Shown here: one piece after another, positions 1 through 64,000 of the stretch | Layout of the letters: each line of letters begins with the position of its first letter | How positions within the stretch are numbered: the stretch's first letter is position 1 | DNA from: Candidatus Doudnabacteria bacterium | GTDB lineage: Bacteria > Patescibacteriota > Doudnabacteria > UBA920 > O2-02-FULL-48-8 | Length of the DNA stretch: 64,000 nt | NCBI GenBank assembly: GCA_016186915.1 | Contig: JACPKU010000006.1 | Coordinates: 249,619-313,618 of the forward strand | Direction: 5' to 3' | The notes under the pieces: generated by a model | Told to the model about the DNA's origin: nothing | The model's input: the letters and a program-made list of their open reading frames with translations, nothing else | The model's database searches: none | Translations under genes and position numbers: made by a program

Positions 1-28
1 CATTCATACACGACTGTATGAATGTATT
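1..28. repeat. Palindromic repeat family A (CATTCATACA-CGAC-TGTATGAATG), solo copy at the alr stop codon
   Basis: Same sequence as 36753-36782, 37281-37310 and 49565-49596; truncated by the window start. Confidence 0.95.
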
Positions 29-1202
29 ATTTAACTAATACTCTTGGCACGGTGGGATTGATACGCGTGACAATCTCATAATTAATCGTGCCGGCGATTA
101 CGGCTAATTCATCCGCGAAAATTTCTTCACGGCCTTGTTTGCCTAAAAGCACGGCTTCACTCCCCGCTTTGGCATTTTTGACCTTGGTGACATCCGCGCT
201 TAATAAATTCATATAAACGCGCCCTCGCACTTTGCATCGTTTACCGTCGATCAACACTTCTGCCAAATTGGAAAATTTTCTGTCATAGCCCTCATAATAA
301 CCTACAGGCAAGATCGCTAATTTAGTCGGTTTGGGCGCTCTATAATTCCTGCCGTAACCAACTTACGCCCCTTTGGGAATTTCTTTGACTGCTAACACTT
401 TGGCTTTCCATGTCAATGCTGGCTGCAAATTAAATCCGGGATTGGCTTTCTGAATCAAGGAATGAATCGATTTATAAGATTGCAAGCCGTAAAGACCAAT
501 GCCGATTCTTACTAAATCGAAATGACTTTCAGGCACGGACAGCGCAGACGCGGTGCAAGCAATATGCTTAACCGGAATAAAAATCAAATTTTGTTCCAAG
601 GCTTCGATAATGCTTCGGAAATGATTGAGCTGAATGACCGTAAAAGCCGGATCGTCTTCCGAAGAAGCAAAATGACTAAATATACCTTCTATTTCCAGTT
701 GTGAAAATTTGCTGACCTGCTTCACAAATCCCACGGCGTCTTTCGCGTACACGCCCAAACGGGATAATCCCGTGCCGACTTTGATATGCACTTTGGCCTT
801 TTTCTTGAGCTTGCTGGCTGTTTCTGCAATCAACTTGGCCTGTTTGAGATCATAAACCACTAAGGCAATATGGCGCTCAATCAAAGACTTAACTTGATCT
901 GCCCTGTAGTAATTTAAAACCAAGATCGGCTTCTTAATCCCAAATTGTCGCAGCGTCAACGCTTCCGTGCCATTGGCCGTGCCGAACGAATCCACGTAAT
1001 CTTCCAAAGTCGAGCTAACTGCGAACGCGCCGTGGCCATAGGCATTGCTTTTCACCACTGCCATCAAAGAAACCCGCCCACTCTTGGTGGGCGAGGCTCG
1101 TCCCAACTTCGTTGGGGCGGCAATCAACACTTTCCGTAACTGCTTCGCGTTATGAATCAGCGCTGATTTAGAAATTTCAACCCAAGAGAGCGATGCATTC
1201 AT
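27..1202 (-). pseudogene. alr: Alanine racemase interrupted by an in-frame TAA at 363-365
   Basis: AVVKSNAYGHG PLP-lysine motif; ORFs 363..1202 and 27..311 share one frame, reading KEIPKGA*VGYGRNY...LPVGYYEGY; could be a sequencing error. Confidence 0.85.
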
Positions 1203-1608
1203 TTTTTAAAATTCCAGTTACAAGTTCGCAGTCAGCAGGAACCAATTCTTGAATATTTTTATGTCAATGATTCGAATGTTCAAAGTGTCGCAAGGCATCT
1301 TGTCTGTTCATCCCGTAAACAATTTTTCTGATTTTCTCCCACATCGCGGCTCCGGTACACATCATACAGGGCTCACAGGTGGAATATAGTATGCAGCCGG
1401 GTAAATGTTTGGTTCCTAAGACTTTACACGCTTCGCTGATCGCTTTAATTTCCGCATGTCTCGTGCCGTCCTGTTCTTCCTCAGTCGTGGAGTAGGCCTT
1501 GGCGACGACCTCACCATCTTTTACCACCACGGCGCCAAACTTTTTCGGTCCCTTACTTTTCTTTGCTTCCTCAATAGCCAGCTTCATGAACTCTTCATCG
1601 CGGGTCAT
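1177..1608 (-). pseudogene. Zn-dependent nucleoside/tRNA deaminase (TadA/guanine deaminase family) with an in-frame TGA at 1264-1266
   Basis: HAE and EPCMMC motifs; the frame continues past TGA as HKNIQELVPADCELVTGILKNECIALLG*, a typical family C-terminus. Confidence 0.75.
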
Positions 1609-1620
1609 ATCACTTGTCCG

Positions 1621-2928
1621 TTAAGATTTTTTAATCGTGTCAAATCCAATATATTCTTGCAACACTTTTGGCACTTTCACCGAACCGTCTTTTTGCTGGT
1701 TGTTTTCCATAATCGCCACAAGCGTTCTGGGCATTGCAATTGCGGTTGCGTCATTGGTGTGCACATACTCAGTGGTACCATCTTTTTTACGAAAACGAAT
1801 GTTTAGGCTTCGAGCCTGGTAATTCGTAACGTAATCAGCGCTGTGCGTCTCTCGATATCTTCCTTGCGATGGAATCCAGGTTTCCAAATCCATTTGTCTG
1901 GCATCAGGTTTGGCCATATCGCCCGTGCAATTCAAAACCACCTGATAAGCAAGGTCCAGGGACTGCATAATATACTCTTGAGTCGCGACTAAAAATAAAT
2001 GCTCATTCAAACCGTCCTCAGGCTTCGTAAACGACTCCATTTCAATCTTATCAAACTGATGCACCCGAATCATCCCTTTGGTGTCTTTACCGTATGATCC
2101 TGCTTCTCTGCGAAAGGCAGTGCTGATTGCCGCGTAGCGGATAGGCAAACTTTCTTCTTTCAAGGTCTCGTCCATATGCATAGGCACCAGAGTGTGTTCG
2201 GCGCTGCCGATCAAATACTTATCATCTGAATTGATATAAAACTTGTCCTCTTTGTCAGCCTCGGTCAATCGAGTGGTCCTTTTGTATACTTCTGGCTTAA
2301 TCATCACGGGCGGAAAAACAGGGATAAATGGTTTGGGGTTGACCTTCAGTTTGGCAGCACGAGCGATCTTCTCAAGCTCGGAACTGTTGGTCAAAATTTT
2401 AAAAACGTGGTGAGTTAGGGCCAGTTCAATTTGTGCCATGCCACCCTTCCAGTATCCAAACCTGGCTCCTGCTACCTTGCTGGCTCTCTCCATATCCAAA
2501 ACATTTAGGTCAGCGCCCAGCTGCAAGTGATCTTTGATCTCAAAATCAAAATTTTTGGGCTTGCCTACTTTTTTAACAACCTCATTTTCAGTTTCGTCTT
2601 TTCCCACAGGCACATCTGGAAGAGGCACATTCGGAACCTGTCGCATGGTTTCAAGCCATTGATCTTGAATCTCTTTCAATTCCAACTCAAACTTTGCTGA
2701 GCTTTCCTTTAGCTTTTTGCCCTCTTTCACGAGCTTATCGTCCTTGCCTTTTTTCAAGGTTTGGGCAATCTCGTTCCTGCGGGACCGGATAGCTTCTGTT
2801 TCAACAATCAGCTTACGCCGCTGATCGTCTAGACTGATCAGATGATCAAGATTAACATTTAATTGTTTGTCTTGAATGGCTTTTTTTACTACTTCTTGAT
2901 TGTCGCGGATGAATTTGATATCGAGCAT
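1621..2928 (-). CDS. serS: Seryl-tRNA synthetase
   Basis: MLDIKFIR N-terminus, FRREAGSYGKDT.G..RVHQF motif 2. Confidence 0.98.
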   Translation of the reverse strand: MLDIKFIRDNQEVVKKAIQDKQLNVNLDHLISLDDQRRKLIVETEAIRSRRNEIAQTLKKGKDDKLVKEGKKLKESSAKFELELKEIQDQWLETMRQVPNVPLPDVPVGKDETENEVVKKVGKPKNFDFEIKDHLQLGADLNVLDMERASKVAGARFGYWKGGMAQIELALTHHVFKILTNSSELEKIARAAKLKVNPKPFIPVFPPVMIKPEVYKRTTRLTEADKEDKFYINSDDKYLIGSAEHTLVPMHMDETLKEESLPIRYAAISTAFRREAGSYGKDTKGMIRVHQFDKIEMESFTKPEDGLNEHLFLVATQEYIMQSLDLAYQVVLNCTGDMAKPDARQMDLETWIPSQGRYRETHSADYVTNYQARSLNIRFRKKDGTTEYVHTNDATAIAMPRTLVAIMENNQQKDGSVKVPKVLQEYIGFDTIKKS

Positions 2929-2931
2929 AAT

Positions 2932-3528
2932 TTATTTTTTTGCTAATTCTCTTAACACGTCATGTAATTTTTCTAAGGCGTGTTTTCTGTGATCCAAAAC
3001 CCTTTCTTCTTCTTCATTAACTTCGCACCAATACTTATTATAATTCGGAAGGTATGTAACAGATCGATAAGGATAATGAGCCACGACTTTTTCGGAAGGT
3101 CTATCGGCGATTATTCCCTCAACCCCGCCTTGTGAAGTAAATATACCCAATGGAGTGGCCAGTGCAATGGTAATTGTAAATTTACAAGCCCGTCTATCAT
3201 CCGGAACGTCTTTCATTCGCTTCATGACCTCGCCAATAATTTCTTCGTCATTCATTTCATGTCCCAGCCACCGATGGCTTTTGATCCCTGGCTCACCGTT
3301 CAATGCTTCAATCTCCATACCACCGTCATCAACCAGGCTTGGGATCCCTGATTGCTTAAAATAATACTTCGCCTTGTTTACCGCTTCTTCTTCAAACGTG
3401 TCGCCTTTTTCTTCCGGTGGCTGAATATTCAGCTCTTTTGCAGAAACAACTTCCAAATCAAAATCTTTTAAAAGTTTTTGGTATGTGTTCACTTTTGCCG
3501 AATTCCCTGTGCCTATGAGAATCTTCAT
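2932..3528 (-). CDS. Non-canonical purine NTP pyrophosphatase (Ham1/RdgB family)
   Basis: GTGN..K, EE.G.TFEE.A..KA, DDGG..IEALNGEPG..S.RW, HR..AL motifs. Confidence 0.9.
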   Translation of the reverse strand: MKILIGTGNSAKVNTYQKLLKDFDLEVVSAKELNIQPPEEKGDTFEEEAVNKAKYYFKQSGIPSLVDDGGMEIEALNGEPGIKSHRWLGHEMNDEEIIGEVMKRMKDVPDDRRACKFTITIALATPLGIFTSQGGVEGIIADRPSEKVVAHYPYRSVTYLPNYNKYWCEVNEEEERVLDHRKHALEKLHDVLRELAKK

Positions 3529-4079
3529 AACCCAATTTCCTCTGCACTTTCTTTCATCGCGCCGAGCGAAATCTCGACGAGTTCAGGCAGTTCTAAATTA
3601 ATATAGTCTTTGCAAAGCAGGATAATCTCTCTTTTTACCCCGGCGGCGAAACTTTTCTGTTTGAATTTTTTGAGCACCGAATCCGCAGTTACTGATGCTA
3701 ATTTCTTATCCGGCTGTACCAGTGCTACTGCTGTGATCAGCCCTGACAACTCCTCCACACAATATAGGGTTTTTTCTAACAGCGTTTCTGGTTTAATTCC
3801 ATGATCCCAGTTGTGGACGTAAATTGCTTTAATTATTTCTGGCTTCAGATCAGTTTTTTCCAAAATCTCTTTGGTAACCTTAGTATGGTTGTTAAAATCA
3901 TCCTTGGTTTTCTCCCAATCCAAATCGTGCAATAGTCCGGCCAGTCCCCAATCATCCTTATTCCCTCCAAATTTGACGGCCAGCGCTTTCATCATGGCTT
4001 CCACCGCGATCCCGTGCCTGACGAGATTTATATTCTTTATATGTTCGTTTAAAAGATGTAAGGCTTCATTTCTGTTCAT
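3525..4079 (-). CDS. HD-domain phosphohydrolase
   Basis: H...GLLHDLDWE and KKFK.KSFAAGV.RE motifs. Confidence 0.88.
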   Translation of the reverse strand: MNRNEALHLLNEHIKNINLVRHGIAVEAMMKALAVKFGGNKDDWGLAGLLHDLDWEKTKDDFNNHTKVTKEILEKTDLKPEIIKAIYVHNWDHGIKPETLLEKTLYCVEELSGLITAVALVQPDKKLASVTADSVLKKFKQKSFAAGVKREIILLCKDYINLELPELVEISLGAMKESAEEIGL

Positions 4080-4146
4080 ATACTGTTCCTTTTGCTCCCA
4101 ATGGTCCCGTCTAAAAGCGGGAAATCGACCGAAAAAAGTATCCGAG

Positions 4147-5604
4147 CTACCCCTCTTTCATTGGCGGGAAAATTACAGTCTCGCGCATTGCCTTGTTCAT
4201 GAGCACCGCAAACAGCCGCTCGCTTACCCCGAATCCCACAGCTGGTGGCATGCCATATTCCAACGCCTCGACATAATCCTCATCCATCATTTGCGCTTCC
4301 TTGTCTCCTGCTTCGCGCAGTTTCATCTGCTGCTCAAACCTGGCTTTTTGATCCAGAGGATCGTTCAATTCGGAAAATCCATTGCCCAACTCAGTGCCTG
4401 CTGCCAGAGGTTGAAAACGCAAAACTTTGTTTGAACTCTTAGGGTCGCGTTTAGCCAAAGGCGTGGTTTCAATCGGGTGTCCGACTAAGAAACAAGGCTG
4501 AATCAATTTCGGCCGCACAACTTTTTTATAAATCGCATCAATCAACTTGCCCTTGCCAAGTTTGTCAATACCGCCGATTCCTAACTCTCTTGCCTTTTTA
4601 CGAAGATCACCTTCGTCATTTTTATCTAAATCTAAACCAGTATATTTCTTAAATACTGTAAAGTATTGAAGTTTTTGCCACTTGCCGCCCCAATTAATTT
4701 TCTGCCCTTCGTATTCGGTTTCCATACTACCAATCACAGCCATCACCACTTTTTTAAATAATTTCTCCACCAACTTCATGCCATCCTGATAATCAGCGTA
4801 AGCCCAGTAAAATTCCATGTCATCATATTCTTGCAAGTGTTCGCGATCAATACCTTCGTTGCGAAACAGCCTGCCGACTTCAAAAACTTTTTCGAAACCG
4901 CCAACCAGCAATCTTTTAAGCGGCAATTCCAAAGAAATGCGCAAATAAAAATCGCGATCCAATTTATTGTGATGCGTAACAAACGGCTCCGCGTCCGCGC
5001 CTCCAGGGATGTTTTCCAAAACAGGCGTCCAGACTTCCAAGAAGCCTTGCTTGATCATGAAATTTCGGATGGTTTGCCAAAACACGGCCTTCTTTCGAAA
5101 CAACTCTTTCGTTTCCGGATTAACTAATAAATCTAAATATCGTTTGCGCAGCCTGGTTTCCACATCCTTCAAGCCAAAAAAATCCGAAGGGATGGGACGG
5201 ATAGATTTAGTGAGTAGTTTGTAGTTTGTAGTGAGTAGAGACTTTTCTCCGGAATTGGACAAACCAAGCGTACCAGTTGCCTCCAAAAAATCACCGATAT
5301 CCAACAACGACAAATTTTTATACTGGTCCGCACCCAAACCGTCTTCCTTTAAAATCAACTGGATAGCCCCGCTTTCGTCTTCCAAATTTATGAAAGCCAA
5401 CTTGCCATGTTCGCGCAGCGCCCGAATGCGCCCGACTAATGTCACGTGATCCGTGTTACGTGATCCGTGATCAAAAAGTTCTAAGGCTTGTGCAATGGCG
5501 TGCGTTCGTTCAGTCTTAACCGGATAAGGATCAACCCCTTGTTTTTTTAGTTGTCCTAATTTTTGTATCCGAACTTTCCTAAGTTCTTCTATTTTTTCTG
5601 ACAT
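4147..5604 (-). CDS. lysS: Lysyl-tRNA synthetase (class II)
   Basis: YLRISLELPLKRLLVGG, FRNEGID, ALEYGMPP motifs. Confidence 0.98.
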   Translation of the reverse strand: MSEKIEELRKVRIQKLGQLKKQGVDPYPVKTERTHAIAQALELFDHGSRNTDHVTLVGRIRALREHGKLAFINLEDESGAIQLILKEDGLGADQYKNLSLLDIGDFLEATGTLGLSNSGEKSLLTTNYKLLTKSIRPIPSDFFGLKDVETRLRKRYLDLLVNPETKELFRKKAVFWQTIRNFMIKQGFLEVWTPVLENIPGGADAEPFVTHHNKLDRDFYLRISLELPLKRLLVGGFEKVFEVGRLFRNEGIDREHLQEYDDMEFYWAYADYQDGMKLVEKLFKKVVMAVIGSMETEYEGQKINWGGKWQKLQYFTVFKKYTGLDLDKNDEGDLRKKARELGIGGIDKLGKGKLIDAIYKKVVRPKLIQPCFLVGHPIETTPLAKRDPKSSNKVLRFQPLAAGTELGNGFSELNDPLDQKARFEQQMKLREAGDKEAQMMDEDYVEALEYGMPPAVGFGVSERLFAVLMNKAMRETVIFPPMKEG

Positions 5605-5740
5605 AATTCCTGATGCATATTACTTGGCTTTAATTATACCATAAATCTTCAGTATCACCAAAAAAACGAGATAATATTAATATAAAAGATAATAATATGT
5701 GGCGCTATTGATGTTGATGTTAGTTGATGTTATTTTAGAA

Positions 5741-5768
5741 TACAATTATCCCGATCGGGATTTTTATA
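5741..5768. repeat. Palindromic direct repeat B, downstream copy (TACAATTATCCCGATCGGGATTTTTATA)
   Basis: Identical 28-bp copy at 6356-6383; perfect 14-bp core palindrome ATCCCGATCGGGAT. Confidence 0.95.
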
Positions 5769-5774
5769 ATCGGA

Positions 5775-6353
5775 CTAAACCTTTCTGAGGTTAAATTTTT
5801 CTAATAAATCCTTTTGAATATCAATGTTTTCAGCTATAATCATTCTGACAAATGATCTGACTTCATAAATCTCCTTTAAGAAATCGAGCTCGTCTTCGCA
5901 GGGATAAGGGTACACCCAAACACTCTTTTGAATGGAGGTGAATCCAAGTTCTTTCAGCTTACCTCTAAAAAATTTTCTTGCTGCGCTAAATTTCTCTGGA
6001 ACGTCAAAAATAACCACCCTCCACTTACCATCCCATCGCCTTGGCTTACTTATCACCATTTCATCTAAATTATAACTTAAAAGTCTTTGATGACCATTTT
6101 TTGTTACCTCAACTATTGTTTTTCCCGCATGATTGGACACAGAGATCAGATTCTGCTTTTCAAGATTTCGGAAAGATTGTTCAATTTGCCGGCGATTATA
6201 TTTCTTGAGTCTCTGAAATTCAAATTTACCTAAGCCAAGTTCTTCTGAAAAAATCATTACGCCTAAGGGGCCAGCAACCGGAATAGCTAACATCCCGGCC
6301 GTTGCCACTATTTTTAATATCGTCTTGGCGATTTCTGACCTTTTGGCCTTCAT
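5775..6353 (-). CDS. PaaX-like regulator: winged helix plus Cas2-like ferredoxin-fold C-terminal domain
   Basis: WDGKWRVVIFDVPE...R.KLKELGF..IQKSVWVYPY motif; paralog of 13662..14228. Confidence 0.85.
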   Translation of the reverse strand: MKAKRSEIAKTILKIVATAGMLAIPVAGPLGVMIFSEELGLGKFEFQRLKKYNRRQIEQSFRNLEKQNLISVSNHAGKTIVEVTKNGHQRLLSYNLDEMVISKPRRWDGKWRVVIFDVPEKFSAARKFFRGKLKELGFTSIQKSVWVYPYPCEDELDFLKEIYEVRSFVRMIIAENIDIQKDLLEKFNLRKV

Positions 6354-6355
6354 AT

Positions 6356-6383
6356 TACAATTATCCCGATCGGGATTTTTATA
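6356..6383. repeat. Palindromic direct repeat B, upstream copy, 2 bp before the ATG
   Basis: Identical to 5741-5768. Confidence 0.95.
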
Positions 6384-6436
6384 TTATAGATCGCTGTACA
6401 AGCGATCTATAAATCTATAATTTTTTTAAATTCTTT

Positions 6437-6898
6437 TCACTCTATCGACACCACTTCATATTCGGTTTCGCCCATGGGGGTTTTCACGCTGACCTTGCTG
6501 CCATTTTTCGCGCCCAACAAAGATTTGCCAACCAGAGATTCGTTGGAGATGCGCCCCGCCGCGGGATTGGCTTCGTTCGATCCAACGATTGTATATTTTA
6601 CTTTTGTACCGTTGGTCTGTAATACCACCGTACAACCGATGGTGACTTCTTCACGGTTCTTATCGTGAGTAATCAGTTCTGCGTTTTTTATCATTTCCTC
6701 CAGCTCCTTGATTCTGCCCTCGATAAATGACTGCTCTTCCTTCGCCTGCGCGTAGTCCGCATTCTCGGATAAATCTCCATGCGAAACAGCTTCCTGAATT
6801 CTCTCAATCACTTCTTTGCGCCGTTCATCTTTAAGGATGCGCAACTCATCCTTTAATTTTTTTAGCCCGTCTTCGGTTAACAATACTTTTTTTTGCAT
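6437..6898 (-). CDS. greA: Transcription elongation factor GreA
   Basis: HGDLSENADY, IS.ES.VGK.LLG motifs. Confidence 0.97.
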   Translation of the reverse strand: MQKKVLLTEDGLKKLKDELRILKDERRKEVIERIQEAVSHGDLSENADYAQAKEEQSFIEGRIKELEEMIKNAELITHDKNREEVTIGCTVVLQTNGTKVKYTIVGSNEANPAAGRISNESLVGKSLLGAKNGSKVSVKTPMGETEYEVVSIE

Positions 6899-6953
6899 AA
6901 ATATAAACCTTTTTAAAAACCCCTGATCAACGTGGGATTTTTAATGTGCAGCA

Positions 6954-6982
6954 ATATTATGTTAATTCTACTTTTTTGTCAA
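6954..6982 (-). promoter_or_regulatory. Putative sigma70 promoter of greA (TTGACA-17-TAATAT)
   Basis: Consensus -35 directly abutting the hairpin element that starts at 6983. Confidence 0.55.
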
Positions 6983-7126
6983 CCAGGTAGTGAAAATTTG
7001 ATTGGGATAGAAAATCTACACTGACAGCTGAATATAAACCTGGCTGATGATAAAGATTTGATTAGTTGCCTTAAGCTTTAAGTTGTCCCCACTTTGCGGG
7101 ACAACTATCAAATTTCTACTACTTGG
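6983..7126. mobile_element. Miniature inverted-repeat element, family C copy 1 (CCAGGTAGTGAAAATTTG...CAAATTTCTACTACTTGG)
   Basis: ~20-bp imperfect terminal inverted repeats shared with 23084-23187; TCAA on both flanks (possible target duplication). Confidence 0.7.
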
Positions 7127-7514
7127 TCAAGCTCTTCTTTTTCTTATTCTGCAAAAAAGCTTTAATTTCAGCTAAATCTTTTTTAATCTCCACGATTTGG
7201 TGTTCTGCTTTCAAGTCTGTTTCATAATCCAGTTCGGCCCGCAATCGGTCTTTCTTCTCCATTCTGTTCTGACTCATTAAAATTATTGGGGCTTGAACGG
7301 CCGCGGCAACGGAAAGAAATAAGTTGAGCAAGATAAAAGGGTAGGGGTCCCACTTTAGCTCGATAGCAGCCACATTTAGAGCTATCCAAATCAGCATAAA
7401 AAAACCTAACAGCAAAATAAAACGCCAGCTCCCCACAAAAACAGAAAGCGCGTCAGCGGATTTTTCTGCCAAGGACATTTTTTCTTTGTGAAGCTGATTT
7501 AAATTTTTAACCAT
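7119..7514 (-). CDS. DUF1003-family membrane protein
   Basis: GSW.FI, DPYPFILLNLFLS..AA.QAPIILMSQNR; stop codon lies inside the element C end. Confidence 0.9.
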   Translation of the reverse strand: MVKNLNQLHKEKMSLAEKSADALSVFVGSWRFILLLGFFMLIWIALNVAAIELKWDPYPFILLNLFLSVAAAVQAPIILMSQNRMEKKDRLRAELDYETDLKAEHQIVEIKKDLAEIKAFLQNKKKKSLTK

Positions 7515-7567
7515 ATTTTATGCTATTAGCTTATACTCGAAAAAATATTAAGTCAAACCTTTGCCTG

Positions 7568-9490
7568 TTAACGATTTTCTGCCCACCACTGGTAAACCTC
7601 GCGGGCCACTGGCACGGCCGCTGAACCGCCCTCGCCGCCTGCTTCAACTAAAATAGTGAGCGCAATCTGTGGATTGGAGGCTGGCGCATATGAAGTAAAC
7701 CAGGCGTGAGTAAGATTTGAATTTTGAGAACTAAATTGAGCCGTACCGGTTTTCCCCGCCACCTCGATCGGTAAAGAATTTAGAGATGCCGCACTCCCGG
7801 CTGTCACGGTCTGCCTCATGGCCCTTTGGATTGTCTGGACAATTCCCGAATCCAAAAAATTCTCTTTAATCACCTTCGGTTCAACCTCTGCCAAAACGTT
7901 ACCTGCTGAATCAGTCACGCTGTCTAAAATATACGGCTGCATAATCTTCCCTCCGTTGGCTATGGTTGCAGTAAGATTATTCAGCTGAACCGGAGTAATC
8001 AGCAAGTCTCCTTGTCCGATGGCGAAATGGTAGGTGTTGCCCAAAAACCACCGCTCGCCTCGGGTTTGAAGTTTCCACTTAGGATCCGGAACCAGCCCGA
8101 ATCTTTCGTTGGGCAAATCTATTCCGGTTTTTTCGCCGAAATTGAATTTTCGATACCACTCGGCAAGCTTGTCCGGACCTAAACCTGCTATCTCAGTTTT
8201 GGGATTCCCTCCACCAACGGTATAAAAATAAATATCAGAAGATCTGGCGATCGCAGAATAGATGTCCATCAGACCCAAACCTGACCTGTCATAGCCATAA
8301 TAGTTAAAACTGCCAATTTGGATCACGCCATCATCTAAAATTTTCGTGTTGGGCGTAACCACCCCTTCTGTCAGTGCCGCAATGCCAAGCAAGGGTTTGA
8401 CAGTCGATCCAGGCGGGTAGGCCCCGGCAACCGCGCGATTAAGCAAAGGGATATTAGGATCATTAATCAAGTTAACATATTGGTCTTGCGTCAGGCCTTG
8501 GGCAAAAAGATTGCTGTCGAAGGAAGGCAGAGAGACCAAGGCTAAAATTTCGCCAGTGTTCGGGTCTTGCGCCACGGCCGCGGCCTTCCGCGAGCTGGTT
8601 CTTGCTGTGCCCTTAACCAAACTTTCATACAAAACCCTCTGCAGCTCGCCATCGATATTGAGTTTGAGGTTGTTCCCCGGCTCTGCCTCTATCTGGCCTA
8701 AGCCTCGCTTAAAATTCCCGTTGACGTCTATTTCAAACTGATTTCTGCCGGCTGTTCCTCGCAGATAATTTTCGTATTGAGCTTCAATTCCTGTTTTGCC
8801 AATGTAGTCATTAATCAAATAGTTTTGGTCTCTATACCGCGCCAGCTCTTCTGCCGTGATTTTGCCGGTATATCCGACCAGATGAGCGTACATCTCTGCC
8901 TGTTTATAGTCTCTTACTGGATTGTTTTGGACCTCAAACCCGGCCAGTTCATTTTGCTTGCTGATAAGAATCAAGGCTTTGTCTTTCGACACGCTGCTGT
9001 CGATTACCTGCGGCTGAATGTTCGTTTCGTTAATTGCTTTAAATTTTTCCAGCAGTTCTGCTTCGGTTTTTCCCAAAATTGCCGCGATTGTCCTGATGCT
9101 GGCTTCACGCTCTTCCACGCTCAGAGGCAAGTTCGGAGCCACCACGACCAGTTCAAAGCTTGGAATGTTGTTCGCAATGACATTGTTGGAACGGTCAACA
9201 ATCAGGCCTCTGGGCGCTAATATATATTGAGTTCTAAGTTTGTTGCCCTCGGCGAGATCTCGATATTCTTCCCCCTTGACCCCTTGAAGGAAAAAAATAC
9301 GGACGACGATTATCAATAAACTGAAAACCACAATTGCCGAAATTGCAGAGTAATTAAGTTTTAGGCGTTCATCATCCACAGGTTCAACACTATCTTCCAA
9401 TTGCGTATCCAAATAAGCTTCATCAAAGCTCAAATTCTTCTTTCGACGAAGGCTTTTGTTTTCTATCCCTTTGATTTCAAACGGATCCAT
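7568..9490 (-). CDS. mrdA: Penicillin-binding protein 2
   Basis: YPPGSTVKP (SxxK), SSD (SxN variant), KTGTAQ; follows mreBCD. Confidence 0.95.
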   Translation of the reverse strand: MDPFEIKGIENKSLRRKKNLSFDEAYLDTQLEDSVEPVDDERLKLNYSAISAIVVFSLLIIVVRIFFLQGVKGEEYRDLAEGNKLRTQYILAPRGLIVDRSNNVIANNIPSFELVVVAPNLPLSVEEREASIRTIAAILGKTEAELLEKFKAINETNIQPQVIDSSVSKDKALILISKQNELAGFEVQNNPVRDYKQAEMYAHLVGYTGKITAEELARYRDQNYLINDYIGKTGIEAQYENYLRGTAGRNQFEIDVNGNFKRGLGQIEAEPGNNLKLNIDGELQRVLYESLVKGTARTSSRKAAAVAQDPNTGEILALVSLPSFDSNLFAQGLTQDQYVNLINDPNIPLLNRAVAGAYPPGSTVKPLLGIAALTEGVVTPNTKILDDGVIQIGSFNYYGYDRSGLGLMDIYSAIARSSDIYFYTVGGGNPKTEIAGLGPDKLAEWYRKFNFGEKTGIDLPNERFGLVPDPKWKLQTRGERWFLGNTYHFAIGQGDLLITPVQLNNLTATIANGGKIMQPYILDSVTDSAGNVLAEVEPKVIKENFLDSGIVQTIQRAMRQTVTAGSAASLNSLPIEVAGKTGTAQFSSQNSNLTHAWFTSYAPASNPQIALTILVEAGGEGGSAAVPVAREVYQWWAENR

Positions 9491-9995
9491 GTTTTTCTTT
9501 AATTACCTTTTGTAAAAAGAAATAGTAATACATTATCGGATAGGTAAACAGAAGATTAAGCAGCATATCAGCCCAAACCTTTTTTCCCAACAAAAAACCA
9601 AGCTGGAATTCATAAGCTAGATGAAAAATTTGGAAAATCTGATTCACCAGCCAGGTCAATACAACAAAAACAATAGTGGCCGCTCCCACAGAACCAAGCA
9701 TAATTTTGAAGTCGTTTTCTGTGGAAAAAAACCAAGCAACCGACAAACGGACCATTACTATGCTTAATATTAAACTTATTGCCAACAACCCGTCCGGCAA
9801 CCCAGAGGCAAAATCAAGCATTAAGGCGGAGATTATGAGAGTCACGCCAAGCTCTTTTTCCCCGCCGAATATGGCCGTAAGTGTGGCAAAAATTAATAAT
9901 AGGTTGACCGAGCCGAATGTGACTAGCAAGCTATTGAACGCGGCCTGCAGAATAATTAGTAGAAACAGGGCGAGAAAAATGATTAGCCACCTCAT
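9477..9995 (-). CDS. mreD: Rod shape-determining protein MreD (divergent)
   Basis: Multi-TM 172 aa between mreC and pbp2; LMLDFASGLP.G motif. Confidence 0.75.
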   Translation of the reverse strand: MRWLIIFLALFLLIILQAAFNSLLVTFGSVNLLLIFATLTAIFGGEKELGVTLIISALMLDFASGLPDGLLAISLILSIVMVRLSVAWFFSTENDFKIMLGSVGAATIVFVVLTWLVNQIFQIFHLAYEFQLGFLLGKKVWADMLLNLLFTYPIMYYYFFLQKVIKEKHGSV

Positions 9996-10792
9996 TGGAT
10001 TACGAAAAGAAATCTTAAATTTCTTAAATCAGCCGCGGGTGAGACAAAGGCTTTTTGAAACAGTTCTGAAGAAGAAGATTGAATCGAGGTAATTTCGCCA
10101 ATCAAAAGACCGCGGGGAAACTCGTTGGCCAACCCCGAAGTAATCACCTGGTCCTGCGGCTTAATCACTTCGTTTTGGGTAATTAAGTCAAACCCCAAAG
10201 ACAAGCCATGCTCGCCCACGACTAAGCCTCGCGCGCCTGAATCCGCCACCTCGGCATTAATCTTTATAATCGGGTCAGTAATCAAAGTCACCTCGGCGTT
10301 CGTTGGATAGACTTTTGTCACTAACCCGACCAACAAACCAGGCGCTGTTATAACAGAGGTTGCCGGTCTAACCCCGGCATTTTCTCCCTTATCTATGATA
10401 ATGGTCTGGGTAAAGCCGGTGGGATCCAAAGTTTCAACTTCTGCCGCCACAAGATTAAATTCTCGCTGTTCTCTTAAAGCCAGCGCTCTTCTTAGACCCA
10501 AATTTTCCTGCTTTGCCGCGCTTAGCCTTGAATTTTCAAACGACAGTTCGTTTATTCTTTGATTGAGCTCCGCATTTTCCTTTACAATGTCCCTGATGGC
10601 AAAAATTACTCCAAAAAAACTCTTTACTGAATCAGTCCCTTTTACCACCGTCTGAACACTTGGGCCGTAAGCGCGCAAAAAAACGTCTTTGGCAAAATCT
10701 GAATAGCCTTTGGCGTCCGCCATGATCAACAAAGCAATCAAAACGAAGACAACGGACAGCCGAGCAAACGTCTTGGTGTAAATAAATCGCAT
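9992..10792 (-). CDS. mreC: Rod shape-determining protein MreC
   Basis: N-terminal TM plus coiled coil; IDKG...GV, TSGL...FPRGLLIG. Confidence 0.95.
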   Translation of the reverse strand: MRFIYTKTFARLSVVFVLIALLIMADAKGYSDFAKDVFLRAYGPSVQTVVKGTDSVKSFFGVIFAIRDIVKENAELNQRINELSFENSRLSAAKQENLGLRRALALREQREFNLVAAEVETLDPTGFTQTIIIDKGENAGVRPATSVITAPGLLVGLVTKVYPTNAEVTLITDPIIKINAEVADSGARGLVVGEHGLSLGFDLITQNEVIKPQDQVITSGLANEFPRGLLIGEITSIQSSSSELFQKAFVSPAADLRNLRFLFVIQ

Positions 10793-10795
10793 AGG

Positions 10796-10872
10796 TTAGA
10801 ATTTAGAATCTAGAATATAAAATATAGAATATAGCCGGCTCCCAAAAATTCCAAATTCAAAATTCCAAATTC
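10796..10872. repeat. Two opposed degenerate 7-mer tandem arrays, (TAGAATH)n and (AAATTCM)n
   Basis: ttagaatttagaatctagaatataaaatatagaat...aaattccaaattcaaaattccaaatt between mreB and mreC. Confidence 0.8.
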
Positions 10873-11930
10873 TACCTGGGGATTCGCTCAAATTCCGTAG
10901 CTACCAAAACATCTTTCAGCGTTTCCAGGTCTTCCAGCACGATCCCCGCTCCTCTGGCCACAGCGGTTAGTGGATCGTCCGCCACGTATACTGGCATTTG
11001 GGTTTCTTCCGCAACCAGCCGATCCAGTCCTCGAAGCAAGGCGCCGCCACCGGCCAGTGTGATTCCCTGCTCCATGATATCTGCCACGAGCTCTGGCGGG
11101 GTTTCTTCCACAGCCGTTTTGATGCTGTTGACTATCACTCTTACTGATCTCTGGAGCGCCCCTCTGATTTGTTCATCGGTTACAGCCACTTCTTTTGGCA
11201 AGCCAGTAACCAAATCTCTGCCTCGAATTTTGGCCATTAAGGTTTCTTTCATTGGATAAGCCGAGCCGATCTTAATCTTCACATCCTCGGCTGTCCGCTC
11301 ACCCAATAGCAAATTAAACTCGTCTCTGGCAAACTGAATGATGTTTTGATTCATCTCGTCTCCCGCCACGCGGATGCTTCGCGACGTGACAATCCCACCC
11401 AAAGAAATCACTGCAATCTCCGCTGTCCCGCCGCCTATATCTACGATCATTGAACCTGATGCGTCCTGAATCGGCAATCTCGCGCCGATGGCCGCAGCCA
11501 TGGGCTCTTCGATCAAAAAAGCCTGTCTGGCACCCGCGTTGAGAGTAGCGTCCTGAACGGCTCGCCTTTCCACTTCCGTAACCCCCGAGGGAATGCCCAC
11601 CACCACCCGCGGTCTGGATAAAAACCCAAAAGCGGATTGATTAACCTTTTCAATAAAATATCTAAGCATCTGCTCAGTGATTTCAAAATCCGAAATCACG
11701 CCGTCGACAAGCGGCCGGTTTGCCACGATATGGGATGGAGTCCTGCCGACCATCCGCTTGGCTTCTTCGCCGATCGCCAAAATTTGCTTGGTTTTCTGGT
11801 TTACCGCGACAACCGACGGCTCATTAATAACAATGCCCTTGCCGTGAACATAAACAAGGGTGTTGGCTGTTCCCAAATCAATTCCCACATCATTTGAAAA
11901 TTTATCAAAAACGAAATCTAGAAGCGCCAT
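10872..11930 (-). CDS. mreB: Rod shape-determining protein MreB
   Basis: GIDLGTANT, EPSVVA, IEEPMAAAIGA, DIGGGT. Confidence 0.98.
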   Translation of the reverse strand: MALLDFVFDKFSNDVGIDLGTANTLVYVHGKGIVINEPSVVAVNQKTKQILAIGEEAKRMVGRTPSHIVANRPLVDGVISDFEITEQMLRYFIEKVNQSAFGFLSRPRVVVGIPSGVTEVERRAVQDATLNAGARQAFLIEEPMAAAIGARLPIQDASGSMIVDIGGGTAEIAVISLGGIVTSRSIRVAGDEMNQNIIQFARDEFNLLLGERTAEDVKIKIGSAYPMKETLMAKIRGRDLVTGLPKEVAVTDEQIRGALQRSVRVIVNSIKTAVEETPPELVADIMEQGITLAGGGALLRGLDRLVAEETQMPVYVADDPLTAVARGAGIVLEDLETLKDVLVATEFERIPR

Positions 11931-11986
11931 CTTATTCTTTCAACTTAATAGAGAATCGGTTTGTTTTAATTTTTACCTCGTTATTT

Positions 11987-13225
11987 TTATAAGCTCTCGG
12001 AAAGATCCTTTATTTTTACTAATTTTGTTTTATCGCTTCCTCGTTGTTTGGTTTCGACCGAGTCAGACTGCAATGTCTTATCAGAAACCAATACGCGGGT
12101 GGGGATCCCGATCAAATCGCTATCTGCAAATTTACTCCCTGCGCTTACTTCTCTCTCATCGTATAGTACCTGAGTGTTCGTCTCAAGTAAAGCTTTGTAT
12201 ATTTTGTCCGCGGGTGTTTGATTTTTCGAGATATTGATAAGATGGATATCGAAAGGAGCAATGGCCTTCGGCCAGATCATCCCTTGCTCATCATGACTGA
12301 CTTCCACCACCGCTCCCATAAGCCTGCCCAGACCAATACCGTAACTGCCCATAATCACCGGCTGTTCCCTGCCTGTCTCGTCTTTTACTGTAAGACCCAA
12401 GGCTTGGGAATACTTAGTTCCCAGTGGAAAAATATTCCCCACTTCAATGGCTTTCTTTTCTTTAAGCTTGGTTTTATCTAAGCCCAGCTTTTTTAAATTT
12501 TCTTCGGTATAGACTTCTTTATTTATGGCCAGCTTCTTTTTTTCATCGACATAAATTACGTCCTCGCCCGAGTCAGTAACAGTCTGAAACTCGTCGGTAA
12601 GCCCGGTAGTAAAAGATCCGCCCGCGGCGGCGGTGCGAAATGTTCTATCCCCCAAACCCACGCGCTCGAAAATTTTAAGATAGGCGCCGGCGCACAATTC
12701 ATAAAATTCCCTAAATTCTTTTTGGGTTTTACTGAAGGAATAAAGATCCTTCATCAAAAACTCTCGGCCTCTTAAAATCCCGCTTTTGGCGCGCAACTCA
12801 TTTCTAAATTTCGTTTGAAATTGGTAAATATAGATCGGTAAATCTTTATAGGAACTTACATAATGGGTAAGCAAAAAAGTAAGCGGCTCTTCATGCGTAT
12901 TGGCAATGCCGACGTCTGAGCCGTTGGCTAACTTGGTCTTAAACCAATTATCCACCAGCTTGTCGTCCCACCGGTTGGTTTTTCCCCAAACCTCCTTATC
13001 CTGCAGCGTGGTCATGAGAACTTCCTGTCCGCCGATCGCATTCATTTCTTCTCGGATGATCTGTTCAATTTTTTTCAACACCATCAAGCCAAGCGGCAAG
13101 TACTCGTACACGCCAGCCATCACTTTATGGATAAAGCCGGCGCGCGTCAAAAGCCGGGCATTGGTGGCCACTTCGTCCTTTGGCGCTTGTTTTAAAACTT
13201 TGGTAAATAATTGCGACTGCTTCAT
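11987..13225 (-). CDS. proS: Prolyl-tRNA synthetase (short form, no INS editing domain)
   Basis: FRNELRAKSGILRGREFLMKDLYSF, MGSYGIG. Confidence 0.96.
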   Translation of the reverse strand: MKQSQLFTKVLKQAPKDEVATNARLLTRAGFIHKVMAGVYEYLPLGLMVLKKIEQIIREEMNAIGGQEVLMTTLQDKEVWGKTNRWDDKLVDNWFKTKLANGSDVGIANTHEEPLTFLLTHYVSSYKDLPIYIYQFQTKFRNELRAKSGILRGREFLMKDLYSFSKTQKEFREFYELCAGAYLKIFERVGLGDRTFRTAAAGGSFTTGLTDEFQTVTDSGEDVIYVDEKKKLAINKEVYTEENLKKLGLDKTKLKEKKAIEVGNIFPLGTKYSQALGLTVKDETGREQPVIMGSYGIGLGRLMGAVVEVSHDEQGMIWPKAIAPFDIHLINISKNQTPADKIYKALLETNTQVLYDEREVSAGSKFADSDLIGIPTRVLVSDKTLQSDSVETKQRGSDKTKLVKIKDLSESL

Positions 13226-13277
13226 TTGCTTTATTTCAGAGATGAAATATTAATATCTCAATCTATTATACCTTCTC

Positions 13278-13306
13278 TTGACAAAATGCGCAAAAAAAGT
13301 ATTATA
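13278..13306 (+). promoter_or_regulatory. sigma70-like promoter TTGACA-17-TATTAT
   Basis: ttgacaaaatgcgcaaaaaaagttattat, divergent from proS. Confidence 0.65.
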
Positions 13307-13343
13307 TTATTTTAAAGCTGGCACCGACCACCCTACCAGCGAA

Positions 13344-13496
13344 GTGGCAGAGTGCTTTGCTTGCGAAGCGCAGCAAGAGCGCGAGGCAGCGGCCAGATTC
13401 ACTGAGGCGGCATTGGATGTAGACCAAGCTGTTCGGCAACGAGCAGGTGAAATGCCCAGCGATGCAATGGAACGGACGCAAGAGCGCGATCCGTAG
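13344..13496 (+). CDS. Putative 50-aa orphan (GTG start, CxxC, helical) or a structured ncRNA of ~240 nt
   Basis: Lies between a promoter and a terminator; the TTG at 13278 is the -35 box, not a start; no SD sequence; several GNRA-capped stems also possible. Confidence 0.4.
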   Translation: MAECFACEAQQEREAAARFTEAALDVDQAVRQRAGEMPSDAMERTQERDP

Positions 13497-13508
13497 CTAC
13501 GAAAACCC

Positions 13509-13555
13509 GGGGAGCGTAAAGATTTTATATCCTTCGCTCCCCACACCCTTTTTTT
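13509..13555 (+). terminator. Putative intrinsic terminator GGGGAGCG...CGCTCCCC plus T-tract
   Basis: Stem followed by T7 downstream of the orphan unit. Confidence 0.6.
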
Positions 13556-13614
13556 CTAAAGGACTTTTTTTATTTTTTTATTTTAAAGCTCCCCTGCAAC
13601 CACGCTCAGCCCTC

Positions 13615-13648
13615 TTGATCTTTTCACGCGATCGCTGAAAAAGGTCAA
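13615..13648. repeat. Palindromic repeat B2, downstream copy (TTGATCTTTTCACGCGATCGCTGAAAAAGGTCAA)
   Basis: 27/34 identical to 14280-14313; GCGATCGC core. Confidence 0.85.
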
Positions 13649-13661
13649 CAGATCCAGTGAC

Positions 13662-14228
13662 TCAAAGCTCAAATAACCTAACTAAGTCCTTTTGAATATC
13701 AATCTTTTGCACTGTCAATATTCTAATATAGGATCTCACTTCATAAAGCTCACCGATAAAATCAACTTCATCTTCACAGGAATAGGGATAAATCCAAACA
13801 CTTTTCTGCAATTTATAAAACCCTAGCTCTTTTAGTTTATTACGCAGACACTCCCTCCCCATCTTATATTTTTCGGGAATATCAAAAATTACCACACGCC
13901 ATTTACGATCCCATTTCCAGGGCTTTTTGATTCGCATGTCTTCAAGTTTGTATTTCAATACTTTATTTTGTCCGTTCTTTGTAAGTCCTACCACGGTTGT
14001 GTCACCATTTTGTGATACGCCAATCAATCTTTGCTTCTCTATTCTCCTTAAAGAATCATAGACCTTCCGTCTGCCCACTCTTGGGAGACCAAGTTCGTCG
14101 GCAATCACCATAAATGTCAATGGCCCTGCAACAGGAATTGCCAACACTCCGGCTGCGGCGAGAGTTAGCAAGACGGTTTTAGTGATCTTTAGTCTTCGTT
14201 TTGTTTTTTCAGTGTTCAATTTCTTCAT
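13662..14228 (-). CDS. PaaX-like regulator with Cas2-like domain (paralog 2)
   Basis: WDRKWRVVIFDIPE...LKELGF..LQKSVWIYPY; shares AG.LAIPVAGPL with 5775..6353. Confidence 0.85.
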   Translation of the reverse strand: MKKLNTEKTKRRLKITKTVLLTLAAAGVLAIPVAGPLTFMVIADELGLPRVGRRKVYDSLRRIEKQRLIGVSQNGDTTVVGLTKNGQNKVLKYKLEDMRIKKPWKWDRKWRVVIFDIPEKYKMGRECLRNKLKELGFYKLQKSVWIYPYSCEDEVDFIGELYEVRSYIRILTVQKIDIQKDLVRLFEL

Positions 14229-14279
14229 AGTTCAATTTCTTCATAATCTTCGGGTAACTTTATCTCCGGATTACTTTTA

Positions 14280-14313
14280 TTGATCATTTACTGCGATCGC
14301 TTAAAATAGTCAA
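14280..14313. repeat. Palindromic repeat B2, upstream copy (TTGATCATTTACTGCGATCGCTTAAAATAGTCAA)
   Basis: Homologous to 13615-13648. Confidence 0.85.
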
Positions 14314-14355
14314 TTAAAGCAATCAAACACATAACAATTTTTAAATAAATAAATT

Positions 14356-15471
14356 TTAAATAAACAAATTCTTCACTCTTTCTATTATATCAAACCGGCC
14401 GAAGTCTTTGACCGTAACCAAAACCATAAGCAATAACAGCAGGACAAAGCCAACCGTATTGGCCACTTGCTCAATCTTGGCTCTCATTTTCTTGCCTCGA
14501 ACCTTTTCGATTATCAAAAATAAAATTCTTCCGCCGTCCAGGGCTGGAAACGGTATAGCATTAATAATTGCCAAATTCACTGAAAGCACGGCCGTAAATT
14601 GGACTAAATAAATAAATCCAAGTTGCGCCACATCGCGAGTCAGCACGGCAATCCCCACCGGTCCGGCCAAATCAGCGCCCACCCCCTGTCCTGCAAACAA
14701 CCTCGATATGATTACGCCAAAAGCGGAAAGAATGCTCAACAGTAGATTAAACGTTGCCACTAGGCCGCGTGGCAGAGTCTCATACCACGGATAAGCCACT
14801 CTGGCCACTGTGGATACAGTGACGCCAATTGGTCCTTCGTCTTCAGGATGGTCTTCTCTTGGAATCAATGTCCGGTCAAATTCTTCGCCGCCTCGCTTTA
14901 TAGTGTAGAGGGTTTCAAGTCCGGCATTATTTTTAGCTAAAATCGCGGTTTCCTCAAGCGTGTCAATCTCCTCGCCGTTAATTGCCAGCACACTGTCCCC
15001 AACTCGCAGTCCCGCCTGATCAGCAGGTGAATCCGAAGCTATCTCCACCACTGAAACATGAACTTCACGAACCTTAGCAGAATCAGAAAGCTCTGCAGGG
15101 TCTCCGATCACGGTGGGCAGCCCCAGTCCCAGCCCTAAAGAAATTAACACCCAAGCCAGAATAAAATTCATTGTCACGCCAGCAACCAAAACCATAAAAC
15201 GCGAGCCGAATCGTTTATTGCCGAAACTTCTCGGATTATCAGAATCCGAACCGTCCTCACCCACGATTTTTACGAATCCCCCAAGCGGTATCCAGTTAAG
15301 CGAATAAACCGTACCTCCTTTTTTAAATCCAAACAGGCGTGGAGGAAAGCCAAACCCAAACTCCTCTACTTCCATCCCGGCCCGCTTGGCCATGACAAAA
15401 TGTCCCAGCTCGTGCACAAACACGAGCAGGCCTAAAATCAGGATAAAAATTATTATTGTGAGAATAATCAT
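14356..15471 (-). CDS. rseP: RIP metalloprotease RseP
   Basis: HELGH, PDZ domain, N..P.PALDGG. Confidence 0.96.
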   Translation of the reverse strand: MIILTIIIFILILGLLVFVHELGHFVMAKRAGMEVEEFGFGFPPRLFGFKKGGTVYSLNWIPLGGFVKIVGEDGSDSDNPRSFGNKRFGSRFMVLVAGVTMNFILAWVLISLGLGLGLPTVIGDPAELSDSAKVREVHVSVVEIASDSPADQAGLRVGDSVLAINGEEIDTLEETAILAKNNAGLETLYTIKRGGEEFDRTLIPREDHPEDEGPIGVTVSTVARVAYPWYETLPRGLVATFNLLLSILSAFGVIISRLFAGQGVGADLAGPVGIAVLTRDVAQLGFIYLVQFTAVLSVNLAIINAIPFPALDGGRILFLIIEKVRGKKMRAKIEQVANTVGFVLLLLLMVLVTVKDFGRFDIIERVKNLFI

Positions 15472-15540
15472 AAAATAGTTCTAAGTTCCAAGTTCTGATC
15501 CAAGTTCTAAGTAGGAACGTAGGATTATATAAACTTTCTA

Positions 15541-16092
15541 CTAGATAACTAAAACCTCTTTCTCTTTTGCCTCTGTGATTTTCTTAATCTCTTCATTGAA
15601 TTCATCCACAATTTTTTGCAATTCTTCTTTGGCACTTTGTCTGTCATCCTCCGAAATCTTGCCGTCCTTTTCCGATTTCTGAATCTCCTTCCAGATATCT
15701 TCGCGGATGTTGCGGATAGCGACCCTCGTCTTTTCGCTCATCTGCGAAACTGTTTTGACCAAGTCTTTTCTGCGTTCTTCATTCATTGGCGGAATCGTAA
15801 GCCTGATCAAACTTCCTTCATTGCCTGGATTGATCCCAAGATTTGAAGTCTGAATTGCTTTTTCGATCGCGCCAAGTGAGCTCTTGTCATAAGGCTGAAT
15901 GGTGATGCTCCGCGGCTCTGGCACGGTAATTTGGGCAATCTGCAGAAGCGGAGTTTTAACGCCGTAATAGTCAACCAAGAGGTTTTCAACCAGAGCAGAC
16001 TGCGCGCGCCCGGTTCGAAGCGTGCTTAGTTCAGAGCGCAGGTGGTCCACTGCTTTCTCAAATTCCGGTTTTTTTTGCTTGATTAAATCCAT
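15541..16092 (-). CDS. frr: Ribosome recycling factor
   Basis: LRTGRA, VDYYG..TPL.QIA, RVAIRNIR. Confidence 0.98.
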   Translation of the reverse strand: MDLIKQKKPEFEKAVDHLRSELSTLRTGRAQSALVENLLVDYYGVKTPLLQIAQITVPEPRSITIQPYDKSSLGAIEKAIQTSNLGINPGNEGSLIRLTIPPMNEERRKDLVKTVSQMSEKTRVAIRNIREDIWKEIQKSEKDGKISEDDRQSAKEELQKIVDEFNEEIKKITEAKEKEVLVI

Positions 16093-16102
16093 ATTTTTAA
16101 AG

Positions 16103-17128
16103 CTAAATTCTGCCTCCCAACCCCAAATATATCACATTTGAAGTCTGCGGGTTAACCCTTATCAGTCGGACGGCTTGTCCAGTATCGAGTCGTTTGGTCT
16201 CCCAAGTCGAGCCATTGTTTACACTTTTGAACAGAGTTGATCCAATATTGGCAAATACATTGGCGGCATTCATCGGGTTGACTTCCACCGCCTGCACCCG
16301 TCGCTCGGCAGTGTTAGCCGGCAGATTGACCAAATCCCAAGTGCTGCCGTCGTCTTGGGTTCTCACCAGCCCCTGCTCCGTGGCCAAATAAATATTTTGC
16401 GTTGAGTTAGCAGGCGTCGCAAAATCGTAAAACAAACTAATGGCAAGAGCGGGATCGCTAATTTTGTCCGCCCAAGTTTTACCTTGATCAGAACTCATGA
16501 ACAACCCTTTTCGCTGAGTGAGGAGAAACGTCTTGTTCCCCGAGACTGATCTTATCTTGACTATTCGATCGTTGAAATCCTCGCCCGCTTCCCAAGTCGC
16601 TCCTTCGTCGCTTGATCTGATGACCTCGCCAGAAGCAAGACCAGCCACCAGCTGGGAGCGGTTAAGCAGACCGACTGATATAGCAGTCACGGCGTTATTT
16701 TTGTTTGGTTCGGAAAAAATATCCAACCAAGACATGCCGCCGTCCAAAGTTTTGATAATTTTGCCGTTGCTCCCCGAAATGCCGGAAGCATACACCACGC
16801 CCGGCTGAAACGGATCGGCTGTGAGGTCGGAAACATTGATGCCGGTTAGGATAAATTGCCAAGCCTTCCCCCCGTCTTCGGATTTATATATTCCGGAAGG
16901 ACTGCCAAGGTAAACCTTGACTGAATCGAAAGGATCAAACAGCAAACTGGTAACAGTCAGGTTGTCTATACTTCCTCGGCCGGAAACAGCGTTGCTTGGG
17001 CTGAAGCTTTGGCCGCCGTCCTGTGAAAGATACACGCCCTTGCTGCCGGTGTTTAAAGGATCGTTCAACAAATTACAACTCGCCGCTGTGAAAGTAAGAC
17101 CTATCAATAATATGGCTATCTTGCGCAT
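16103..17128 (-). CDS. BNR/Asp-box beta-propeller lipoprotein (YCF48/sortilin-like)
   Basis: Lipobox TAASC; repeated S.DGG.TW Asp-boxes. Confidence 0.8.
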   Translation of the reverse strand: MRKIAILLIGLTFTAASCNLLNDPLNTGSKGVYLSQDGGQSFSPSNAVSGRGSIDNLTVTSLLFDPFDSVKVYLGSPSGIYKSEDGGKAWQFILTGINVSDLTADPFQPGVVYASGISGSNGKIIKTLDGGMSWLDIFSEPNKNNAVTAISVGLLNRSQLVAGLASGEVIRSSDEGATWEAGEDFNDRIVKIRSVSGNKTFLLTQRKGLFMSSDQGKTWADKISDPALAISLFYDFATPANSTQNIYLATEQGLVRTQDDGSTWDLVNLPANTAERRVQAVEVNPMNAANVFANIGSTLFKSVNNGSTWETKRLDTGQAVRLIRVNPQTSNVIYLGLGGRI

Positions 17129-17129
17129 T

Positions 17130-17981
17130 TTAAGTCGCTAATATTAATTCCGACAAAACAAGCTTCGCATTAAGATTCTGTTCAATGAATCTGCGCGCTC
17201 TGCTCACCAGTCTGAGTTTATTGGCCAACTCCGGCTTCCCGGTGAGGTTGAGATCGCGCTCAAGCCGGACCAGCCAAAAATCCAACAACGTTTTGATCTC
17301 GGTCGTTTCCTGTCCCGCAATCTCTTGAGCCAGAAGCAGTCGGTCGATTCTTTCTGCTTGATTAAATGTTTGATAAGACAAGCCCCAGCTTTCAAGTTCT
17401 GTGAAGTTTTCAGGATCCGCCAAAACTTTTTTAACCCAACCAGGACGGCCGGCCGCCACTGACGAAATTAGATCTTTTTGGTCTGCCGAAAGCGTAGCCG
17501 GCACCAAGACCTTGAGCTCATCCTCTCCTACCAGCCCAAAATTAATTTTTTGCGTGCGGCTGATAATTGTTTTAGGCAATCGCTCCACCGAACTAGTAAC
17601 AAGGATGATCACGGTATTGGGTTTTGGCTCTTCCAAAGCTTTGAGCAAAGCATTGCTGGCTTCCAAGGTCATGGTCTCAGCCCGATCTATCAGCGCAACT
17701 TTATATTCAGCCGAATAAGGCTTAAGCGATAATTTGTAAATCAACTCTCGGATCTTTTCTATCTTTATCCCTGCTTCGTCTTCTATCAGTAAAAAGTCTG
17801 GATGAAAATAATTTTCGAATGAAGGAGGATCAATCAGAACTTTCGCCAGCCATATCCCCACCAATTTTTTCCCCACCCCTTCGGGACCTGCAAAAATATA
17901 AGCGTGCGGCACCCTGTCTTTTGCAATAGCACGCGCCAACATATCTATTTGCCTTTTGTGTCCTACAATTCCTTCAAGCAT
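17130..17981 (-). CDS. holB: DNA polymerase III delta' subunit
   Basis: HAYIFAGPEGVGK, HPD, NALLKALEEP, TIISR; probable start MLEGIVGH at 17981. Confidence 0.92.
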   Translation of the reverse strand: MLEGIVGHKRQIDMLARAIAKDRVPHAYIFAGPEGVGKKLVGIWLAKVLIDPPSFENYFHPDFLLIEDEAGIKIEKIRELIYKLSLKPYSAEYKVALIDRAETMTLEASNALLKALEEPKPNTVIILVTSSVERLPKTIISRTQKINFGLVGEDELKVLVPATLSADQKDLISSVAAGRPGWVKKVLADPENFTELESWGLSYQTFNQAERIDRLLLAQEIAGQETTEIKTLLDFWLVRLERDLNLTGKPELANKLRLVSRARRFIEQNLNAKLVLSELILAT

Positions 17982-18084
17982 ATCAGTTATTATACCATTT
18001 TTCAAATAGATAACAAAACTTTTTGGCCCCAATCTAAATAGAATGCTATTATAAATCATCTAGGTCTAGCCACAAGGAGGAAAG

Positions 18085-18369
18085 ATGACTATTTGGGACA
18101 ATGCTACACCCGAACAGATTCTCGACCGAGTCAAGGCAATCGTGGCACCACATGGCTTAAACGCCGAATTTCTCGAAGGGATCCTGTCCGTTGGCGTTCA
18201 AGGGGACGATCGTACCTACACTCCCGTCGTGGTCCTGAACGGGCCGCATCCGGGCTGGGAAATCCTGGAGAGGCTTTCATCACAAATCTCCAACGAAACG
18301 CCCGTGAACCGAGTCACGTTCGAGGTTGCCACTCGGCCCACGACGCTCTCAAACCGGCGAGCGCGATAG
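18085..18369 (+). CDS. Small protein resembling the isolated C-terminal domain of GMP synthase
   Basis: SVGVQGD.RTY and LERLSSQI.NE..VNRVT.EV resemble the GuaA C-terminus; SD AAGGAGG; hairpin CCCGTCGA/TCGACGGG plus T-tract downstream. Confidence 0.75.
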   Translation: MTIWDNATPEQILDRVKAIVAPHGLNAEFLEGILSVGVQGDDRTYTPVVVLNGPHPGWEILERLSSQISNETPVNRVTFEVATRPTTLSNRRAR

Positions 18370-18472
18370 AGACTGAGTAATTGCGCAGGCAGAACTGCCC
18401 CGTCGACACTCGCTATCGACGGGATTTTTTATATTAACAAATTACTACAATACAAAATAAATTCACGCAAAC

Positions 18473-18549
18473 AAAAAAACCAGCCCTGACCTAACGTCGG
18501 GGCTGATTTTTTACGCGTTACATTTCTTGTACAAGATTTAGGCTTAACC
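18473..18549 (-). ncRNA. Putative ~78-nt small RNA (unit 3 of the ncRNA island)
   Basis: TTGACG-17-TATGAT promoter (18584-18556); terminator CAGCCCCGAC/GTCAGGGCTG plus U7; no ORF inside the transcript. Confidence 0.5.
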
Positions 18550-18617
18550 TTAACTATCATAAAATTGCTAAATCTTCACGTCAATAAATTTGTATTTCCT
18601 AAGATTTAGAAGGATTG

Positions 18618-18648
18618 TGTGCATATTCTCTGGAAAACTGCTGGATAA
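18618..18648. promoter_or_regulatory. Three degenerate DnaA-box-like 9-mers at 11-bp period
   Basis: TGTGCATAT, TCTGGAAAA, GCTGGATAA compared with consensus TGTGNATAA. Confidence 0.4.
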
Positions 18649-18695
18649 ATTGTACATTACCAAAATTTTAAGATTTGATTTCTAACTTTTGCATT

Positions 18696-18935
18696 AAAAA
18701 AATCACTAAAAAGTGATTTTTTTATAGACCGGTGTGCTGCTGATTTTGTTCTACCACTCTCTTACGAACCTAGCAGAACCCAGGGACCGGGTCCAAGAGG
18801 TTGCCCTTACTTGTTTTACACCTAAGCCGTTTCTTGCTTAAGCGAACCCTTGATCAAAACCTGCATCTCCTGATCCTCCGAACAGCCTTGCAGCTGCCCG
18901 CTCCGCCTAAGTTGCCTCAAACGGAGACCAATGGT
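18696..18935 (-). ncRNA. Putative ~240-nt multi-stem ncRNA (unit 2)
   Basis: TTGACA-17-TAAAAT promoter (18970-18942); GCAA-capped stems with G-U pairs on the minus strand; terminator 18696-18723. Confidence 0.7.
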
Positions 18936-19013
18936 GAATGTATTTTAGAAATTATTAAAATCAGTGTCAATAAATTTTAAAAACCCAGTTTTTATTAAAC
19001 TTTTGATAAATCC

Positions 19014-19045
19014 TGTGCATAACCTGTGCTTAACCTTGGGGATTA
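19014..19045. promoter_or_regulatory. DnaA-box-like array (TGTGCATAA, TGTGCTTAA, TGGGGATTA)
   Basis: One perfect TGTGNATAA match plus two degenerate boxes at 11-12 bp period. Confidence 0.5.
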
Positions 19046-19062
19046 ATTGTGAGTTTCTTACT

Positions 19063-19542
19063 AAAAAAGAGGCTCGCAAGCAAGGCTTACAAGCCGAAGA
19101 ACGAGGAGGGGAGCAGATCAACCATCCAACCGGTAGCCCTTGTTAAGGCGGCCAGATGGTCAAATCAGTCCCCTCCACCCCGCAGCGCTGACAGCGCTGT
19201 GTTTGCAGCGTGTCTCGTCCGGGCCTTGGGCCTCGGGCAGAGCCAGCCGCTGGGAACTTGTTGTTTCCTCCGAAAAATTGTAGCGGACAGGGAGTTTGGA
19301 TGGTTGAGGCCGGGCCAGCGGAATCAACCAGCCTCCCTCCCCATCCTGTCGGCGCCGAGCGTGTCAACTGGCGCCGAGCTTGTACCGAGGGGATGCGCGC
19401 GCGTAGGGCCAGTAGCAGCCCTTTAGCGTGGCCTTTGTTGCGCACTCACCCCCTCGGACCGCGCTTGTCCAGAAAGGCCCCAGCCCCTCGGACTTGCGCG
19501 ATCTTGAGAAACCCAAACCAAAAAAACTTACCTGTCTTTGGT
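19063..19542 (-). ncRNA. Putative ~480-nt GC-rich, highly structured ncRNA (unit 1)
   Basis: TTGACA-18-TATAAT promoter (19577-19548); consecutive long hairpins with minus-strand G-U pairs; terminator 19063-19095; overlapping ORFs do not look like proteins. Confidence 0.75.
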
Positions 19543-19583
19543 AAGTTATTATATATTTCAAATTACCAAACTGTCAATAGATT

Positions 19584-20600
19584 TTATTTTGTTGCCAAAA
19601 TACTTTTTTTATAGCTGTCCAAATTGTCCAACGCCACCCCTGTGCCGGCAGCCACGCATAAAATAGCGTTTTCAGCCACGTAAGCTGGAACTCCGGTAGT
19701 TTGGCCAATTAACTTGTCGATATTTCGCAAGAGCGCGGTGCCGCCTGTCAAAACCATGCCCTTATCAATTATATCCGCGGCCAGCTCAGGCGGAGTTTCT
19801 TGCAGGACGGTTCGGACTGCCTGGATGATTTCCCGCAGTTCTTCCTGAATCGCTTCCACGATTTCATTGGTGGAAATTTTAATCGTTTTGGGAAGCCCCT
19901 GTATCAAGTCCCTGCCTCGAATTTCAAGCTTGGTCTCTTTCTCCACTGGTATGGCCGAGCCGATCTTAATTTTAATATCTTCCGCAGTCCGGTCTCCCAC
20001 AGCCAAGCCGTGCTTGCGGCGGATATATTCTGCGATGGCCTGATCAATCTTGTTGCCCGCCACCCTCACAGAAGTCTGGGTCACAATCCCGCCAAGTGAA
20101 AGCACTGCCACGTCCGTGGTGCCGCCGCCAATGTCTATGATCATGTTGCCAGAAGGATTCGCGATGTCTATCCCAGCGCCGATAGCGGCGGCCACGGTTT
20201 CTTTGATTATGTAAGCGGCTTTGGCCCCGGCCGCGTGCGCCGCGTCAATCACCGCTCTTCTTTCAGTGGAAGTGATGCCGCCGGGTACGGAGATCATAAC
20301 TTCAGGGCGAAAAAATCGGACATTGCCCGTGGCCTTGTTAATAAAATACCGAAGCATAGCTTCTGTCACCCGGTAATCTGCAATCACCCCGTCCTTCATA
20401 GGTCTGTGCGCCACGATTGTGTCAGGAGTGCGGCCCAACATATCCTTGGCTTCCTGTCCCACGGCCAAAATCTTATTGTCAACTACAGAAATCGCCACCA
20501 CTGTGGGCTCATTAATAATAATGCCCTGCTTGGGCACGAATACTAAGGTGTTGGCAGTTCCTAAATCTATTCCAATTTGCCGTAAAAACAATCGAGCCAT
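19584..20600 (-). CDS. mreB: Second MreB/Mbl-family actin homolog
   Basis: GIDLGTANT, DIGGGTTD, LTGGTALL. Confidence 0.95.
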   Translation of the reverse strand: MARLFLRQIGIDLGTANTLVFVPKQGIIINEPTVVAISVVDNKILAVGQEAKDMLGRTPDTIVAHRPMKDGVIADYRVTEAMLRYFINKATGNVRFFRPEVMISVPGGITSTERRAVIDAAHAAGAKAAYIIKETVAAAIGAGIDIANPSGNMIIDIGGGTTDVAVLSLGGIVTQTSVRVAGNKIDQAIAEYIRRKHGLAVGDRTAEDIKIKIGSAIPVEKETKLEIRGRDLIQGLPKTIKISTNEIVEAIQEELREIIQAVRTVLQETPPELAADIIDKGMVLTGGTALLRNIDKLIGQTTGVPAYVAENAILCVAAGTGVALDNLDSYKKSILATK

Positions 20601-20605
20601 AAATA

Positions 20606-21865
20606 TTAATCAATCCGTTTAATATCCGCGCCAATTTTACTTAACCTCTCCTCAAGATTGGCATAACCGCGGTCAATGTGTTCAATGCCTTCAATTTCCG
20701 ATTGGCCTTTGGCCACCAGTGCCGCAATCACCAAAGTCATGCCCATACGTAGATCATAGCTAGTTATCTTTTTTTGTCCATAAAGAGGGGTTGGACCAAT
20801 AATCCGAACCTGGTGGGAATCCAAAACCTCGGCCTTTGCGCCCATATTCATTAATTCAGCGACGTAGGCGAGACGGTCTTCATACAACCACTCGTAGATT
20901 AAGGTCTCTCCTTTTGCCTGGGTGGCCAGCACAGCCATCGGCGGCACAAAATCAGAGTTTAATTTTGGATACAAGCCGCTCTGCAGCTTTGTGCCGACAT
21001 ATTCTCCGGATGGAGGCAAAACTTGCACAAAGTCCGGACCAACCTTGAAATTGACATTCATCTTTTTCAACCGCAGCAAGTAGTCTTCCAGAAAATCGGG
21101 GTTCAGGTCGGTTATTTTAAGCTTGCCCTTAGCGGCAGCGGCCAAGGTTATCATGCTTGCCGCTTCTTCTGAGTCGGGGATGATATCTATTTTAGCGCCA
21201 TGAAGCTCGTCCACGCCGAACACAGTTAAAGTCGGGCTGCCGATGCCGGAAATTTTTGCCCCCATCTTGTTCAAAAATTCACACAACTGCTGAATGTGGG
21301 GTTCCATGGCAGCTAATTTTATTGTGGTTGTGCCAGCGGCCAACACCGCGGCCAACAAAACATTTTCCGTAGCGGTTACCGAGCTTTCTTCCAAGACAAT
21401 CTTCGAGCCGGTCAGTTTGTCAACAGAAAAACTGATCAGTGAATCTGTTTCGGTTACAGACGCACCCAAAGCTTTAAATGCTTCCACGTGGGCGTCGATC
21501 GAACGCGCCCCTATCTTATCCCCGCCCGGATATGGAATTTTGGCGCTCAAAAGCCTGCCCAGCAAGGCGCCGACCAGCACAATCGATCCCCGAAACTTGG
21601 ACACCAGGTCTGGTTTAGGATCGTCGCGCCGCAGTCCTTGGGCCTGAATTTCTACCCTGCCGCCGCTCGAATTTACATCCACCCCAAGTTCAGAAATAAT
21701 CTCCAGCATAAGCTGGCTGTCTTTAATCTGGGGCACGTTGGTTAAGACGCACTTCTCGTCTGTCAAAAGACAGGCCGCGATTAGCGGAAACGTCGCGTTT
21801 TTTGATCCTGAAATTTTAATATTGCCGGAAAGCGGCTTGCCGCCGTTGATTCTATATTTACTCAT
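20606..21865 (-). CDS. murA: UDP-N-acetylglucosamine 1-carboxyvinyltransferase (Asp at the Cys115 position)
   Basis: SGSKNA, PGGDKIGAR, DLR.G, HIDRGY; probable start MSKYRI. Confidence 0.95.
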   Translation of the reverse strand: MSKYRINGGKPLSGNIKISGSKNATFPLIAACLLTDEKCVLTNVPQIKDSQLMLEIISELGVDVNSSGGRVEIQAQGLRRDDPKPDLVSKFRGSIVLVGALLGRLLSAKIPYPGGDKIGARSIDAHVEAFKALGASVTETDSLISFSVDKLTGSKIVLEESSVTATENVLLAAVLAAGTTTIKLAAMEPHIQQLCEFLNKMGAKISGIGSPTLTVFGVDELHGAKIDIIPDSEEAASMITLAAAAKGKLKITDLNPDFLEDYLLRLKKMNVNFKVGPDFVQVLPPSGEYVGTKLQSGLYPKLNSDFVPPMAVLATQAKGETLIYEWLYEDRLAYVAELMNMGAKAEVLDSHQVRIIGPTPLYGQKKITSYDLRMGMTLVIAALVAKGQSEIEGIEHIDRGYANLEERLSKIGADIKRID

Positions 21866-22922
21866 AGTTAAGTAGCTTAACTTCTGCTTCCAGCTCCACG
21901 CCAAATTTACTCTTAACCGCCTGCTTTATGTTCCAAGAGAGGGCTAGCATCTCCCTGGCGGTGGCCTCTCCAATATTTATCAAGGCCAGCGGATGCTTAG
22001 GAGAGATGCCCACTCGCCCCTGCTTATACCCTTTTCTAAAACCCGCGCTTGCCAACAAACATGCCGCAGCCAGCTTAATCTTACCATCTTCTACCCCCCA
22101 AAACCACGGGTCTTGGCAATCGGACTCGCCACCATTTTTTTTCACCAAAAATTTTATTTTATCAAATTCTTCTCTGCTGACGATCGGATTTTTAAAAAAA
22201 GACCCGGCGGTTTTAAACTTTTCAAACCCAGGCAAAATCACATTGCCTTTTTTGGCGCGAATCTCAATTACCGCCTTTCTGACGTCGCGCAAGCTATGTT
22301 GGTTTTGATTGGAAAAGTATTTAACCAGATCCTGATAGTTCAAAACTGACCGGCCGTGTGGGACCAGCGACAATCTAAACTTAGTAACGATATATTTTCC
22401 CGGATTTTTTTTAAAGTCACTGTCACGATATTCAAAACCGCATTGTTCGCGGTTAAATTTAACAATATTACCGCTCCCACATTCAACTGCTTCGACTTCC
22501 TCAAGAACATCACTGATTGTCTGGCCGTACGCTCCAATATTCTGCACCACCGCTCCTCCCGCTGATCCCGGAATCCCGGACAAACATTCAATTCCAGCAA
22601 GGTCTTGCTCGACACAACGCTTAACCACCTCATCCCAATCTTCCCCCGCCCCTATTGTCACCAATGCCTCATCGTCTTTAATCTTAAAGCTTAAATCTTG
22701 AATCTGATTATGAATTACCAGCCCCGAAAACCCTTCGTCTGAGATCAAAACATTGCTCCCGCCTCCTAAAATAAAAATTTTGAGACTCTTTTGATGCGCA
22801 AACTCCAAAGCCTCTCTGACTTCTTCGAGAGAGGTGACTTGGGTATAAAAAGCAGCAAGACCTCCTATTTCAAAGGTCGTTAACTGTTTCAACGGGTAGT
22901 TTTCTTGGACTTTTAAGGCCAT
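21858..22922 (-). CDS. murB: UDP-N-acetylmuramate dehydrogenase
   Basis: LGGGSNVL, GIPGS.GG...QNIGAYG, AGSFFKNP. Confidence 0.97.
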   Translation of the reverse strand: MALKVQENYPLKQLTTFEIGGLAAFYTQVTSLEEVREALEFAHQKSLKIFILGGGSNVLISDEGFSGLVIHNQIQDLSFKIKDDEALVTIGAGEDWDEVVKRCVEQDLAGIECLSGIPGSAGGAVVQNIGAYGQTISDVLEEVEAVECGSGNIVKFNREQCGFEYRDSDFKKNPGKYIVTKFRLSLVPHGRSVLNYQDLVKYFSNQNQHSLRDVRKAVIEIRAKKGNVILPGFEKFKTAGSFFKNPIVSREEFDKIKFLVKKNGGESDCQDPWFWGVEDGKIKLAAACLLASAGFRKGYKQGRVGISPKHPLALINIGEATAREMLALSWNIKQAVKSKFGVELEAEVKLLNYE

Positions 22923-22964
22923 CGACTGTTATTTTAACAAAAAAAGTAAAGATAGGTAAGGCTT

Positions 22965-23044
22965 GCCAGGAACTAGAAGTTTTTATCTATCAAGCCAAGG
23001 GCTTGATATATTCAGCGAAGCTGATAAAACTTTCAGTTCCCGGC
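22965..23044. mobile_element. Family C hairpin element, copy 3 (reverse orientation, diverged)
   Basis: GCCAGGAACTAGAAGTTTT...AAAACTTTCAGTTCCCGGC; compensatory changes relative to copies 1 and 2. Confidence 0.65.
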
Positions 23045-23073
23045 TTGAAACTCCTCTTGTTTTAGCCTAAAAT
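23045..23073 (+). promoter_or_regulatory. sigma70-like promoter TTGAAA-17-TAAAAT
   Basis: Lies between elements C3 and C2, upstream of the PEGA gene. Confidence 0.55.
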
Positions 23074-23083
23074 AAGAGGGAAG

Positions 23084-23187
23084 CCAGGTAGTGAAAATTT
23101 GCTCGATGCTATCTGACAGCGTGCAAGGAATATTTTTGGTCTTTATATTTGTCGAATTAACAAAGATAGCAAATTTCTACTACCTGG
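23084..23187. mobile_element. Family C hairpin element, copy 2, filling the 5' UTR of the PEGA gene
   Basis: CCAGGTAGTGAAAATTTGCT...AGCAAATTTCTACTACCTGG; internal CTGACAGC shared with copy 1. Confidence 0.75.
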
Positions 23188-23188
23188 T

Positions 23189-24433
23189 ATGACCCTCAAA
23201 ACCCGCTTTACATTAATCGGCATTGGCATCGTTATTTTCTTAATAATTGTGCCGCCTTTAGTTTTGTTCGCCAGTGGTTTCCAAATTGACTGGTCAAATT
23301 TCGCAATCGTAAAAACCGGAACTTTGGTGGTAGAAACCGAGCCCGGCAAAGCGTTGGTCTACCTTAGTGACAAGAAACAAAGAGGAGCAACGCCTTCCAC
23401 GATCCGTTTTTTGCTTCCCAAAGATTATCAAGTCAGGATCGAGAAACCAGGTTACCAGACCTGGACCAAACGGCTGTCTGTCAAATCCCAGCTCGTGACT
23501 TGGGCTAACCTCAACCGCAAATTTATCGCCTTATTTTTATCTGAGCCACTGCCTCTGGTGGATTTTAGCTCTGACCAAACTTTTCTCTCTTCCGACCAGA
23601 GAGAGCTTGTCTTTTCGGTAAACGGCGAGTTTTTTTTCCTCTCTGCAGGCTCTGAAAAACCTGTGAGCTTGGGTCCGGCCACTGCTCTGGCTCCTCCGTT
23701 TGAATTTAATGCCGGACTGGTTTGGGATAACGGACAAAAAGTATACGAAGCGCTAAAAAAATTCTCCGAAATAAATTTGTCGATCTATTCCCCAACGCCA
23801 AAAATATCAACCAACGGCACCTTCACAATTCTGGCTTCCGCTGATCAACTTTGGCTTGTGACTTCTTCAGGCACAGAAGTTATAGCCACTGACATCGATG
23901 CTTATCTATTAGAGAATGACATTTTGTGGTTTATCAAAAATTCCTCGCTGCAAAGCCTAAATCTCACAACCAAGGAATTGCGAACCGTAAAGCAGGACTT
24001 GCCACGCTTTAAAAAAGGCCAAATCATTCGATCGAGCAATTATGTTTTTCTACTCCTCGATGGAGACTTATACTTTGCCAACGAAAGTTTAGATAAAATT
24101 GCCCAAGCCGTTGTGTTCAGTTCATGGAATTACGGCGCGGATAAACTGTTAATTGCCACCAACAACGAAATTAGTCTGTTTGATCCGCAAAACCAAAAAG
24201 TCGACCTCATTCACCGCAGTGTAAGTAATATCAGTAACCCTGTATTCAATGCCGAAACCGGATACGTATTCTTCAGCAATGAGGGCAGAATAAAAGCCAT
24301 CGAACTTGATGGCCGGGACCAAAGAAATATTTTTGAATTTGGAGAAGCGGGATTAGGATTTACCTTGTCAAACAACGGAAAACTGCTATACGTTTTCAGC
24401 GATGAAAACATAAGAATATTGGAAATAAGATAG
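23189..24433 (+). CDS. Membrane-anchored PEGA-domain protein with a beta-rich C-terminus
   Basis: N-terminal TM; TG.L.V.TEP..A.V; Y.VRIEKPGYQTW.K; IELDGRD.RN. Confidence 0.8.
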   Translation: MTLKTRFTLIGIGIVIFLIIVPPLVLFASGFQIDWSNFAIVKTGTLVVETEPGKALVYLSDKKQRGATPSTIRFLLPKDYQVRIEKPGYQTWTKRLSVKSQLVTWANLNRKFIALFLSEPLPLVDFSSDQTFLSSDQRELVFSVNGEFFFLSAGSEKPVSLGPATALAPPFEFNAGLVWDNGQKVYEALKKFSEINLSIYSPTPKISTNGTFTILASADQLWLVTSSGTEVIATDIDAYLLENDILWFIKNSSLQSLNLTTKELRTVKQDLPRFKKGQIIRSSNYVFLLLDGDLYFANESLDKIAQAVVFSSWNYGADKLLIATNNEISLFDPQNQKVDLIHRSVSNISNPVFNAETGYVFFSNEGRIKAIELDGRDQRNIFEFGEAGLGFTLSNNGKLLYVFSDENIRILEIR

Positions 24434-24446
24434 CCCACAAAACTGC

Positions 24447-24476
24447 ACGTAAAATGCGCGGCCGCGCATTTTACGT
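24447..24476. repeat. Perfect 30-bp palindrome between convergent genes
   Basis: ACGTAAAATGCGCGG|CCGCGCATTTTACGT. Confidence 0.9.
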
Positions 24477-24481
24477 TACGA

Positions 24482-24898
24482 TCAAGCAGCCGCTTTGTCC
24501 AACGCTAGGTTGACCAGCTTATCGGCTAGTCTGTTTTCTTCCCTCGAAACATGCCTAAAAACGACTGACTCAAATTTATTGCTTAGTCGCAGCACTTCCT
24601 TGACCCTGCTCTGCAGTCCTTGCTCTTTCACTTTGTATTCGCCTGATAACTGCTTGACCACCAACTCTGAATCCAAAAAACATTTGACTTCCCTCGCTTG
24701 AAGTTCCGCGGCCTTGGCAAGCGCCGTAATCAACGCGGAATATTCCGCTTGGTTATTGGTAGTCTCACCTATATACCGTCCAATTCGATCAATAATTTTT
24801 CCTTTGGCGTCATAAATCACCACCCCGATAGCCGCCGGCCCGGGATTGCCCCTGGCCCCGCCGTCCGTGTAGATTGTTAGTTGCTTATTGTGTGGCAT
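24482..24898 (-). CDS. rnhA: Ribonuclease HI
   Basis: YTDGGARGNPGPA, TNNQAEY, DSELVVKQ, N..AD.L.N.ALD. Confidence 0.94.
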   Translation of the reverse strand: MPHNKQLTIYTDGGARGNPGPAAIGVVIYDAKGKIIDRIGRYIGETTNNQAEYSALITALAKAAELQAREVKCFLDSELVVKQLSGEYKVKEQGLQSRVKEVLRLSNKFESVVFRHVSREENRLADKLVNLALDKAAA

Positions 24899-26684
24899 TC
24901 AGATCGATAATTTTTAATTGCAGCTCTTTGTGGCCGTTCCATTCATTACTTTCCAATTCAAACACCGCGTCGAAAGTCTTGTTTGAATTTAGTATATCAG
25001 TTAAAAATCCTTTCCCAAAAGCAATCGCATTAAATTCTTGCCCATCCAGACTGCAGCGCAGTTTCAGATGTTGATTGTCACTGCCGACTTGCCGCGCTTC
25101 AAGCAACTTAAAATTTTTAGCCAAAAACCGAGGCTTGGGATTGCCAACCCCGAACGGCCCGAATTTAGCTAAATATCCATAAATGTCCCAAGTTAAATCC
25201 TGCGCCGCAACTTCACTATCAATATTGATTTCATACGGCTCAGGCGTGTAGCCCGCTACTTCCGCATACTCTAAAAGCTTCTGATAAAACGCCTCAATGT
25301 TTTTACTCTCCAAAGCGAACCCGGCTGCTTGCGCGTGTCCGCCGTATTTTTGCAGCAAATTCTGACAATAATTCAGGGCTTGCACCATATCATAATCATT
25401 TACCGAACGCGCTGATCCGGTCGCCTTCTCTCCGTCTTTTTCTATCACCAGACTCGGCCGATTATACTCCTCTGTAAGTTTGCCCGCCACCAAACCCACC
25501 ACACCTTTCGGCCAATTATCTGAAGCTACCAACAAAATCTTTTTATCAAGCTTGGTTTCTACTTGCGATTTGGCTTCGCTTAAAATCTGTTGTGTGAGGG
25601 TTTGCCGATGTGAATTTAACTCGTCCAATTCTTTCGCTAGCTGTTTGGCTTCGTTATCGTCTTCGGCAACCAACAGTTGAAAAGCAAGGTTGCCATGCTT
25701 GATTCTGCCCGCCGCGTTGATCCTCGGAGCCAATAAAAACCCCAGGGTATAAGTATCAAAGGGTCTTGATTGAGCATCTAATCCAGCAACTTGGATCAAT
25801 GCCTGCAAACCCAGCCAGCGAGTTTTGTTTAAGACCTGCAAACCGAAATGCACCAGCAGGCGATTCTCAGAAGTGAGCGGCTGTAAATCAGCCACCGTGC
25901 CGATAGCCACCAGATCCAATAGCCACTTTTCCCAACCCACGAGAACGCCCTTTGTTAATAACTCCCCCTCTCCCCCTCTTACTCTAAGAGGGGGTTCCTC
26001 TGCAGTTTCGTCCCCCCTTGGAACAAGGGGGGAATGGGGGGGGTTAGATGTCGAAGAGTTTAGATTTCTAAAAAGTGCCTGGACTAACTTATACGCCACC
26101 CCCGCGCCAGTTAAGTACGGAAAGGGATAATTGTCTTGCCTATTTTTAGGGTTTAACAGCGCCAACGCTTCAGGTAATCCGTCCGTAATCTCGTGGTGGT
26201 CGGTAATAATCATATCCACCCCCAACTCTTGAGCCAGCCTGGCTTCTTCCACTGCATTGGTGCCGCAATCAACGGTAATGATTAATTTATTGCCCTCGCT
26301 GGCTAGCTTTTTGATTGCCTCAATGTTCAATCCGTATCCTTCGCTGAATCTGTCAGGAATGTAATAATTCGCCCTCACGCCCAATTTTTTTAAACCCAAA
26401 TAAACCACGGCGCAGGCAGTGATCGCGTCAGCGTCATAATCGGCATAAATGCAGATTGGTTCCTGTTTTTCCACTGCGCCTTGGATCCGGGCCACCGCCT
26501 TTTTCATGTCAGAAAACAAAAAAGGATCCGACAAATTAGCATAATCAGGATTGAAAAAATTCTTAATCTCCCGAGGCTCGGTCATCCCTCGATTGGCCAG
26601 CAGGCGCAAAATCAAAGCCGGATACTCCGGCAATTTTGGGATCAAACTCTCCTCGATTTGTTTCAACTGCCATTTCTTTTGCAT
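24885..26684 (-). CDS. recJ: ssDNA exonuclease RecJ with an in-frame palindromic insertion
   Basis: DYDADA, TVDCG, TDHH, APRINAAGR, GGH..AAG. Confidence 0.97.
   Translation of the reverse strand: MQKKWQLKQIEESLIPKLPEYPALILRLLANRGMTEPREIKNFFNPDYANLSDPFLFSDMKKAVARIQGAVEKQEPICIYADYDADAITACAVVYLGLKKLGVRANYYIPDRFSEGYGLNIEAIKKLASEGNKLIITVDCGTNAVEEARLAQELGVDMIITDHHEITDGLPEALALLNPKNRQDNYPFPYLTGAGVAYKLVQALFRNLNSSTSNPPHSPLVPRGDETAEEPPLRVRGGEGELLTKGVLVGWEKWLLDLVAIGTVADLQPLTSENRLLVHFGLQVLNKTRWLGLQALIQVAGLDAQSRPFDTYTLGFLLAPRINAAGRIKHGNLAFQLLVAEDDNEAKQLAKELDELNSHRQTLTQQILSEAKSQVETKLDKKILLVASDNWPKGVVGLVAGKLTEEYNRPSLVIEKDGEKATGSARSVNDYDMVQALNYCQNLLQKYGGHAQAAGFALESKNIEAFYQKLLEYAEVAGYTPEPYEINIDSEVAAQDLTWDIYGYLAKFGPFGVGNPKPRFLAKNFKLLEARQVGSDNQHLKLRCSLDGQEFNAIAFGKGFLTDILNSNKTFDAVFELESNEWNGHKELQLKIIDLNATQ
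25959..26046. repeat. Double-hairpin REP-like element translated within RecJ
   Basis: CCCCCTCTTA-CTC-TAAGAGGGGG and TCCCCCCTTG-GAA-CAAGGGGGGA; encodes NPPHSPLVPRGDETAEEPPLRVRGGEGEL. Confidence 0.85.
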
Positions 26685-26744
26685 ACCCGTATTATACCCA
26701 AATACAGCCAAAAACAAAAAAACCTCCTGTTGCTTGCGGAGGTT

Positions 26745-27218
26745 TTAGATATTGGTGTTACCAGGCCTGTCGTCTTCGATCCCGTTCGGCGGAGGTTTAG
26801 GATGAGGAGCATTGTGAGGAACATCGCTCCTGTGAGTTCCTAAAACCGGGTTATCTCCCAACAACTCCTGCACTTGTTTTAAAATCTTCAGAGGATTATC
26901 ATAGCCCTTAATCATAAAATGGGCATTGTACAATTTTTTGGCTTTTTCCCTGTCTTCTTCGCGGCCCAAGTGAGAAAAAATAATTACAGGAATCGCCATC
27001 GTTTCAGTTTTGTCTCGAATCTTTTCGGTTAATTCAAACCCGTCCATCCGGGGCATATCAATGCCGGTAAATACCAAATCAACCGGCTGCTCCTGTAATT
27101 TTTCCCAAGCGTCCTGACCGTCATCAGCAATGATTACCGTAAATCCTGCATCAATAAATACTTGCTGGTAAAGATCACGTTGATAAAAATCATCGTCAAC
27201 TACTAAAATTTTGCTCAT
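26745..27218 (-). CDS. Single-domain response regulator with a Pro-rich tail
   Basis: KILVVDDD, DLVFTGIDMPRMDG (phospho-acceptor Asp position reads Gly), no output domain. Confidence 0.85.
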   Translation of the reverse strand: MSKILVVDDDFYQRDLYQQVFIDAGFTVIIADDGQDAWEKLQEQPVDLVFTGIDMPRMDGFELTEKIRDKTETMAIPVIIFSHLGREEDREKAKKLYNAHFMIKGYDNPLKILKQVQELLGDNPVLGTHRSDVPHNAPHPKPPPNGIEDDRPGNTNI

Positions 27219-27227
27219 GTTGGTAAC

Positions 27228-28829
27228 TTATTGTTTTAGAAGATGAGGAAGTAAACTAATCCCTGTCATTTCCGTGGGTTTCTCAATACCTAATAATTCT
27301 AGCATAGTCGGGGCGACATCTGAAAGCACGCCAACCGGGATCACGCTTGCCAATGAGGAAATGCCCCCTTCTTTTTGCGACTTTAACTTAAACTGATTAG
27401 CCACTAAAAACACGGGCACGGGATCGGTTGAATGTTCTTTGTTGATGCCGCCGGAGTGAATGTCCAACAGCTCTTCGATATTGCCATGATCAGCCGTAAT
27501 CACAAGGCAAATATCCTGCTCCAGACACGCGGCAACAATTTTTTTTATACACTCATCAATCACTTTCACAGCCTCGATGCAGGCTTGTAAATTCCCGGTA
27601 TGACCGACCATGTCCGCGTTGGCAAAGTTGACCAGAATAAAGCTGTAACCCCCTTTGAGTCTGGTCAGAACCACCTCGGTAACCTTGTGTGCCGACATTT
27701 CAGGTACATCCTGATAGTTTTGATAGTTGGAGCTGGGGGAGGTCACGATCTCCCGTTCTTCCCCGGGATACAGGTTGATCGCGCCGCCATTGAAAAACAC
27801 CGACACGTGCGCGTATTTTTCCGATTCCGCCACATGGAACTGGCGGAGTCCTTTTTTGCTGATTACTTCGGCAAATCCATTAACTATTTCCTGCGGCTTG
27901 AAAGCCACTTGGACATTTAGATCCTTCGCAAACTCAGTGAGGGTCACCATATATAAATTCTTAGGCTGGGAAACACTGCTGCCGAACTTATCGAATCCTT
28001 TGTCAGTCAAGGCTCTCGTGATTTGTAGCGCCCGATCCGGCCGGAAATTAAAATGAATTACAGCGTCATTGTCGGAAATTTTGGCGATCCGCCCGCCTTC
28101 CTGTTCAATCAAGGTCGGCGGAATCATCTCATCAGTAATGTCTTTTTTATAGTTCTCTTCAATCGCGTCTTTGGCGGATTTGGCGTGAGGACCGTCCGCC
28201 AAAACTAACACTTTGTAGGTTTGTTCTGTCAGATTCCAATGTTCGGCCCGATCCATCGCGTAAAATCTGCCAGTCACCGAGGCAATGCTGCCGGTGCCCA
28301 AGCTTGCCATTTTTTTATTTAATCTGTCCAGCGTATCTAAGGCAATCTTCGGCGGCGTATCGCGTCCATCTGTAAAAAAATGGATAAACACGTTTTTTAA
28401 ATTATATTCAGCGCACAAGCCCAGCAAAGCGTAAAGGTGCTCATCGTAGCTGTGCACGCCGCCCGGACTGACCAGACCCATCAAATGCAGGCTGGAATTG
28501 TATTTTTTTGTATGCTCTATCGCCTGCAAAAATTTCTCATTTTTGAAAAAACTTCGGTCCTCAATCGCCAGCGTGATACGAGACAAATCCTGACCCACGA
28601 TCCTGCCCGCCCCCAAATTCAAATGCCCGACCTCGGAGTTGCCCATCTCTCCCCACGGCAGGCCCACTGCCGGCCCAGAAGCCTGCAGGGTGGTGGACGG
28701 ATAATTGGCCACGAGGTGATTCACCGTGGTGGGTTCTGCCAATGTTATGGCGTTCCCTTGAGATGCGGTGGCAATGCCAAACCCGTCCAGCACCACCAGC
28801 ACTATTTTTTTGTAAGGCTCAAAATTCAT
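27228..28829 (-). CDS. gpmI: 2,3-BPG-independent phosphoglycerate mutase
   Basis: LDGFG, MGNSEVGH, AESEKYAHV, DMVGHTG, TADHGN. Confidence 0.97.
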   Translation of the reverse strand: MNFEPYKKIVLVVLDGFGIATASQGNAITLAEPTTVNHLVANYPSTTLQASGPAVGLPWGEMGNSEVGHLNLGAGRIVGQDLSRITLAIEDRSFFKNEKFLQAIEHTKKYNSSLHLMGLVSPGGVHSYDEHLYALLGLCAEYNLKNVFIHFFTDGRDTPPKIALDTLDRLNKKMASLGTGSIASVTGRFYAMDRAEHWNLTEQTYKVLVLADGPHAKSAKDAIEENYKKDITDEMIPPTLIEQEGGRIAKISDNDAVIHFNFRPDRALQITRALTDKGFDKFGSSVSQPKNLYMVTLTEFAKDLNVQVAFKPQEIVNGFAEVISKKGLRQFHVAESEKYAHVSVFFNGGAINLYPGEEREIVTSPSSNYQNYQDVPEMSAHKVTEVVLTRLKGGYSFILVNFANADMVGHTGNLQACIEAVKVIDECIKKIVAACLEQDICLVITADHGNIEELLDIHSGGINKEHSTDPVPVFLVANQFKLKSQKEGGISSLASVIPVGVLSDVAPTMLELLGIEKPTEMTGISLLPHLLKQ

Positions 28830-30082
28830 TTTTGTTTCAATTCTTCTTCGATGGCCAGCAGTCGATTATATTTGGCGATCCGCTCACCGCGGGCAACAGA
28901 GCCGAATTTGACATAATCAGCCCCAACCCCAACCGCAAAATCAGCGATAAAATCATCATTGGTTTCTCCAGACCGATGAGAGGGAATAATTTTGAGATTA
29001 TGGTCTTGCGCCAGTTTAACCGTGGCCAGACTTTCCGTAATTGTCCCCACTTGATTGGGTTTAATAATTATAGCGTTGGCCGCGTTTAATTTGATCCCTT
29101 TTTTCAAGCGCTCCGCCTGCGTGACAAACAAATCATCGCCAACTACCAATAAAGAATCAGAAAGGCGCTTTCGCATTGCACTCCAGCCTTCCCAGTCCTC
29201 TTCATCCAGCGGGTCTTCAATAGCAATGATTGAATATTTATCCGCCCACTCTTTGAGTAATGACACTAACCTTTCGGCGCTTAACGATGTCTGGTCAGCA
29301 GAAAGCACGTATTGCTTATCGCGTTCTTCATATAGATCAGAGGCCGCGACATCAAGCGCCAGATTGTAATCCTTCCCTTTCTCATACCCTTTCAGTCCGG
29401 CGGCGGCTGTAATCAACTCTAAAGCTTGTTGGTTGGATTCTACCTCAGGCGAATAGGCGCCTTCGTTCCCCAAATCTGAATCTAACTTTTTTGCCCGCAA
29501 AACTTTCTTTAAGCTGTTAAAAATCTCTGAAGCCACCCTGACGCTTTCGGCTATCGTGCCAGCGGTTGGTACGACCATGAACTCTTGCACGTTTAGATTG
29601 GTGTCTCCGTGCAGGCCGCCCTCAATGGTCACAAACATCGGTTTAGGCAAGCTGAATTTTTTGTTCTTGTTCAGGCTTCCAATGTATTTATACAAAGGCT
29701 GTTTCTTTACTTTGGCCGCTGCCTTGCAGATTGCGCCAGAAACTCCAAGTATAGCATTTGCTCCCAGCTTAGACTTGTTTTTCGTCCCGTCTAAATCAAT
29801 CATTATTTTATCTAGTTTGTCCTGGGCAAATATATCTTTGCCCTTCAGCTTTTTCGCGATGATCTGATTAACGTTCTCCACCGCCTTGCCGACCCCCAGG
29901 CCAGAATATAAATCGCCGCCATCCCGCAGTTCTAGAGCCTCGTGAGAACCTTTAGACGCCCCGGAAGGCACCCCAAACACGCCCCGGGCACTCCCGGCCT
30001 CAACTGCTACTTCTACGGTCGGATCGCCTCGGGAGTCAAGAATCTGACGGGCTGTTATATTTTTAATTACTGTTTTAGGCAT
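28826..30082 (-). CDS. eno: Enolase
   Basis: ILDSRG.PTVE, LGANAILGVS, SHRSGET; probable start MPKTV at 30082. Confidence 0.97.
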   Translation of the reverse strand: MPKTVIKNITARQILDSRGDPTVEVAVEAGSARGVFGVPSGASKGSHEALELRDGGDLYSGLGVGKAVENVNQIIAKKLKGKDIFAQDKLDKIMIDLDGTKNKSKLGANAILGVSGAICKAAAKVKKQPLYKYIGSLNKNKKFSLPKPMFVTIEGGLHGDTNLNVQEFMVVPTAGTIAESVRVASEIFNSLKKVLRAKKLDSDLGNEGAYSPEVESNQQALELITAAAGLKGYEKGKDYNLALDVAASDLYEERDKQYVLSADQTSLSAERLVSLLKEWADKYSIIAIEDPLDEEDWEGWSAMRKRLSDSLLVVGDDLFVTQAERLKKGIKLNAANAIIIKPNQVGTITESLATVKLAQDHNLKIIPSHRSGETNDDFIADFAVGVGADYVKFGSVARGERIAKYNRLLAIEEELKQK

Positions 30083-30089
30083 TGAAAAC

Positions 30090-31316
30090 CTATCTTTCCA
30101 GGACCTTAATACCGGGCAAAGTTTTACCTGATAAGAATTCCAGCATGGCGCCGCCGCCCGATGAAATGTGATCAATAAATTCAGAAACCTTGGCCATCCT
30201 GATCATTTCTTCTGTTTCACCGCCACCCACGACGCCAAAAGCGGTCCCTTTTGACCGCGAGGCAAATATTCTGGCTAAACTTAGGGAACCGAAATCAAAT
30301 GGCTTTTTTTCGATCAATCCAAAAGGGCCGCTCCAAACTAAAGTCCTTGCTGGCTTAATATACTCCGCGTACTTTCTAACTGTCTCTGGGCCAATATCCA
30401 TAATCACGTCAGTGGGCTTAACTAGGTCTACTTTGACCGCCCTGATTCTCCCACCCAAAGCCTTGTCTACCACGACGTCAACAGGCAAAACGATTTTTTC
30501 TTTGTGGTTCCGAAGCAAATCTTGAGCCAAATTTACTTCATTCACTTTTGACTTTCCGATCTCGTATCCCTTGGCTTTAAGAAAAGTATTGCCCACGGCG
30601 CCGCCAACTAAAATATAATCAGCTTTTTTGATAAGGTTGTTGATCGTGCCAATCTTATCAACTATTTTCGCTCCACCGATCAAAACAATAAAAGGCGGTT
30701 CGGGATTGTTGATGATTTTATTTAAAGCCTGCATTTCTTTTACCAGCCCTACTCCGGCATATGATGGGAGCCTGGTGGCAACGCCATAGACTGAAGCCTC
30801 TTTGCGGTGATCCACTGAAAACGCATCATTGACAAATATCTCGGCAAATGCAGCAAGCTTTTCGATAAACTCCTCGCTGTTCGCCATTTCTTCTGTATAG
30901 AAACGCAAGTTCTCCAAAAAAAGAATATCTCCTTCTGCAAGCTGCTGGCTCAAATCAGAATAGTCGCGCATGGTAATGTCCGGCTCCAAAAAATTTATGT
31001 GAGGAACAGGATAGCCAGACAGTTTGTCGCGAATCTTAATCACTTTGTAGCCGATTTTTTCACCCAGCTTCAGCGCCACAGGAAAAAGACTTTCGGCTTT
31101 GTCCCAGCCTTCAGGGCGATCCAGGTGAGCGATAATAATCACCTTCGCGCGGTTCTGAATAAGATAATTAAGCGTGGGCATGATATCAGTAATTCTGGAA
31201 TCGTCAGCCACTTCCCATTCCTCGGTGTGAATGTTTTTCTGAAGCGGCACGTCAAACCCCGCGCGCAGTAACACCCTGCGGCCTTTTACATTTACAGATG
31301 TGATTGATTTGATCAT
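30090..31316 (-). CDS. pgk: Phosphoglycerate kinase (divergent substrate site)
   Basis: LENLRF, GGAKI.DK, DIGPET, GGGET, S.GGGAMLEFL.GK.LPG. Confidence 0.93.
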   Translation of the reverse strand: MIKSITSVNVKGRRVLLRAGFDVPLQKNIHTEEWEVADDSRITDIMPTLNYLIQNRAKVIIIAHLDRPEGWDKAESLFPVALKLGEKIGYKVIKIRDKLSGYPVPHINFLEPDITMRDYSDLSQQLAEGDILFLENLRFYTEEMANSEEFIEKLAAFAEIFVNDAFSVDHRKEASVYGVATRLPSYAGVGLVKEMQALNKIINNPEPPFIVLIGGAKIVDKIGTINNLIKKADYILVGGAVGNTFLKAKGYEIGKSKVNEVNLAQDLLRNHKEKIVLPVDVVVDKALGGRIRAVKVDLVKPTDVIMDIGPETVRKYAEYIKPARTLVWSGPFGLIEKKPFDFGSLSLARIFASRSKGTAFGVVGGGETEEMIRMAKVSEFIDHISSGGGAMLEFLSGKTLPGIKVLER

Positions 31317-31771
31317 AAATTGGTTTTTACTTGCCTGCCTAATTTTTGCGCCCGCGCCACAATTTCAGCTGCTACATTGTCAATGTCTGATACAAACAAC
31401 ATCGTGTATTTTCCTTGCCCGGTTTTAATAATAATATTCCCACCGTTTCTCATAGTTTGCATTTGCATACCATACACTTCTGAGATTTTCTCAATTTCTA
31501 ATTCATCCAAATTTTTCAAAAGAATAACATTGGACTTGACTAGTAAACGATTAATAACCAGACTGTCGTTGCATAAAATGTAATTGATATGCAACTTTCT
31601 AATAAACCAAAACATCGCTATAAGCCAAAATAATAGTAAAGCTAAAATTTTATAGTCATCACCCTCTTGGTTAGCAAACAAATCATAAAATAATAATCCA
31701 ACGCCCATCAAAGGAAGAATTGCAACAATTAAACTAAGGGGCAGTACTTTCGTTTTTATCTGATAGTTCAT
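31313..31771 (-). CDS. Hypothetical 2-TM protein with a possible PH-like domain
   Basis: AT-rich ORF, two N-terminal TM helices, overlaps the pgk start. Confidence 0.7.
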   Translation of the reverse strand: MNYQIKTKVLPLSLIVAILPLMGVGLLFYDLFANQEGDDYKILALLLFWLIAMFWFIRKLHINYILCNDSLVINRLLVKSNVILLKNLDELEIEKISEVYGMQMQTMRNGGNIIIKTGQGKYTMLFVSDIDNVAAEIVARAQKLGRQVKTNL

Positions 31772-31777
31772 TTGCCT

Positions 31778-33193
31778 CTACTCTACATATTCCATTTTAG
31801 ACAACTCAGCTGCTCTAAGATTTTCATAATCTACAATGTCTTCCTCATCTCTTTCATACCCAGGACAAGAACTGTAGTCCGCACTAGCTAATTTTACCAG
31901 TGCATCCTGGGCAAAAGAATAATGGTATAAACTTTTGCCCGAAGTACAAGCATCTCCAGATCCGCCTTCAATCAAAATAACATTACTATTGTAACCTAAA
32001 AGTAAGAACGAATATACGCCTGATTCGGCCAATTGGTAAAAATATTCATACTGCTTTTGATTACTTAGTTTATACAACCTGCAGTCGTCACCGTAAATTC
32101 CACAATCAATCTCGTATAAAGCTTGCGCTCCATTTGGCTCAAAAAATTTAAACGTAGAAAGGATTTGGTCAAAGACAGCAAAATATTTTTCCTTCTGCCC
32201 TTCAGGATACACATATTCTATTTGATAAACAAAACTATCTTTAATCGTCAGCGCGACTGTTTTATAAACCCCCAATTCACCTATCGTGTCTATGCTTACT
32301 GCTTGTCGGCTGTCTATCACAAAAGGGGTCTTATTGGATCGAACTGAATAATCTGACAATAATTGTTCTAAATTATAATTGCTCGTGTTTTGCCATTGAA
32401 ATACGTTTATTTTCGCGCCCGACTCAGGAGGACTGGATTCGCCAAGCAATAAGTCGCTTATCGCGTAATCCGGACTTTTGAAAATAATACTAATGCCCAT
32501 TAGTTGGGTTTCCCAATCATTAGGATACTCCACCTCAAATCCATATTCTTCGTTTCTATAAGTTTGCCAATCGTCGCTATCTTCTATATTTTCCGCCTGC
32601 TTGTTGTTTTGTGGCAGCGCGTTGCTAGAATAATCAGTTTTAGTTTTTTGGTCATACCACCATAGCGCGCTTAACAATGCAACAACAAAAACCAGCAAAA
32701 GCAAATAATTTCTTGTGCTGTGTGTATTCACTGCTTGTGTGGCTTGAACAGCTACTTGCTCTGGCTTTTGCTCTAAGACCGTCTCTGGCTGTTGTGCTGA
32801 AAGCCTTTTAACATTGTGGATTAAATAAAACGGAATGATTATCCAAATCAACAAATAAATAATATTCTGGACACTAACTGTGAAGAATAAAAAGTTATAA
32901 GCAAAACTAATCACTGCTAAAGCCATCATCGCAGTTAGAAACCGGATAATGAAGTTTTGTTTCTCTTGCAAAAACCTATCAAAATTAGAAGCTATATAAA
33001 TAGCAGTGATGGATAGCGCCGCGCCAATGATCGAAAAAATCACGGCGGGAATACTCAAAAGCAGATCAGCGATTTGATCAGATCCTAGTCCAAGATAACT
33101 TGTTAGAATAAAAAGAATGCCTGGAATTTGAATTAATCCAAGAATACCGATAACATACAGATAAATTTTTAGCGACTTGGTTGTTTCTCTCAT
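31778..33193 (-). CDS. Multi-TM protein with an extracellular PsbP-like domain
   Basis: Five TM segments, then WQTYRNEEYGFEVEYPNDW...FDQILSTFKF. Confidence 0.75.
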   Translation of the reverse strand: MRETTKSLKIYLYVIGILGLIQIPGILFILTSYLGLGSDQIADLLLSIPAVIFSIIGAALSITAIYIASNFDRFLQEKQNFIIRFLTAMMALAVISFAYNFLFFTVSVQNIIYLLIWIIIPFYLIHNVKRLSAQQPETVLEQKPEQVAVQATQAVNTHSTRNYLLLLVFVVALLSALWWYDQKTKTDYSSNALPQNNKQAENIEDSDDWQTYRNEEYGFEVEYPNDWETQLMGISIIFKSPDYAISDLLLGESSPPESGAKINVFQWQNTSNYNLEQLLSDYSVRSNKTPFVIDSRQAVSIDTIGELGVYKTVALTIKDSFVYQIEYVYPEGQKEKYFAVFDQILSTFKFFEPNGAQALYEIDCGIYGDDCRLYKLSNQKQYEYFYQLAESGVYSFLLLGYNSNVILIEGGSGDACTSGKSLYHYSFAQDALVKLASADYSSCPGYERDEEDIVDYENLRAAELSKMEYVE

Positions 33194-33200
33194 AATAAAT

Positions 33201-34253
33201 TTATTTCCCCACCAGTACGGCCTGCTCGACTAGCCGGTTTGCGTATCCAAATTCATTGTCATACCAAGCCACGACCTTGACCAAATCGCCATCCACCACT
33301 TGGGTCAAGCTTAAATCAATAATCGAGGAGTGGGGATTGCCGATGATATCCGAAGACACCAAAGGATCCTCGGTCACGCTTAATACGCCTTTCCACAAAG
33401 GTTGTTTGCTGGCATCAATAAATGCTTGATTGACCTGCTCTACTGTGACCTGCTTTTTCAGGAGTGCTGTAAAATCGGACAGTGATCCGACAGGGACCGG
33501 CACTCTAAATGCCATACCGCCAAATATGTCTTTAAGATCCGGTAAAACTTCGGTAGCAGCGATCGTAGCACCTGTGCTGGTGGGGACAATGTTTAACGCA
33601 GCGGCTCGCGCGCGACGCAAATCTTTATGAAGTGGCGGGGGAGGACCGTCCACCAAATTCTGCTCCGCAGTGTAGCCGTGTATCGTGGACATCATCATTT
33701 TTTGAATACCAAACTTGCCCTGCAAAATTGCCACAACTGGCGTAATGCAATTCGTGGTGCAAGAGGCGTTGGAAATGATTTGTTGGTTGCCGTATTTGTC
33801 TGCGTTGACCCCTAAAATAAAAGTTGGAGTAGCTCCTTTGTCTTTGGCCGGCGCAGAGATAATTACTTTTTTTGCTCCAGCTTTCAAATGCGCTCCCGCT
33901 TTCTCAGCTGTTGTAAATCTTCCTGTCGATTCCAGCACCACGTCAATATCCAAATCCTTCCAGGGCAAAGCTGCTGGATCTTTTTCAGCAAAAATAGAAA
34001 ACCTCTTATTATCAACTAATAAGGTTCCCACTGAATACGCCTGGGCATTGGCGCGTTCGTGCTTGGTGTCGAACTTAACCACCTTTGTGTAATTGCCGTA
34101 ATTGGAATCGTATTTCAGAAGATGCGCCAAAACATCCGGCTCGGTAAGGTCATTGATGGCCACCACTTCCAATTCCGGATTGGTCAGAGCAATTTTGAAG
34201 GCTTGGCGCCCTATGCGCCCAAACCCATTTATTGCAATGCGTGTTTTTTCCAT
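33201..34253 (-). CDS. gap: Glyceraldehyde-3-phosphate dehydrogenase
   Basis: INGFGRIGR, SNASCTTNC, WYDNEFGY. Confidence 0.98.
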   Translation of the reverse strand: MEKTRIAINGFGRIGRQAFKIALTNPELEVVAINDLTEPDVLAHLLKYDSNYGNYTKVVKFDTKHERANAQAYSVGTLLVDNKRFSIFAEKDPAALPWKDLDIDVVLESTGRFTTAEKAGAHLKAGAKKVIISAPAKDKGATPTFILGVNADKYGNQQIISNASCTTNCITPVVAILQGKFGIQKMMMSTIHGYTAEQNLVDGPPPPLHKDLRRARAAALNIVPTSTGATIAATEVLPDLKDIFGGMAFRVPVPVGSLSDFTALLKKQVTVEQVNQAFIDASKQPLWKGVLSVTEDPLVSSDIIGNPHSSIIDLSLTQVVDGDLVKVVAWYDNEFGYANRLVEQAVLVGK

Positions 34254-34281
34254 TAAAATTGCTGCTTAACGCTTAATTAGC

Positions 34282-34431
34282 TTAAGCGAAAACTGAAATA
34301 AATGCCGCGGTAAACAAAGCCCAGACCAGAAACAGCGCAAACTCCCTGTCATCTTTGAACAACAGGTGTTTGTGCAGCCACTTTTCCAGCGGGATTTCTT
34401 TGTGCAGCAAACTTTTCTTTTGTTTTGCCAT
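34282..34431 (-). CDS. 49-aa small membrane protein (not in the ORF track)
   Basis: MAKQKKSLLHKEIPLEKWLHKHLLFKDDREFALFLVWALFTAAFISVFA*; ATG start and C-terminal TM. Confidence 0.6.
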   Translation of the reverse strand: MAKQKKSLLHKEIPLEKWLHKHLLFKDDREFALFLVWALFTAAFISVFA

Positions 34432-34470
34432 ATTGTTTTTTCTAGAATCAAGCCTAGCTCTTCATGATAG

Positions 34471-34523
34471 CTCTCTCCCGCAAGCGGGAGGGAGTGTCCC
34501 GCCAAGAGCGGGACGAGAGAGGG
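34471..34523. repeat. REP-like double hairpin
   Basis: CTCCCGC-AA-GCGGGAG and GTCCCGC-CAAGA-GCGGGAC within CTCTCTC...GAGAGAG. Confidence 0.7.
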
Positions 34524-34544
34524 CCAAATTCATGTTAATTATTT

Positions 34545-35447
34545 TTATCTAGTTGATTTAAATTTCCGGGCCTGCTTGTTTGCCTTCAAAAGTTTAATCT
34601 TTTTTTCCGCTTCTTTCTGCAAAGCGTCAGTGGCAGGACCAAGAATTTTTCTGGGATCATAAATTTGCGGATGTTTTTTCAGGTTCTGTATGAGCGCTTG
34701 ATTGAATGCGACGCGCAGGTCAGTGTCTATGTTGAAAATCACCACGCCCAACCTGATTGCTTGTCTGATCTGCTTGTCGGAAACTCCCGAGGCGCCGTGC
34801 AGAACCAGCGGGACCTTGACGGCTTTGCGTATCTGCTTCAGCCTGTCCAAATCAATATGCTCTTTGAGAGTCTTTAAAATTTTCTTGACTTTCGGGTTTA
34901 TCGGGATGCCGTGCCACGAGCCTACTGCCACGGCCAGTGTATCAATTCTTGTCTCGCGCACAAACTCTGCCGCTTGGGCAGGATCTGTCATTAGATCCTC
35001 ACCTGACTTCACATCCTGCCAGTCTTCATTGCCCAAAATCCTTCCCAGCTCTGCCTGCACCCACACGCCTCGTTTGTGCGCATAGCTCACTACCTGCTTG
35101 GTCAACTTTATATTTTCTTTGAAAGGCAAGTGCGAAACATCAATCATCACCGAAGAGTATCCCTGGTTAATCAACTTCTTAATCAAACCAAAGTCTTTGC
35201 AATGATCCTGATGCAGGGCGACTGGCACTTTCGCCTTCCTGGCCTCTGTCTTTATTATACCAGCTAATTCTTCAATCCCCGCATACTCCAACGCCCCTAC
35301 CGAGGTTTGCACTATTATTGGAGCTTTCTGCGCCTCTGCCGCCCTGATAATGCCAAGTGTAACTTCTAGGTCCTGCGTGTTGAAAGCCGGCAGAGCATAT
35401 TTGCCCAGCATCTTGCGATTGATCAGTTTTCCAATGTGTACGAGCAA
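34545..35447 (-). CDS. fba: Class II fructose-bisphosphate aldolase
   Basis: ALHQDH, SSVMID.S, AELG, LVLHGASG, NIDTD. Confidence 0.95.
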   Translation of the reverse strand: MLVHIGKLINRKMLGKYALPAFNTQDLEVTLGIIRAAEAQKAPIIVQTSVGALEYAGIEELAGIIKTEARKAKVPVALHQDHCKDFGLIKKLINQGYSSVMIDVSHLPFKENIKLTKQVVSYAHKRGVWVQAELGRILGNEDWQDVKSGEDLMTDPAQAAEFVRETRIDTLAVAVGSWHGIPINPKVKKILKTLKEHIDLDRLKQIRKAVKVPLVLHGASGVSDKQIRQAIRLGVVIFNIDTDLRVAFNQALIQNLKKHPQIYDPRKILGPATDALQKEAEKKIKLLKANKQARKFKSTR

Positions 35448-35453
35448 TTTTTT

Positions 35454-35483
35454 CCCTGAGCGGAGCGAAACGGAGTCGAAGGG
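35454..35483. repeat. REP-like repeat D abutting the GIY-YIG stop (CCCTGAGC...GTCGAAGGG)
   Basis: Inverted relative to 35758-35776; near-identical reverse complement at 47991-48020. Confidence 0.85.
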
Positions 35484-35750
35484 TTATTCCCATTTACCCC
35501 ACTCGCCAGTGATTAATTTTTTTTTCTTCTTTCTCGTCCAACCTTTTAATTGTTTTTCACGTAAACTTGCCTCTTCAAAACTTTCATATTCTTCTAAATA
35601 AACTAGTCGCTTTGGTTTGTGCTGTTTTGTATATTCTCCCCCTAAACCAGATATATGCTGGATCCATCTCTGATCAGGCTTCCAAGTTCTGCCAACATAA
35701 TAAGACTTGTCTTCGCATTCTATTATATACACATACCATTTCCACTTCAT
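35484..35750 (-). CDS. Small GIY-YIG nuclease (UPF0213/YhbQ-like)
   Basis: YVYII.C.D.SYYVG.T, R..QH..G, YT....P..LVY.E, REKQLKGW.R.KK. Confidence 0.92.
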   Translation of the reverse strand: MKWKWYVYIIECEDKSYYVGRTWKPDQRWIQHISGLGGEYTKQHKPKRLVYLEEYESFEEASLREKQLKGWTRKKKKKLITGEWGKWE

Positions 35751-35757
35751 ACGAAAT

Positions 35758-35776
35758 GCCTTCGACAAGCTCAGGC
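35758..35776. repeat. REP-like repeat D upstream of the GIY-YIG ATG (GCCTTCGACAAGCTCAGGC)
   Basis: 7 bp upstream of the ATG at 35750. Confidence 0.85.
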
Positions 35777-35777
35777 A

Positions 35778-35987
35778 TCAAAAGCTAAATCCTGCTCTCA
35801 TCACCTCCCAAAAACTTGGCAAATTAGTGGATTGCCCAGTCTGCTTGCATACTGCGTAAGCAATGTGATAGTTACACTCCAGATTGGTGTTCTCGGTTAT
35901 TGCCTTGATCCCACGCCAATAGAAAAAGATAAAAGCGATCAGCAGAAGCCAAATCAACCTTGTTCGATTTTTTTTACGTAGAAGCAT
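35778..35987 (-). CDS. Small single-TM hypothetical protein
   Basis: ATG start, TM helix, two Cys; fills the gap between neighbours. Confidence 0.6.
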   Translation of the reverse strand: MLLRKKNRTRLIWLLLIAFIFFYWRGIKAITENTNLECNYHIAYAVCKQTGQSTNLPSFWEVMRAGFSF

Positions 35988-35990
35988 AGG

Positions 35991-36740
35991 TTAATCTATA
36001 AATTTGAAAGTAGAAAGGATTCGGTTAATTACTTTAATATCACTATCGTTAATATCGGCGCTTATAGGGATTTGCAAACCAACTGGCGGGTACTCCTGGA
36101 CATTTTCGGTTCTTGCCTGAGCATAAAGGACACCTGAACTCGTCCATGAAGATGAAACATCATCGAATTTAATTCGATACAAGAATACTTTGCCTTCTCG
36201 GGTGGCAAATTCCTTACCATCAGTGCCAGTTCCTAATACACGAAGTGGCGGAACCTCTGCGCCTTTTGGCAGGACAAATACTTTTCCTTCCTGACCAGAA
36301 AACTCGAACACAGGATCAACCCCGCCTGAAAGTGAAGTTTTAACATTCCATCCGGCCGGATATTTTAACTCAAACCCATATTCTTCATTGCGGTAGGTTT
36401 GCCAGTTGGCAGTCTCGTCAACTTCGTCCGGCTCAATCACTTCCCAACCTTCCGGCACATCGCACGGGGTGGGGAATTCTTTTACTTCGCCAGTTTGAGG
36501 GTTGCGAGCCGGGGTAACCACCTGAATGCAGACCCCTGACATATTATTCTTATTATCCTTATCAGACCTATTATCCCTATCGTTCCTATTTTCAATCCAA
36601 TACACACCAGCCACAACCACGGCAAAGATCAACACTAAAAACACATAACCCCATATTCTATGTCTGCTAAGCCAGCTCGGCTGAGGTTCTGGTTCTTGTT
36701 GGTGATTTGTGGAGTTAAACGAATTTATATTATTTTCCAT
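35991..36740 (-). CDS. Membrane-anchored PsbP-like-domain protein
   Basis: TM, N/D/R low-complexity linker, CIQVVTPARNP.TGE...FPTPCDVPEGW module, WQTYRNEEYGFELKYP..W...ILSTFKF. Confidence 0.8.
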   Translation of the reverse strand: MENNINSFNSTNHQQEPEPQPSWLSRHRIWGYVFLVLIFAVVVAGVYWIENRNDRDNRSDKDNKNNMSGVCIQVVTPARNPQTGEVKEFPTPCDVPEGWEVIEPDEVDETANWQTYRNEEYGFELKYPAGWNVKTSLSGGVDPVFEFSGQEGKVFVLPKGAEVPPLRVLGTGTDGKEFATREGKVFLYRIKFDDVSSSWTSSGVLYAQARTENVQEYPPVGLQIPISADINDSDIKVINRILSTFKFID

Positions 36741-36752
36741 ATCCCTTTTCTC

Positions 36753-36782
36753 CACATTCATACACGACTGTATGAATGTATT
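36753..36782. repeat. Palindromic repeat A, downstream of the TrpR-like gene
   Basis: CACATTCATACACGACTGTATGAATGTATT, identical to 37281-37310. Confidence 0.97.
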
Positions 36783-37272
36783 AACCTTCTAAGGTTCTTT
36801 TTGCAGAACGTTGTTTCAGTTTCTTTCTGATAAAACGGTTTGCCGCTGGAACTCCTTCGGTGACTAAATTTGCCAAAAATGTTTCGGCCGGAGCTTTTCG
36901 GCGCACCCTTCTTTCTAAAATTGCTTGTCTTTCTTCGCGCTTCCCTTGGTATTTATGTTCCAGATCTTGTAACTTAGAGTGTACCTTTCTCAATCCATCG
37001 CCATGAATCACGAGAATATTACTGACATTATTAATAGTTCTGGAAGTAACCCTCAAAGCATTTATTATTTCTTCATAGGTTTGACCTTGAAGTAGTCGTC
37101 GCGCAATTTCTAATCTTTTAGCGAACATTTTGTATTCCGTATGTGTAAACAAATCTTTAAACAGCAACCTGATATCCTCCTTAGAATCCATCAGAGTAAA
37201 TGCGGCCCATAAATTGTTCACATAGTGACCAAAATGCTCGGGATCTAAATGTAGTCTTGAAAGTTTTGTCAT
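36781..37272 (-). CDS. TrpR/YerC-YecD-like HTH protein
   Basis: LFKDLFT.TE..M.AKRLEIARRLLQGQTYEEI...L.VTS.TI..VS; probable start MTKLSR at 37272. Confidence 0.88.
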   Translation of the reverse strand: MTKLSRLHLDPEHFGHYVNNLWAAFTLMDSKEDIRLLFKDLFTHTEYKMFAKRLEIARRLLQGQTYEEIINALRVTSRTINNVSNILVIHGDGLRKVHSKLQDLEHKYQGKREERQAILERRVRRKAPAETFLANLVTEGVPAANRFIRKKLKQRSAKRTLEG

Positions 37273-37280
37273 TTTTTTTT

Positions 37281-37310
37281 CACATTCATACACGACTGTA
37301 TGAATGTATT
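37281..37310. repeat. Palindromic repeat A, upstream of the TrpR-like gene
   Basis: 8 bp before the ATG; identical to 36753-36782. Confidence 0.97.
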
Positions 37311-37323
37311 GTATCAATAAACT

Positions 37324-38289
37324 TTACGACTTCACAAGGTTTGGCGGGGTTTGGCCTTTCAGCGCAGCGTTAATATTCTCTGCCGCCACGCGGCTCATAT
37401 TATCTCTGGTTTCAATGGTGGCGGAAGCAGTGTGCGGCGTGATGACAATGTTTTCAAGCTCTGCCAGACCCGGAGTGAGTTCTGGCTCGTGCTCCCAAAC
37501 ATCGATGCCAGCGCCGAATATATCCTGCTTCTGCAAGGCTTCCAGCAAGGCTTGTTCATCCACCACTGGACCGCGTGATGTGTTGATTAAAACAGCGGTT
37601 TTTTTCATCAGCTCGAATTGCGGCGTGGAAATCAAATGTTTAGTTTCTGGAGTCAACGGGACGTGAACGGATATAAAATCTGAAGTCTTGAGCAACTCCT
37701 CCATGCTCACGGCCCTCGCCCCTATCTCTTGATCCAAATCTTTATTTACACTGTCACGATCATAATAAACCACCTTCATCCCAAATCCTTTGCTTGCTCG
37801 CCGAGCTAAAGTGGAGCCGATTTTTCCAAGACCAATAATACCCAATGTTTTCTCGCTCACATCCTGACCCAAAAGCAGAAACGGCTGCCAGCCTTGATAC
37901 TTCCCCGCTCTAGAAAATCGGTCTGATTCTACGATCCGCCGCCCCACAGCGAGTATCAGACCAAATGCATGATCAGCCACCGAACCAGTCAGAATGTCCG
38001 GGGTATTGGTCACTAATACATTGCGAACTTGGGCGTCCTTAATATTGATATTATCAAAACCCACAGCATAGTTAGCCACGATCTTAAGCTGTTTGCCGGC
38101 CGCATCCAATATTTCACCATCAATCTGGTCCACCAGCTGCGACAATATGCCGTCTGCGCCAGCGACCGCGTCTTTCAACTCTTCCCGACTTAAGGGTCGA
38201 TCAAGAGGCGAGACTTCCACTTCGTGTCCGGCTTTTTCCAAAACATCAATTCCGATTTGGGGAATTTTACGGGTAACGTATATTTTCAA
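37324..38289 (-). CDS. D-2-hydroxyacid dehydrogenase (glyoxylate reductase/D-glycerate dehydrogenase)
   Basis: AVGFDNI, GLGKIG, INTSRGPVVDE, TPHTAS. Confidence 0.93.
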   Translation of the reverse strand: MKIYVTRKIPQIGIDVLEKAGHEVEVSPLDRPLSREELKDAVAGADGILSQLVDQIDGEILDAAGKQLKIVANYAVGFDNINIKDAQVRNVLVTNTPDILTGSVADHAFGLILAVGRRIVESDRFSRAGKYQGWQPFLLLGQDVSEKTLGIIGLGKIGSTLARRASKGFGMKVVYYDRDSVNKDLDQEIGARAVSMEELLKTSDFISVHVPLTPETKHLISTPQFELMKKTAVLINTSRGPVVDEQALLEALQKQDIFGAGIDVWEHEPELTPGLAELENIVITPHTASATIETRDNMSRVAAENINAALKGQTPPNLVKS

Positions 38290-38290
38290 A

Positions 38291-39268
38291 TTATATCTCC
38301 TTCGCTCTGAATTTTTTATTTTTTCTCAAGTAGCTTTCGATTTGTTTCTTGGTTTGCAGTCCTTCGTGCGGGCCAATGTGCAAAACCACGTTGCCCCCAT
38401 TGATCGTTCCCCAAGCCATAGCCTCGGGAACTGATTTGCCATAGTAGATAGCAGAAGTAAAAGCCGTGCCGAAACTGTCCCCTGCGCCCGTGGCTTCGAT
38501 CTTGGGGCCTGGGTATTCCATCATATACCACACCTTATTAGCGTCAGAAGCATAAGAACCATCTCTGCCATCTGTGATCACTGCGATCTTGGCTCCCAGC
38601 TTGTGCATCCCCTTAAGTAAAATTTTGACATTTCTGGTTTGCTGTTTCAAAACCAACTGCGCCTCTTCTCGATTGAGCGCCAAGATTTCGGTATGTTTAT
38701 AAATCTCTTTCAGCTTAGTCGTGCCCATCCGCATCTGAAAAGTGCCGGGATTGAAAGAAAGTTTTATTTTGGGATGGCGATTTAAAAACTGAGCAAACTG
38801 TTTATGGAACTTTTCTGTCCCTTGAGCCATGGAAGAAAAATAAATCCATTTGGTGTCCAAACTTTTGGGAAGTTTATAGTCAAGCTTATTGTGCTTGATG
38901 AGGATAGTGCGCTCACCTTTAAAGTTCAGGACGAAATGAAAATTCGTCTGCCTGCCCTTGTTCACTTGGATATAGCGGGTGTCCACTTTTTCTTTTTTTA
39001 GCTTATCTATAATGCTCTGGCCCTGGAGATCATCGCCGATTCCCGTTATAAACGCCGGTTTCATGCCGAGCCGGGAAGAACCCACAGCATTATTAGTGGA
39101 GTTGCCTGCCGGCAAAATAGTCAGTTTCTCGTAAGGAATTTTGTCTGCATAGCTCATGCACAGCTGGCAGTCAGTATGATCCACTTTGCAGTTAACTGAA
39201 GCCTCGTGCAGTTCTATGAAGGCGTCTATAGTTGTATCACCAATTGATACAATGTCATATTTAGGCAT
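38291..39268 (-). CDS. PfkB-family carbohydrate kinase
   Basis: N.AVG.SRLG, N.EEA, ATGAGDSFG. Confidence 0.92.
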   Translation of the reverse strand: MPKYDIVSIGDTTIDAFIELHEASVNCKVDHTDCQLCMSYADKIPYEKLTILPAGNSTNNAVGSSRLGMKPAFITGIGDDLQGQSIIDKLKKEKVDTRYIQVNKGRQTNFHFVLNFKGERTILIKHNKLDYKLPKSLDTKWIYFSSMAQGTEKFHKQFAQFLNRHPKIKLSFNPGTFQMRMGTTKLKEIYKHTEILALNREEAQLVLKQQTRNVKILLKGMHKLGAKIAVITDGRDGSYASDANKVWYMMEYPGPKIEATGAGDSFGTAFTSAIYYGKSVPEAMAWGTINGGNVVLHIGPHEGLQTKKQIESYLRKNKKFRAKEI

Positions 39269-39386
39269 TTTGTTTCGAAAAGATAATTTTCTTCGTCCTT
39301 ATTATAATGAATTTAAATTGTTTTGTAAACCTATTCTCCCATAAGTAACAACCCAGGTTCGATAAATCCCTAGTTGTTACAAATAA

Positions 39387-40358
39387 CTATTTTCGTTTTA
39401 CTACTGCTTGAACTGCTTTAATAATCGCCTTGCTGTCCATGCCCCATTTAGCAATCAATTCATTGGGTTCGCCTGATTCGCCAAATTGGTCTGGCATGCC
39501 CACAAATTCCTGCGGCACGGGATAATTTTTAGCAAGTGCTTCCGCAACTGCGCTGCCTACGCCGCCTGTTACTTGATGTTCTTCTGCACTAACCACACAC
39601 CCGGTTTTTTTCACAGAAGCAATCAGGGCCTGTTCGTCAAGTGGCTTAACTGAAACCAAATTAATCACTTCGCACTCAATTCCTTCTTTGGAAAGTTCAT
39701 TGGCAGCCTGCAGGCTGTAATAAACTTGCGGCCCAGCGGCGGCAATGGTGCAATGCTTGCCTTCACGATAGATAAAGGCCTTGCCGATCTCAAACGGGGT
39801 ATCTTCTGTCGTGAATTTTGGGGTCTTTTCACGGGCCAATCTAATATACACCGGCCCCTTATGATTTGCAGCCGCAATTGTAACCTTGCGCGCTTCAATA
39901 GCGTCACATGGCACCAACACGGTCATGCGCGGCAACACCCTCGTAATTGCAATGTCCTCCAAGGCCTGATGAGTAGCACCATCCGGACCCACTGAAATAC
40001 CTGCGTGTGAACCGATGATTTTCACATTATTTCCTGAATAGCAAATTGCCACGCGAATCTGATCCCAATTGCGGCCAGGAGAAAATACGGCATAAGAAGT
40101 GACAAAAGGAATTTTTCCTTCGTGAGCCATACCAGCGCCGAGGCCTGCCAAGTTTTGCTCGGCCACACCCACTTCCACGTACCTTTCTGGAAACTGCTTG
40201 GCAAACTCCAAGGTCCTGGTGGACTCCACCAGATCGCAACACAGCGCCACCACATTCGGGTTTTCCTTGCCCAAAATCACCAAGCCTTCCCCATAGCCAT
40301 TCCGGATCGGAGCTTGTTCGATGTCAGGAGAAAATAAATTGTCAGCTAATTTAACCAT
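39387..40358 (-). CDS. Transketolase, C-terminal subunit
   Basis: GVAEQN, GPDGATHQALED, EEHQ..GG.GSAVAE. Confidence 0.95.
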   Translation of the reverse strand: MVKLADNLFSPDIEQAPIRNGYGEGLVILGKENPNVVALCCDLVESTRTLEFAKQFPERYVEVGVAEQNLAGLGAGMAHEGKIPFVTSYAVFSPGRNWDQIRVAICYSGNNVKIIGSHAGISVGPDGATHQALEDIAITRVLPRMTVLVPCDAIEARKVTIAAANHKGPVYIRLAREKTPKFTTEDTPFEIGKAFIYREGKHCTIAAAGPQVYYSLQAANELSKEGIECEVINLVSVKPLDEQALIASVKKTGCVVSAEEHQVTGGVGSAVAEALAKNYPVPQEFVGMPDQFGESGEPNELIAKWGMDSKAIIKAVQAVVKRK

Positions 40359-40367
40359 AAATATAGT

Positions 40368-40643
40368 TCAATTCTCTTTCGGCGTAAGATTTTTCCTATT
40401 CTCGGTATCTGCTATATCTGCCATAATCACATCCAACTCTTCTGGAGAAAGATGGAGTAGGTTTGCGGAGCCAGGTTCAAGCTCCAATATTTGTCTGGCC
40501 AAGGTTAAGGCCTCTCCACCTAATTCCGCCACAGATCCCCAATCGTCCTGTCTTTTAGCTGTCTCCATGGCGGTTCTCACCTCCCGGTATCCCATCATTA
40601 ACTCTTCCAGCGCCACTCTTTTTTCCACTTCTGGATTATTCAT
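40368..40643 (-). CDS. Hypothetical helical protein between the transketolase subunit genes
   Basis: 91-aa ORF overlapping the upstream stop codon. Confidence 0.65.
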   Translation of the reverse strand: MNNPEVEKRVALEELMMGYREVRTAMETAKRQDDWGSVAELGGEALTLARQILELEPGSANLLHLSPEELDVIMADIADTENRKNLTPKEN

Positions 40644-41487
40644 GTTCGCTCCTGATCCTCCCTCCCAAAGTCCGTAGTTCTTTCAACGCCTGCCTCGCCT
40701 CCTCCTCTTTCGGCGGTTTGCCGTGCCACTCATAGCGGTATTCCATAAAGTCCACGCCTTTGCCAGGAATTGTGTGGCAAATAATCAAAGTCGGATTTTC
40801 CGCAATCGCTTTGGCCCTGTTGCAAGCATCAATGATTTCTTGAATATTATGTCCGTCTACCTCCACCACGGTCCAGTTCATAGCTTCATATTTGGCACGC
40901 AGTGGCTCAAGCGGCATTACTTCTTCCGTATAGCCGTCAATCTGGATGTTGTTGCGGTCCATCAAAGCCGTGAGGTTTCGTAAATTATATTTGCCGGCAA
41001 ACATCGCGGCTTCCCAGGTTTGGCCTTCTTGCTGTTCGCCATCAGACATTACGCAATAAACCCGCCAAGGTTTTTTGTCCCAATAAAGCCCGCTATAAGC
41101 CATACCCGCGGCCTGGGATAAGCCTTGGCCCAAAGGCCCAGAGGAATTTTCAGCTCCCGGCAGGACTTCGTTGTGCGGGTGCCCGTGCAGACGGGTACCG
41201 AGTTTACGCAATGTAGCCAGCTCTGAGTGCGGAAAAAAACCCGCATGCGCCAAAGTGGCATACCATACAGGACAGATGTGGCCGCATGATAAAACAAACC
41301 GATCCCTTTCAGGCAGTTTGGGATTTTGCGGATCATAATTCATCACGCCAAAATAAAGCGCAGTAAATACATCGGCCATACCCAAAGGGCCGGCGCTATG
41401 TCCAGACCCGGCATGCACCAGCATCTTGATAATATCCTGCCTTATTTCATTGGCTTTGTCTTCAAGTTGTCTAATGTTCGCTCCCAT
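40636..41487 (-). CDS. Transketolase, N-terminal (TPP-binding) subunit
   Basis: GSGH, DRFVLS.GH, GPLGQGL, SDGE.QEG..WEA. Confidence 0.95.
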   Translation of the reverse strand: MGANIRQLEDKANEIRQDIIKMLVHAGSGHSAGPLGMADVFTALYFGVMNYDPQNPKLPERDRFVLSCGHICPVWYATLAHAGFFPHSELATLRKLGTRLHGHPHNEVLPGAENSSGPLGQGLSQAAGMAYSGLYWDKKPWRVYCVMSDGEQQEGQTWEAAMFAGKYNLRNLTALMDRNNIQIDGYTEEVMPLEPLRAKYEAMNWTVVEVDGHNIQEIIDACNRAKAIAENPTLIICHTIPGKGVDFMEYRYEWHGKPPKEEEARQALKELRTLGGRIRSEHE

Positions 41488-42137
41488 CAAGAAATGTCCT
41501 TGATTAATTCCTCAATTGTTTGTTTCTTATTTGCCGACTTGGCGATTGCTGAGCCGGCCACAATAATGTCTGCGCCGGCTTCCACGCATTTGCGGGCGAT
41601 GCCGACTTTCACGCCGCCGTCCACTGCAATTATCGCATTCTTTTTTAGTTTTTTCAACTCTTTTATCTTTTCGATTGTCTCCTTCTTAAACTCTCGTCCT
41701 TGTGCCCCAGGATGAATCCCCATCAACTGCACCAGATTCACTTTGTCCAAATATTTAGCGGCTTCAAATAGCTTTACTTCCGGATTAATTACCAATCCGA
41801 TATGCAAGTTCAATTTGTGCGCTTCGACAATGCTGGCGTTGACTTCCTCCTCGTTTTCAAAAGCGTCAAACTGCACGAGCACTGTGCCAAAACCCACGCG
41901 CTTGGCCGCGGCAAAGTACTGCTTCGGGTCAAAAGTCATAAAATGGGCGGTCAAGGAAAAAGGGGACTGAAAAAAATCCAAACTTCCGACCTCTAAAGTT
42001 TTATGCGGCAAATATTCGCCGTCGATAAAATCTATGTGAAGTTGTTTGAAGTGATGACTCAATGCAAAAAGTTCCGAATACTGCTTTCGGAAATCGGATA
42101 AATCACCAGTCAAAATTGCGGGTGCTAATTCAGCCAT
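41487..42137 (-). CDS. rpe: Ribulose-phosphate 3-epimerase
   Basis: HIDFIDG, M.IHPG.QG, AVDGGV, VAGSAI. Confidence 0.9.
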   Translation of the reverse strand: MAELAPAILTGDLSDFRKQYSELFALSHHFKQLHIDFIDGEYLPHKTLEVGSLDFFQSPFSLTAHFMTFDPKQYFAAAKRVGFGTVLVQFDAFENEEEVNASIVEAHKLNLHIGLVINPEVKLFEAAKYLDKVNLVQLMGIHPGAQGREFKKETIEKIKELKKLKKNAIIAVDGGVKVGIARKCVEAGADIIVAGSAIAKSANKKQTIEELIKDIS

Positions 42138-42589
42138 CAAAGATTCTCGTCAATCTTTTTAACTTTGTTAAGCCTGCGGACATAGCGCTCGGTGTTTTTA
42201 TCAAACGGCGTGTTTAAAAAAGTATGCACGATTTTTCTGGCATTTTCCAGAGTTAAATAGTCAGCTGGCAAGCATAAGACATTGGCGTCGTCGTCATTTC
42301 TGACTTTGTAAGCCGACTTTTCCGTCCAAGCCAACCCCGCCCGAACTCCTTTGACCTTATTCGCCACAATGCACTCCCCTTGGCCGCTGCGACAAGCCAA
42401 AATTCCAAGCGAATCAGGATCATTGCCCACTTTTAGTCCCAAGTCCCAAGCATAGTCTGGATAATCATCTTCCGGTACAAAGGTAAAAGCGCCCAAGTCT
42501 TTGTACTCGACATGCCACTCGTCAAGCCACTCCTTGATTTCCTCTTTGAGTTTGAACCCGCCGTGGTCAGCCCCTAGATAAACTTTCAT
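42137..42589 (-). CDS. rpiB: Ribose-5-phosphate isomerase B
   Basis: GADHGGF.LK, DDYPD, C.SG.G..I.ANK..GVRA, DANVL. Confidence 0.93.
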   Translation of the reverse strand: MKVYLGADHGGFKLKEEIKEWLDEWHVEYKDLGAFTFVPEDDYPDYAWDLGLKVGNDPDSLGILACRSGQGECIVANKVKGVRAGLAWTEKSAYKVRNDDDANVLCLPADYLTLENARKIVHTFLNTPFDKNTERYVRRLNKVKKIDENL

Positions 42590-42605
42590 AGCCTCTCTTC
42601 TCCCG

Positions 42606-42656
42606 TTCCCGCGAAGGCGGGAATCTAATTACTGGATCCCGGATCGGAGTCCGGGG
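42606..42656. repeat. REP/dRS3-like double hairpin
   Basis: TTCCCGC-GAAG-GCGGGAA followed by CCCGGA-TCGGAG-TCCGGG. Confidence 0.7.
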
Positions 42657-42660
42657 TGGT

Positions 42661-43437
42661 TCATGAATGAATGCTTTCCCTATAGAATTCATGAACCACC
42701 TCCCAAAAATCTCCCGGGTCGAGACTGGCCGCCCCGACCAAGGCGCCATCAATTTCTGGATACTTGGTGTATTCATGGACATTATTTTTGTTCACTGTCC
42801 CGCCATACAGAATCAACATATTTTTCGCCCTTGCCTCTCCCACTTCGTGCGACAACAACTCTTGAATATGTAAGATTAACTCTCTGGCATGCTCGCCGCT
42901 GGCGTGTTCTGAATTTTTCACAGTGGAAATCGCCCAGGTGGGTTCGTAGGCAAACACTATTTTCTCTATCTGTTTTCTGTCCAGATTCTTAATGGCGGCG
43001 TGGAATTGTCTGGTCACCAGAGGCTTCATTTCGTCTTTTTTGGCTGCTTTGTCTCCTCCTAAACATACCACAGGCACGAGTCTGGTCTTTAACACTTGGA
43101 CTATCTTTTTGCTAATCATTTCTTCTGTCTCACCAAGATAAATCCGTCTTTCAGAATGCCCTAAGATGACATATTTTACTTTCCATTGTTTAAGCTGACT
43201 GCCGGAAACCTCACCAGTCAAAGGGCCGCCATCCAGCCAGCTGACGTTTTGCGCGCCCAACACCACGTTGTGGCTGGTATGATTAAGGGGTGCTAAAAAC
43301 ACTGCCGGCGGACACACACAAACTTCCAGGTTTTCTTGCACCAGATGCATTTTGTGCTCTATGGGCAAAAGAATGCCCCGCGCCTGCTCAATAGTTTCAG
43401 GGTTCATCTTCCAGTTGCCGATAATAAGCTTTGTCAT
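42661..43437 (-). CDS. tpiA: Triosephosphate isomerase
   Basis: GNWKMN, GHSERR, AYEP.WAI, LYGG.V, LVGAASL. Confidence 0.95.
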   Translation of the reverse strand: MTKLIIGNWKMNPETIEQARGILLPIEHKMHLVQENLEVCVCPPAVFLAPLNHTSHNVVLGAQNVSWLDGGPLTGEVSGSQLKQWKVKYVILGHSERRIYLGETEEMISKKIVQVLKTRLVPVVCLGGDKAAKKDEMKPLVTRQFHAAIKNLDRKQIEKIVFAYEPTWAISTVKNSEHASGEHARELILHIQELLSHEVGEARAKNMLILYGGTVNKNNVHEYTKYPEIDGALVGAASLDPGDFWEVVHEFYRESIHS

Positions 43438-43439
43438 AA

Positions 43440-44438
43440 CTAAGGCTGTCTTAACGTGTCCGCGGCTACTTCGGGGGTTATAGTATTCACATACACATCC
43501 GAGCCAAGCTCAAACCCTCCCCAAACTTTTAATCTCGGCAAAACCTCCAAGTGCCAATGATAGCTATCATAGCTATAGCGCGTAAGTAAATTGTGGCTGA
43601 CTGGCATGGTGTGAATGTAATAATTGTAAGCGGGATTGCCCAGTTTGTAATAAAGCTTTTGCAGGACGTATTTCAAAACCAGGGCCAGGGAGTGGCGTTC
43701 TTGGGTGGAAATTTCCATAAAACTTGCGCGGTGGGTTTTGGAAATGATTCGAAGCGCATACGGCACGCGCGAGGCGAAAGGCGCGAACACCAAAAAATCT
43801 TTGTGATCCAGCACAATTCTGTCTTTATGTTCCAATTCTTTGAGTATAGTCTCGCAGTAAACACAAGCGCCATGATCCTGATAAAATAAATAACTGCCTG
43901 TAACTTCTTGATGCAGATGCTCAGGCACAAACGGCGTGGCAAAGATCTGCGAGTGAGGATGGATCAAGGTGGCGCCGGCATCGCGGCCATGATTTTGCAC
44001 CACGTGCACGTACTGGATTTCCGGATGCTGGGAAAGTTCGCGCATCCTTTCTTGATATACCCTCAGGTTCAGATCCATCAAATCATCCGGCAAAAAAGCC
44101 GTCATAATATTGTGCTGGCGCGTGACCAAAACCTCGTGGTCTCCTATTCCTTCGCGGACAACATAAAAATCCGACCGGCTGCGGCCACCTCTGTGTCCCA
44201 AGGCTTCGAATTTGTTGGGAATCACCCTGACCTTCCAATCCTTGCCTTTGGGATACGAGGCAATCTCCTGATTATATCCCTCATTTCCCGGACAAAAAAC
44301 GCAAGTCTTTTCCACGGCGGGCAGGGTTTTGGGATCAGGAGTAGCCGGTGGGGTTTTAAAATCTTCCGGCCGGCCTTCGCGGTTAGGCGCAAACAACACC
44401 CACTGCTTGGAAACTATATCTTGTCGAAATTCACTCAT
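43440..44438 (-). CDS. galT: Galactose-1-phosphate uridylyltransferase family (HIT)
   Basis: C.FCPGNE, NHG..AGATL.HPHSQ, HWHLE..PRL. Confidence 0.9.
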   Translation of the reverse strand: MSEFRQDIVSKQWVLFAPNREGRPEDFKTPPATPDPKTLPAVEKTCVFCPGNEGYNQEIASYPKGKDWKVRVIPNKFEALGHRGGRSRSDFYVVREGIGDHEVLVTRQHNIMTAFLPDDLMDLNLRVYQERMRELSQHPEIQYVHVVQNHGRDAGATLIHPHSQIFATPFVPEHLHQEVTGSYLFYQDHGACVYCETILKELEHKDRIVLDHKDFLVFAPFASRVPYALRIISKTHRASFMEISTQERHSLALVLKYVLQKLYYKLGNPAYNYYIHTMPVSHNLLTRYSYDSYHWHLEVLPRLKVWGGFELGSDVYVNTITPEVAADTLRQP

Positions 44439-44967
44439 TAATAAATTTTACCGTGCTGATAATGTCGTCGATTATTGAGCTTGTGCCGCGAATCACAAAC
44501 AGCCGGCTATCCGGCCTTACCAGCACAACAATTTCTTCCTGGCCAGTGCTTAGTTGATTGACAATCCTTGGCCCGTCTATGCCGCCAATTGGCACTCGCA
44601 CTTCGCTGACATTATCCAAGGCCGCGCGGATAGCTGTTTCGTCGCTCGCCCGCTGAACAGACACGCTTACCTGCTCATTGGCGATACTGTCTGACTCAAA
44701 CAAGATGATGTTATCAGCTGGAGATTCCAATACCCAGTCATTGGGGTAGCGCAAAGAAAAACCCAAGTTCTTGCTTTGGTATGTGCGCCAGGCATTGACC
44801 TCATTGAGATTACCCACCACTTCGCGATCAAAATTCTCATTAGTAACCACGATATAGCCGACTAATCCGATGGCAATAAACACTGCAATCGACAAGGTCC
44901 AAATCAGCCATCGGTGCGGGCTCAAGCTGTGGGTTTTCTTTTTTCGACTGGTTGTTTGTTTTGGCAT
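44431..44967 (-). CDS. Membrane-anchored PsbP-like-domain protein
   Basis: TM then WRTYQSKNLGFSLRYPNDW...IISTVKF. Confidence 0.75.
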   Translation of the reverse strand: MPKQTTSRKKKTHSLSPHRWLIWTLSIAVFIAIGLVGYIVVTNENFDREVVGNLNEVNAWRTYQSKNLGFSLRYPNDWVLESPADNIILFESDSIANEQVSVSVQRASDETAIRAALDNVSEVRVPIGGIDGPRIVNQLSTGQEEIVVLVRPDSRLFVIRGTSSIIDDIISTVKFINE

Positions 44968-44995
44968 ATTTTTTTAGTTTTAAATTTGATGTACG

Positions 44996-45403
44996 CTAGC
45001 CTGCTCGATAGTCGAGATACGCCTGCAGGATGATTTGCGCCGCGATGTTGTCTTTAATCTCCTTTTGTTTCTTTTCACTTAAGCCTTGCTGGTCCAATAA
45101 TTTTCCGGCCTCGATGGTAGTAAATCTTTCATCCAAATATTCAAGAGGAATTTTTAATTTTTTTTTCAGCTGTGAAAAAAATTTGTCCACTTTGCTTGCC
45201 GATTCAGCTTCTTCGCCAGCGAGATTCAAGGGCTTACCAATGACTATTTTCTCAATTTTTAATCTGTCAACCAACTTTACGATTTGATCAACCGCCTTTT
45301 TGTTATCCAAAATCTTTTCAAAAGGGAAAGCGATTCTGCCTTCCTCGTCCGAGATCGCGGCTCCTATTCTGACTTCCCCCCAATCCAAAGCCATGATGCG
45401 CAT
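44996..45403 (-). CDS. yqgF: YqgF/RuvX pre-16S rRNA nuclease
   Basis: ALDWGEVRIG.AISD, DERFTT, D..AA..ILQ.YLD. Confidence 0.95.
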   Translation of the reverse strand: MRIMALDWGEVRIGAAISDEEGRIAFPFEKILDNKKAVDQIVKLVDRLKIEKIVIGKPLNLAGEEAESASKVDKFFSQLKKKLKIPLEYLDERFTTIEAGKLLDQQGLSEKKQKEIKDNIAAQIILQAYLDYRAG

Positions 45404-45409
45404 AAGAAT

Positions 45410-46651
45410 TTATTTCGTTTCGCCCAAAATCACGGTTATTTCTTTTTCTTCTCCTTCGGACAAAACCCTCATCTTGACTGTGTCTCCGGGATCAAAATTT
45501 TTCAAAGCGCCCGCGAGACTGTGATCGCGATCGATCCGCTGAGAACTGACCTGTAAAATTATGTCTCCTTCTTTCAAACCGGCCTTATCCGCCGCCGAAC
45601 CCTCCACCACAGCCGCTGCCCCGGCACCGCCCACAATCAACGCCCCATAATCCACTTTCAAGTCGTTTTCCTTCTGGATCGTTTCATTGACCAAAACATA
45701 TCTCACGCCCAAAAACGGCTTAACAATTCGGCCAAATTTTTCAAAGCTTTCAATGTCCTTCTTTATATCCTCGGAAGGAATCGCAAAGCCGATTAGCTGG
45801 CCTTGAGAATCAATGGCAGTGTTTATGCCAATCACCGAGCCGCCGATGTCTAAAAGCGGTCCGCCGGAATTTCCCGGATTAATGGCGGCGTCGGTCTGCA
45901 CTACTCCTTCTAACTGTTCGGAGCCGCCGTGGCCAGAGGCGGTAATGGTTCGCCCAATCCCCGAAACCACGCCGGTGGTTACGGTATTTCTGTGGCCCAG
46001 GGAATTGCCAATCGCAATTACTTTTTGTCCGATTTCAAGGTCAGTGGAATCGCCCAGTGGAATGGTCGGCAAATCCTTGGCTTCGATTTTTACCAATGCC
46101 AAATCATTAACCGGGTCAATCGATAAGACCTTTGCGTCAAAACTTTTCCCGTCATTAGTCAGCACCGTGTAGCTGGCAGCAGAATCGATGACCACGTGCT
46201 TGTTGGTGACAATCAGACCGTCACTGGTAACAATAAATCCGCTTCCGCCGCCGACCACTTGGACGTTCGGCTCGCTTTGCTCACCGGGATTCCGGAATTG
46301 AAAGAAGGGATCAAAGCTAAACGGGCCGAGATCAAACGGTGAAGAGCTAAATCCCGGTACCTTGTTCAAGTCCTTGGAAATGATGATGGAAACCACTGCC
46401 GGAGCGGCTCTTTTCACCACGTCCACCACTGCTGATTGCTCGTTGACCTGAACAAAATTCACCCCTCCAGAATTGACGTTGTCCAATCCCCGCTTCTGGT
46501 AAAAAGGGACAATGTAAAAGGAAGCGAAAACTGACCCAGCCACGCCGAATAAGAAACTGATCAAAATTACTGCAGGAATTAGCCTGCTTTCAGTTTTTTT
46601 TGGTGTCTTGGAAGGTAAATCCGAGGTTAAACTGGTATTTTTCGACAGCAT
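45410..46651 (-). CDS. htrA: HtrA/DegP-family serine protease with a PDZ domain
   Basis: GSGFIV, TNKHVV, QTDAAINPGNSGGPL. Confidence 0.95.
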   Translation of the reverse strand: MLSKNTSLTSDLPSKTPKKTESRLIPAVILISFLFGVAGSVFASFYIVPFYQKRGLDNVNSGGVNFVQVNEQSAVVDVVKRAAPAVVSIIISKDLNKVPGFSSSPFDLGPFSFDPFFQFRNPGEQSEPNVQVVGGGSGFIVTSDGLIVTNKHVVIDSAASYTVLTNDGKSFDAKVLSIDPVNDLALVKIEAKDLPTIPLGDSTDLEIGQKVIAIGNSLGHRNTVTTGVVSGIGRTITASGHGGSEQLEGVVQTDAAINPGNSGGPLLDIGGSVIGINTAIDSQGQLIGFAIPSEDIKKDIESFEKFGRIVKPFLGVRYVLVNETIQKENDLKVDYGALIVGGAGAAAVVEGSAADKAGLKEGDIILQVSSQRIDRDHSLAGALKNFDPGDTVKMRVLSEGEEKEITVILGETK

Positions 46652-46684
46652 ATGGTAATTTATTATAACAAACTTATTAAATAT

Positions 46685-47455
46685 TTACAATTTAGCTTTG
46701 GTGAGGACCTCAAAACCGGTTTTTGTCACCAGTATAGTGTGCTCAAAATGCGCGGCTGGCTGGCCATCATAAGTTGTCACGGTCCAACCGTCTTGGGAAA
46801 ATTTGATCCTGGGATCTTTCATGTTCAGCATGGGCTCAACAGCCAAAACCATGCCCTCTCTAAGCTCCAGGCCTTCGCCTCGTTTGCCGAAACACGGAAC
46901 TTCCGGCTCTTCCCAGACTGATCTGCCCACTCCATGCCCGACTAGCTCTCGAACCACGACAAATCCCGCGTCTATGGCGGTTTTCTCGATAGCATAACCA
47001 ATGTCCCCGATGTGGTTTCCTGATTTTATCTGATTTAAACCATTTGCCAAGCTGTGCTTGGCCGCCGCGATTAAATCCAGCAACTTCGAATTCACTTGTC
47101 CGATGGGCACAGTAATCGCCGCATCAGTAAAAAAGCCTTGATAATTCACTCCTAAATCCAGACCAACTACATCGCCAGCTCTTAAAATTTTGTCTTTGTG
47201 CGGAATACCGTGCACCACCTCTTCGTTGATCGATACGCACAGAGAAGCGGGAAACGGCCTCTCCTGCGGATTCGACTGGTGCCCCTTGAATGCCGGCTTG
47301 CCGCCGCGGGCCAGAATCTCTGACTCCGCTAAACGATCGAGCTCTTCAGCCGAAATCCCAGGGACGGCTTTCTCGGCCACCAACGCCAAAACTTCAGCGA
47401 GCATCTGCCCGCTTCTTCTTAGCTTTTCAATCTCTTTTGGATCGCTGATAACCAT
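46685..47455 (-). CDS. map: Methionine aminopeptidase type I
   Basis: S.NEEVVHGIP, GHGVG, EPM, AHFEHT. Confidence 0.97.
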   Translation of the reverse strand: MVISDPKEIEKLRRSGQMLAEVLALVAEKAVPGISAEELDRLAESEILARGGKPAFKGHQSNPQERPFPASLCVSINEEVVHGIPHKDKILRAGDVVGLDLGVNYQGFFTDAAITVPIGQVNSKLLDLIAAAKHSLANGLNQIKSGNHIGDIGYAIEKTAIDAGFVVVRELVGHGVGRSVWEEPEVPCFGKRGEGLELREGMVLAVEPMLNMKDPRIKFSQDGWTVTTYDGQPAAHFEHTILVTKTGFEVLTKAKL

Positions 47456-47987
47456 TTATTGCTTTCTGAATATCCAAAGATACCTTCTTAATGCTTTGAT
47501 TGCCGTTAATGAGTCTTAATTTCTTTAAGCCTTGATAGTATTTAACCGTTCTACTAACCTCTTTGTTATAATAAGCAATTCTACTCTTTATCAACCTTAC
47601 ATCAACATCTTCCAATCTCGCGGCACGGAGTTTAGAACGCTTGATGATTTCTCTCTTTGGAATTTTTATATAAATCGCAAAAAAATTCCTATGTCTTTTC
47701 TTAAGTTGCCTTACCAAATATTCTGCTTCGTGCCTGAGCCTAGCGGCCCCGACAAATATGATATTGCCTCGCTTTAAATCCTTCAAATAGTGGTTCAGGA
47801 ACGGGATAATTAAATTAGTCGGGGCTGGAACGCCATGCCGATATTTATAGCCTTTTAAATTTCGAAGATATTCACCGGAGCGGGCAAGTTTAACCTTGTA
47901 TTTCTTTGCCAACAATAAGGCCTGGGTATCTTTTCCAGAGGTAGAGTCTCCTAATAAAATTAAATCAAAACCCAATCTTTTTTTCAT
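47427..47987 (-). CDS. Divergent adenylate/NMP kinase paralog
   Basis: GDSTSGKDTQA P-loop variant; VGAAR in place of DGFPR; INGNQSI..V. Confidence 0.75.
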   Translation of the reverse strand: MKKRLGFDLILLGDSTSGKDTQALLLAKKYKVKLARSGEYLRNLKGYKYRHGVPAPTNLIIPFLNHYLKDLKRGNIIFVGAARLRHEAEYLVRQLKKRHRNFFAIYIKIPKREIIKRSKLRAARLEDVDVRLIKSRIAYYNKEVSRTVKYYQGLKKLRLINGNQSIKKVSLDIQKAINGYQRSKRD

Positions 47988-47990
47988 AAA

Positions 47991-48071
47991 GCCTTCGACT
48001 CCGCTTCGCTTCGCTCAGGCAAAAAAATAATCCCTGAGCTTGCCTGCCTCGCCGGCAAGCGGGTCGAAGCG
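47991..48071. repeat. Back-to-back pair of repeat D units between the two adk-like genes
   Basis: GCCTTCGAC...GCTCAGGC, spacer, CCCTGAGC...GTCGAAGC; the second unit carries a nested CCTGCC...GGCA palindrome. Confidence 0.85.
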
Positions 48072-48665
48072 TCATTTATTTATTCCTAATTTCTCTAATA
48101 TCTCCTGGTGCACTGCTTCGATCGGCTGATCGCCATTGATGATTATTAGTTTACCGTTTTTTTGATAATAGTCTTTTACAGGAGCGGTTTTTTTCTGATA
48201 CTCATCAAATCGGGTCATTATTATCTTTGGATCGTCGTCTGCTCTTCGTCCATGAGCGCCTTCTCCTTCTATCCGCTTGGACAAACGTTTATGTAATTGA
48301 TCTCGGTCAACATTCAAAAACAAAACCACGATATCCATAACCGTATATTTACTCATCAACTCATTCAGAAGCTCAACTTGATCCAAAGTCCTTGGATATC
48401 CATCCAGAATCAAACCTTCTTCAGAGGTTAAGCTCTCTAACTTTTTGACAAAAATTTGTCGGATTATATCAATGGGTAAAATAACACCTTTATCGACAAT
48501 TACTTTAATCTCTCGACCCAAGCGATTGTCTTGTTTGGCATACTCTCTCGATAATTCTCCTGTGCTAAAATAGCCAAACCCCAAAACTTTGCTCAAAAGT
48601 TTACTCTGAGTACCTTTACCGCTGCCGGGCGCCCCCATTAATAAGATTATCTTTTTTAACTTCAT
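48072..48665 (-). CDS. adk: Adenylate kinase (short LID)
   Basis: GAPGSGKGTQ, STGEL.R, LDGYPRT..Q, R.DD. Confidence 0.93.
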   Translation of the reverse strand: MKLKKIILLMGAPGSGKGTQSKLLSKVLGFGYFSTGELSREYAKQDNRLGREIKVIVDKGVILPIDIIRQIFVKKLESLTSEEGLILDGYPRTLDQVELLNELMSKYTVMDIVVLFLNVDRDQLHKRLSKRIEGEGAHGRRADDDPKIIMTRFDEYQKKTAPVKDYYQKNGKLIIINGDQPIEAVHQEILEKLGINK

Positions 48666-49042
48666 TTTTTTTCCAACATTAAACATGCAGAATTAATGCA
48701 ATATCGTTTGCCGCCTCGCTCCTGCGGGCCGTCGTCAAACACATGGCCCAAATGCGAGCCACAGTTTTTGCAAACCACTTCAGTGCGACGCACGCCATGA
48801 TCATTATCTTCCCGAAGCTCCACATGCTCCAGGTTGGCCGGTTCAGTAAAAGACGGCCAACCAGTACCGGAATCAAACTTGGCGTCAGAAGAAAACAATT
48901 CCTGTCCGCAAGCAGCGCATTTGTACATCCCCTTATCTTTGGTGTTTACATACTTGCCTGAAAACGGCGCTTCTGTGCCTTTCTTGCGCATTATATGATA
49001 CTGTTCAGGGGTCAATTTTTCCTTCAATTCCTCATCTGTCAT
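48662..49042 (-). CDS. msrB: Methionine-R-sulfoxide reductase
   Basis: KGTE.PF, KFDSGTGWPSF, HLGHVF.DGP, RYCINS. Confidence 0.97.
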   Translation of the reverse strand: MTDEELKEKLTPEQYHIMRKKGTEAPFSGKYVNTKDKGMYKCAACGQELFSSDAKFDSGTGWPSFTEPANLEHVELREDNDHGVRRTEVVCKNCGSHLGHVFDDGPQERGGKRYCINSACLMLEKK

Positions 49043-49175
49043 ACTCGCATTATATCAAAAAACACCTTTGTTTCCAAAGATGCTCACGTATAAACATTGA
49101 CAATTAAACCGTTTCAACCTATGCTGGTGGCGAAGTAATTCCGCTTCTCCAAACAACCCTTAGGAGGATCTGATC

Positions 49176-49397
49176 ATGGGCAAGGGAAGATTTGCGGAAG
49201 AGATCGAGCACAAGCCGTCATCGCCCGGCCAAGAAATGGTGGATCTCGTGCTCACCTGCGGCATCTCGGCCCTCGCCGGATCTCAGGATACGGTCGAATG
49301 CCGCATCACGGACCACGAGCTTGGCAAGACCTACACCGGCACGGGGAGCACGGAGTCCGAGGCCCGCGATGACGCGCTCGGCAAACTGAATCGCTGA
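49176..49397 (+). CDS. 73-aa orphan protein with its own promoter, SD and terminator
   Basis: TTGACA-17-TATGCT (49097-49125), AGGAGG SD, hairpin GAGTGAG/CTCACTC plus T-tract. Confidence 0.75.
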   Translation: MGKGRFAEEIEHKPSSPGQEMVDLVLTCGISALAGSQDTVECRITDHELGKTYTGTGSTESEARDDALGKLNR

Positions 49398-49464
49398 CCG
49401 ACGGGTGGTCTTCGGCGGTGAGTGAGGTTCTGACAAAGAATCTCACTCATTTTTTTTAAAATAT

Positions 49465-49635
49465 ATCTCCTTACAACCCCCAGCGAGGGTTTTGGTTTAC
49501 CCGCCGGACTTTCGGGTGCCGATCATTCGACCGGACAAGTGTCTCGAAACGAGACTCGGACTTACATACATTCATACACGACTGTATGAATGTATGGCAA
49601 ATCCCAACCCCCATATTTGCAGGCAACACAAGCAA
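49465..49635 (-). ncRNA. Putative structured RNA containing repeat A as an internal hairpin
   Basis: TTGACA-17-TATTGT (49670-49642); closing stem GGGGGUU..UUUGCC/GGUAAA..AACCCUC; inner hairpins. Confidence 0.4.
49565..49596. repeat. Palindromic repeat A, solo copy with 14-bp perfect arms
   Basis: CATACATTCATACA-CGAC-TGTATGAATGTATG. Confidence 0.97.
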
Positions 49636-49689
49636 CAATACACAATACTTCTTTTTGACAAAATTGTCAATGCAAAGTAAAAATTAATC

Positions 49690-49933
49690 ATGCTCAATAA
49701 CGAGGATATCCAAAAATTATCTGCGGTGTTAGCCACAAAGGAAGACTTGAAGGATTTTTATACAAAGTCCGATATGGATGAAAGATTTGGCTCATTGCAG
49801 ACTGCTATTGACGGCTTGGCGAAACTGGTCACAGATTTTCGTAATGAACATGTCATCATTCATAAACGCCTGAAGTTTTAGAAGATTGGGCAAAACAAGT
49901 ATCAAAAAATTGGGTATCTCTTTGCCGTTTTAA
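49690..49933 (+). pseudogene. Small coiled-coil protein with two apparent 1-nt deletions
   Basis: ATKEDLK..TK.D repeat; shifting frame twice restores ...KRLEVLEDWAKQVSKKLGISLPF*. Confidence 0.55.
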
Positions 49934-49943
49934 TATTTAAATA

Positions 49944-49975
49944 TAAAACACCCGGCAGTTCGCTGGGTGTTTTAT
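49944..49975. terminator. Bidirectional terminator between secY and the 49690 gene
   Basis: TAAAACACCCGGC-AGTTC-GCTGGGTGTTTTA. Confidence 0.75.
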
Positions 49976-49998
49976 ATATATCATCCACAAACGATCAG

Positions 49999-51297
49999 CT
50001 AAAAGTCTTCGTAGTCGCGCATCACCATCTGGCTCTGCACCTGCTTCATCACTTCAATCACCACGGCCACAGCTATCAAAATCCCAGTACCGCCCAAGGT
50101 CAAAGCCTGGGTTTGGGTAAATCCTTGGATGATAAACGGCAAAACCGCAATTAGCCCCAAGAATATCGCGCCGGCCAAGGTTATTCGATTTAAAACCTTG
50201 TAAAGAAACTCGGCAGTCTGTCGCCCTGGGCGCAAGCCCGGTATAAACCCGCCCTGCTTTTGGATGTTGTCGGATATTTCATCCGGGTTGAATACAATCG
50301 CTGTGTAAAAATAAGTAAAAGCCACGACCAAGAGAAAATAAATAATCCCATAATAAGTCTGGTTTTGAAAAAAATTATTTACGGCACTGGCAATATTGGC
50401 AACCACTTCGGTTTTGGCACTGGAGAAAAAATTGGCGATCAGGCCCGGAAACAGCAGAATTGAAATAGCGAAAATGATTGGGATCACGCCGGCTTGATTA
50501 ACGCGCAAGGGCAGATGCGTACTCACCCCGCCATAGAGTTTGTTCCCCCTGACTCTTTTGGCGTAAGACACCGGGATGTTTCTCTGCGCTTCAGTGATCA
50601 TCACTATCCCAGCCACCACCAGCAAGGCTACGGCCATAAAAGACGCGGCAGTAACCAGCCCGGAAGTCGAAATCCCACCAGTCGCCGTGGTAATAGTAGA
50701 GAACCCTTGTTGCACAGCCGCGGGCAATTGCGCCACGATTCCCGCAAAAATGATCAAAGAAATTCCGTTGCCAAGCTTATATTCGCTGATCGTCTCTCCA
50801 ATCCACATCAGCAAAGCGGTTCCGGCAGTTACGGAAAGCAGGGCCACGAACCATTGGAAGCCGGTGAATCCGGAAATCACGGTTGCTCCGCTGCTGCGTG
50901 AGAGCAAAACGATTGTCCCGTAAGCCTGCAGAGCGGTCAGCGGCACAGTGAGCAGTCGTGTGTACTGGTTTATTTTCGCGCGTCCCGCATCCCCGCCTTC
51001 CTTAGCCAGCTCTCCCAGACTAGGAATGATGATGGTCAATAACTGCATAATAATCGAAGCGGTAATATACGGGCCGACTCCAAGCATGGCCACAGAAAAA
51101 TTGCTCAAGCCTCCTCCTGAAAATATATTAAATAGGCCAAACAACTGGTTTGAGTTAAAAAGATTTTGGAGGCTTGAAAGATCAACTCCGGGAATCGGGA
51201 CGTGAGCCAAAATCCTGGTCACCACTAAAAGCATGGCCACAATCAAGATGTTATGGCGCAGTTCCTTAACTTTCCAGATTTGAGAAATTCTCGACAT
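49999..51297 (-). CDS. secY: Preprotein translocase SecY
   Basis: LGVGPYITASIIMQLL, GNGISLIIFAGI, AGVIPIIFA, FIPGLRPG. Confidence 0.98.
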   Translation of the reverse strand: MSRISQIWKVKELRHNILIVAMLLVVTRILAHVPIPGVDLSSLQNLFNSNQLFGLFNIFSGGGLSNFSVAMLGVGPYITASIIMQLLTIIIPSLGELAKEGGDAGRAKINQYTRLLTVPLTALQAYGTIVLLSRSSGATVISGFTGFQWFVALLSVTAGTALLMWIGETISEYKLGNGISLIIFAGIVAQLPAAVQQGFSTITTATGGISTSGLVTAASFMAVALLVVAGIVMITEAQRNIPVSYAKRVRGNKLYGGVSTHLPLRVNQAGVIPIIFAISILLFPGLIANFFSSAKTEVVANIASAVNNFFQNQTYYGIIYFLLVVAFTYFYTAIVFNPDEISDNIQKQGGFIPGLRPGRQTAEFLYKVLNRITLAGAIFLGLIAVLPFIIQGFTQTQALTLGGTGILIAVAVVIEVMKQVQSQMVMRDYEDF

Positions 51298-51402
51298 AAG
51301 TATGTGATCCGAATCTACGAATATTATGCTAATCAACCAATATGCGAATTAGGGGCTATTAGCATATTCGCTGAATTCGCATAGCAACTCGCATCATTCG
51401 GA

Positions 51403-51846
51403 TCATGTTAATATCTTCCCACCCGCCTTCTCTATTTTAGCACGGACCGGTCCGGACACAAGCACCTTTTCAAAAATCAGCTCTTTTTTGAGGTCCCCGT
51501 CTCCGACAATTTTAATTGGCATAAGCGCGGATTTTACCAAGCCTTTCTGCGCTAAAATCCTGGGATTTACCGTTTCTTTAGCTTCAAATTTATTTACAAT
51601 CTGCCGAAGGCTTACCACACTGACTGGCGGCCGGCGGGAAACAAAGCCGCGCTTTTTGGGAAGCTGGCGGTGTAGCGGCATTCTGCCCCCTTCAAAACCA
51701 GCGGGAATTGATCCGCCAGAGCGGGCTTTTTGTCCTTTGGCCCCGCGTCCGGAAAAAGTACCGTGCCCGGATCCCAAGCCCCGTCCCACTCTTTTGCGGC
51801 GCTGAACAGATTTTCTATATGGTTTTAAGTTATGTAAAGTCAGCAT
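51403..51846 (-). CDS. rplO: 50S ribosomal protein L15
   Basis: RVGRG.GSG.G, GFEGG.MPL.R.LPK. Confidence 0.97.
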   Translation of the reverse strand: MLTLHNLKPYRKSVQRRKRVGRGLGSGHGTFSGRGAKGQKARSGGSIPAGFEGGRMPLHRQLPKKRGFVSRRPPVSVVSLRQIVNKFEAKETVNPRILAQKGLVKSALMPIKIVGDGDLKKELIFEKVLVSGPVRAKIEKAGGKILT

Positions 51847-51848
51847 AA

Positions 51849-52373
51849 TTAACTGATTACAGACTCCTGCTTTGGGAGTGGCTGGACTTGCGCCTTGCCG
51901 CCTTTCGGCCTCATGCTGGCCAAGGCCAAATAGGTTGCCGTGACATTGTTAATTTTATTGGCTGAGCCTAACATTTTGGATAAAATATTTTTTACTCCGG
52001 CCATTTCCAACACCGCCCGGATCGCGCCGCCGGCAATCAAGCCGGTTCCTGGCAGCGCTGGTTTGAGAAACACTAACGAAGATTTGTATTTGAACCTGAT
52101 TTCGTGCGGAATCGTATCGTTAACCAGATTTACGGTTGTCATGCCCTTCTTGGCGGCGCTCACTGCTTTGTTCACTGCTTCGCTCACGTCCGCACCTTTT
52201 CTAGCTCCAATGCCAACCCTGCCCTTCATGTCTCCGACCACAACAAGCGCCCGGAAACGCATACGTTTTCCTCCGGCCACAACTCTAGTCACACGCTTAA
52301 CCTCCACCACCTTCTGCTGGAATTCTTTTTTGATCTGATCTCTCTGTCTGGTTGTTCTAGCTTTTTTCATCAT
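51849..52373 (-). CDS. rpsE: 30S ribosomal protein S5
   Basis: RVTRVVAGGKRMRFRALVVVGD, GTG.IAGG. Confidence 0.98.
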   Translation of the reverse strand: MMKKARTTRQRDQIKKEFQQKVVEVKRVTRVVAGGKRMRFRALVVVGDMKGRVGIGARKGADVSEAVNKAVSAAKKGMTTVNLVNDTIPHEIRFKYKSSLVFLKPALPGTGLIAGGAIRAVLEMAGVKNILSKMLGSANKINNVTATYLALASMRPKGGKAQVQPLPKQESVIS

Positions 52374-52382
52374 AAATTATCT

Positions 52383-52727
52383 TTAAAACTTAAGTCCCGC
52401 GGTCCGGGCGGCTTCTGCCAAACTTTGGACCCTGCCGTGGTACTTGTAACCCCCGCGGTCAAACACCACTTCTTTAATCCCCGCTGCCAGCGCTTTATTA
52501 GCAACAAGCTTTCCAACTTCAGCGGCAATTTCTTTCTTCTTTAGCTTCCTATCTGTCACTTCTTTGCTGGAGGTAGAAACCAAAGTATTGCCCTTTTGAT
52601 CGTCAATCAACTGAACGTAAATATGATTCAGGGAACGAAAAACACACAACCTGGGCTTGGACTCCGTGCCTTTTACTTTCGCTCTTACTCTCTTGTGCCT
52701 TATTTTTCTAGACTCACGTTTATTCAT
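52383..52727 (-). CDS. rplR: 50S ribosomal protein L18
   Basis: [24 protein letters not shown]. Confidence 0.98.
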
Positions 52728-53281
52728 TATGCTCCTCCTCCGACAGCCTTAACTACCTTGCCGGCTTTTCGCCTAATTACTTCATCGATGTATTTGATGC
52801 CCTTGCCTTTATAAGGTTCTGGCGCGCGCTTTTGTCTGATCACTGCCGCAAATTCGCCGACAGCCTGCTTGTCCGCTCCGGTAACAACAATAATATTCTT
52901 CTCGACTTTAACTTCCAGCCCTGCGGGGACTTCCATTTCGATTGTGTGAGAATAGCCCAAATTCAAAACCAGTTTTTTTCCTGAAACCTGTGCCTTGTAT
53001 CCCACGCCATTAACCTCCAATGATTTACTGAATCCTTCCGTTACGCCCAGAACCATATTATTGACCAAGGAGCGGGACAACCCCCAAAGCGATCTTTCCA
53101 ACTTATTGTTACTGCGCTGAACGTTTAAGACAATTTCGCCTGCTTCCTGATTAAGCTTGACTTTTGGGTGCACATCCAAAGACAGCTCGCCTTTCGGTCC
53201 TTTGATCTTCAACCTATTTCCTTTGAGGTCGACGGTTACGCCATTTGGAATGCTTACCGCCTTTTTTCCTACTCTGCTCAT
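52727..53281 (-). CDS. rplF: 50S ribosomal protein L6
   Basis: [15 protein letters not shown]. Confidence 0.98.
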
Positions 53282-53289
53282 AAAAATTA

Positions 53290-53682
53290 TTACCAAATCT
53301 GACAGATTATCTCGCCGCCAATTTTTTGTTGGCGGGCCAGTTTGTCTGTCATTATACCTTTTGACGTTGACACGATGGTGCTGCCCATCCCCCCCAAAGC
53401 GCGTGGGATATTCATATTCTTAACATAAATGCGCTGTCCGGGCTTGCTAATCCGCTTAATTTCCGAAATGGCCGGCTGTCCGTCCACCTCATACCTTAGC
53501 TCCATAAACAAATTTTTAATTCCGCCGGCCTCTTTCACATCCAAAGACTTGATCCATCCTTCATCCAAAAGCACCTTGCCTAGATTGTGCTTAAATTTAG
53601 AATACGGAACTAAGACATCAGTCTTTTTGGCTGCTGTGGCATTTCTTATTCTAGTTAACATGTCTGAAATTGCGTCCATCAT
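53290..53682 (-). CDS. rpsH: 30S ribosomal protein S8
   Basis: D.ISDMLTRIRNA, RISKPG.RIY. Confidence 0.98.
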   Translation of the reverse strand: MMDAISDMLTRIRNATAAKKTDVLVPYSKFKHNLGKVLLDEGWIKSLDVKEAGGIKNLFMELRYEVDGQPAISEIKRISKPGQRIYVKNMNIPRALGGMGSTIVSTSKGIMTDKLARQQKIGGEIICQIW

Positions 53683-53692
53683 ATATTTTTCA

Positions 53693-53884
53693 CTAAGATG
53701 ATTTTACTATTCCAGGGATTTCACCGTTGGATGCTAATTCTCTAAAACAAATTCGACACAAGTCAAAATCCCGCATGTAGCCGGCATTCCGCCCGCAGCG
53801 CCAGCAGCGCCTCACCACCCGGGTCTTAAACTTGGGCTTAATTCTCGATCTTTCTGATTTGATTATCTGGGCTTTAGTGGCCAT
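53693..53884 (-). CDS. rpsN: 30S ribosomal protein S14 (zinc-binding type)
   Basis: RC..CGR...F.LCRICFRE. Confidence 0.97.
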
Positions 53885-53889
53885 AGTTA

Positions 53890-54441
53890 TTATTTACCTT
53901 CTTCGTTCTGGAAAGGAAATCCAAAAGATTTTAATAAAGCAAAAGCTTTCGCGTCATCACCGGCATTGGTTCGGATATTAACCTCTAAACTAAAGGTCTG
54001 ATCCGCCCCTTCCCGCAAGGCTTCCGGAAAAACTATCTGCTCTCTAATCCCAATATTGTAATTCCCCTTGCCGTCAAAACTTTTTCTGCTCAATCCTTTA
54101 AAGTCCCGAACACGCGGCAGGGCGACATTGACTAACTTTTCCAAAAAATCATACATTCTTTTTCCTCGCAGTGTAACCATTAGCCCAACCACTTGGTTCT
54201 CTCTAATCTTAAATCCGGCTATGGCTTTTTTGGCCAAGGTTTTAACTGGCGCTTGGCCGGTGATTCGGCGCAGATCTTCGATTATTAACTCCAAGAGCTT
54301 CTGATCTTTCAAGGTTCTGCCGACTCCGGCATTAACCACCACCTTCTCAATCTTCGGCACTTCCAAATCAGATTTGAGAACAAATAACTTCTTCAAATCC
54401 GGCAGAACTTTCTCTTTATAAATTAACTTAAAGTTAGACAT
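53890..54441 (-). CDS. rplE: 50S ribosomal protein L5
   Basis: [24 protein letters not shown]. Confidence 0.98.
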
Positions 54442-54448
54442 GGATCAG

Positions 54449-54763
54449 CTAAATCCTCCTACCGCACTTTTTACACTGGCGGTAACTATTATTCTCGGTT
54501 TTTTCATGGCCAATTCTGGTCGTCTTGCCGCAAGCAGGACAAATAAGCATCACTTTAGAAACCCAGATTGGCGCTGAGAGTTCAAGCCGCTGGCCTTTCT
54601 CGCCTTTTCTGCGAGCGCGGGCAAATCGAACATGAATATTCAAGCCCTCAACAATAACCTTGCCGTCTTTCGGCAGAACTTCCAAAACTTTTCCCGATCG
54701 GCCCTTGTCCTTGCCGGAAATAATTTTCACCTGATCATCTTTTTTTATCCTGAGCATCTTCAT
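54449..54763 (-). CDS. rplX: 50S ribosomal protein L24
   Basis: D.V.IISGKDKG..G.V. Confidence 0.97.
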   Translation of the reverse strand: MKMLRIKKDDQVKIISGKDKGRSGKVLEVLPKDGKVIVEGLNIHVRFARARRKGEKGQRLELSAPIWVSKVMLICPACGKTTRIGHEKTENNSYRQCKKCGRRI

Positions 54764-54774
54764 AACTTTTTAAC

Positions 54775-55146
54775 TTAAATTACCTCTGGGGCTAACGAAA
54801 TAATTTTGGTAAAACCCAAATCTCTTAATTCCCGGGGGATAGGGCCAAAAATACGAGTTCCTCTAGGTTCTTTGTTGTCCTTGTTTACTATCACCGCGGC
54901 ATTGTCATCAAACCGGATGTAGGAACCGTCGGCTCTTCTGACTTCTTTGCGGGTTCTCACAATTACAGCGTAAACCTTTTCTCCCTTTTTTACCTGGCCT
55001 CTCGGCGCTGCTTCTTTGACGGATGCCGCGATCACATCTCCCAATCTAGCCACCCGTCGCTGGTTTTTTCCGCGCACGCTGAAAGCCGCTATCATCTTAG
55101 CTCCCGTGTTGTCCGCTACTTTTAATCGGCTTCGCAGTTGGATCAT
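54775..55146 (-). CDS. rplN: 50S ribosomal protein L14
   Basis: [30 protein letters not shown]. Confidence 0.98.
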
Positions 55147-55397
55147 AAAATCTTGGTTACTTGCCAGTGCTTGGTTTTACTCATTGGTCTGGTCTCTTCA
55201 ATTTCCACCTTGCTTCCTAGTTTAACATCGTTATTCTCATTATGCGCCGCAAATTTTTTAACCACGTTATAGCGCTTCTTGTATTTCGGATGGACCTTCA
55301 CACTCTTCACTCCCACGACCACAGTGTTTTTCATCTTATCCGATAATACTTGGCCAACTAATTTTCTTCTGATCTTTTCAGTCATATTATTGTTCAT
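55143..55397 (-). CDS. rpsQ: 30S ribosomal protein S17
   Basis: SDKM..TVVV, HPKYKK, ETRP.SKTK.W. Confidence 0.97.
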
Positions 55398-55578
55398 TTA
55401 AAAATGTTAAGATCCTGGCAATATCCTTCTTTACTGATTTCAGCCTGTGACTATCCTTAATTTCCTTGCTTCTGATTTTGAATCGCAAATCACGCACCTG
55501 CTCACGCAAAGCGGTCAGTGTCTTCTTCCTCTCTTCGGGTTTTAAGCCTCGAACTTCCTGCATTTTCATTAGCTTCAA
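55387..55578 (-). CDS. rpmC: 50S ribosomal protein L29
   Basis: [14 protein letters not shown]; position in operon. Confidence 0.93.
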
Positions 55579-55982
55579 TCCTTGATAATAAATTTAGTTT
55601 TAATCGGCAACTTGTGGGAAGCAAGACGCATCGCTTCTGCTGCTTGCTCCGCGGTAACCCCGTCCATTTCAAACATTATTCGCCCTTTTTTGACAACCGC
55701 CACAAAATGATCCACCTGCCCCTTCCCGCTGCCCATGGGACTTTCGTTACCATGCGCCGTGATCGGTTTATCAGGAAAAATCCGAATCCAAATCTTACCG
55801 CCTCGGGCCACATACCTCGTCATGGCCCGCCTCGCCGCTTCGATTTGCCGAGAACTCACCCAGCTGTTCTCCACTGCTTTTAAGGCATAATTGCCAAAAG
55901 CAACAGTGTTGCCGGATGTGGCTTTGCCTGTGGATTTCCCTCGATGATGCTTTCTGTGCTTTACTTTCTTTGGTACCAACAT
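55575..55982 (-). CDS. rplP: 50S ribosomal protein L16
   Basis: [24 protein letters not shown]. Confidence 0.98.
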
Positions 55983-56032
55983 ATATTTATAATTCAAAAG
56001 TCAAAAATCAAAAGTCAAAATATTAGAATTCA

Positions 56033-56698
56033 TTAATTTTGCATTTTAAATTTTGCATTTTGATTTTCCTTGAACACCTCTCCTTTATTGATCCAGACCT
56101 TAACTCCGATTGTGCCATAGGTGGTAAACGCCGTGACTTTCGCAAAATCAATATTGGCCCGCAGGGTATGCAGCGGGAGTTTGCCTTTAAACAATCGCTC
56201 GGTTCTGGCTATGTCCGCCCCGCCCAAACGGCCTGCGACCTCGACTTTTACTCCCAAGGCCCCTGCTTCCATCACTTGATCGATCGCCTGCTTCATAGCC
56301 CGCCGGAACGAAATTCGTTTCTCCACCTGATCAGCAATGTTCTGCGCAATCACCGGAGCCTGCAAATTAATATCTCTCGCCTCTTCAATGTTAATCTTCA
56401 AATCCAGCTTAGTCTTCAGATGTTTGAGAATCTTCTTTTTTAAATCTTCTACGCCACCGCCGCCTTTGCCGATAATCATGCCGGGTTTAGTGGTCTTGAT
56501 GGCGATAGTCATGGTTGGACCAAACCGTTCGATGTCCACCCTGACCAATCCGGCCTTTTTTAAAATTTGGGTCAAAAAAGCCCGCACCTTCGTGTCTTCA
56601 CGCAGGTACTTGGAAAAATTACTTTTCGTCAACCAGCGTGACTTCCAAGTATCAGTGATGTTTAATCTAAAACTTGTGGCGTTGATCTTTTGTCCCAT
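56033..56698 (-). CDS. rpsC: 30S ribosomal protein S3
   Basis: MGQK.N, PG..IGK.G, PLHTLRANID, YG.IGVKVWI. Confidence 0.98.
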   Translation of the reverse strand: MGQKINATSFRLNITDTWKSRWLTKSNFSKYLREDTKVRAFLTQILKKAGLVRVDIERFGPTMTIAIKTTKPGMIIGKGGGGVEDLKKKILKHLKTKLDLKINIEEARDINLQAPVIAQNIADQVEKRISFRRAMKQAIDQVMEAGALGVKVEVAGRLGGADIARTERLFKGKLPLHTLRANIDFAKVTAFTTYGTIGVKVWINKGEVFKENQNAKFKMQN

Positions 56699-56699
56699 A

Positions 56700-57281
56700 T
56701 TAAGTGCTGCTCTTTCGATTAAATAATCTTCGCTTCAGGTCCACTAATTGCTTTTTTATCTTTTCGCGAGGTTTGACTTGGAATTTTGGCTTCTGAATCT
56801 CGGCCGCAGATTCTTCCAGCTTGCTGGTCTGTTCTTGAGGCTTTAGCTTGTTCTCGTTCGGCTGTTCAGTCACCAGGGCTTTCGGCTTTTGGAAAATCTT
56901 CCTCTTTGAATGGATTTTACGTTCTCTTTCTTCCAAGGTCACGTTGATGTGACTGGTCCGTCTTCTGATCATAAAAGCCCGGCCCTGGGCTCTGGGAGTA
57001 TATCGTTTAAACATAGGCCCTGAATCTATAGTGATCGACTTGACAAACAAATTTTCCTGCTTGAAATCGTGATTGTGAACCGCGTTAGCCACTGCCGAAT
57101 TAATCGCCTTGGCAATAGGGAGCGCGGCTTTTTTGGAAGAAAATCTTAGCTGTTCCAAAGCCTGGTCCACTGGCGCCTTTTTAATCAAGTTGGAAACCAG
57201 CCGCAGTTTTTGCGGGGAAACATGGATATAACGAGCATGCGCCCTTACTTCTTTAATTGTCGCGATTTTCTCTTTGGCCAT
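56700..57281 (-). CDS. rplV: 50S ribosomal protein L22 with a C-terminal extension
   Basis: SPQK.RLV, SAVANA, PRAQGRA..I..RTSHI. Confidence 0.97.
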   Translation of the reverse strand: MAKEKIATIKEVRAHARYIHVSPQKLRLVSNLIKKAPVDQALEQLRFSSKKAALPIAKAINSAVANAVHNHDFKQENLFVKSITIDSGPMFKRYTPRAQGRAFMIRRRTSHINVTLEERERKIHSKRKIFQKPKALVTEQPNENKLKPQEQTSKLEESAAEIQKPKFQVKPREKIKKQLVDLKRRLFNRKSST

Positions 57282-57616
57282 TATTTAGCTCCTTCTGCTT
57301 TCGGGCTTACTGCCTGCGGTTTGTCTGACTCCGCGGCGGCGATTGCCTCTTCTTTCGCCATTCTGCCTCCGTGCCTGGTAAACTTTCTGGTTGGCGCAAA
57401 CTCTCCCAGCTTGTGCCCGACCATATTTTCCATTGCCTTCACATCAATAAAATTCTTCCCGTTGTGCACTTGAAAAGTCAGCCCGATCATTTCTGGAAAA
57501 ATCACCGAATCACGAGACCAGGTTTTGATCGGCTGAGTTTTGCCAGCCTTTGCCTGCTCCACTTTCTTCCATAATTTAGGATCCACAAACGGTCCTTTTT
57601 TTAGTGATCTGGACAT
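57281..57616 (-). CDS. rpsS: 30S ribosomal protein S19
   Basis: [23 protein letters not shown]. Confidence 0.98.
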
Positions 57617-57617
57617 A

Positions 57618-58448
57618 TTATTTGCGTCGCTGAACAATTAATTTGCTGGAAGCCTTCTTCTTGTTCCTTGTCCTAACTCCTAAAGCATGCTTGCCCCATG
57701 GGGTCTTGGGGTATTTAAGTCCAATCGGGTTCACTCCTTCTCCGCCGCCGTGCGGATGGTCCACAGGATTCATGGCCTTGCCTCTAACTGAAGGCCGAAT
57801 TCCCATGTGTCGTTTCCTGCCGGCCTTGCCAATTCTAACATACATCCAATCCGTATTGGAAACCTGGCCAATAGTGGCAAAGGCATGAGAGGACACCTTC
57901 CGGATCTCACCAGACGGCATCTTCAACAGAATCTGATCACCTTCCACTGCTTGAATCACCGCATAACTGCCAGCTGAACGAGCGATCTGGCCGCCCGAGG
58001 TCCGCTCCAGCTGGACGTTGTGAACATAAGTTCCGACCGGGATATTTTTCAACATCATATGGTTACCGGGCTTCACCTCTGTGCGTTCGCCCGCCAATAA
58101 AGTCTGGCCTATTTTTAATCTGTCTGGGGCCAAGATATATTTTTTCTCGCCGTCTTTATAAGCCAAAAGAGAAATAAACGCGCTTCGTCTGGGATCATAT
58201 TCCAAAGTCTGCACCTTCGCCGGAATGTTCATCTTGTCCCGCTTAAAGTCGATCAGGCGAATCTTATGTTTATGCCCGCCTCCTTTATGCCGCACTGAGA
58301 TGCTGCCGCGGTTATTCCGACCAGCCTGTTTCTTTACGGAGATAATCAAACCCGCCGGTGTTTTTACCTGCTTTTTTAGTACCGAATAATCAGTGACCGA
58401 ATGCAATCTCCTGCCCGGTGAAGTTGGTTTGTACTTTTTCACTGCCAT
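57618..58448 (-). CDS. rplB: 50S ribosomal protein L2
   Basis: [24 protein letters not shown]. Confidence 0.98.
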
Positions 58449-58451
58449 ATC

Positions 58452-58865
58452 TTATACTCCTTCAGCCAGACCGGTGATCTTCTCGCCGGCTTTTAAGGTC
58501 ACGACTGCCTTCTTCCAATCCTGAGTCCGGCCGCTGACTCTTCCGGTTCTTCTTTGTTTTCCAGCGACAACCACCATATTCACGGACACAACATGCACCC
58601 CATAAACCGCTTCCACTGCCTTCCTCACTTCAATCTTGTTCGCGTTGATCGACACTTTAAAGACGTAACGGCCGGAACTGGATAACAAATTGCTCTTCTC
58701 TGATAAATGATAGCTGTCAAGTATCCTGTGGGCGCTCTTCGTGTCTTCCTTCAGCTCAACTGGGACATTGGTAACCGGCTTTGGTTCTTTGACCATACCT
58801 AAAACATCCTCATCTTTGTGAGTCTCTTGCCTTTTCTTGCTTTTGAACTTATCAAAAATTCCCAT
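58452..58865 (-). CDS. rplW: 50S ribosomal protein L23 with an N-terminal extension
   Basis: SEKS, YVF.V...ANK.E...AVE, WKKAVVTL. Confidence 0.95.
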   Translation of the reverse strand: MGIFDKFKSKKRQETHKDEDVLGMVKEPKPVTNVPVELKEDTKSAHRILDSYHLSEKSNLLSSSGRYVFKVSINANKIEVRKAVEAVYGVHVVSVNMVVVAGKQRRTGRVSGRTQDWKKAVVTLKAGEKITGLAEGV

Positions 58866-58866
58866 A

Positions 58867-59526
58867 TTATTTCAGGCCTGTCTGCCGACGAGGCAGGTAA
58901 GTTTTCTCGATTACTGGCAATGCTTCTTTCAAAACGATTGGATCGTATTTTAACAAATCAAAAATATTCAAATTATTCGCCACTAAAATTTTTGCAAACG
59001 GTAAATTGCCGGCAGCCCGATCTAATTCTTTGTTGTACTTATCCAGTATTAACATAACTTTCTTTCCCAAACCCGCTTTTTGGGACAACTCTCTTAATTG
59101 CCTGGCCAAGTCTTTGGTCTTGTCTGTGGCCGGGAAACTATCTATAACTATTGCCTTTTTGTCGTTTAATTTATCTGAAAGCACTGTAAACAAAGCCTGG
59201 CGAAAAGCAGAGCGATTCATCTTCTGGGAAAAATTTCTTGCATTGGTTGGGCCAAAGGTAACGCCGCCGCCTTTCCACAATGGAGATCGGATAGAGCCGG
59301 CGCGGGCATTTCCTGTGCCTTTCTGTCGCCACGGCTTTTTGCCGCCTCCAGAGACCTGGCCTCGATTTTTGGTGTGTGCGATGGCTTTGCGGGCGTTGTT
59401 GCGCTGACTTCTAAGCGCCTGATGCACTAGGCCAACATCAATCTTTTCCACGCCGAAAATCCTCGGATTCAAATCCGTCTCCGAAACTTTTTCACCAATT
59501 TGATTGTAGACTGATGTTTTAATCAT
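58867..59526 (-). CDS. rplD: 50S ribosomal protein L4
   Basis: GGGKKPWRQKGTG.ARAGSIRSP.W.GGG. Confidence 0.98.
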   Translation of the reverse strand: MIKTSVYNQIGEKVSETDLNPRIFGVEKIDVGLVHQALRSQRNNARKAIAHTKNRGQVSGGGKKPWRQKGTGNARAGSIRSPLWKGGGVTFGPTNARNFSQKMNRSAFRQALFTVLSDKLNDKKAIVIDSFPATDKTKDLARQLRELSQKAGLGKKVMLILDKYNKELDRAAGNLPFAKILVANNLNIFDLLKYDPIVLKEALPVIEKTYLPRRQTGLK

Positions 59527-59560
59527 AACTTTTAATTAAATCTGGCCGATCACCAGCATA

Positions 59561-60163
59561 CTAAACCGATTCAATCATGACGAAGCCGCCATTGGGACCC
59601 GGCACCGCTCCCTTAACCGCAATCAAATTTCTTTTTAGATCAACGTCCACGACTTCCAAGTTCTTAACCGTTGCGGTCCCGCCCATCCTGCCGGCCATTC
59701 TAGTGCCTTTCAACACGTGCTGCGGGTAAGTACTGCCGATGGATCCCACTGCGCGGGGGTGATCATGGCCGTGGGTTTTGGGAGCGCCCTTAAATCGGTA
59801 TTTCTTTACTGGGCCAGCGAATCCCCGGCCTTTCATTTGGGCCGTTACTTTCACCTTGTCGCCAGCTACAAAAGTATCGAGTTTAATCTCGTCGCCTCTC
59901 TTAAACTTAGCTGAATCTTCAACTCTAAATTCTTTCAAAACTTGAAAATTGCCCAGGTCCTTCAAATGCCCGCCCATGGCTTTGTTGAGCTTTTTTCTCT
60001 TGCCCGCTCCCACTTGAACTGCGCTATACTTATCCTTCTCTGGTCCTTTCACTTGCGTAACTTTAACACCGGGACTTTTAAGAATAGTAACGGGAATAAC
60101 CCTGCCGTCAGCGGCAAAGATCTGGGACATATGAAGTTTTTCAGCAATCAGGAACTTGGACAT
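59561..60163 (-). CDS. rplC: 50S ribosomal protein L3
   Basis: KG.GF.G, THG, MAGRMG, KGAVPG; probable start MSKFLI. Confidence 0.97.
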   Translation of the reverse strand: MSKFLIAEKLHMSQIFAADGRVIPVTILKSPGVKVTQVKGPEKDKYSAVQVGAGKRKKLNKAMGGHLKDLGNFQVLKEFRVEDSAKFKRGDEIKLDTFVAGDKVKVTAQMKGRGFAGPVKKYRFKGAPKTHGHDHPRAVGSIGSTYPQHVLKGTRMAGRMGGTATVKNLEVVDVDLKRNLIAVKGAVPGPNGGFVMIESV

Positions 60164-60179
60164 ATTTTTGGCTTTAAAA

Positions 60180-60275
60180 AAACCGGCCAGATCCTTTTCC
60201 GAACACAGTGTATGTGTTCGGAACAAAACCTAAACGGTTTTTCTAACAGGATTCAGTTAATGTTGTGTAAAAATT
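60180..60275 (-). promoter_or_regulatory. Structured leader upstream of rplC (possible r-protein autoregulatory leader)
   Basis: Hairpin TTCCGAACA...TGTTCGGAA and further stems in the long rpsJ-rplC spacer. Confidence 0.35.
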
Positions 60276-60381
60276 TTTAACCTCTTTATGAGAACTAATT
60301 TGATCTTTCGCCGATCTCCTTGTGCCAGGATCAGCACGATCGAATTACTTTTAGCTCTTTCTTCTACTCTCCGCTCTATCT

Positions 60382-60514
60382 AGCGAGGGTTTTGCTGTAA
60401 AAAACAATCTCGCAGGCCGAAGTCGTAATGTCACGACGAGGCCGAGAGCTTAGGTGCGAATTTTACGTCTAGCGAAATTCGACACCGTGTTTTTTTCAGC
60501 GAAACACGAGCGCT
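60382..60514. mobile_element. Family E branched hairpin element (AGCGAGGG-stem...stem-CGAGCG)
   Basis: Outer stem GTTTTGCTGTAAAAAAC/GTTTTTTTCAGCGAAAC enclosing two hairpins; same ends as 62811-62936. Confidence 0.6.
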
Positions 60515-60517
60515 CCT

Positions 60518-60847
60518 TCACATCTTTATCTCAATATCCACACCAGCCGGCAGATTAAGATTGGACAAAGCGTCTATTGCTTTCGGAGTGGAGTTGCCGA
60601 TATCAATCAGTCTTTTATGGATGCGCATCTCAAACTGTTCTTTCGCCTTCTTGTGAACAAAGGTGGAACGGTTCACTGTATAGCGGGACTTTTCAGTTGG
60701 CAGGGGGACCGGACCCACCACGGTAGCACCCGATCTTTTCGCGGTCTCCACTATCTGTCTTGCTGATTGATCAATAAGCTTATGATCATAAGCCCTGATC
60801 TTGATCCGAATTCTTCCAACCTCTTCTTTATCTTGTTTGTCCTGCAT
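60518..60847 (-). CDS. rpsJ: 30S ribosomal protein S10
   Basis: [29 protein letters not shown]. Confidence 0.98.
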
Positions 60848-60914
60848 TTACGATCTTATTCTAAATATTTCATCCAAAAGGACTACCCTGGTAAAGGATA
60901 GTCCTTTGCATTTT

Positions 60915-62096
60915 TTATTTATTAATCTTCGTAACCACTCCCGCGCCCACAGTGTGTCCGCCTTCTCGAATGGCAAATCTTTGCTTTTCTTCCAAGGCCA
61001 CTGGGTTAATCAATTTAACCTTCAAGGTCACGGTGTCGCCCGGCATAACCATTTCTTGTCCCTCTGGCAGCTCAACCTCGCCGGTAACATCCGTGGTTCG
61101 AATATAGAACTGGGGCTTATAACCTTTGAAGAACGGAGTGTGTCGGCCGCCCTCTTCTTTGGTCAAAATGTAAATCTCTGCGTCAAACTCGGTATGAGGT
61201 GTGACTGATCCTGGTTTGGCCAAAACCTGCCCTCGTTCCACTTCTTCTTTTTTGGTTCCTCGAAGCAAGACGCCTGCGTTGTCTCCGGCTCTTCCGCTAT
61301 CCAGTTGCTTGTTGAACATTTCAATTCCAGTAACCACGGTTTTTTGAGTTGGTTTCAACCCTACAATTTCCACTTCTTCATTTAGCTTTACTTCACCGCG
61401 CTCGATTCTGCCAGTGACCACCGTGCCTCGGCCTTCAATGGTGAAGATGTCTTCGATCGGCATCAGGTAAGGCTTGTCAGTTTCTCTGACTGGTTCCGGA
61501 ATATAGGTGTCGACAGCTTCCAACAGTTTTTCAATTGAAGCAGCCCCTTCCGGGTCATCTTCCAAAGCCTTCAAAGCGGAGCCGCGAATGATTGGCGTAT
61601 CTTTTCCAGGAAACTGATATTTATTCAAAAGTTCTCGCACTTCTTCTTCCACCAAATCCACCAATTCCTTGTCATCCACCATATCCACCTTGTTCAAAAA
61701 CACGACAATGTAAGGAACACCGACTTGTTTAGCCAAGAGAATGTGTTCCCTGGTTTGAGGCATCGGACCATCCGCGGCAGACACCACCAAGATCGCGCCG
61801 TCCATCTGCGCCGCTCCAGTAATCATGTTTTTGATGTAGTCAGCGTGTCCCGGAGCATCGACGTGTGCGTAGTGGCGCTTTTCCGTCTCATACTCCACGT
61901 GCGAGGTGTTGATAGTAATACCTCTTTCTTTCTCTTCTGGAGCATTGTCAATCGAACTAAAATCTCGCTCTTTCGCCAAACCCTTTTTAGCCAAGACGTG
62001 GGTTATAGCAGCAGTCAGAGTGGTTTTGCCGTGGTCAACGTGACCGATTGTTCCAATGTTTACGTGTGGTTTGGAACGATTAAATTGTTCAGCCAT
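60915..62096 (-). CDS. tuf: Elongation factor Tu
   Basis: [31 protein letters not shown]. Confidence 0.99.
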
Positions 62097-62308
62097 ATTA
62101 ATTCCTTAATTAATTACTTATTAATGCTTAATAGATTATAAAGGATTTTTGTCTACCTGTAAAGCTTAAGACAAATAAAAAACCTTGATCTTGGATTTTT
62201 CTCGATCTTCCCCACTATACCAGAAACCCCCAGGCTTGTAAAGAAATGGTAGCCAAATTGCAAAAAGATCCAATAAATACTATACTTTTAGGCAACAAGG
62301 AGGATCTC

Positions 62309-62686
62309 ATGGCAATTGCTTTTACTGTCGTTGCGATCGCTGTTCCCCTGATCGCGTTTGTCCTTGGTGTGTACTTCTACCGAACGCGTCCGAACAGAAG
62401 GTCTGGCGGAGATATCGTCTCCTCTAGAGATCACATCACGGAAGAAAAGGTCCACCGTGCGATGCAGGCTCAGTCCGACCCAGTGGAATGGGAGAGACTG
62501 CTCTCTGAGCTCGAACTACACATCCGGGAATGCAGACAGTGCCACAAGCAATTCCTTCCTTCGGTTCGCGCTGTGCGCCTCTTGCCACCAGGCGAGGTGC
62601 TCCTCAATCTCTCGCCCGAAAACGACCGATGGAACAAGATGGCGCTGGGACTCAACGCCTCTGCCGACGATCGAGCGAACGACTAA
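62309..62686 (+). CDS. Orphan single-TM protein with an H...CxxC motif
   Basis: TTGCAA-17-TATACT promoter, AAGGAGG SD, start MAIAFTVV, LHIRECRQC (anti-sigma zinc-finger-like), T-tract after the stop. Confidence 0.75.
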   Translation: MAIAFTVVAIAVPLIAFVLGVYFYRTRPNRRSGGDIVSSRDHITEEKVHRAMQAQSDPVEWERLLSELELHIRECRQCHKQFLPSVRAVRLLPPGEVLLNLSPENDRWNKMALGLNASADDRAND

Positions 62687-62810
62687 CCCCGTCCCTCGGC
62701 CGTCTTTTTTTTATCCTTCCGCCCTTCCTTCTTTTCCACTCCGCGGATCAGGAGAAAAGCGAGGCGTGGATTTTCAGCAGCCTTCGGAGGCCAACACCAA
62801 CTATTTCTGT

Positions 62811-62936
62811 AGCGAGGGATTGTTGCAAAATTAACCTTCGGAAGCCGGTTCGTCCGGCTGAGAAAGTAGGCTGCATCCCGCCGAAGTTCCCACGAGGCGG
62901 GATGACAGCCGATATTTTTGCAACAATCCCGAGCGA
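62811..62936. mobile_element. Family E branched hairpin element, second copy
   Basis: GGGATTGTTGCAAAA/TTTTGCAACAATCCC perfect stem enclosing AGCCGG/CCGGCT and CATCCCGCC/GGCGGGATG hairpins. Confidence 0.6.
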
Positions 62937-62970
62937 TGACGACCGGTAATTTACAGTCAGCTCGAGCGAT

Positions 62971-64000
62971 TTATTTTCCTGTTTGTCCTACTCTTATCTT
63001 CCCTGATTCGCCCACTATCTTCTCTGCCACGTTTTTCGGCACCTCTTCGTAATGGTCAAATTCCATGCTGTAAGAAGCCTGGCCTTGCGACATTGACCGG
63101 ATCTGAGTGGCGTAGCCAAACATCTCAGCCAGAGGCACCAGCGCGTCGATCACCTTGAGATTTCCGCGGTCTGTCATTTCCAGTATCTTGCCGCGCTTGG
63201 CGTTGAGATCGCCAATCACGTCGCCCATGGCGGTTTCCGGAGTAGTGACCTCGACTTTCATTATCGGCTCAAGCAAAATTGGTTTGGCTTTTTTAAAAGC
63301 ATCCTGAAACGCCAAGGATCCTGCTATTTTAAAAGCGATCTCAGAAGAATCAACTTCATGATAACTGCCGTCAAACAAAGTGACTTTCGTATCAATCACG
63401 GGATAACCGGCAATTACACCCCTGTCCGCGGCTTCCTTGATGCCCTTATCCACTGCCGGGATATATTCACGCGGGATATCTCCGCCCACCACTTCATTGA
63501 TAAACTCATTGCCCTTGCCTGGGTCGTTTGGTTCAATCCTGATCAAAACATGGCCGTACTGCCCGCGCCCACCAGTTTGTCTGATGTATTTGCTTTCTGC
63601 TTCTGCCTTGCCCTTAATCGTTTCTTTGTAGGCCACCTGCGGGCGCCCGACATTGGCTTCCACTTTGAACTCGCGCTTCATTCTGTCCACCAAAATTTCC
63701 AAATGCAGCTCACCCATCCCGCTGATCAAAGTTTGGTTGGTCTCTTCTTCGGCGCGGACTTTGAAAGTCGGATCTTCTTCCGCCAACTTCTGCAAAGCCA
63801 ATCCCATTTTTTCTTGATCGGCCTTGGTCTTCGGCTCAATTGCCACGGAAATCACCGGTTCGGGGAAAGTAATCCTTTCCAGAATCAGCGGGTTGTCCGC
63901 GTCACACAAAGTATCCCCGGTGAAGGTATCTTTCGGGCCGACCAATGCGGCAATCTCACCGGCAAAAACCTCTTTCACTTCTTCTCGGGAATCAGCGTGC
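62971..64000 (-). CDS. fusA: Elongation factor G (3' part; continues beyond the window)
   Basis: [40 protein letters not shown]. Confidence 0.99.

Follow-up and report, generated by a model that had tools for sequence, protein, structure and literature searches.

We find that regulator genes in the 728-kb genome of an ultra-small Candidatus Doudnabacteria-like bacterium (CPR) lie between two copies of a palindrome specific to the gene, a layout seen at eight of its nine PaaX-like genes and at three of its five TrpR-like genes. Our preferred reading, to which we assign a probability of roughly 0.55, is that these site-gene-site units are slow, non-autonomous selfish elements moved by trans-acting host site-to-site recombination. 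Patchy presence at orthologous loci, together with lone palindromes behind stop codons and in frame within genes, points to a selfish, mobile gene-plus-operator element as the likely interpretation of the sequences. Four genes with their repeats (one TrpR-like, two PaaX-like and one GIY-YIG) are found in the 64,000-nt stretch of DNA that was analysed (the window), at the positions given by the initial annotation, which had also correctly described the 28-bp identical, 27/34 and 30-bp identical direct repeats of the three regulator genes:

5741-5768: 3' site of PaaX-like unit 1, with a CGATCG core; 28-mer identical to the 5' site
5775-6353, minus strand: mini PaaX-like gene 1, 192 aa, between greA and lysS; PF20803, E 8e-22
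6356-6383: 5' site of PaaX-like unit 1, the identical 28-mer, ending 2 nt before the ATG
6384-6412: extra palindrome adjoining that 5' site; single copy in the genome, no class assigned
13615-13648: 3' site of PaaX-like unit 2, a 34-mer
13662-14228, minus strand: mini PaaX-like gene 2, 188 aa, between rseP and proS; PF20803, E 4.7e-23
14280-14313: 5' site of PaaX-like unit 2, a 34-mer identical to the 3' site at 27/34 positions (7 differences)
36753-36782: 3' site of the TrpR-like unit, an 11+6+11 palindrome that overlaps the stop codon
36781-37272, minus strand: TrpR/YerC-fold gene, 163 aa; PF01371, E 1.4e-9, with predicted model and fold search
37281-37310: 5' site of the TrpR-like unit, the identical 30-mer, overlapping a TG-TACAAT extended -10-like box

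Palindromic direct pairs, defined by 21 or more identical positions out of 26, number 13 at spacings of 200-1200 bp, three at 2.2-3.2 kb and none at 4.2-5.2 kb. Because pair counts drop with spacing in this way, and because the genome holds 29 lone copies compared with none in a reversed-genome control, the pairing is not a product of chance. The same arrangement recurs in homologs, with paired palindromes at 27 of 30 PaaX-like loci and at 24 of 26 TrpR-like loci (score of at least 16; control flanks 6-12.5). Each palindrome had initially been assigned to a gene family; instead, each gene has its own. The unit genes are AT-rich (GC 0.36-0.39 versus 0.44-0.49), an Rfam search of the window returned no match and a promoter and terminator scan was at chance level overall (4 versus 5.0).

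PaaX-like gene 1 is predicted to encode a winged helix joined to a Cas2-like PaaX_M domain; the predicted PaaX-like model, built from a 4-row alignment, has a pLDDT of 48 and was set aside, and a PDB sequence search gave nothing significant. Both window proteins score below the cut-off of the CRISPR Cas2 model TIGR01573 (18.8 and 23.0 bits; cut-off 24.5), which led us to reject that identity, and they are likewise not true PaaX proteins, scoring 29.2 and 30.7 bits against a TIGR02277 cut-off of 264.55, with only PaaX_M matched and no match for the C-terminal ligand domain. The genome encodes nine such paralogs with nine sites, and no paa genes adjoin them. In all 36 of 36 aligned PaaX-like proteins the first strand ends with an Asp, a residue with a role in Cas2/VapD-like nucleases.

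The TrpR-like protein belongs to the TrpR family by profile (PF01371, 38.3 bits; cut-off 27) and by fold, its predicted model matching 3frw (TM 0.86 on target, E 1.4e-3). It carries two extra C-terminal helices in a 65-residue helical tail, and neither model nor fold search revealed a catalytic domain. Up to seven matches per genome occur among the genomes compared, and the 24 paired units are spread over about 19 different junctions, with an identical 26-mer flanking units at three unrelated ones. Residues of the recognition helix track the arm class of the site in 35 of 36 pairs (shuffle mean 3.8; kin are not independent and classes were defined by eye). Each protein, TrpR-like or PaaX-like, very probably acts as a dimer on its own palindrome. 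The 5' site, which would overlap the promoter, would then repress the gene. Such autorepression, the alternative offered in the initial annotation, is probably real and does not exclude mobility. It is unlikely, on the other hand, that the genes encode nothing more than autoregulated repressors of an ordinary kind that loop to a second, 3' operator, that selection maintains the lone sites as operators of real regulons, and that the genes move by general horizontal transfer only. The -10-like box under the 5' TrpR site and the helix-site covariation agree with that explanation, as does the fact that PaaX and HisR are autoregulated and bind palindromes (PMC9493321; PMC9413887).

The gene-less copies speak more directly to this question, and those in the window include:

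1-25: lone TrpR-like site of class 1, between alr (1 nt after its stop codon) and ddl; the window edge cuts off its first base
23053-23079: lone element
24447-24476: perfect PaaX-type palindrome between convergent genes, an orphan that none of the nine resident cassette sites match; second copy on contig C2
25935-26084, minus strand: recJ loop with an in-frame double-hairpin insert of a DUF559-associated repeat; 50 codons versus 9-11 in two orthologs
49568-49593: second lone TrpR-like site of class 1; in G017 a class-2b site lies at the orthologous position, in the same register

All three solo copies of the initial annotation are present, two of them with refined limits (1-25 for 1-28 and 49568-49593 for 49565-49596) and the third, 47991-48071, unchanged, while the three other elements listed here and the palindrome at 6384-6412 had been overlooked. 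Class-1 lone sites are scattered over more than 20 unrelated loci, and few of these recur from one genome to the next (rplA twice), which argues against selected operators, and a single regulon common to the lone sites can be rejected since they fall at unrelated genes. Exact class-1 sites are also found in three genomes (G041-G043) in which this query detected no class-1 gene, their completeness not being given. Moreover, lone sites lie between convergent genes six times and between divergent genes once (background 86 and 85), and 12 of 24 intergenic copies lie within 5 nt of a stop codon. Lone copies retain end-specific asymmetries and spacers: they resemble one cassette end (for example, with 1 versus 6, 2 versus 7 and 1 versus 7 mismatches), and an asymmetric spacer is exactly common to seven of the eight class-1 copies in the genome. 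Several lone sites, however, are perfectly symmetric and match neither cassette end as a copy; these could be high-affinity operators.

Further copies lie in frame in the middle of genes, either without length change (CYTH, cysS and a glycosyltransferase) or as insertions in tagA (+9 aa, a clean 27-nt insertion) and in a ychF loop (+2 to +11 aa). One of them takes the place of a Leu/Ile that is conserved in all 17 orthologs lacking a site, and sites of different classes are stacked end to end, neither of which ordinary operators would lead one to expect. The same codons hold different site classes in different genomes, and in two cases the sequence is identical or nearly identical to the site of the resident cassette; the CYTH copy of G017, for example, is that genome's own cassette 3' site. 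On the side of ordinary regulation, the sole mismatch of the CYTH site spares a conserved Arg codon while flanking bases on both sides match the site, a pattern compatible with selection for binding at individual bases and also with conversion. Taken together, we consider it probable that lone sites are copied as blocks. The earlier idea that a lone copy is what remains after loss of a unit does not account for them fully, as many lie in frame inside housekeeping genes and are not only scars.

Comparison of orthologous junctions leaves us highly confident that units are gained and lost and move horizontally, with filled junctions, junctions with one lone site and empty junctions without a site all occurring. 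PaaX-like unit 1 is present at one of 30 greA loci, the other 29 being empty without any site. Among 24 rseP-proS loci, five are filled, two hold a lone site and six are tight and empty, and two unrelated PaaX clades (28% identical) occupy this one spot. For the TrpR-like unit, four of six same-family loci with downstream sequence are empty and have no site. The fba junction, where the GIY-YIG unit lies in this genome, is likewise empty and free of a site in G018. One copy can indeed stay where relatives have the full unit, as had been proposed, and does so at the rseP-proS and DUF296 junctions. The companion proposal, that units insert at or duplicate their site, is not supported in that form, since empty orthologous junctions carry no site; the site is therefore not an ancestral host target. 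No pre-existing att site is seen at empty loci, the relatives compared belonging to other genera, too distant to resolve junctions to the base or to show a target duplication of a few bases. At alr-ddl, two of 16 other ddl loci are close orthologs, and both follow tRNA-like sequence and not alr. Because some units keep one junction across genera (L001/L002; L021/L023/L024; L059/L065), mobility must be slow. Among the matches listed from four assembled contig sets, in which rare forms drop out, no joint showed excision of the TrpR-like gene with a single site left behind; one contig joins 36779 to 37288 via 25 other letters, and a joint of 35501 to 35758 (25-letter side) most likely reflects repeat doublets at other loci. 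Viral contigs yielded no copy of the 26-mer and no confirmed TrpR-like relative, phages no PaaX-like match and plasmids no GIY-YIG match at E 1e-12, and since these collections held no unit, no vector was found.

We propose that recombination between the two direct copies would free the gene with one site and leave one site behind, and that the freed piece, or a site alone, could recombine into another site or a look-alike to create new units. The same recombination would overwrite an older site class in place and insert sites in tolerant loops and behind stop codons, where selection would tolerate them. In the weakest step of this scheme, bound protein may promote copying by holding two sites together or by stalling forks. 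The specific host-recombination route is tentative, and the following observations count against the preferred reading: the lack of a catalytic domain in the TrpR-like protein and of a Y1 transposase, a full-length tyrosine recombinase without link to the sites, no excision joint among the matches listed, slow mobility, the CYTH mismatch pattern, the symmetric lone sites and the absence of units from viral, phage and plasmid collections. More speculatively still, CPR bacteria may carry a class of selfish elements made of a transcription-factor fold alone. The protein would bind a private operator, pair it with look-alike DNA and drive host repair to write the operator elsewhere, even into essential genes at the level of their codons. 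Populations of operators would in this way replicate and overwrite one another, and would carry the gene along without an encoded nuclease or recombinase.

The palindrome by itself could instead be the mobile entity, a REP-like single-strand hairpin that a nuclease of the same genome spreads, be it GIY-YIG, DUF559 or the Cas2-like domain itself, with the regulator gene between copies as a hitch-hiker. The clean tagA insertion fits this idea, as do the ychF and recJ loops, which accept PaaX-type sites and nuclease-linked hairpins alike, the bracketing of passenger genes (L136, L190, L203), the invariant Cas2-like Asp and the 11 small GIY-YIG and two DUF559 genes of this genome. We nevertheless judge it a little less probable than ordinary autoregulation: no tag is common to all site classes, single-strand folding of the window's PaaX sites is weak (-1.7 to -6.0 kcal/mol), the arms co-vary with the TrpR-like helix and not with a nuclease, the class-1 26-mer occurs in three of 41 genomes, all with the cognate gene, and overwriting without indels is atypical of cut-and-paste hairpins.

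The window had been described as free of transposases and integrases, which is borne out for the two families searched: PF01797 (Y1, HUH) has no match in the whole genome and PF00589 has two, both outside the window. One PF00589 match is the genome's only full-length tyrosine recombinase. This raises the idea that the sites are dif-like substrates of a host Xer and that the small proteins confer specificity or serve as accessory factors, as in pdif-like modules. The dif site is 28 bp long with 11+6+11 geometry, which the TrpR-type sites share; their TAC-N6-GTA skeleton gives 21 matches compared with 0-3 for other spacer lengths, and 22 of 24 TrpR-like pairs are direct. We regard this explanation as improbable, given that inverted pairs exist (L015, L059), that PaaX sites have another geometry and that, because arms vary from class to class, there is little for one Xer to read.

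Under the preferred reading of selfish units, many CPR annotations as 'Cas2' or 'YerC' and apparent regulons may be selfish units. If sites are copied as blocks, long operators arise and are rewritten in one step, even inside genes, which bears on the origin of regulons and on the spread of short palindromes without a known transposase. Moreover, given this layout, sequence alone is enough to pair a protein with its likely 28-40-bp target, and a helix-to-site code is visible. This provides many orthogonal repressor-operator pairs and a first practical handle on CPR regulators.

The GIY-YIG gene is flanked by an inverted repeat pair, as initially stated, and its layout differs from that of the other cassettes with which it had been grouped in having inverted repeats, weak hairpins and lone copies that occur as doublets:

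about 35454-35485: 3' repeat of the GIY-YIG unit, inward-facing, imperfect
35484-35750, minus strand: single-domain GIY-YIG gene, 88 aa, directly before fba; PF01541, E 1.8e-19
about 35756-35779: 5' repeat, inward-facing, imperfect
47991-48071: gene-less doublet of these repeats, 3'-type then 5'-type; one long predicted hairpin, -22.6 kcal/mol (DNA parameters)

A paralog (C3:3310) is 76% identical and has the same ends, and an NTS-like unit lies elsewhere in the genome (C4:73156). In PMC11893778, NTS-ssnA-NTS of the Ssn family (cd10448) of single-strand GIY-YIG nucleases is described as a small gene for a single-domain protein that lies between copies of its own repeat, other copies of which occur without a gene, and its authors remark on the IS-like look; the main text makes no mention of CPR, Patescibacteria or DUF559. 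Our unit is a variant of this plan, being below 150 aa with PF01541 only and having flanking repeats with further genomic copies, although its repeats do not fit the NTS consensus by eye, and its nuclease would likely nick its own single-stranded hairpins by analogy with Ssn. Grouping it with the regulator cassettes thus overstated novelty, since repeat-GIY-YIG-repeat is already published (PMC11893778, as above). PaaX-like and TrpR-like units differ from it in combining regulator folds with double-strand-type operators in direct orientation.

No published description of a PaaX-like or TrpR-like site-gene-site layout was found in the literature covered, which excludes subscription journals and supplements. 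Insertion sequences with target duplication were rejected, as no transposase or recombinase of their own lies between the ends and empty junctions have no site. Rickettsia palindromic elements, of about 100-150 bp, are likewise inserted in frame into protein-coding genes and have, to our knowledge, no known cognate gene, whereas the inserts described here are 28-40 bp long and traceable to the ends of a specific gene unit. REP/REPIN sequences with RAYT transposases (PMC3116915) are similar in that a gene is flanked by cognate palindromes with dispersed copies, and, as in REPINs, the lone copies linked to GIY-YIG form hairpins from inverted doublets. In contrast, TrpR and PaaX sites are singlets with 0-7 copies per class, often in frame inside genes, and RAYT/REPIN membership is rejected because the genome has no Y1/HUH enzyme and the four window proteins match other families. 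PaaX itself (PMC9493321) has a winged helix, a dimerisation domain and a long symmetric site (39 bp in E. coli) and represses its own gene; the PaaX-like units resemble it in domain plan, in the long symmetric site and in their probable autorepression, whereas the proteins here have about 190 aa and no matched ligand-binding C-terminal domain. Similarly, HisR (YerC)/TrpR share the fold, a palindromic site and likely autoregulation with the TrpR-like units, but HisR usually occurs as one copy per genome, and its 20-bp sites precede his genes (PMC9413887). The TrpR-like protein falls below the HisR/YerC cut-off (TIGR02531, 37.6 versus 42.2 bits), has five genes in one genome and sites at unrelated genes, and combines a helical tail with 28-bp sites that hardly vary and bracket the gene, several copies and no common regulon.

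We confirmed in the window sequence the coordinates that the initial annotation had assigned to four genes and all their palindromic repeats:

5775-6353, PaaX-like gene 1
13662-14228, PaaX-like gene 2
35484-35750, GIY-YIG gene before fba, with inward-facing repeats
36781-37272, TrpR-like gene, whose palindrome (site) defines class 1 of the arm-sequence types

The window covers C4:249619-313618 of the 728-kb genome under study (G000, 97% complete), which holds nine PaaX_M genes, five TrpR-like genes and 11 small GIY-YIG matches, with one further match to a long protein. Window genes were named by Pfam where family-searched; CYTH, thyA, ychF, valS, recJ, Sua5, cysS, lepA, tagA, prmC, ligA, purF, purN, recR, rplA, ddl and DUF296 are names that we assume from sequence recognition, not library match. 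A 5'/3' palindrome pair brackets eight of the nine PaaX-like genes (scores 16.5-39), the ninth showing a weaker pair after start correction, and three of the five TrpR-like genes, the pair being absent at a short YerC-like gene and at C6:1295. In an unbiased scan of G000, direct pairs of palindromes numbered 13 at spacings of 200-1200 bp; the two control ranges gave 3 and 0. The scan also turned up an ArsR-like and a DUF559 gene bracketed in this way. Instead of one palindrome per family, as first proposed, we found that every such gene has its own site. The palindromes of the ArsR-like gene (C4:324301-324657) have different cores, and its two lone copies each track one end, one lying in frame in a 2339-aa protein. 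The alanine racemase gene (window 27-1202) contains an in-frame TAA at 363-365, midway through an otherwise continuous frame, which may reflect a mutation or an assembly error. The repeat of the window also occurs in named records labelled Ca. Doudnabacteria, Patescibacteria group and uncultured Saccharibacteria.

The paired layout extends to relatives, as a check of homolog flanks revealed. Re-alignment retained 26 of 30 fetched TrpR-like loci. Paired sites flank 24 of the 26, including two from G000 itself; 22 pairs are direct, and the 24 are spread over ~19 different junctions, with control flanks scoring 6-12.5. For PaaX-like genes, 27 of 30 loci fetched from 72 listed matches (three G000's own) score at least 15, and the control flanks score 7-11 except for one of the 30, which holds a third site copy. 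Three of 41 genomes contain the class-1 26-mer, all of them together with the cognate gene, and it brackets units behind a 2-hydroxyacid dehydrogenase gene, ligA and purF; one carrier, from another family, has a protein 56% identical and an identical site. The purF-purN unit common to loci L059 and L065 differs in site orientation, with an inverted pair in one genome and a direct pair in the other. Site-passenger gene-site arrangements adjoin units at L136, L190, L203 and L063/L064, and units may carry neighbouring genes along.

The TrpR-like protein has a predicted TrpR/YerC fold with two long helices (pLDDT 83.5), and neither the predicted structure nor a fold search revealed a catalytic domain. 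Three residues at the start of the recognition helix follow the arm class (S/A-R-T, x-H-T, E-R-T and E-K-P, one class each), agreeing in 35 of 36 pairs compared to a shuffle mean of 3.8, a figure inflated by relatedness and based on classes set by eye. From such sequence patterns we consider it very likely that each protein binds its own palindrome. The 5' site of the TrpR-like unit overlaps an extended -10-like box, and the PaaX-like sites (34-40 bp) are about the size of the 39-bp symmetric site bound by PaaX, which represses itself (PMC9493321). A purely regulatory reading, in which the sites are operators, would accommodate both observations; we consider it unlikely in view of the signs of copying described below.

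The proposed comparison of orthologous loci showed that filled and empty states both exist, but the empty junctions lack any site, which argues that the site is not an ancestral target. Behind the dehydrogenase gene, a TrpR-like unit is present in G000 and G012, and relatives G007, G018, G003 and G017 have no unit and no site within 7 mismatches; the G019 sequence stops before this junction can be read. Behind greA, 1 of 30 loci holds a PaaX-like unit and site. Between rseP and proS, with a truncated locus and a paralog set aside, 24 loci were compared: two PaaX-like clades only 28% identical fill five of them, two hold a lone PaaX-type palindrome, six are tight and 11 carry other inserts; one lone-site genome belongs to the genus of a filled genome and shares its palindrome core. 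By sequence reading, rseP is followed by two different prolyl-tRNA synthetase types across family genomes (L207-L232). At the DUF296 junction, the gene is followed by a TrpR-like unit in G001 and by a site-gene-site-unit arrangement in G006; G000 has a lone site of the same class, a class not seen at any of its own five TrpR-like genes. Before fba, which only two orthologs cover, G018 has a tight junction and G017 another small gene (L032), presumably GxxExxY-like. Several units each sit at the same junction in different genera, which disfavours strong mobility.

Sites also lie in reading frames, where their class can differ between genomes. In the first CYTH stretch (20 orthologs), G000 carries class 1 with one mismatch and the conserved Arg codon kept, G017 an exact copy of its own cassette end, and G009 class 2; length is unchanged by the sites, and 17 orthologs have none. 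These three carriers cluster together (SH-aLRT 84, weak), so that a single origin followed by retuning seems likely. Sites in the second stretch (G000, G017 and, weaker, G012) place Thr where 17/17 others have Leu or Ile. In the Sua5 loop, each of three genomes has a different palindrome, and in G017 the spot of window 49568 holds class 2b. Fifteen of 22 orthologs have a ychF loop of 20-21 residues; the other seven loops are longer, and six of these contain a palindromic element, those of G000 and G006 resembling the unit resident in each genome, with 5 and 4 of 34 positions mismatched. Compared with a single G000 ortholog each, tagA shows a clean 9-residue gain, and cysS and a glycosyltransferase no length gain. 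In five genomes (L150, L152, L154, L160, L166) the ychF loop consists of seven-base tandem repeats. The recJ loop holds an in-frame DUF559-type double hairpin (window 25935-26084), different palindromic inserts in G012 and G017, and none in G009 and G007.

Across 13 site classes, G000 has 29 lone copies compared to 0 in the reversed genome. By crude gene calls, 17 lie between tandem genes, 6 are convergent, 1 divergent (only suggestive, p ~0.06 by our own reckoning) and 5 within called frames, two of these doubtful; of the 24 copies between genes, 12 overlap a stop codon or are no more than 5 nt away from one. A TrpR skeleton scan gave 21 matches with a 6-nt spacer compared to 0-3 for other lengths, and 87 compared to 0-1 in fetched loci, which had been chosen around such sites. 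Exact class-1 matches lie at unrelated genes in 15 genome and 18 metagenome stretches; G041-G043 contain exact copies, and the gene query used found no class-1 gene there. Where unit ends differ, many lone copies track one end (1 vs 6, 2 vs 7, 1 vs 7 and 2 vs 8 mismatches), others being intermediate or perfectly symmetric. The asymmetric spacer is identical in 7 of 8 class-1 copies of G000 and in 36 of 38 of a wider set biased by exact-match retrieval. Sites of two classes can abut end to end. A perfect PaaX-type palindrome between convergent genes (window 24447-24476; second copy at C2:56698) has no matching resident unit in G000. A single-copy palindrome stacked on the 5' site of PaaX-like gene 1 (6384-6412) may represent a remnant site from a different class. 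At C5:17819-20183, a stretch of small variable genes includes three TrpR_b-type sites spaced ~1170 bp apart, of which the outer two have diverged.

Since 26-34 near-invariant bases and shared asymmetric quirks recur at dozens of unrelated places, the sites are best explained, from sequence, as copied rather than separately evolved operators. We believe that units would move slowly and non-autonomously through host-supplied site-to-site recombination: loss would leave one site behind, re-entry at a site or look-alike would create a new unit or overwrite an older class, and selection would preserve copies located after stop codons and within tolerant loops, with autorepression at the 5' site belonging to the same reading. 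Family searches of G000 recovered no Y1 transposase, one full-length tyrosine recombinase and one fragment, and the one-repeat excision joint looked for did not appear among the joints listed from assembled contigs. Spread of hairpins by a nuclease appears rather improbable, and an Xer reading very improbable. The site-gene-site plan is already known for nucleases. What is new is the use of this plan by regulator folds, together with in-frame site swapping; the literature searched, supplements aside, yielded no paper on PaaX-like or TrpR-like units.

In G000 the GIY-YIG gene has a 76% identical paralog with the same ends. Across 24 genomes of the family no relative exceeds 46% identity, yet homologs 71-76% identical occur in records labelled Buchananbacteria, Sungbacteria, Liptonbacteria and Microgenomates. 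By analogy, this unit likely works like NTS-ssnA-NTS (PMC11893778), although its repeat differs, and its lone copies are doublets, similar to REPINs (PMC3116915).

What the first reader, a model, noticed from the sequence alone, without database searches (positions are those of the whole stretch)
18473..19577. Non-coding island with three tandem promoter-RNA-terminator units
Seen: 1.1 kb without a credible ORF, in an otherwise dense genome, holds three minus-strand units. Promoters are TTGACA-18-TATAAT, TTGACA-17-TAAAAT and TTGACG-17-TATGAT, each followed by a structured region and an intrinsic terminator (about 480, 240 and 78 nt). I could not match any of them to tRNA, tmRNA, RNase P, SRP or 6S hallmarks. 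Inference: an undescribed ncRNA cluster downstream of murB-murA-mreB2, possibly linked to the cell cycle given the DnaA-box-like arrays.
Basis: partly seen in the sequence, partly recalled or inferred. Interest (0 to 1): 0.82.

Follow-up and report, generated by a model that had tools for sequence, protein, structure and literature searches.

The report
Three DnaA-linked orphan RNA genes
Between mreB and holB of a tiny-genome Doudnabacteria-family bacterium lie three predicted genes for folded RNAs that match no catalogued family; two sit behind conserved arrays of likely binding sites for the replication initiator DnaA, and the smallest starts with 11 bases predicted to pair with a loop of a fourth uncatalogued RNA found in most relatives, which would make a replication-timed RNA circuit.

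Summary
Observation confirmed: three minus-strand promoter-RNA-terminator units (about 479, 240, 77 nt), no Rfam match. RNase P and tmRNA lie elsewhere; SRP54, Hfq and CsrA were not found.

RNA2 is a conserved multi-helix RNA in 13 of 25 family genomes; 35 of 65 pairs show compensatory change. It starts with a covarying palindrome, probably a dimer site.

RNA3 is in 22 of 25. Its first 11 bases are the reverse complement of an invariant loop in a fourth uncatalogued RNA gene (RNA4, 18 of 24 relatives, not found in this assembly). No compensatory change supports that duplex.

RNA2 and RNA3 promoters carry DnaA-box-like 9-mers in 11-bp phase (15/15, 23/23). A strict genome-wide scan found such triads strongly only at RNA3 and upstream of dnaA.

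RNA1 is strongly folded but unalignable; relatives hold unrelated folded RNAs or genes in that slot.

Best reading: DnaA-timed, Hfq-independent ncRNAs, with RNA3 acting by 5'-end pairing. Transcription, DnaA binding and pairing are untested. The scan earlier noted two conserved RNA genes at this slot in another Doudnabacteria genome (e1-846783); its short note mentions no DnaA arrays, palindrome or RNA4.

The parts
19584..20600 (-). mreB2 (MreB/Mbl), upstream flank, last gene of murB-murA-mreB2
19548..19577 (-). Promoter 1, sigma70 consensus 12/12, 18-nt spacer
19518..19547 (-). Hairpin plus U-run overlapping the unit-1 start; likely mreB2 operon terminator, which a transcript from promoter 1 could not form
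   Evidence: similar overlap in L002, L007, L011; role inferred
19063..19541 (-). RNA1, about 479 nt, 61% GC, about ten hairpins, no detectable homolog; terminator hairpin 19071-19095
19014..19045 (-). DnaA-box-like array of RNA2 (three 9-mers, 12- and 11-bp spacing)
18942..18970 (-). Promoter 2, 11/12, 17-nt spacer
18696..18935 (-). RNA2, 240 nt: two 5' hairpins, a core with two three-way junctions, GNRA loops, terminator 18696-18723
18927..18935 (-). RNA2 5' self-complementary element at predicted +1 (9-mer with central U.U here; perfect 8-mer in 13 of 15)
18794..18813 (-). RNA2 near-invariant bulged hairpin with GNAA loop
18618..18659 (-). DnaA-box-like array of RNA3 (four 9-mers, 11-bp period)
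18556..18584 (-). Promoter 3, 10/12, 17-nt spacer
18473..18549 (-). RNA3, 77 nt, a reduced family member lacking the usual 3' internal-loop motif; terminator hairpin 18481-18505
18539..18549 (-). RNA3 5' 11-mer, reverse complement of the RNA4 apical loop found in relatives
18085..18369 (+). Convergent 94-aa gene with weak GMP_synt_C match and its own terminator (about 18390-18429); context, not part of the RNA cluster
17130..18059 (-). holB (DNA polymerase III delta'), downstream flank

Best explanation
The island holds three separate predicted non-coding RNA genes, two of which (RNA2 and RNA3) are conserved across one Doudnabacteria family and are likely switched by the replication initiator DnaA through phased box arrays, with RNA3 predicted to act by pairing its first 11 bases to other RNA, most clearly the loop of a fourth RNA (RNA4) found in relatives. 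Shown: the sequence elements, their conservation, covariation, phasing and complementarity. Inferred: (1) DnaA oligomerises on the 11-bp-spaced weak boxes, 51-95 bp upstream of the -35 hexamer, as at the dnaA promoter, so RNA2 and RNA3 levels follow initiation. (2) RNA3 is an Hfq-independent seed RNA whose weak 5' hairpin opens onto an exposed loop, and RNA4 is its partner or sponge. (3) RNA2 folds compactly and dimerises through its 5' palindrome, acting as a scaffold or decoy for a protein not identified here. RNA1 is a fast-turnover occupant of a variable slot, probably transcribed, with no assignable role.
For: RNA2: 96% of cells paired and 35 of 65 pairs with double-sided change in 13 sequences; 0/500 shuffles reach this and slid controls give 4-16 pairs. 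Single copy in 13 of 25 family genomes. Palindrome 6 nt after the -10 hexamer in 15 of 15, perfect in 13, in three different sequences. RNA3: promoter plus motif in 22 of 25 family genomes, 35 nt from the -35 start in 23 of 24; 3' hairpin 16 of 26 pairs with double-sided change, 0/500. Boxes: at least 2 in 15/15 RNA2 and 23/23 RNA3 promoters against 4.1 and 5.4 in shuffles, peaking at -84/-73/-62/-51; RNA4 promoters 4/16 and holB 3/18. A strict genome-wide triad scan gave dnaA upstream, the RNA3 promoter twice and one weak hit. An exact 11-bp box pair lies upstream of dnaA in 19 of 25 genomes. E. coli oriC weak sites are spaced 2 bp apart (PMC6070618, passages). RNA4: 18 of 24 relatives, 0 of 121 other-family genomes; the 11 loop bases are invariant in 17 aligned copies; perfect 11-bp match in 14 of 16 genomes that hold both; RNA3 conservation ends at base 11; chance about 5e-4 for 2 kb of conserved RNA.
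Against: No expression data. RNA4 was not found in this genome (nhmmer E<=1, loop scan up to 5 mismatches, syntenic site read), nor in 5 other genomes that keep the RNA3 motif, so RNA4 cannot be the only constraint on it. The two natural variants (G018 RNA3, G002 RNA4) are not compensated. The two RNA3s with C at base 10 both lack the A just upstream, which fits an intramolecular hairpin. No conserved mRNA target was found: nrdR leader not conserved, top G000 hits weak. The window's RNA3 lacks the family's 3' motif. RNA2 is missing from 12 of 25 genomes, 7 of them at least 90% complete. The window's RNA2 array (12+11 spacing) is missed by the strict scan. The covariation shuffles ignore relatedness.
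Confidence: 0.55

Rival explanations
1. Real DnaA-linked ncRNA genes, but the RNA3/RNA4 match reflects a shared third partner (a protein reading this 11-mer as DNA or RNA, or a common target) rather than direct pairing.
For: RNA3 keeps the motif in 6 genomes without detected RNA4. No compensatory change. The other half of the RNA4 loop is equally invariant and unexplained. A related half-site occurs in a conserved palindrome at the dnaA promoter.
Against: The motif is at RNA3's first base and, reversed, in an unpaired loop on a stem with some covariation. G.U pairs let RNA3 fold while its complement in RNA4 stays open. A DNA site would not need the stem.
Confidence: 0.2
2. RNA4 or RNA2 is a divergent 6S/Ms1-like RNA-polymerase decoy, and RNA3's 5' end mimics the product RNA templated from the RNA4 loop, releasing polymerase at replication onset.
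For: No 6S match in the genome. RNA3 begins like a transcript copied from the RNA4 loop, and in G016 and G011 the match runs on into the stem.
Against: RNA4 has an apical loop, not a bubble between two helices. RNA2 is multi-branched. Neither scores against RF00013. Stem-ward extension is seen in only 2 of 15 pairs.
Confidence: 0.12
3. The arrays bind another regulator (MraZ-like or unknown), so the RNAs are not tied to DnaA.
For: Related TGTGG repeats stand upstream of mraZ in this genome. No binding was tested.
Against: The mraZ repeats are spaced 10, 10 and 12 bp. The RNA arrays have an 11-bp period, match TTATNCACA, and recur upstream of dnaA in 19 of 25 genomes.
Confidence: 0.08
4. The island is an insertion hot spot of selfish hairpin or moron-like cassettes, or of mRNAs for small peptides, with no RNA function.
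For: The slot holds unrelated genes or folded inserts in relatives. A multi-copy mobile element has inserted into RNA3 in 6 relatives. This reading is plausible for unit 1.
Against: RNA2 and RNA3 are single-copy and syntenic and covary in non-terminal helices. Longest sense ATG ORF in RNA1 is 12 codons; the 100-aa GTG ORF has no homolog. No phage or plasmid matches.
Confidence: 0.05

Closest known systems
Cell-cycle small RNAs EcpR1 (Sinorhizobium; PMC4414408, passages read) and CcnA (Caulobacter; PMC8959179, search listing and abstract start only)
   Same: Stand-alone small RNA genes tied to replication or cell-cycle control. EcpR1 is Hfq-independent and pairs through a conserved single-stranded motif.
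   Different: EcpR1 is stress-induced and represses dnaA/gcrA mRNAs through a loop. Here DnaA-like arrays lie upstream of the RNA genes, the seed is the 5' end, and the only conserved complement found is another ncRNA. No sequence match.
sRNA-sponge pairs (QrrX/Qrr, SprY/RNAIII, FtsO/RybB; PMC12101431, passages read)
   Same: One RNA pairs with the active segment of another RNA.
   Different: No mRNA target is known for either partner. The partner is a 217-375-nt RNA gene with several conserved loops. Hfq was not found. Pairing is untested.
Orphan structured ncRNAs that self-assemble (ARRPOF, OLE, ROOL, GOLLD, HYER1; PMC12990946, passages and section 5 read)
   Same: Multi-helix RNAs of unknown or partly known role. 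Palindromic pairing is a described dimer interface. ARRPOF is of similar size and linked to replication.
   Different: No Rfam match. The one weak ARRPOF hit skips the RNA2 core. Chromosomal, single-family distribution, 5'-terminal palindrome.
6S RNA / Ms1 (features recalled, not read here)
   Same: Stand-alone RNA genes of 200-300 nt in a genome without a detectable 6S.
   Different: No rod with a central bubble, no RF00013 score, polymerase binding untested.
Low-affinity DnaA-ATP site arrays of E. coli oriC (PMC6070618, passages read)
   Same: 9-mers deviating from TT(A/T)TNCACA, 2 bp apart.
   Different: Here they are phase-locked to sigma70 promoters of RNA genes far from the origin, with no adjacent perfect high-affinity box in the window copies.

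Membership tests
RNase P RNA / tmRNA / tRNA | Covariance-model or ARAGORN match at the locus | tested here: not met
   No match in the window; the genome's own copies lie elsewhere
SRP RNA | RF00169 match and Ffh/FtsY in the genome | tested here: not met
   No RF00169 match; SRP54 family only a 20-bit sub-cutoff hit
6S RNA | RF00013 match | tested here: not met
6S RNA | Single long hairpin with central bubble (feature recalled) | tested here: not met
   RNA2 multi-branched; RNA1 multi-hairpin; RNA3 short; RNA4 apical loop
6S RNA | Binds sigma70 holoenzyme and templates pRNA | not testable with these tools
   needs biochemistry
ARRPOF RNA | RF02933 match covering its helices | tested here: not met
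   24.5 bits against cut-off 127 in one relative (L049), core skipped; none in the window
CsrB/Rsm-type protein sponge | CsrA in the genome | tested here: not met
   PF02599 not found, control rang in 3 of 14 genomes
Trans-acting seed sRNA / sponge pair | Own promoter and intrinsic terminator, conserved short seed | tested here: met
Trans-acting seed sRNA / sponge pair | Conserved complementary partner | tested here: inconclusive
   RNA4 loop matches in 14 of 16 genomes holding both, but no compensatory change and no RNA4 found in this genome
Trans-acting seed sRNA / sponge pair | Regulated mRNA target | tested here: inconclusive
   G000-wide start-region scan gave only weak hits; the one candidate checked across relatives (nrdR) failed
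DnaA-regulated promoter | DnaA-box-like sites at conserved position and phase | tested here: met
DnaA-regulated promoter | DnaA binding and effect on transcription | not testable with these tools
   needs footprinting and reporters
oriC | GC-skew inversion and dnaA adjacency | tested here: not met
   Skew monotonic across the window; dnaA lies on contig C2 at a skew minimum
Self-dimerising structured ncRNA | Palindrome kept through double substitutions | tested here: met
   13 of 15 perfect, three different sequences
Self-dimerising structured ncRNA | Dimer observed physically | not testable with these tools
   needs native gel, mass photometry or cryo-EM

The most novel reading that the evidence does not exclude
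Doudnabacteria, lacking detectable Hfq, CsrA, SRP and 6S, run an RNA-only cell-cycle switch. DnaA-ATP filaments on phased weak boxes fire two RNA genes at replication onset. RNA3's 5' end then captures the loop of a constitutive RNA4 that otherwise holds a growth factor such as RNA polymerase, while RNA2 assembles as a palindrome-linked dimer. This would be an initiator-driven RNA-RNA circuit gating exit from dormancy in an ultra-small bacterium.
Probability: 0.2. Interest if true: 0.92.

Novelty: new variant of a known kind. Interest (0 to 1): 0.76.

Why it matters
Patescibacteria are usually taken to have very little regulation (own knowledge). Three uncatalogued conserved RNA families in one lineage, two under phased DnaA-like arrays and two complementary to each other, would show an RNA regulatory layer coupled to replication without Hfq. 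Each step can be tested in vitro without culturing the organism. RNA2 is also a compact, covariation-supported cryo-EM target with a predicted dimer site.

Tried and rejected
Known housekeeping RNAs: RNase P and tmRNA lie elsewhere; SRP and 6S not matched. oriC: rejected. ARRPOF: weak hit in one relative is flank-driven. RNA3/RNA4 as mimics of the 23S rRNA ends (idea recalled from E. coli): three family 23S genes have different ends. nrdR leader as RNA3 target: full site in few of 20 leaders. dnaA leader as target: 7-mer in 8 of 25, inside a palindrome upstream of the apparent promoter. Conserved RNA2-RNA4 complementarity: none. CsrA, Hfq and reverse transcriptase partners: not found in G000; the LSM model is not a valid Hfq test because its control missed E. 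coli. Coding role of unit 1: no homolog among proteins of 55-175 aa. Homologs outside the family: RNA2 model 0 of 121 in the order and 0 of 150 in the phylum (stricter filters); RNA4 loop with 1 mismatch in 5 of 394 outside genomes, at control level, none supported by the RNA4 profile among the 4 fetched; viral contigs 0, 0 and 39 chance-like hits; phages and plasmids none. RNA2 model with filters off on 14 loci without RNA2: nothing above 10.5 bits. Sequencing runs: no RNA holder listed, which is no evidence either way. DnaA tree too unresolved to order gains and losses. One search's all-pairs covariation list was too noisy to use and was cut. R-scape and CMfinder were not available.

Full report
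OBSERVATION. The units fold far better than shuffles (z -7.9, -5.1, -3.9) and end in hairpin plus U-run, giving about 479, 240 and 77 nt. Rfam gives nothing at gathering score and nothing below E 0.34. The flanks are mreB2 and holB, with a small convergent gene between. A hairpin at 19547-19525 overlaps the unit-1 start. It probably ends the mreB2 operon, and a transcript from promoter 1 lacks its 5' arm (inference; similar overlap in L002, L007, L011).

ORGANISM. The genome is 728 kb and 97% complete. Of 11 genome-collection records with the RNA2 core, 9 are titled Ca. Doudnabacteria, one Patescibacteria group and one Saccharibacteria. tmRNA and RNase P lie elsewhere. Small SRP RNA, SRP54, 6S, CsrA, Hfq and reverse transcriptase were not found. 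GC skew is monotonic across the window and dnaA lies at a skew minimum on another contig, so this is not oriC.

RNA2 (18935-18696). A covariance model from 13 sequences finds one copy in 12 of 24 family genomes plus this one, in 0 of 121 other genomes of the order and in 0 of 150 across the phylum. Sixteen metagenome pattern hits gave 13 full-length copies, two of them clearly divergent, and 3 chance fragments. The structure has two 5' hairpins, a closing helix, an internal loop and two three-way junctions with GNRA loops and a near-invariant bulged hairpin. 96% of cells pair and 35 of 65 pairs show double-sided change; 0 of 500 shuffles reach this and slid controls give 4-16 pairs. The shuffles ignore relatedness, and R-scape was not available. 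In 15 of 15 copies a self-complementary element begins 6 nt after the -10 hexamer. It is a perfect 8-mer in 13, in three different sequences, while the window has a 9-mer with a central U.U. An 8-mer palindrome cannot close a hairpin, so I infer an intermolecular dimer; palindromic pairing is a described RNA dimer interface (PMC12990946, passages and section 5). A DNA-level palindrome is the alternative.

RNA3 (18549-18473). A -35 hexamer followed by the 5' motif occurs once in 22 of 25 family genomes. The three misses lack an assembled slot: no mreB2 hit, or a contig end within about 1 kb. Two of 121 outside genomes matched with other spacing, against 4 control hits in the 146 searched. The motif starts 35 nt from the -35 start in 23 of 24 copies and conservation drops after base 11 (the motif was also my search key). 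Downstream are variable small hairpins and a long terminator hairpin: 16 of 26 pairs with double-sided change in 14 hand-picked short copies, and an internal motif in 17 of 24 by pattern. The window's copy lacks that motif and is a reduced form.

RNA4 (not in the window). Following second hits of the motif revealed another promoter-RNA-terminator gene of 217-375 nt, often divergent from a cobalamin riboswitch. It is in 18 of 24 relatives and 0 of 121 outside genomes and has no Rfam match. Its 19-nt apical loop carries the reverse complement of RNA3's first 11 bases, invariant in 17 aligned copies; G002, not in that alignment, has a deletion there. The stem covaries modestly (8 of 33 pairs including the terminator). 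Of 16 genomes holding both RNAs, 14 give a perfect 11-bp duplex. G018 and G002 have one uncompensated mismatch near an end. Chance for such a match in 2 kb of conserved RNA is about 5e-4 (the 2 kb is my assumption). Against a simple pair: RNA4 was not found in this genome or in five others that keep the RNA3 motif. Two supported forks put RNA4-lacking genomes beside RNA4-bearing ones, so repeated loss or assembly gaps are both possible. The loop's other half is equally invariant and unexplained. No conserved mRNA target was found.

DnaA-LIKE ARRAYS. At least two 9-mers within two mismatches of TTATNCACA lie upstream in 15 of 15 RNA2 and 23 of 23 RNA3 promoters (shuffle means 4.1 and 5.4, maxima 9 and 10). 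They are all on one strand and peak at about -95, -84, -73, -62 and -51 from the -35 hexamer. RNA4 promoters (4 of 16) and holB promoters (3 of 18 parsed) are at chance. A matrix from 53 boxes of relatives, scanned for exact 11-bp triads over the whole genome, gave four hits: upstream of dnaA (19.6), the RNA3 promoter twice (19.5, 15.0) and one weak site (7.8). The window's RNA2 array is spaced 12+11 and appeared only in a looser scan, which also picked up 10-12-bp repeats before mraZ. An exact 11-bp pair lies upstream of dnaA in 19 of 25 genomes. E. coli oriC weak DnaA sites are separated by 2 bp (PMC6070618, passages). DnaA is thus the best candidate; binding and the sign of regulation are untested.

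RNA1 (19541-19063). It has no detectable homolog: blastn among 12 slot sequences gave only matches of 18 nt or less. Of 9 hand-picked slots, 8 were scored (one promoter not parsed): 329-615 nt, z -3.0 to -10.9, longest ATG ORF 12-54 codons. Other relatives leave the slot empty or hold protein genes. The 20 genomes read from other families show no such cluster after mreB2. The 100-aa sense ORF has no homolog. I read RNA1 as a probably transcribed, fast-turnover RNA. Earlier scan notes report unrelated folded RNAs at the mreB-holB slot in other Patescibacteria (unchecked).

MECHANISM. Most likely, DnaA on the phased arrays couples RNA2 and RNA3 to replication initiation. RNA3 acts through its 5' seed by loop-linear pairing without Hfq, with RNA4 as partner or sponge where present, and RNA2 is a dimerising scaffold or decoy. 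My odds for the parts: conserved RNA genes 0.9, DnaA control 0.75, direct RNA3-RNA4 pairing 0.6, RNA2 dimer 0.6.

LITERATURE. Ten searches of the held library listed no description of these RNAs. Searches returned zero papers, and none of the 30 listed titles (of 33) mentioning Doudnabacteria concerns RNA genes. Term searches in PMC5737381 and 10.64898/2026.07.01.735769 found none of the CPR names searched (main text only, supplements not opened, so a motif listed only in a supplement could be missed). Subscription papers are largely outside the library. The scan itself noted two conserved RNA genes at this slot in another Doudnabacteria genome (e1-846783).

VERDICT. Real and uncatalogued: a new variant of stand-alone bacterial ncRNAs, with specific in-vitro-testable predictions. 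Interest 0.76.

Noticed in passing
L059:1372-1726 (-) and homologs L058, L061, L062, L064, L071, L075, L081, L082, L120-L122, L124, L125, L127, L129, L131, L151: RNA4: uncatalogued 217-375-nt RNA gene in 18 of 24 relatives, with an invariant 19-nt loop, a second hairpin with a conserved A-rich loop and a terminator with a conserved UCUC loop; often divergent from a cobalamin riboswitch.
   Followed up: yes
L005:1253-1402 (-); copies in L180-L198; L170:1695-1849 (-): A multi-copy element of about 142 nt in 12 of 24 relatives, with terminal inverted repeats, an exact 4-bp duplication in 13 of 16 copies read and a predicted internal pseudoknot. It sits in RNA3 in six genomes and at ATGA start codons in three cases, including dnaA. 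Not in this genome.
   Followed up: partly
L178 (G000:C2 about 28165-28300) and L155-L179: Conserved dnaA upstream layout: phased box triad, a palindrome of the form TGGCTWA-n-TWAGCCA, then a promoter with a reversed DnaA box in the spacer. A similar palindrome lies at G000:C5:21367. Binder unknown.
   Followed up: partly
L200-L219 (nrdR upstream): Conserved nrdR promoter and leader with hairpins, a GAGAG motif about 50 nt before the start and a U-run; possibly an uncatalogued attenuator.
   Followed up: partly
G000:C4:25840-25890: TGTGG repeats at 10, 10 and 12 bp spacing upstream of an mraZ-like gene (gene name from recall of the protein start), including two perfect DnaA-box matches.
   Followed up: partly
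window 18085-18369 (+): Convergent 94-aa gene with a weak GMP synthase C-terminal match and its own terminator; other relatives hold unrelated small genes at this spot.
   Followed up: partly
window 18975-19000 and equivalent positions in relatives: An A-tract/T-tract inverted repeat lies between the box array and the -35 hexamer of RNA2 and RNA3 promoters (UP element, bend or further site).
   Followed up: no
L049 about 1520-1850 (-): An RNA1-like folded unit sits between RNA2 and RNA3 instead of before them, and its first bases resemble those of the unit in L089.
   Followed up: no
window 13662-14228 (-): Stand-alone PaaX-like gene with a Cas2-like domain.
   Followed up: no

Follow-up and report, generated by a model that had tools for sequence, protein, structure and literature searches.

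The window analyzed here, a 64,000-nt stretch of a Candidatus Doudnabacteria contig, carries between mreB and holB what sequence comparison identifies as a real, stand-alone, single-copy non-coding RNA gene. Comparison with its homologs establishes its transcription-unit signals, its secondary structure, a self-complementary 5' end, and a phased promoter array that is shared with the promoters of replication genes. We tentatively propose that the product is a trans-acting structural RNA, with a promoter likely read by the replication initiator DnaA, that likely forms end-to-end dimers and likely binds protein through a domain of helices P5, P6, and P7. We infer the protein-binding role only by exclusion of pairing, catalytic, and riboswitch roles; DnaA control and dimerization are read from specific sequence signatures.

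Gene limits, genomic setting, and distribution

The first-pass annotation had described a ~240-nt element on the minus strand, and its limits are borne out by the fold z-scores and by the promoter and terminator listed here with the neighboring features (window coordinates).

18942 to 18970, minus strand: sigma-70-type promoter, TTGACA-17-TAAAAT; the promoter pattern occurs in 17/17 homologs
18695 to 18724, minus strand: intrinsic-terminator-like hairpin with A and U tracts; hairpin and U-tract occur in 17/17 homologs
19584 to 20600, minus strand: mreB, the upstream anchor gene (Pfam MreB_Mbl; synteny)
17130 to 17981, minus strand: holB (DNA polymerase III delta'), the downstream anchor gene (Pfam DNA_pol3_delta2; synteny)
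18472 to 18549, minus strand: small neighboring unit starting with GGUUAAGCCUA, which has a promoter and a terminator to itself and occurs in relatives without the RNA too
19065 to 19545, minus strand: separate GC-rich structured unit of ~470 nt (z of -6.3) that has its own promoter and terminator and is not part of the RNA

Transcription very probably begins at the predicted start, 18935, and would run to the terminator at 18724 to 18695 for a predicted transcript of ~238 nt. The minus strand from 18726 to 18935 folds at -78.4 kcal/mol (z of -3.4; 0 of 200 shuffles were as good), while the plus strand of the same place has a z of +0.5, and no ORF of at least 60 aa lies over the element. The terminator hairpin is absent from the terminator-scan listing. 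Because the promoter and terminator patterns recur in all 17 homologs and the downstream gene differs between genomes, we regard the element as a unit of its own. A riboswitch or other cis-acting leader was rejected: the terminator follows directly on the closing helix in 17/17, a new promoter comes next, and the downstream genes vary.

Searched against Rfam at gathering scores, the whole window gave no match at this place or elsewhere. The relaxed search suggested at first pass, run with the element and two homologs, returned nothing credible at E values up to 10. A match to a known family and an absence of covariation had been named as the two findings that would speak against the proposal, and neither was made.

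BLAST over 60 relatives recovered 12 full-length homologs, all in the window's own Doudnabacteria family. A covariance model detected a single copy in each of 13 genomes out of the 25 of the family; the 121 other genomes in the order had none. An exact core pattern matched 11 times among 185,579 species genomes, nine of them titled Candidatus Doudnabacteria, and 14 times in metagenomes, where 13 matches were true by the model; the L084 metagenome match was a chance match and was dropped. The total came to 17 distinct homolog sequences. The RNA was not found in viral contigs or in phage and plasmid collections, and the model detected no diverged copy in 18 mreB-downstream loci of genomes without a match (best E, 0.076).

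The mreB-holB slot was readable in 22 of the 25 family genomes (3 had no readable slot). The RNA is missing from nine of these 22, with four slots empty and five holding other genes or non-coding units, and it therefore cannot be essential to replication. On a MreB-MurA-MurB tree (FastTree), whose deep support is weak, the carriers are scattered, which fits an ancestral gene lost several times; exchange is also compatible with the pattern. Signs of a mobile or phage-borne RNA (a nuclease or recombinase next to it, multiple copies, occurrence on phages or plasmids) were not found, and the gene occupies a fixed slot with one copy per genome.

Other small units share this slot. The GGUUAAGCCUA unit occurs family-wide (L063 to L071, L087, and L091) and begins directly after its own promoter; in most relatives it has an inner hairpin, GAAACUU...GCAGGAUC, that is lost in this genome. 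The ~470-nt unit at 19065 to 19545 had no real homolog in 150 relatives, and a likeness to RNase P, suggested by eye, was rejected since RF00010 scores only the rnpB gene elsewhere. The slot often holds another ORF-poor unit of 170 to 650 nt with its own promoter and terminator (19065 to 19545, minus strand, in the window; downstream of mreB in L003, L007, L091, L087, L063, L065, and L068). Several of these share the words GGAGGA and CCAGCAG without BLAST homology, and they are possibly a fast-evolving second RNA family. In L090 (downstream of the RNA) and L068, a further unit behind a promoter of its own opens with a similar AAAGGGGG-AU stretch. Between the RNA units and holB lies a 94-codon plus-strand gene (18085 to 18369) with a GMP synthase C-terminal-like match.

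Each of two sediment metatranscriptomes, taken from separate studies, contained one contig resembling the RNA (151 and 162 nt; 96% and 93% alike), with matches confined to 18730 to 18876. By eye, one of them continues into an apparent variant P3 hairpin with a GCAA loop. Three other pieces gave partial matches of 35 to 38 nt. The contigs show neither strand nor level, DNA can occur in such libraries, no housekeeping control was available, and window stretches without contig cover carry no weight; as contigs from RNA libraries, they hint weakly at expression.

Conserved fold and the self-complementary 5' end

The structure statistics come from the 17 distinct homolog sequences in an alignment fitted to the covariance model, all of one family and hence related. 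In this alignment 97% of 1131 cells were paired, and both sides had changed in a compensatory manner in 42 of 67 pairs; 0 of 500 shuffles reached these values, and slid controls were 32 to 51% paired. An unfitted MAFFT alignment of 13 sequences gave compensatory changes in 33 of 64 pairs (RNAalifold) and in 38 of 70 pairs of our own structure. This covariation supports the earlier description of a conserved multistem RNA with GNRA loops and probable tertiary packing.

From the 5' end, the fold consists of a free octamer, P2, P3, and a long arm, P4, that closes on the 3' end. Inside P4, a 6x7 internal loop is followed by a three-way junction to P5 and P8, and a second junction inside P5 carries P6 and P7, so that the whole contains two nested three-way junctions.

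18927 to 18935, minus strand: 5' self-complementary segment at the predicted start, a predicted site of intermolecular pairing; 67/68 cells paired
18901 to 18926, minus strand: P2, an 11-bp hairpin of invariant length with a GYAA loop (17/17); 10/11 pairs compensatory
18880 to 18899, minus strand: P3, an 8-bp hairpin with an A-rich loop (GCAA in this genome); 5/8 pairs compensatory
18856 to 18876, minus strand: 5' strand of the long arm (P4a, internal loop, P4b), pairing with 18726 to 18747
18785 to 18853, minus strand: P5, closing the three-way junction with P6 and P7; the most conserved domain (homolog alignment)
18819 to 18844, minus strand: P6, with an AAGAAAC-type loop, inside the P5 domain
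18794 to 18813, minus strand: P7, with a YA bulge and a GNAA loop, inside the P5 domain
18748 to 18779, minus strand: P8, a hairpin whose internal loop is 3x3 and purine-rich and whose GUAA tetraloop is invariant; 8/10 pairs compensatory
18726 to 18747, minus strand: 3' strand of the long arm, including an invariant ACACCG (homolog alignment)

The thermodynamic stability of P4 is marginal in this genome (pair probability 0.43), as it is in six other sequences, and the helix therefore rests on covariation; in P4b, 9 of 10 pairs show compensatory change. Two of the stems drawn at first pass need revising in light of the homologs. The CUCCGUUUGAG, CAGCU, CUUAAGC, and AGG stems are conserved helices in the 17-sequence alignment. 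The GAUCAGGA/UUUUGAUC hairpin survives with no more than one broken pair in a single sequence of the 17 and is a single-sequence alternative; its two strands pair long-range with the 3' end instead, as helices P4a and P4b. The proposed AUUGGU/ACCGGU closing helix is compatible with 14 of 17 sequences, and two homologs that alter the 5' segment break it. All three GCAA loops reported earlier are present in this genome (18915 to 18912, 18891 to 18888, and 18804 to 18801), of which two are conserved, as GYAA and GNAA (17/17 each), and the third is GCAA in 1/17; the invariant GUAA loop at 18765 to 18762 (17/17) had been overlooked.

There are 66 invariant columns, 30 of them unpaired, and most lie in the P5-P6-P7 domain. 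Together with the compact GNRA-rich fold, they would suit a new ribozyme, self-cleaving or trans-acting, with its active site in the invariant P5-P6-P7 junction. We consider this quite improbable: the RNA has no Rfam ribozyme match, no covarying pseudoknot, and no mobile-element context, and it is a unit with its own start and stop signals, so that cleavage would have no evident use. The known self-cleaving ribozymes were rejected in the same way, with no Rfam match and with the hammerhead-core word CUGANGA in 1 of 17 sequences.

Pseudoknot searches of the homolog alignments returned the 5' palindrome as the only clean extra covarying pair; other covarying column pairs outside it follow the two subtypes. 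The first 8 nt are ACCAUGGU in 12 of 17 homologs, and the other octamers are ACUAUAGU, ACGAUCGU, AUCAUGGU, ACCAUGGA, and ACCAUUGGU. A C-G pair of the palindrome has become U-A in one homolog and G-C in another, and there is one wobble in addition. The two double changes are independent (n = 2), and the covariation rests on these two events. In three genomes, the 107 other promoter-like starts include only four that are self-complementary.

Within one strand, the palindrome would leave a loop of 0 to 2 nt, and single-strand folding gave no hairpin. Cofolding of two molecules gained 7.0 to 11.4 kcal/mol, and 13 of 17 minimum-energy dimer folds contained an end-to-end duplex. In this genome, the palindrome has an extra central U as its ninth base; a tiny hairpin also fits, and the single-sequence and dimer folds pair the 5' segment with the 3' ACCGGU instead. 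Pairing of the two ends within one molecule, 5' UGGU with 3' ACCG, is compatible in 65 of 68 cells and would suit a monomer, but both double-change homologs break this pairing and yet keep their self-complementarity. Kretsch et al. (PMC12286853) take covariation between adjacent bases of a palindrome as evidence of intermolecular pairs in OLE and GOLLD. The signature of the OLE/ROOL/GOLLD multimers, a palindrome covarying across adjacent bases, is found here as well (67/68 cells and the two double changes). The adjacent-position covariation fits pairing between two molecules, a reading toward which we lean slightly. Pairing of the 5' UGGU with tRNA ends was rejected, as two homologs change those bases; a leaderless ORF from the AUG of the palindrome was rejected also, as two homologs and this genome change the bases concerned.

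The promoter array and its possible reading by DnaA

Two arrays of 9-mers lie in the region.

19001 to 19045, minus strand: four DnaA-box-like 9-mers with an ~11-bp period, upstream of the RNA promoter; present in 17/17 homologs
18617 to 18649, minus strand: second DnaA-box-like array, upstream of the next promoter (18584 to 18556); second-best site in the genome

All 17 homologs have three to four same-strand 9-mers resembling TTATNCACA at about -130, -119, -108, -97, and -86 from the start. A 9-mer that differs from TTATNCACA by no more than one mismatch occurs at least once in 17/17 RNA promoters, compared to 15/105 background promoter-like sites. A three-unit score, computed with a matrix trained on the same array sites, is maximal at 11-bp spacing, with a median of 27.5 compared to at most 7.3 at other spacings.

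A matrix trained only on the RNA-promoter arrays was then used to scan genomes (first cut-off, 14), and base-shuffled genomes gave 0.0 matches at a cut-off of 16. The part of this result that is independent of the training sites is the set of other places matched. Apart from the RNA promoters, there were eight matches: two at dnaA, three at the unit before holB, and one each at dnaB, a UvrD helicase, and an unrelated gene. Seven of the eight thus fall at replication or repair genes or at the holB-side unit. In this genome, the next promoter downstream is the only one besides that of the RNA to score at least 14, and the dnaA promoter is third at 13.7. The matrix matches dnaA in G021; dnaA, the UvrD helicase, and the unit before holB in G022; and dnaB, the unit before holB, and one unrelated gene in G003, of which 560 kb of about 900 kb was scanned. 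It found the dnaA promoter in 3/3 genomes scanned in full.

Three-unit 11-bp arrays precede dnaA, dnaB, and the UvrD helicase at L158 (~4270), L207 (~9260), L230 (~17840), L197 (~19570), and G000:C2:28166, and these genes make up a candidate DnaA regulon for Doudnabacteria. In the scanned part of G003, the highest-scoring array (32.9; L241 ~16780, minus strand) is followed by a promoter and by a gene whose product looks secreted and has no relation to replication. In 3/3 genomes (G000:C2 ~28260, L158, and L207), the stretch that separates the array from the dnaA start codon contains a conserved ~30-nt motif.

The high-affinity DnaA box of Escherichia coli is TTATCCACA, and oriC is described as containing arrays of weak sites (PMC4285127); dnaA is reported to be autoregulated (PMC5742627). 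Boxes near TTATCCACA that are common to the dnaA promoter, as sought for a DnaA-regulated promoter, are what we found upstream of the RNA. The ligand of the array is probably DnaA, and the RNA promoter is accordingly likely to be controlled by the replication initiator. On the evidence of skew and of where dnaA lies, the locus itself was rejected as a replication origin; in G021, dnaA and the skew minimum are both near 620 kb and the RNA is at 305 kb.

The main rival to this proposal is that the RNA is a monomeric accessory RNA unrelated to replication. On this account the array would be a copied module, the site of another regulator (e.g., of the OmpR family), or a datA/DARS-like DnaA sink, and the 5' segment would be a protective mini-hairpin or would pair with the 3' ACC. 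Direct repeats with an 11-bp period are typical also of OmpR/PhoB-type regulators, and the sites of oriC arrays are spaced by 2 bp. The mreB-holB slot accepts many unrelated units, the RNA is lost together with unrelated accessory genes, one of the eight outside array matches precedes an unrelated gene, and the dnaA site of this genome falls slightly short of the first cut-off. An array also stands before the neighboring unit, scoring at least 14 in 16 of 22 loci, even in genomes without the RNA; the array of the RNA may therefore be a duplicated promoter that says little about the job of the RNA. Against a free-standing sink, the phase of the array to the start is fixed in 17/17 although the surrounding DNA has diverged, which favors a transcriptional role. 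The same matrix finds the dnaA promoters in all three fully scanned genomes, which speaks against the monomeric account as well. With the two double changes at the 5' end also opposed to 5'-3' pairing, we regard the monomeric account as a serious possibility, though a doubtful one.

Under the reading that we prefer, a trans-acting RNA read by DnaA, the initiator would control the RNA promoter through the phased 9-mer array, and the transcripts would dimerize through the 5' palindrome. Docking of the GNRA loops would produce a compact fold whose invariant P5-P6-P7 junction could serve as a binding surface, and the RNA, acting in trans, would bind protein as a scaffold or decoy linked to the replication cycle. 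A bolder version, which we think unlikely, is a new class of bacterial RNA within the DnaA regulon. Such an RNA would be made in step with replication initiation, form a protein-free dimer via its first eight bases, and present its conserved three-way-junction domain in two copies to a replication or cell-cycle protein, in ultra-small hosts without 6S and SRP RNAs.

Patescibacteria retain very little non-coding DNA, and half of this Doudnabacteria family, a group of ultra-small groundwater bacteria, maintains a ~210-nt fold under strong selection, outside all Rfam families. If the array binds DnaA, a structured RNA is wired to replication initiation, and the lineage, which is uncultured, gains its first readable DnaA motif and a candidate regulon (dnaA, dnaB, uvrD, and the unit before holB). 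If the palindrome joins two molecules, this is a small natural RNA dimer with built-in specificity variants, accessible on synthetic RNA without culture of the host. The narrow range and the dispensability of the RNA limit its general importance.

Candidate partners and comparison with known RNAs

Genes that accompany the RNA were sought among 890 ORFs, 69 of which are shared with the carrier G021 and weak or absent in the non-carrier G022; coverage of G003 was again 560 kb of about 900 kb. Three of ten tested families track the RNA. One is metK, present in 13/13 carriers and 2/9 non-carriers (11/11 and 2/7 without the four candidate-picking genomes; P = 0.0025) and located ~119 kb from the RNA in this genome. 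The others, in tested subsets, are alanine racemase (alr; 7/7 and 1/7) and PaaX-like genes (7/7 and 2/8). Deoxyhypusine synthase (10/13 carriers and 3/9 non-carriers), an HD protein (10/13 and 4/9), H+-PPase (12/13 and 7/9), enolase (7/13 and 3/9), YjbQ, SIMPL, and PIG-L do not track the RNA and were rejected as partners. The co-occurrence with metK is not specific, as none of the three tracking families stands out. That alr and the PaaX-like genes track the RNA as well as metK does points to shared gene loss, most simply read as the joint disappearance of several accessory features from streamlined lineages. The PaaX/Cas2-like genes number nine in this genome (one at 13662 to 14228, minus strand), most of them bracketed by two copies of their own palindrome; G006, G009, and G012 have 7 to 9 copies, and genomes without the RNA have 0 to 2.

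The metK pattern would fit a SAM-sensing or SAM-I-derived RNA acting in trans, as would the words AUCA(A/G)GAG, GGCAACC, and CCAAUUCC, which stand in SAM-I order in some copies. We find this account very improbable, since alr and the PaaX-like genes track the RNA equally and similarity to four SAM-I copies of the family exceeds that of all shuffles in 1 of 17 sequences, with a tmRNA control doing no worse. The SAM-I riboswitch (RF00162) was rejected as an identification: there is no Rfam match, the would-be SAM-pocket positions vary, and no regulated gene lies downstream. The likeness to SAM-I amounts to a few short words in the same order and the metK co-occurrence, and this RNA differs in lacking the kink-turn and the pseudoknot of P2 and in its variable pocket positions. 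Canonical SAM-I riboswitches occur in 5 of 25 family genomes (L256 to L260; L129:8550-8651), four of them close upstream of metK. The MetK of the family is a short form of ~320 aa.

A replacement for a housekeeping RNA, either a 6S-like RNA polymerase decoy or an SRP-like RNA, was considered as well. A 6S RNA (RF00013) search of the genome, the ssrS check suggested at first pass, gave 0 matches, and a search of the genome (97% complete) for Ffh/FtsY (SRP54) gave none above the cut-off. Two 5' hairpins, a long arm, and a branched end recall the outline of large SRP RNA. An identity as 6S RNA was nevertheless rejected, as the internal loop measures only 6x7 nt, has 5 bp on its outer side, and forms no large central bubble. 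SRP RNA was rejected because the helix-8 motif occurs in 0/17 homologs and the two 5' loops are not complementary, as Alu-type loop-loop pairing would require. With the SRP protein partner also absent and with 9 of 22 relatives lacking the RNA, a replacement housekeeping role seems quite improbable. A tmRNA was rejected too, since ARAGORN, which detects one on contig C1, reports none in the window.

The faint echo of RNase P noted at first pass did not hold up. Its 3' AGAACAAAA is not conserved and falls within the P8 and P4b stems, and the P4 motifs, GAGGAAAGUCC and its 3' partner, occur in 0/17 homologs, with no model match at this place; the absence of GAGGAAAGUCC from the element had been correctly observed. 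As that annotation proposed to check, a canonical rnpB lies elsewhere (G000:C4:100789-101232). It contains GAGGAAAGUCC and scores 97.5 bits (E = 4e-31). This true RNase P RNA (L031) falls just below the Rfam cut-off of 100 bits, so that default annotation would miss it. RNase P RNAs of the CPR are described as able to diverge below model cut-offs (PMC8172020).

A literature search, with most subscription papers outside its reach, found no description of this RNA, and the main text of a 2026 preprint on non-coding clusters (bioRxiv 10.64898/2026.10.21.760802) does not mention Doudnabacteria, mreB, or holB. Among known families, type A RNase P RNA (RF00010) is alike in its GNRA-capped hairpins and multiway junctions; this RNA differs in lacking the P4 pseudoknot motifs, in having half the length, and in being dispensable. 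The raiA motif RNA (RF03072) was rejected, with 0 model matches in the genome at E values of 10 or better and no covarying pseudoknot. Both RNAs are ~200 nt, single copy, multistem, and trans-acting (here by proposal), but raiA has two covarying pseudoknots and belongs to Bacillota and Actinomycetota, whereas the present RNA has none and belongs to one family of Patescibacteria (PMC10861870, PMC12968392).

The closest likeness in the 5' end is to OLE, ROOL, and GOLLD, which are several times larger. They too have palindromes that cover adjacent covarying bases, with chain-chain pairing that is observed there and predicted here, and A-minor packing is a likely shared feature; their palindromes, as that source presents them, sit in loops, whereas here the palindrome is the free 5' end of a ~210-nt fold without an Rfam match (PMC12286853). 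The promoter array in turn resembles the E. coli oriC arrays, dnaA promoter, and datA/DARS in its same-orientation 9-mers near TTATCCACA (PMC4285127, PMC5742627). Unlike the E. coli arrays, the predicted array is phased to the promoter of an RNA gene, far from the origin, and the dnaA promoter of this lineage bears the same array as the RNA promoter.

Follow-up and report, generated by a model that had tools for sequence, protein, structure and literature searches.

The DNA between mreB and a holB-like gene in a Candidatus Doudnabacteria genome holds what is likely, from its sequence, a real and self-contained transcription unit that is probably non-coding, absent from catalogues and poorly conserved. 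This unit, which we call unit A, is predicted to give a 480-nt, 60% GC non-coding RNA (19063..19542, minus strand) within the window, meaning the whole 64,000-nt stretch of DNA that was analysed. The window comes from contig C4 of a 0.73-Mb, 97%-complete genome (G000). The genomes of CPR bacteria are reduced, and little has been described of their non-coding RNAs. If our reading of this locus is true, about 1 kb of a 0.73-Mb genome comprises up to three uncatalogued RNA units, one slot exchanges RNA and protein cargo among relatives, and RNA genes turn over like accessory protein cassettes, with the claims on unit A limited by thin conservation.

Unit A lies on the minus strand between mreB (20600-19584) and the holB-like gene (18059-17130). 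The mreB gene (19584..20600, minus strand), which encodes a 338-aa MreB/Mbl protein (PF06723, E 1e-136), is upstream of unit A and ends a murB-murA-mreB run in which murA and murB were identified by eye. Three minus-strand promoters follow downstream of mreB, one each for unit A (19577, 12/12 consensus match) and two further units, B (18970, 11/12) and C (18584, 10/12). The unit A promoter (19548..19577) is of the sigma-70 type, TTGACA-18-TATAAT, with the predicted start ~6 nt after the -10 box. At the other end, an intrinsic terminator (19063..19095) combines an 11-bp hairpin (19095-19071; -17.4 kcal/mol) with a U tract. Because a consensus promoter and a terminator hairpin enclose no credible open reading frame, unit A is likely an accessory non-coding RNA gene, and we regard its transcription as quite probable.

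The initial annotation had described a stand-alone, hairpin-rich and probably non-coding unit whose promoter is nested in a terminator-like hairpin on the mreB side, and this picture was supported. The predicted start (~19542) indeed falls in the 5' arm of a hairpin (19547-19525) followed by U7, the sole terminator-like site from the mreB stop to unit A. This element (19518..19547, minus strand) is weak, with 8 bp and -7.9 kcal/mol, and is likely the mreB terminator. Folding predicted that a transcript from 19542 retains a 3-bp remnant of the hairpin with -1.2 kcal/mol, and by standard intrinsic-termination rules such a remnant suffices for read-through. The ACCAAAGA/UUUUUGGU stem to which read-through had been ascribed does form in the prediction (p 0.53, -4.7), but it is not needed, since a start at 19542 leaves only the 3-bp remnant. 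In the folded read-through mreB RNA a -5.2 hairpin rivals the -7.9 terminator, so mreB termination may be leaky. In 3 of 7 comparable units of the family (G013, G007, G004) there is likewise an overlap between the promoter or start and a hairpin with U-run, and the nesting looks like compact packing and not a special switch.

All of the complementary segments that had been singled out in unit A were present at 19542-19063 on the minus strand, and the hairpin-rich fold held up, with a minimum free energy of -233.9 kcal/mol (z -6.22) and 0/100 shuffles as stable. Without its terminator, the body was more stable for its GC than 96/96 GC-rich 401-nt windows of the genome, by a narrow margin (residual -26.3 vs -24.5 for the next best); GC-rich coding cassettes of the same genome fold almost as well, and one promoter-led coding segment reached z -6.3. 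Since folding alone barely sets the strand (sense/antisense z -6.2/-4.5; -6.2/-6.8 with 25 shuffles; -6.2/-4.4 with 100 shuffles), the strand of unit A rests on promoter and terminator. G-U pairs stood in excess over A-C by 23:7, but by 48:29 in shuffles.

Read 5' to 3' on the minus strand, the fold begins with the long hairpin H1 (19457..19503; p 0.80-1.0), H2 (19385..19457), which has a branched apex and a 14-nt stretch matching the unit of one relative, G021, at 13/14 positions, and H3 (19349..19377), which carries a paired GGCGCC in each arm. H4 (19285..19346) follows, and then a U-rich open linker with GGAGGAA and UUCCCAGC (19249..19284), two less stable hairpins that include the CAGCGCUG repeat hairpin (19183..19250; p 0.69-0.93), and the last long hairpin, H7 (19105..19176; p 0.72-0.98). 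As had been proposed, H1, H2, H3, the CAGCGCU hairpin (19199-19183), H7 and the terminator were predicted, at pair probabilities of 0.74-1.0. For H4, the proposed register (GGAUGG/CCAUCC with GAGGCUGG/CCGGCCUC) reached -25.1 and gave way to one at -34.8, with the basal helix GGAUGGGGAG/CUCCCUGUCC (p 0.99).

We surveyed the mreB-holB slot of relatives by synteny. An mreB match was found in 23 of 24 family genomes, two of them at a contig edge, leaving 21 readable slots. Twelve of these were empty before unit B or C, two held a protein cassette, and seven held a structured non-coding unit, 188-472 nt long and led by a promoter (G005, G014, G006, G013, G007, G004 and G021), the G006 unit being without a clear terminator and the G021 unit being preceded by an inserted gene. 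Body z-scores of these family units ranged from -5.1 to -10.8, and the sense strand clearly folded better in five of the seven (G014, G007, G004, G006, G021). Occupancy was patchy within genera (a unit in 1/3 of g14 and 1/2 of g11), which could reflect horizontal transfer or, equally, repeated loss. Elsewhere in the order, 20 of the 106 mreB loci outside the family were inspected and showed neither unit C nor a comparable slot unit.

Sequence searches returned little. A blastn search with unit A found no homolog in 60 relatives, 400 Patescibacteria genomes, phages or plasmids, and searches of phage, plasmid and viral collections gave no copy of it either. For the G004 and G014 units, 61 and 25 genomes, respectively, yielded no homolog. 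Among the MreB-anchored metagenome matches listed, which come from about 1/64 of the collection, MreB identity was at most 69% and no slot unit matched at E<0.04. A hexamer present in at least 5 of 8 units is at chance level, arising in 126/300 shuffles. Of 28 unit-versus-unit comparisons, 2 reached p<0.02.

The relation with the G021 unit is the best of these. The two units were similar at p 0.0015 (2000 shuffles), or about 0.04 after 28 tests, and at p 0.018 and 0.047 with two other scoring schemes; with the G021 unit as query, unit A tied for 2nd-4th of 4842 genome windows. The common part consists of H4 and the U-rich linker with GGAGGAA and UUCCCAGC, the linker being best conserved. Covariation among homologs had been put forward as a check, and in a G000/G021 alignment made by sequence alone it came out in part: H4 base pairs were kept in 18/20 cells with 4 compensatory pairs, and slid controls paired at 65% or less, but this involves two sequences only and 27/500 shuffles reach it. 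On this basis homology between unit A and the G021 unit is likely, if unproven. When 25 family genomes and 40 order genomes were searched with a core model of the two sequences, no third member came up, and the best candidate with model R2 (G009, E 0.18) was rejected as, by eye, protein-coding sequence. Homology with the G004 unit was likewise rejected (whole-unit p 0.43, 0.022 and 0.18); a motif shared with G004 had 29 viral matches that look like chance or coding sequence, and its confinement to its 2 source genomes among 146 is circular. We put the chance that unit A is a functional accessory non-coding RNA cassette with fast turnover at about even, and lean slightly towards selection acting on the RNA itself.

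The absence of coding capacity, which the initial annotation had supposed, was supported by several searches. The 100-aa sense frame had no protein homolog (0/15 candidates at E<=1), none of the 5 ORFs overlapping unit A rose above the Pfam cut-off, and sense ATG frames do not exceed 12 aa. The linker nonetheless holds a Shine-Dalgarno (SD)-like GGAGG (19271-19267) with no start codon, 7 nt downstream of which an AAG opens 38 codons. Unit A might thus be a decayed or non-canonically started mini-gene, made up of promoter, structured leader, SD, a 38-codon frame with AAG for AUG, and terminator, resembling the GC-rich orphan mini-genes of the same genome, its folding being that of a structured mRNA. 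We consider this unlikely, though it survives best among the alternatives. Protein cassettes do fill the slot in 2 of 21 relatives, and a segment of similar size and layout, C4:192619-192154, had the top structure-aware score against unit A (z 3.3). Such alignments of units are too noisy, however, with decoys at z 3.1-4.3, and the 70-aa ORF of that segment is without homolog, as is the 38-codon frame. When all unit-A peptides were compared with the 7 other slot units by tblastn, matches were short and inconsistent in frame. The SD region persists in G021 with a 4-nt indel, and no canonical start follows its GGAGG; a shared ORF is therefore disfavoured.

The C4:192619-192154 segment (L197; minus strand) is a 465-nt unit of 60% GC running from promoter to terminator, with a structured leader of 186 nt, GGAGG, an ATG and a 70-aa orphan ORF, without homolog at the DNA or protein level.

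Known RNA families gave no better account. No Rfam 15 family reached gathering level in the window; the region 18000-19700 gave sub-threshold chance matches only, and the family loci gave 0 matches in 20 loci and 1 chance match in 7 loci. Membership of a large non-coding RNA class, for which a covariance-model search had been put forward initially, did not hold, with empty Rfam scans of the window and no match to the raiA model (RF03072) in the genome; a conserved large RNA of the OLE/raiA kind was rejected, since unit A has at most a single, remote homolog. RNase P RNA and tmRNA were rejected as identities, both being encoded elsewhere in the genome (C4:100789-101232, 97.5 bits and E 4e-31, just below the Rfam cut-off of 100; and C1:8587-8969). 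6S RNA is a single rod of ~190 nt with a central bubble; it was rejected because the unit A fold is a series of hairpins and RF00013 has no match in the genome. SRP RNA was rejected too: neither RF00169 nor RF01854 matched, and no Ffh (SRP_SPB domain) was found in this 97%-complete genome. A CsrB/RsmY-type sponge was discarded, with 10 GGA motifs (8.5 expected), 1 of them unpaired, and no CsrA found in the genome, as were omega-RNA, retron, DGR and group II intron RNAs, with neither PF07282 (TnpB) nor PF00078 (reverse transcriptase) found there.

The patchy slot admits a second alternative, that unit A is transcribed but unselected filler: a GC-rich insert, or REP/MITE-like or attC-like palindromes, in an insertion hot spot, specific to the lineage, which keeps a promoter and terminator and has no RNA function. 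The 12 empty slots, the variation within genera and the mostly unalignable units would all suit such an origin, as would the modest strand asymmetry in G000 and the GC hairpins in which its intergenic DNA is rich. No second copy of any unit-A hairpin was found in the genome, however; its stems, with their internal loops and numerous G-U pairs, are imperfect; terminal repeats or a target duplication were not visible by eye, and neither TnpB nor reverse transcriptase was found. A 12/12 promoter and a compensatory H4 would also be hard to keep without selection, and we hold filler to be a rather poor prospect. Elsewhere in the genome, C2:11754-12050 (plus strand) forms a promoter-led, very long rod-like hairpin with z about -14.5.

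A third alternative is a trans-acting base-pairing or protein-scaffold RNA that does not bind ribosomes, possibly a homodimer joined by the GGCC that the H4 loop exposes, or a precursor that RNase III would cut into shorter RNAs. Long helices such as those of unit A are typical RNase III substrates and would suit the latter. Dimerisation had first been ascribed to GGCGCC or CAGCGCUG, which our folding does not support, as GGCGCC is unpaired at 0.00 and CAGCGCUG at 0.13-0.17. The H4 apical loop CUGGCC, by comparison, is unpaired at 0.98 and exposes the 4-nt palindrome GGCC, and GGCC-like loop palindromes form intermolecular bridges in OLE and GOLLD (PMC12286853). A 4-nt palindrome in 1 of 10 loops is nevertheless near chance, six-mer palindromes are not in excess (10 vs 7.3 +/- 2.8 by chance), and the 12.5 kcal/mol gained on homodimer cofolding is a gain that any long hairpin allows. 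There was no extended antisense target either: the 77 complementary 12-mers (~41 expected) are concentrated in the U-rich 5' part, and the longest complementary match is a U-rich one of 18 nt. With neither GNRA nor UUCG loops among the 10 hairpin loops and no CsrA found in the genome, we think a pairing or scaffold role improbable.

Returning to unit A as a functional non-coding RNA cassette, a role in binding the 30S subunit is suggested by its self-contained, protein-less layout, the start-less SD, a precedent in B. subtilis and the RNase J encoded in the genome. In that precedent, an SD without start codon stabilises downstream RNA against RNase J1 (PMC5737220). Transcription would begin within the weak hairpin on the mreB side and continue past its truncated remnant, and the product would be a stable 480-nt chain of long helices. 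The open U-rich linker and start-less GGAGGAA would then bind the small ribosomal subunit with no translation start, and the 30S sitting there would shield the RNA from 5'-3' degradation by RNase J in a STAB-SD-like manner. The whole RNA, or its 3' half, would thereby build up and act as a stable decoy that binds ribosomes or proteins. We regard this 30S/STAB-SD step, whether as stabiliser or decoy, as doubtful.

The sequence features of a STAB-SD that were found are an SD without start codon and RNase J in the genome. In the predicted fold the U-rich stretch of the linker is unpaired at 0.8-1.0 and the SD is mostly paired (unpaired 0.1-0.4); UUCCCAGC, downstream of the SD-like GGAGGAA, can pair with the SD, and RNAalifold on G000/G021 added a helix in which the SD pairs with UUCCC. 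The 16S 3' end, which would carry the anti-SD of the host, was not found in the assembly. Start-less GGAGGA is common in the genome (17 of 44 sites outside long ORFs lack a start), and the G000/G021 SD pattern occurred in 1 of 401 genomes, namely G000 itself in a sample that did not include G021, and in 0 viral contigs. The G014 slot unit (L012) has a U-rich GGAGGA followed at 7 nt by an AUG-UGA start-stop minimal ORF, an arrangement that would fit a ribosome-binding role without protein.

Units B and C lie between unit A and the holB-like gene. Unit B (18695..18970, minus strand) has its own promoter (18970-18942), a structured RNA of ~215 nt and a terminator, and has no Rfam match. Across 11 aligned copies its mean identity was 75%, with compensatory change in 36 of 77 predicted pairs. 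With a sequence-only model and strict filters it was found in 13/25 family genomes and 0/121 other order genomes, and its pattern matched 14 GTDB records, 11 of which adjoin mreB, 9 of those 11 being Ca. Doudnabacteria; in viral contigs the pattern had 7 matches, all in coding sequence. Unit B is an uncatalogued RNA, better supported than unit A. It contains several GNRA loops and, near the 3' end, an invariant ACACC that could form a pseudoknot.

Unit C (18470..18584, minus strand), upstream of the holB-like gene, has a promoter (18584-18556), a GGTTAAGCC start and a terminator-like stem. Of 24 family loci examined, 19 have GGTTAAGCC where the start is predicted, and a conserved TCGAAAC...GCAGGATCGA motif lay inside the terminator-like stem in 11 of 19 unit C loci (for example L007, L011, L014, L021, L023, L026 and L028); the copy in G000 is shorter than in most relatives and misses this internal motif. 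By its layout unit C looks like a riboswitch or attenuator. In L009 and L015 an optional long hairpin module with complementary ends sits directly after GGTTAAGCCTA and is flanked by a short CCTA repeat, with a similar start in L012, L025 and L026; the module resembles a small element of mobile or modular kind. A GC-rich, stand-alone 94-aa gene (18085-18369, plus strand) with SD and terminator, matching GMP_synt_C at E 2e-7, stands between unit C and holB. Family-wide, pairs of DnaA-box-like words precede the B and C promoters by 45-60 bp (19033-19014 and ~18626 in the window, minus strand), which suggests a shared regulator. A replication origin at the locus was rejected, with 66 such words genome-wide, dnaA on C2 and no turn of GC skew here.

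Two metatranscriptome runs were matched, at shares of 0.07 and 0.06, the host not being shown to be present in them. Contigs from these data covered unit B of related organisms over 18730-18876 (6 differences) and 18740-18876 (10 differences), DNA in the libraries not being excluded. Unit A and the G021 unit had no coverage, and for unit A this gap is uninformative because the organism was not shown to be in these runs. In the literature, with subscription papers and motif-screen supplements outside the scope, nothing was found on this RNA or locus. Taken further, the mreB-holB RNA cluster of the family might serve as a system, based on RNA, for storing ribosomes or for dormancy in a 0.7-Mb episymbiont without detectable SRP or 6S RNA, in which fast-diverging 190-480-nt RNAs of the unit A slot would park 30S subunits beside a ribozyme-like 215-nt unit B and a riboswitch-like leader C; this reading is highly speculative.

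Among known systems, type I toxin-antitoxin loci combine a small hydrophobic ORF, a sequestered SD and a convergent antisense RNA. Their mRNAs are, like unit A, highly folded transcripts of 350-480 nt with a sequestered SD; this identity was rejected, as unit A lacks a small hydrophobic ORF after its SD, and a convergent antisense promoter is missing too. A moron-like cassette is a promoter-gene-terminator unit. Unit A shares with such cassettes a self-contained place at an operon junction and GC-rich, interchangeable cargo, having its own promoter and terminator, insertion at a junction and variability among relatives; it differs in its apparent RNA cargo, in residing on a bacterial chromosome, and in that searches gave no copy in phages. 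A strong, start-less SD-like sequence in a host with RNase J is what unit A shares with STAB-SD elements (cryIIIA; B. subtilis hbs, PMC5737220), but these protect downstream coding mRNA, whereas unit A has only ~200 nt of non-coding RNA after an SD predicted to be partly paired. The raiA motif, OLE, ROOL and GOLLD are likewise stand-alone RNAs of several hundred nt with many helices and no ORF; in hundreds to thousands of species these RNAs keep pseudoknots, helices that covary and a large number of invariant nucleotides (PMC10861870, PMC12286853). Unit A, by contrast, consists of simple hairpins in a row, matches no Rfam family and has a single, doubtful homolog, and of the RNAs at this locus it is unit B that fits this kind better.
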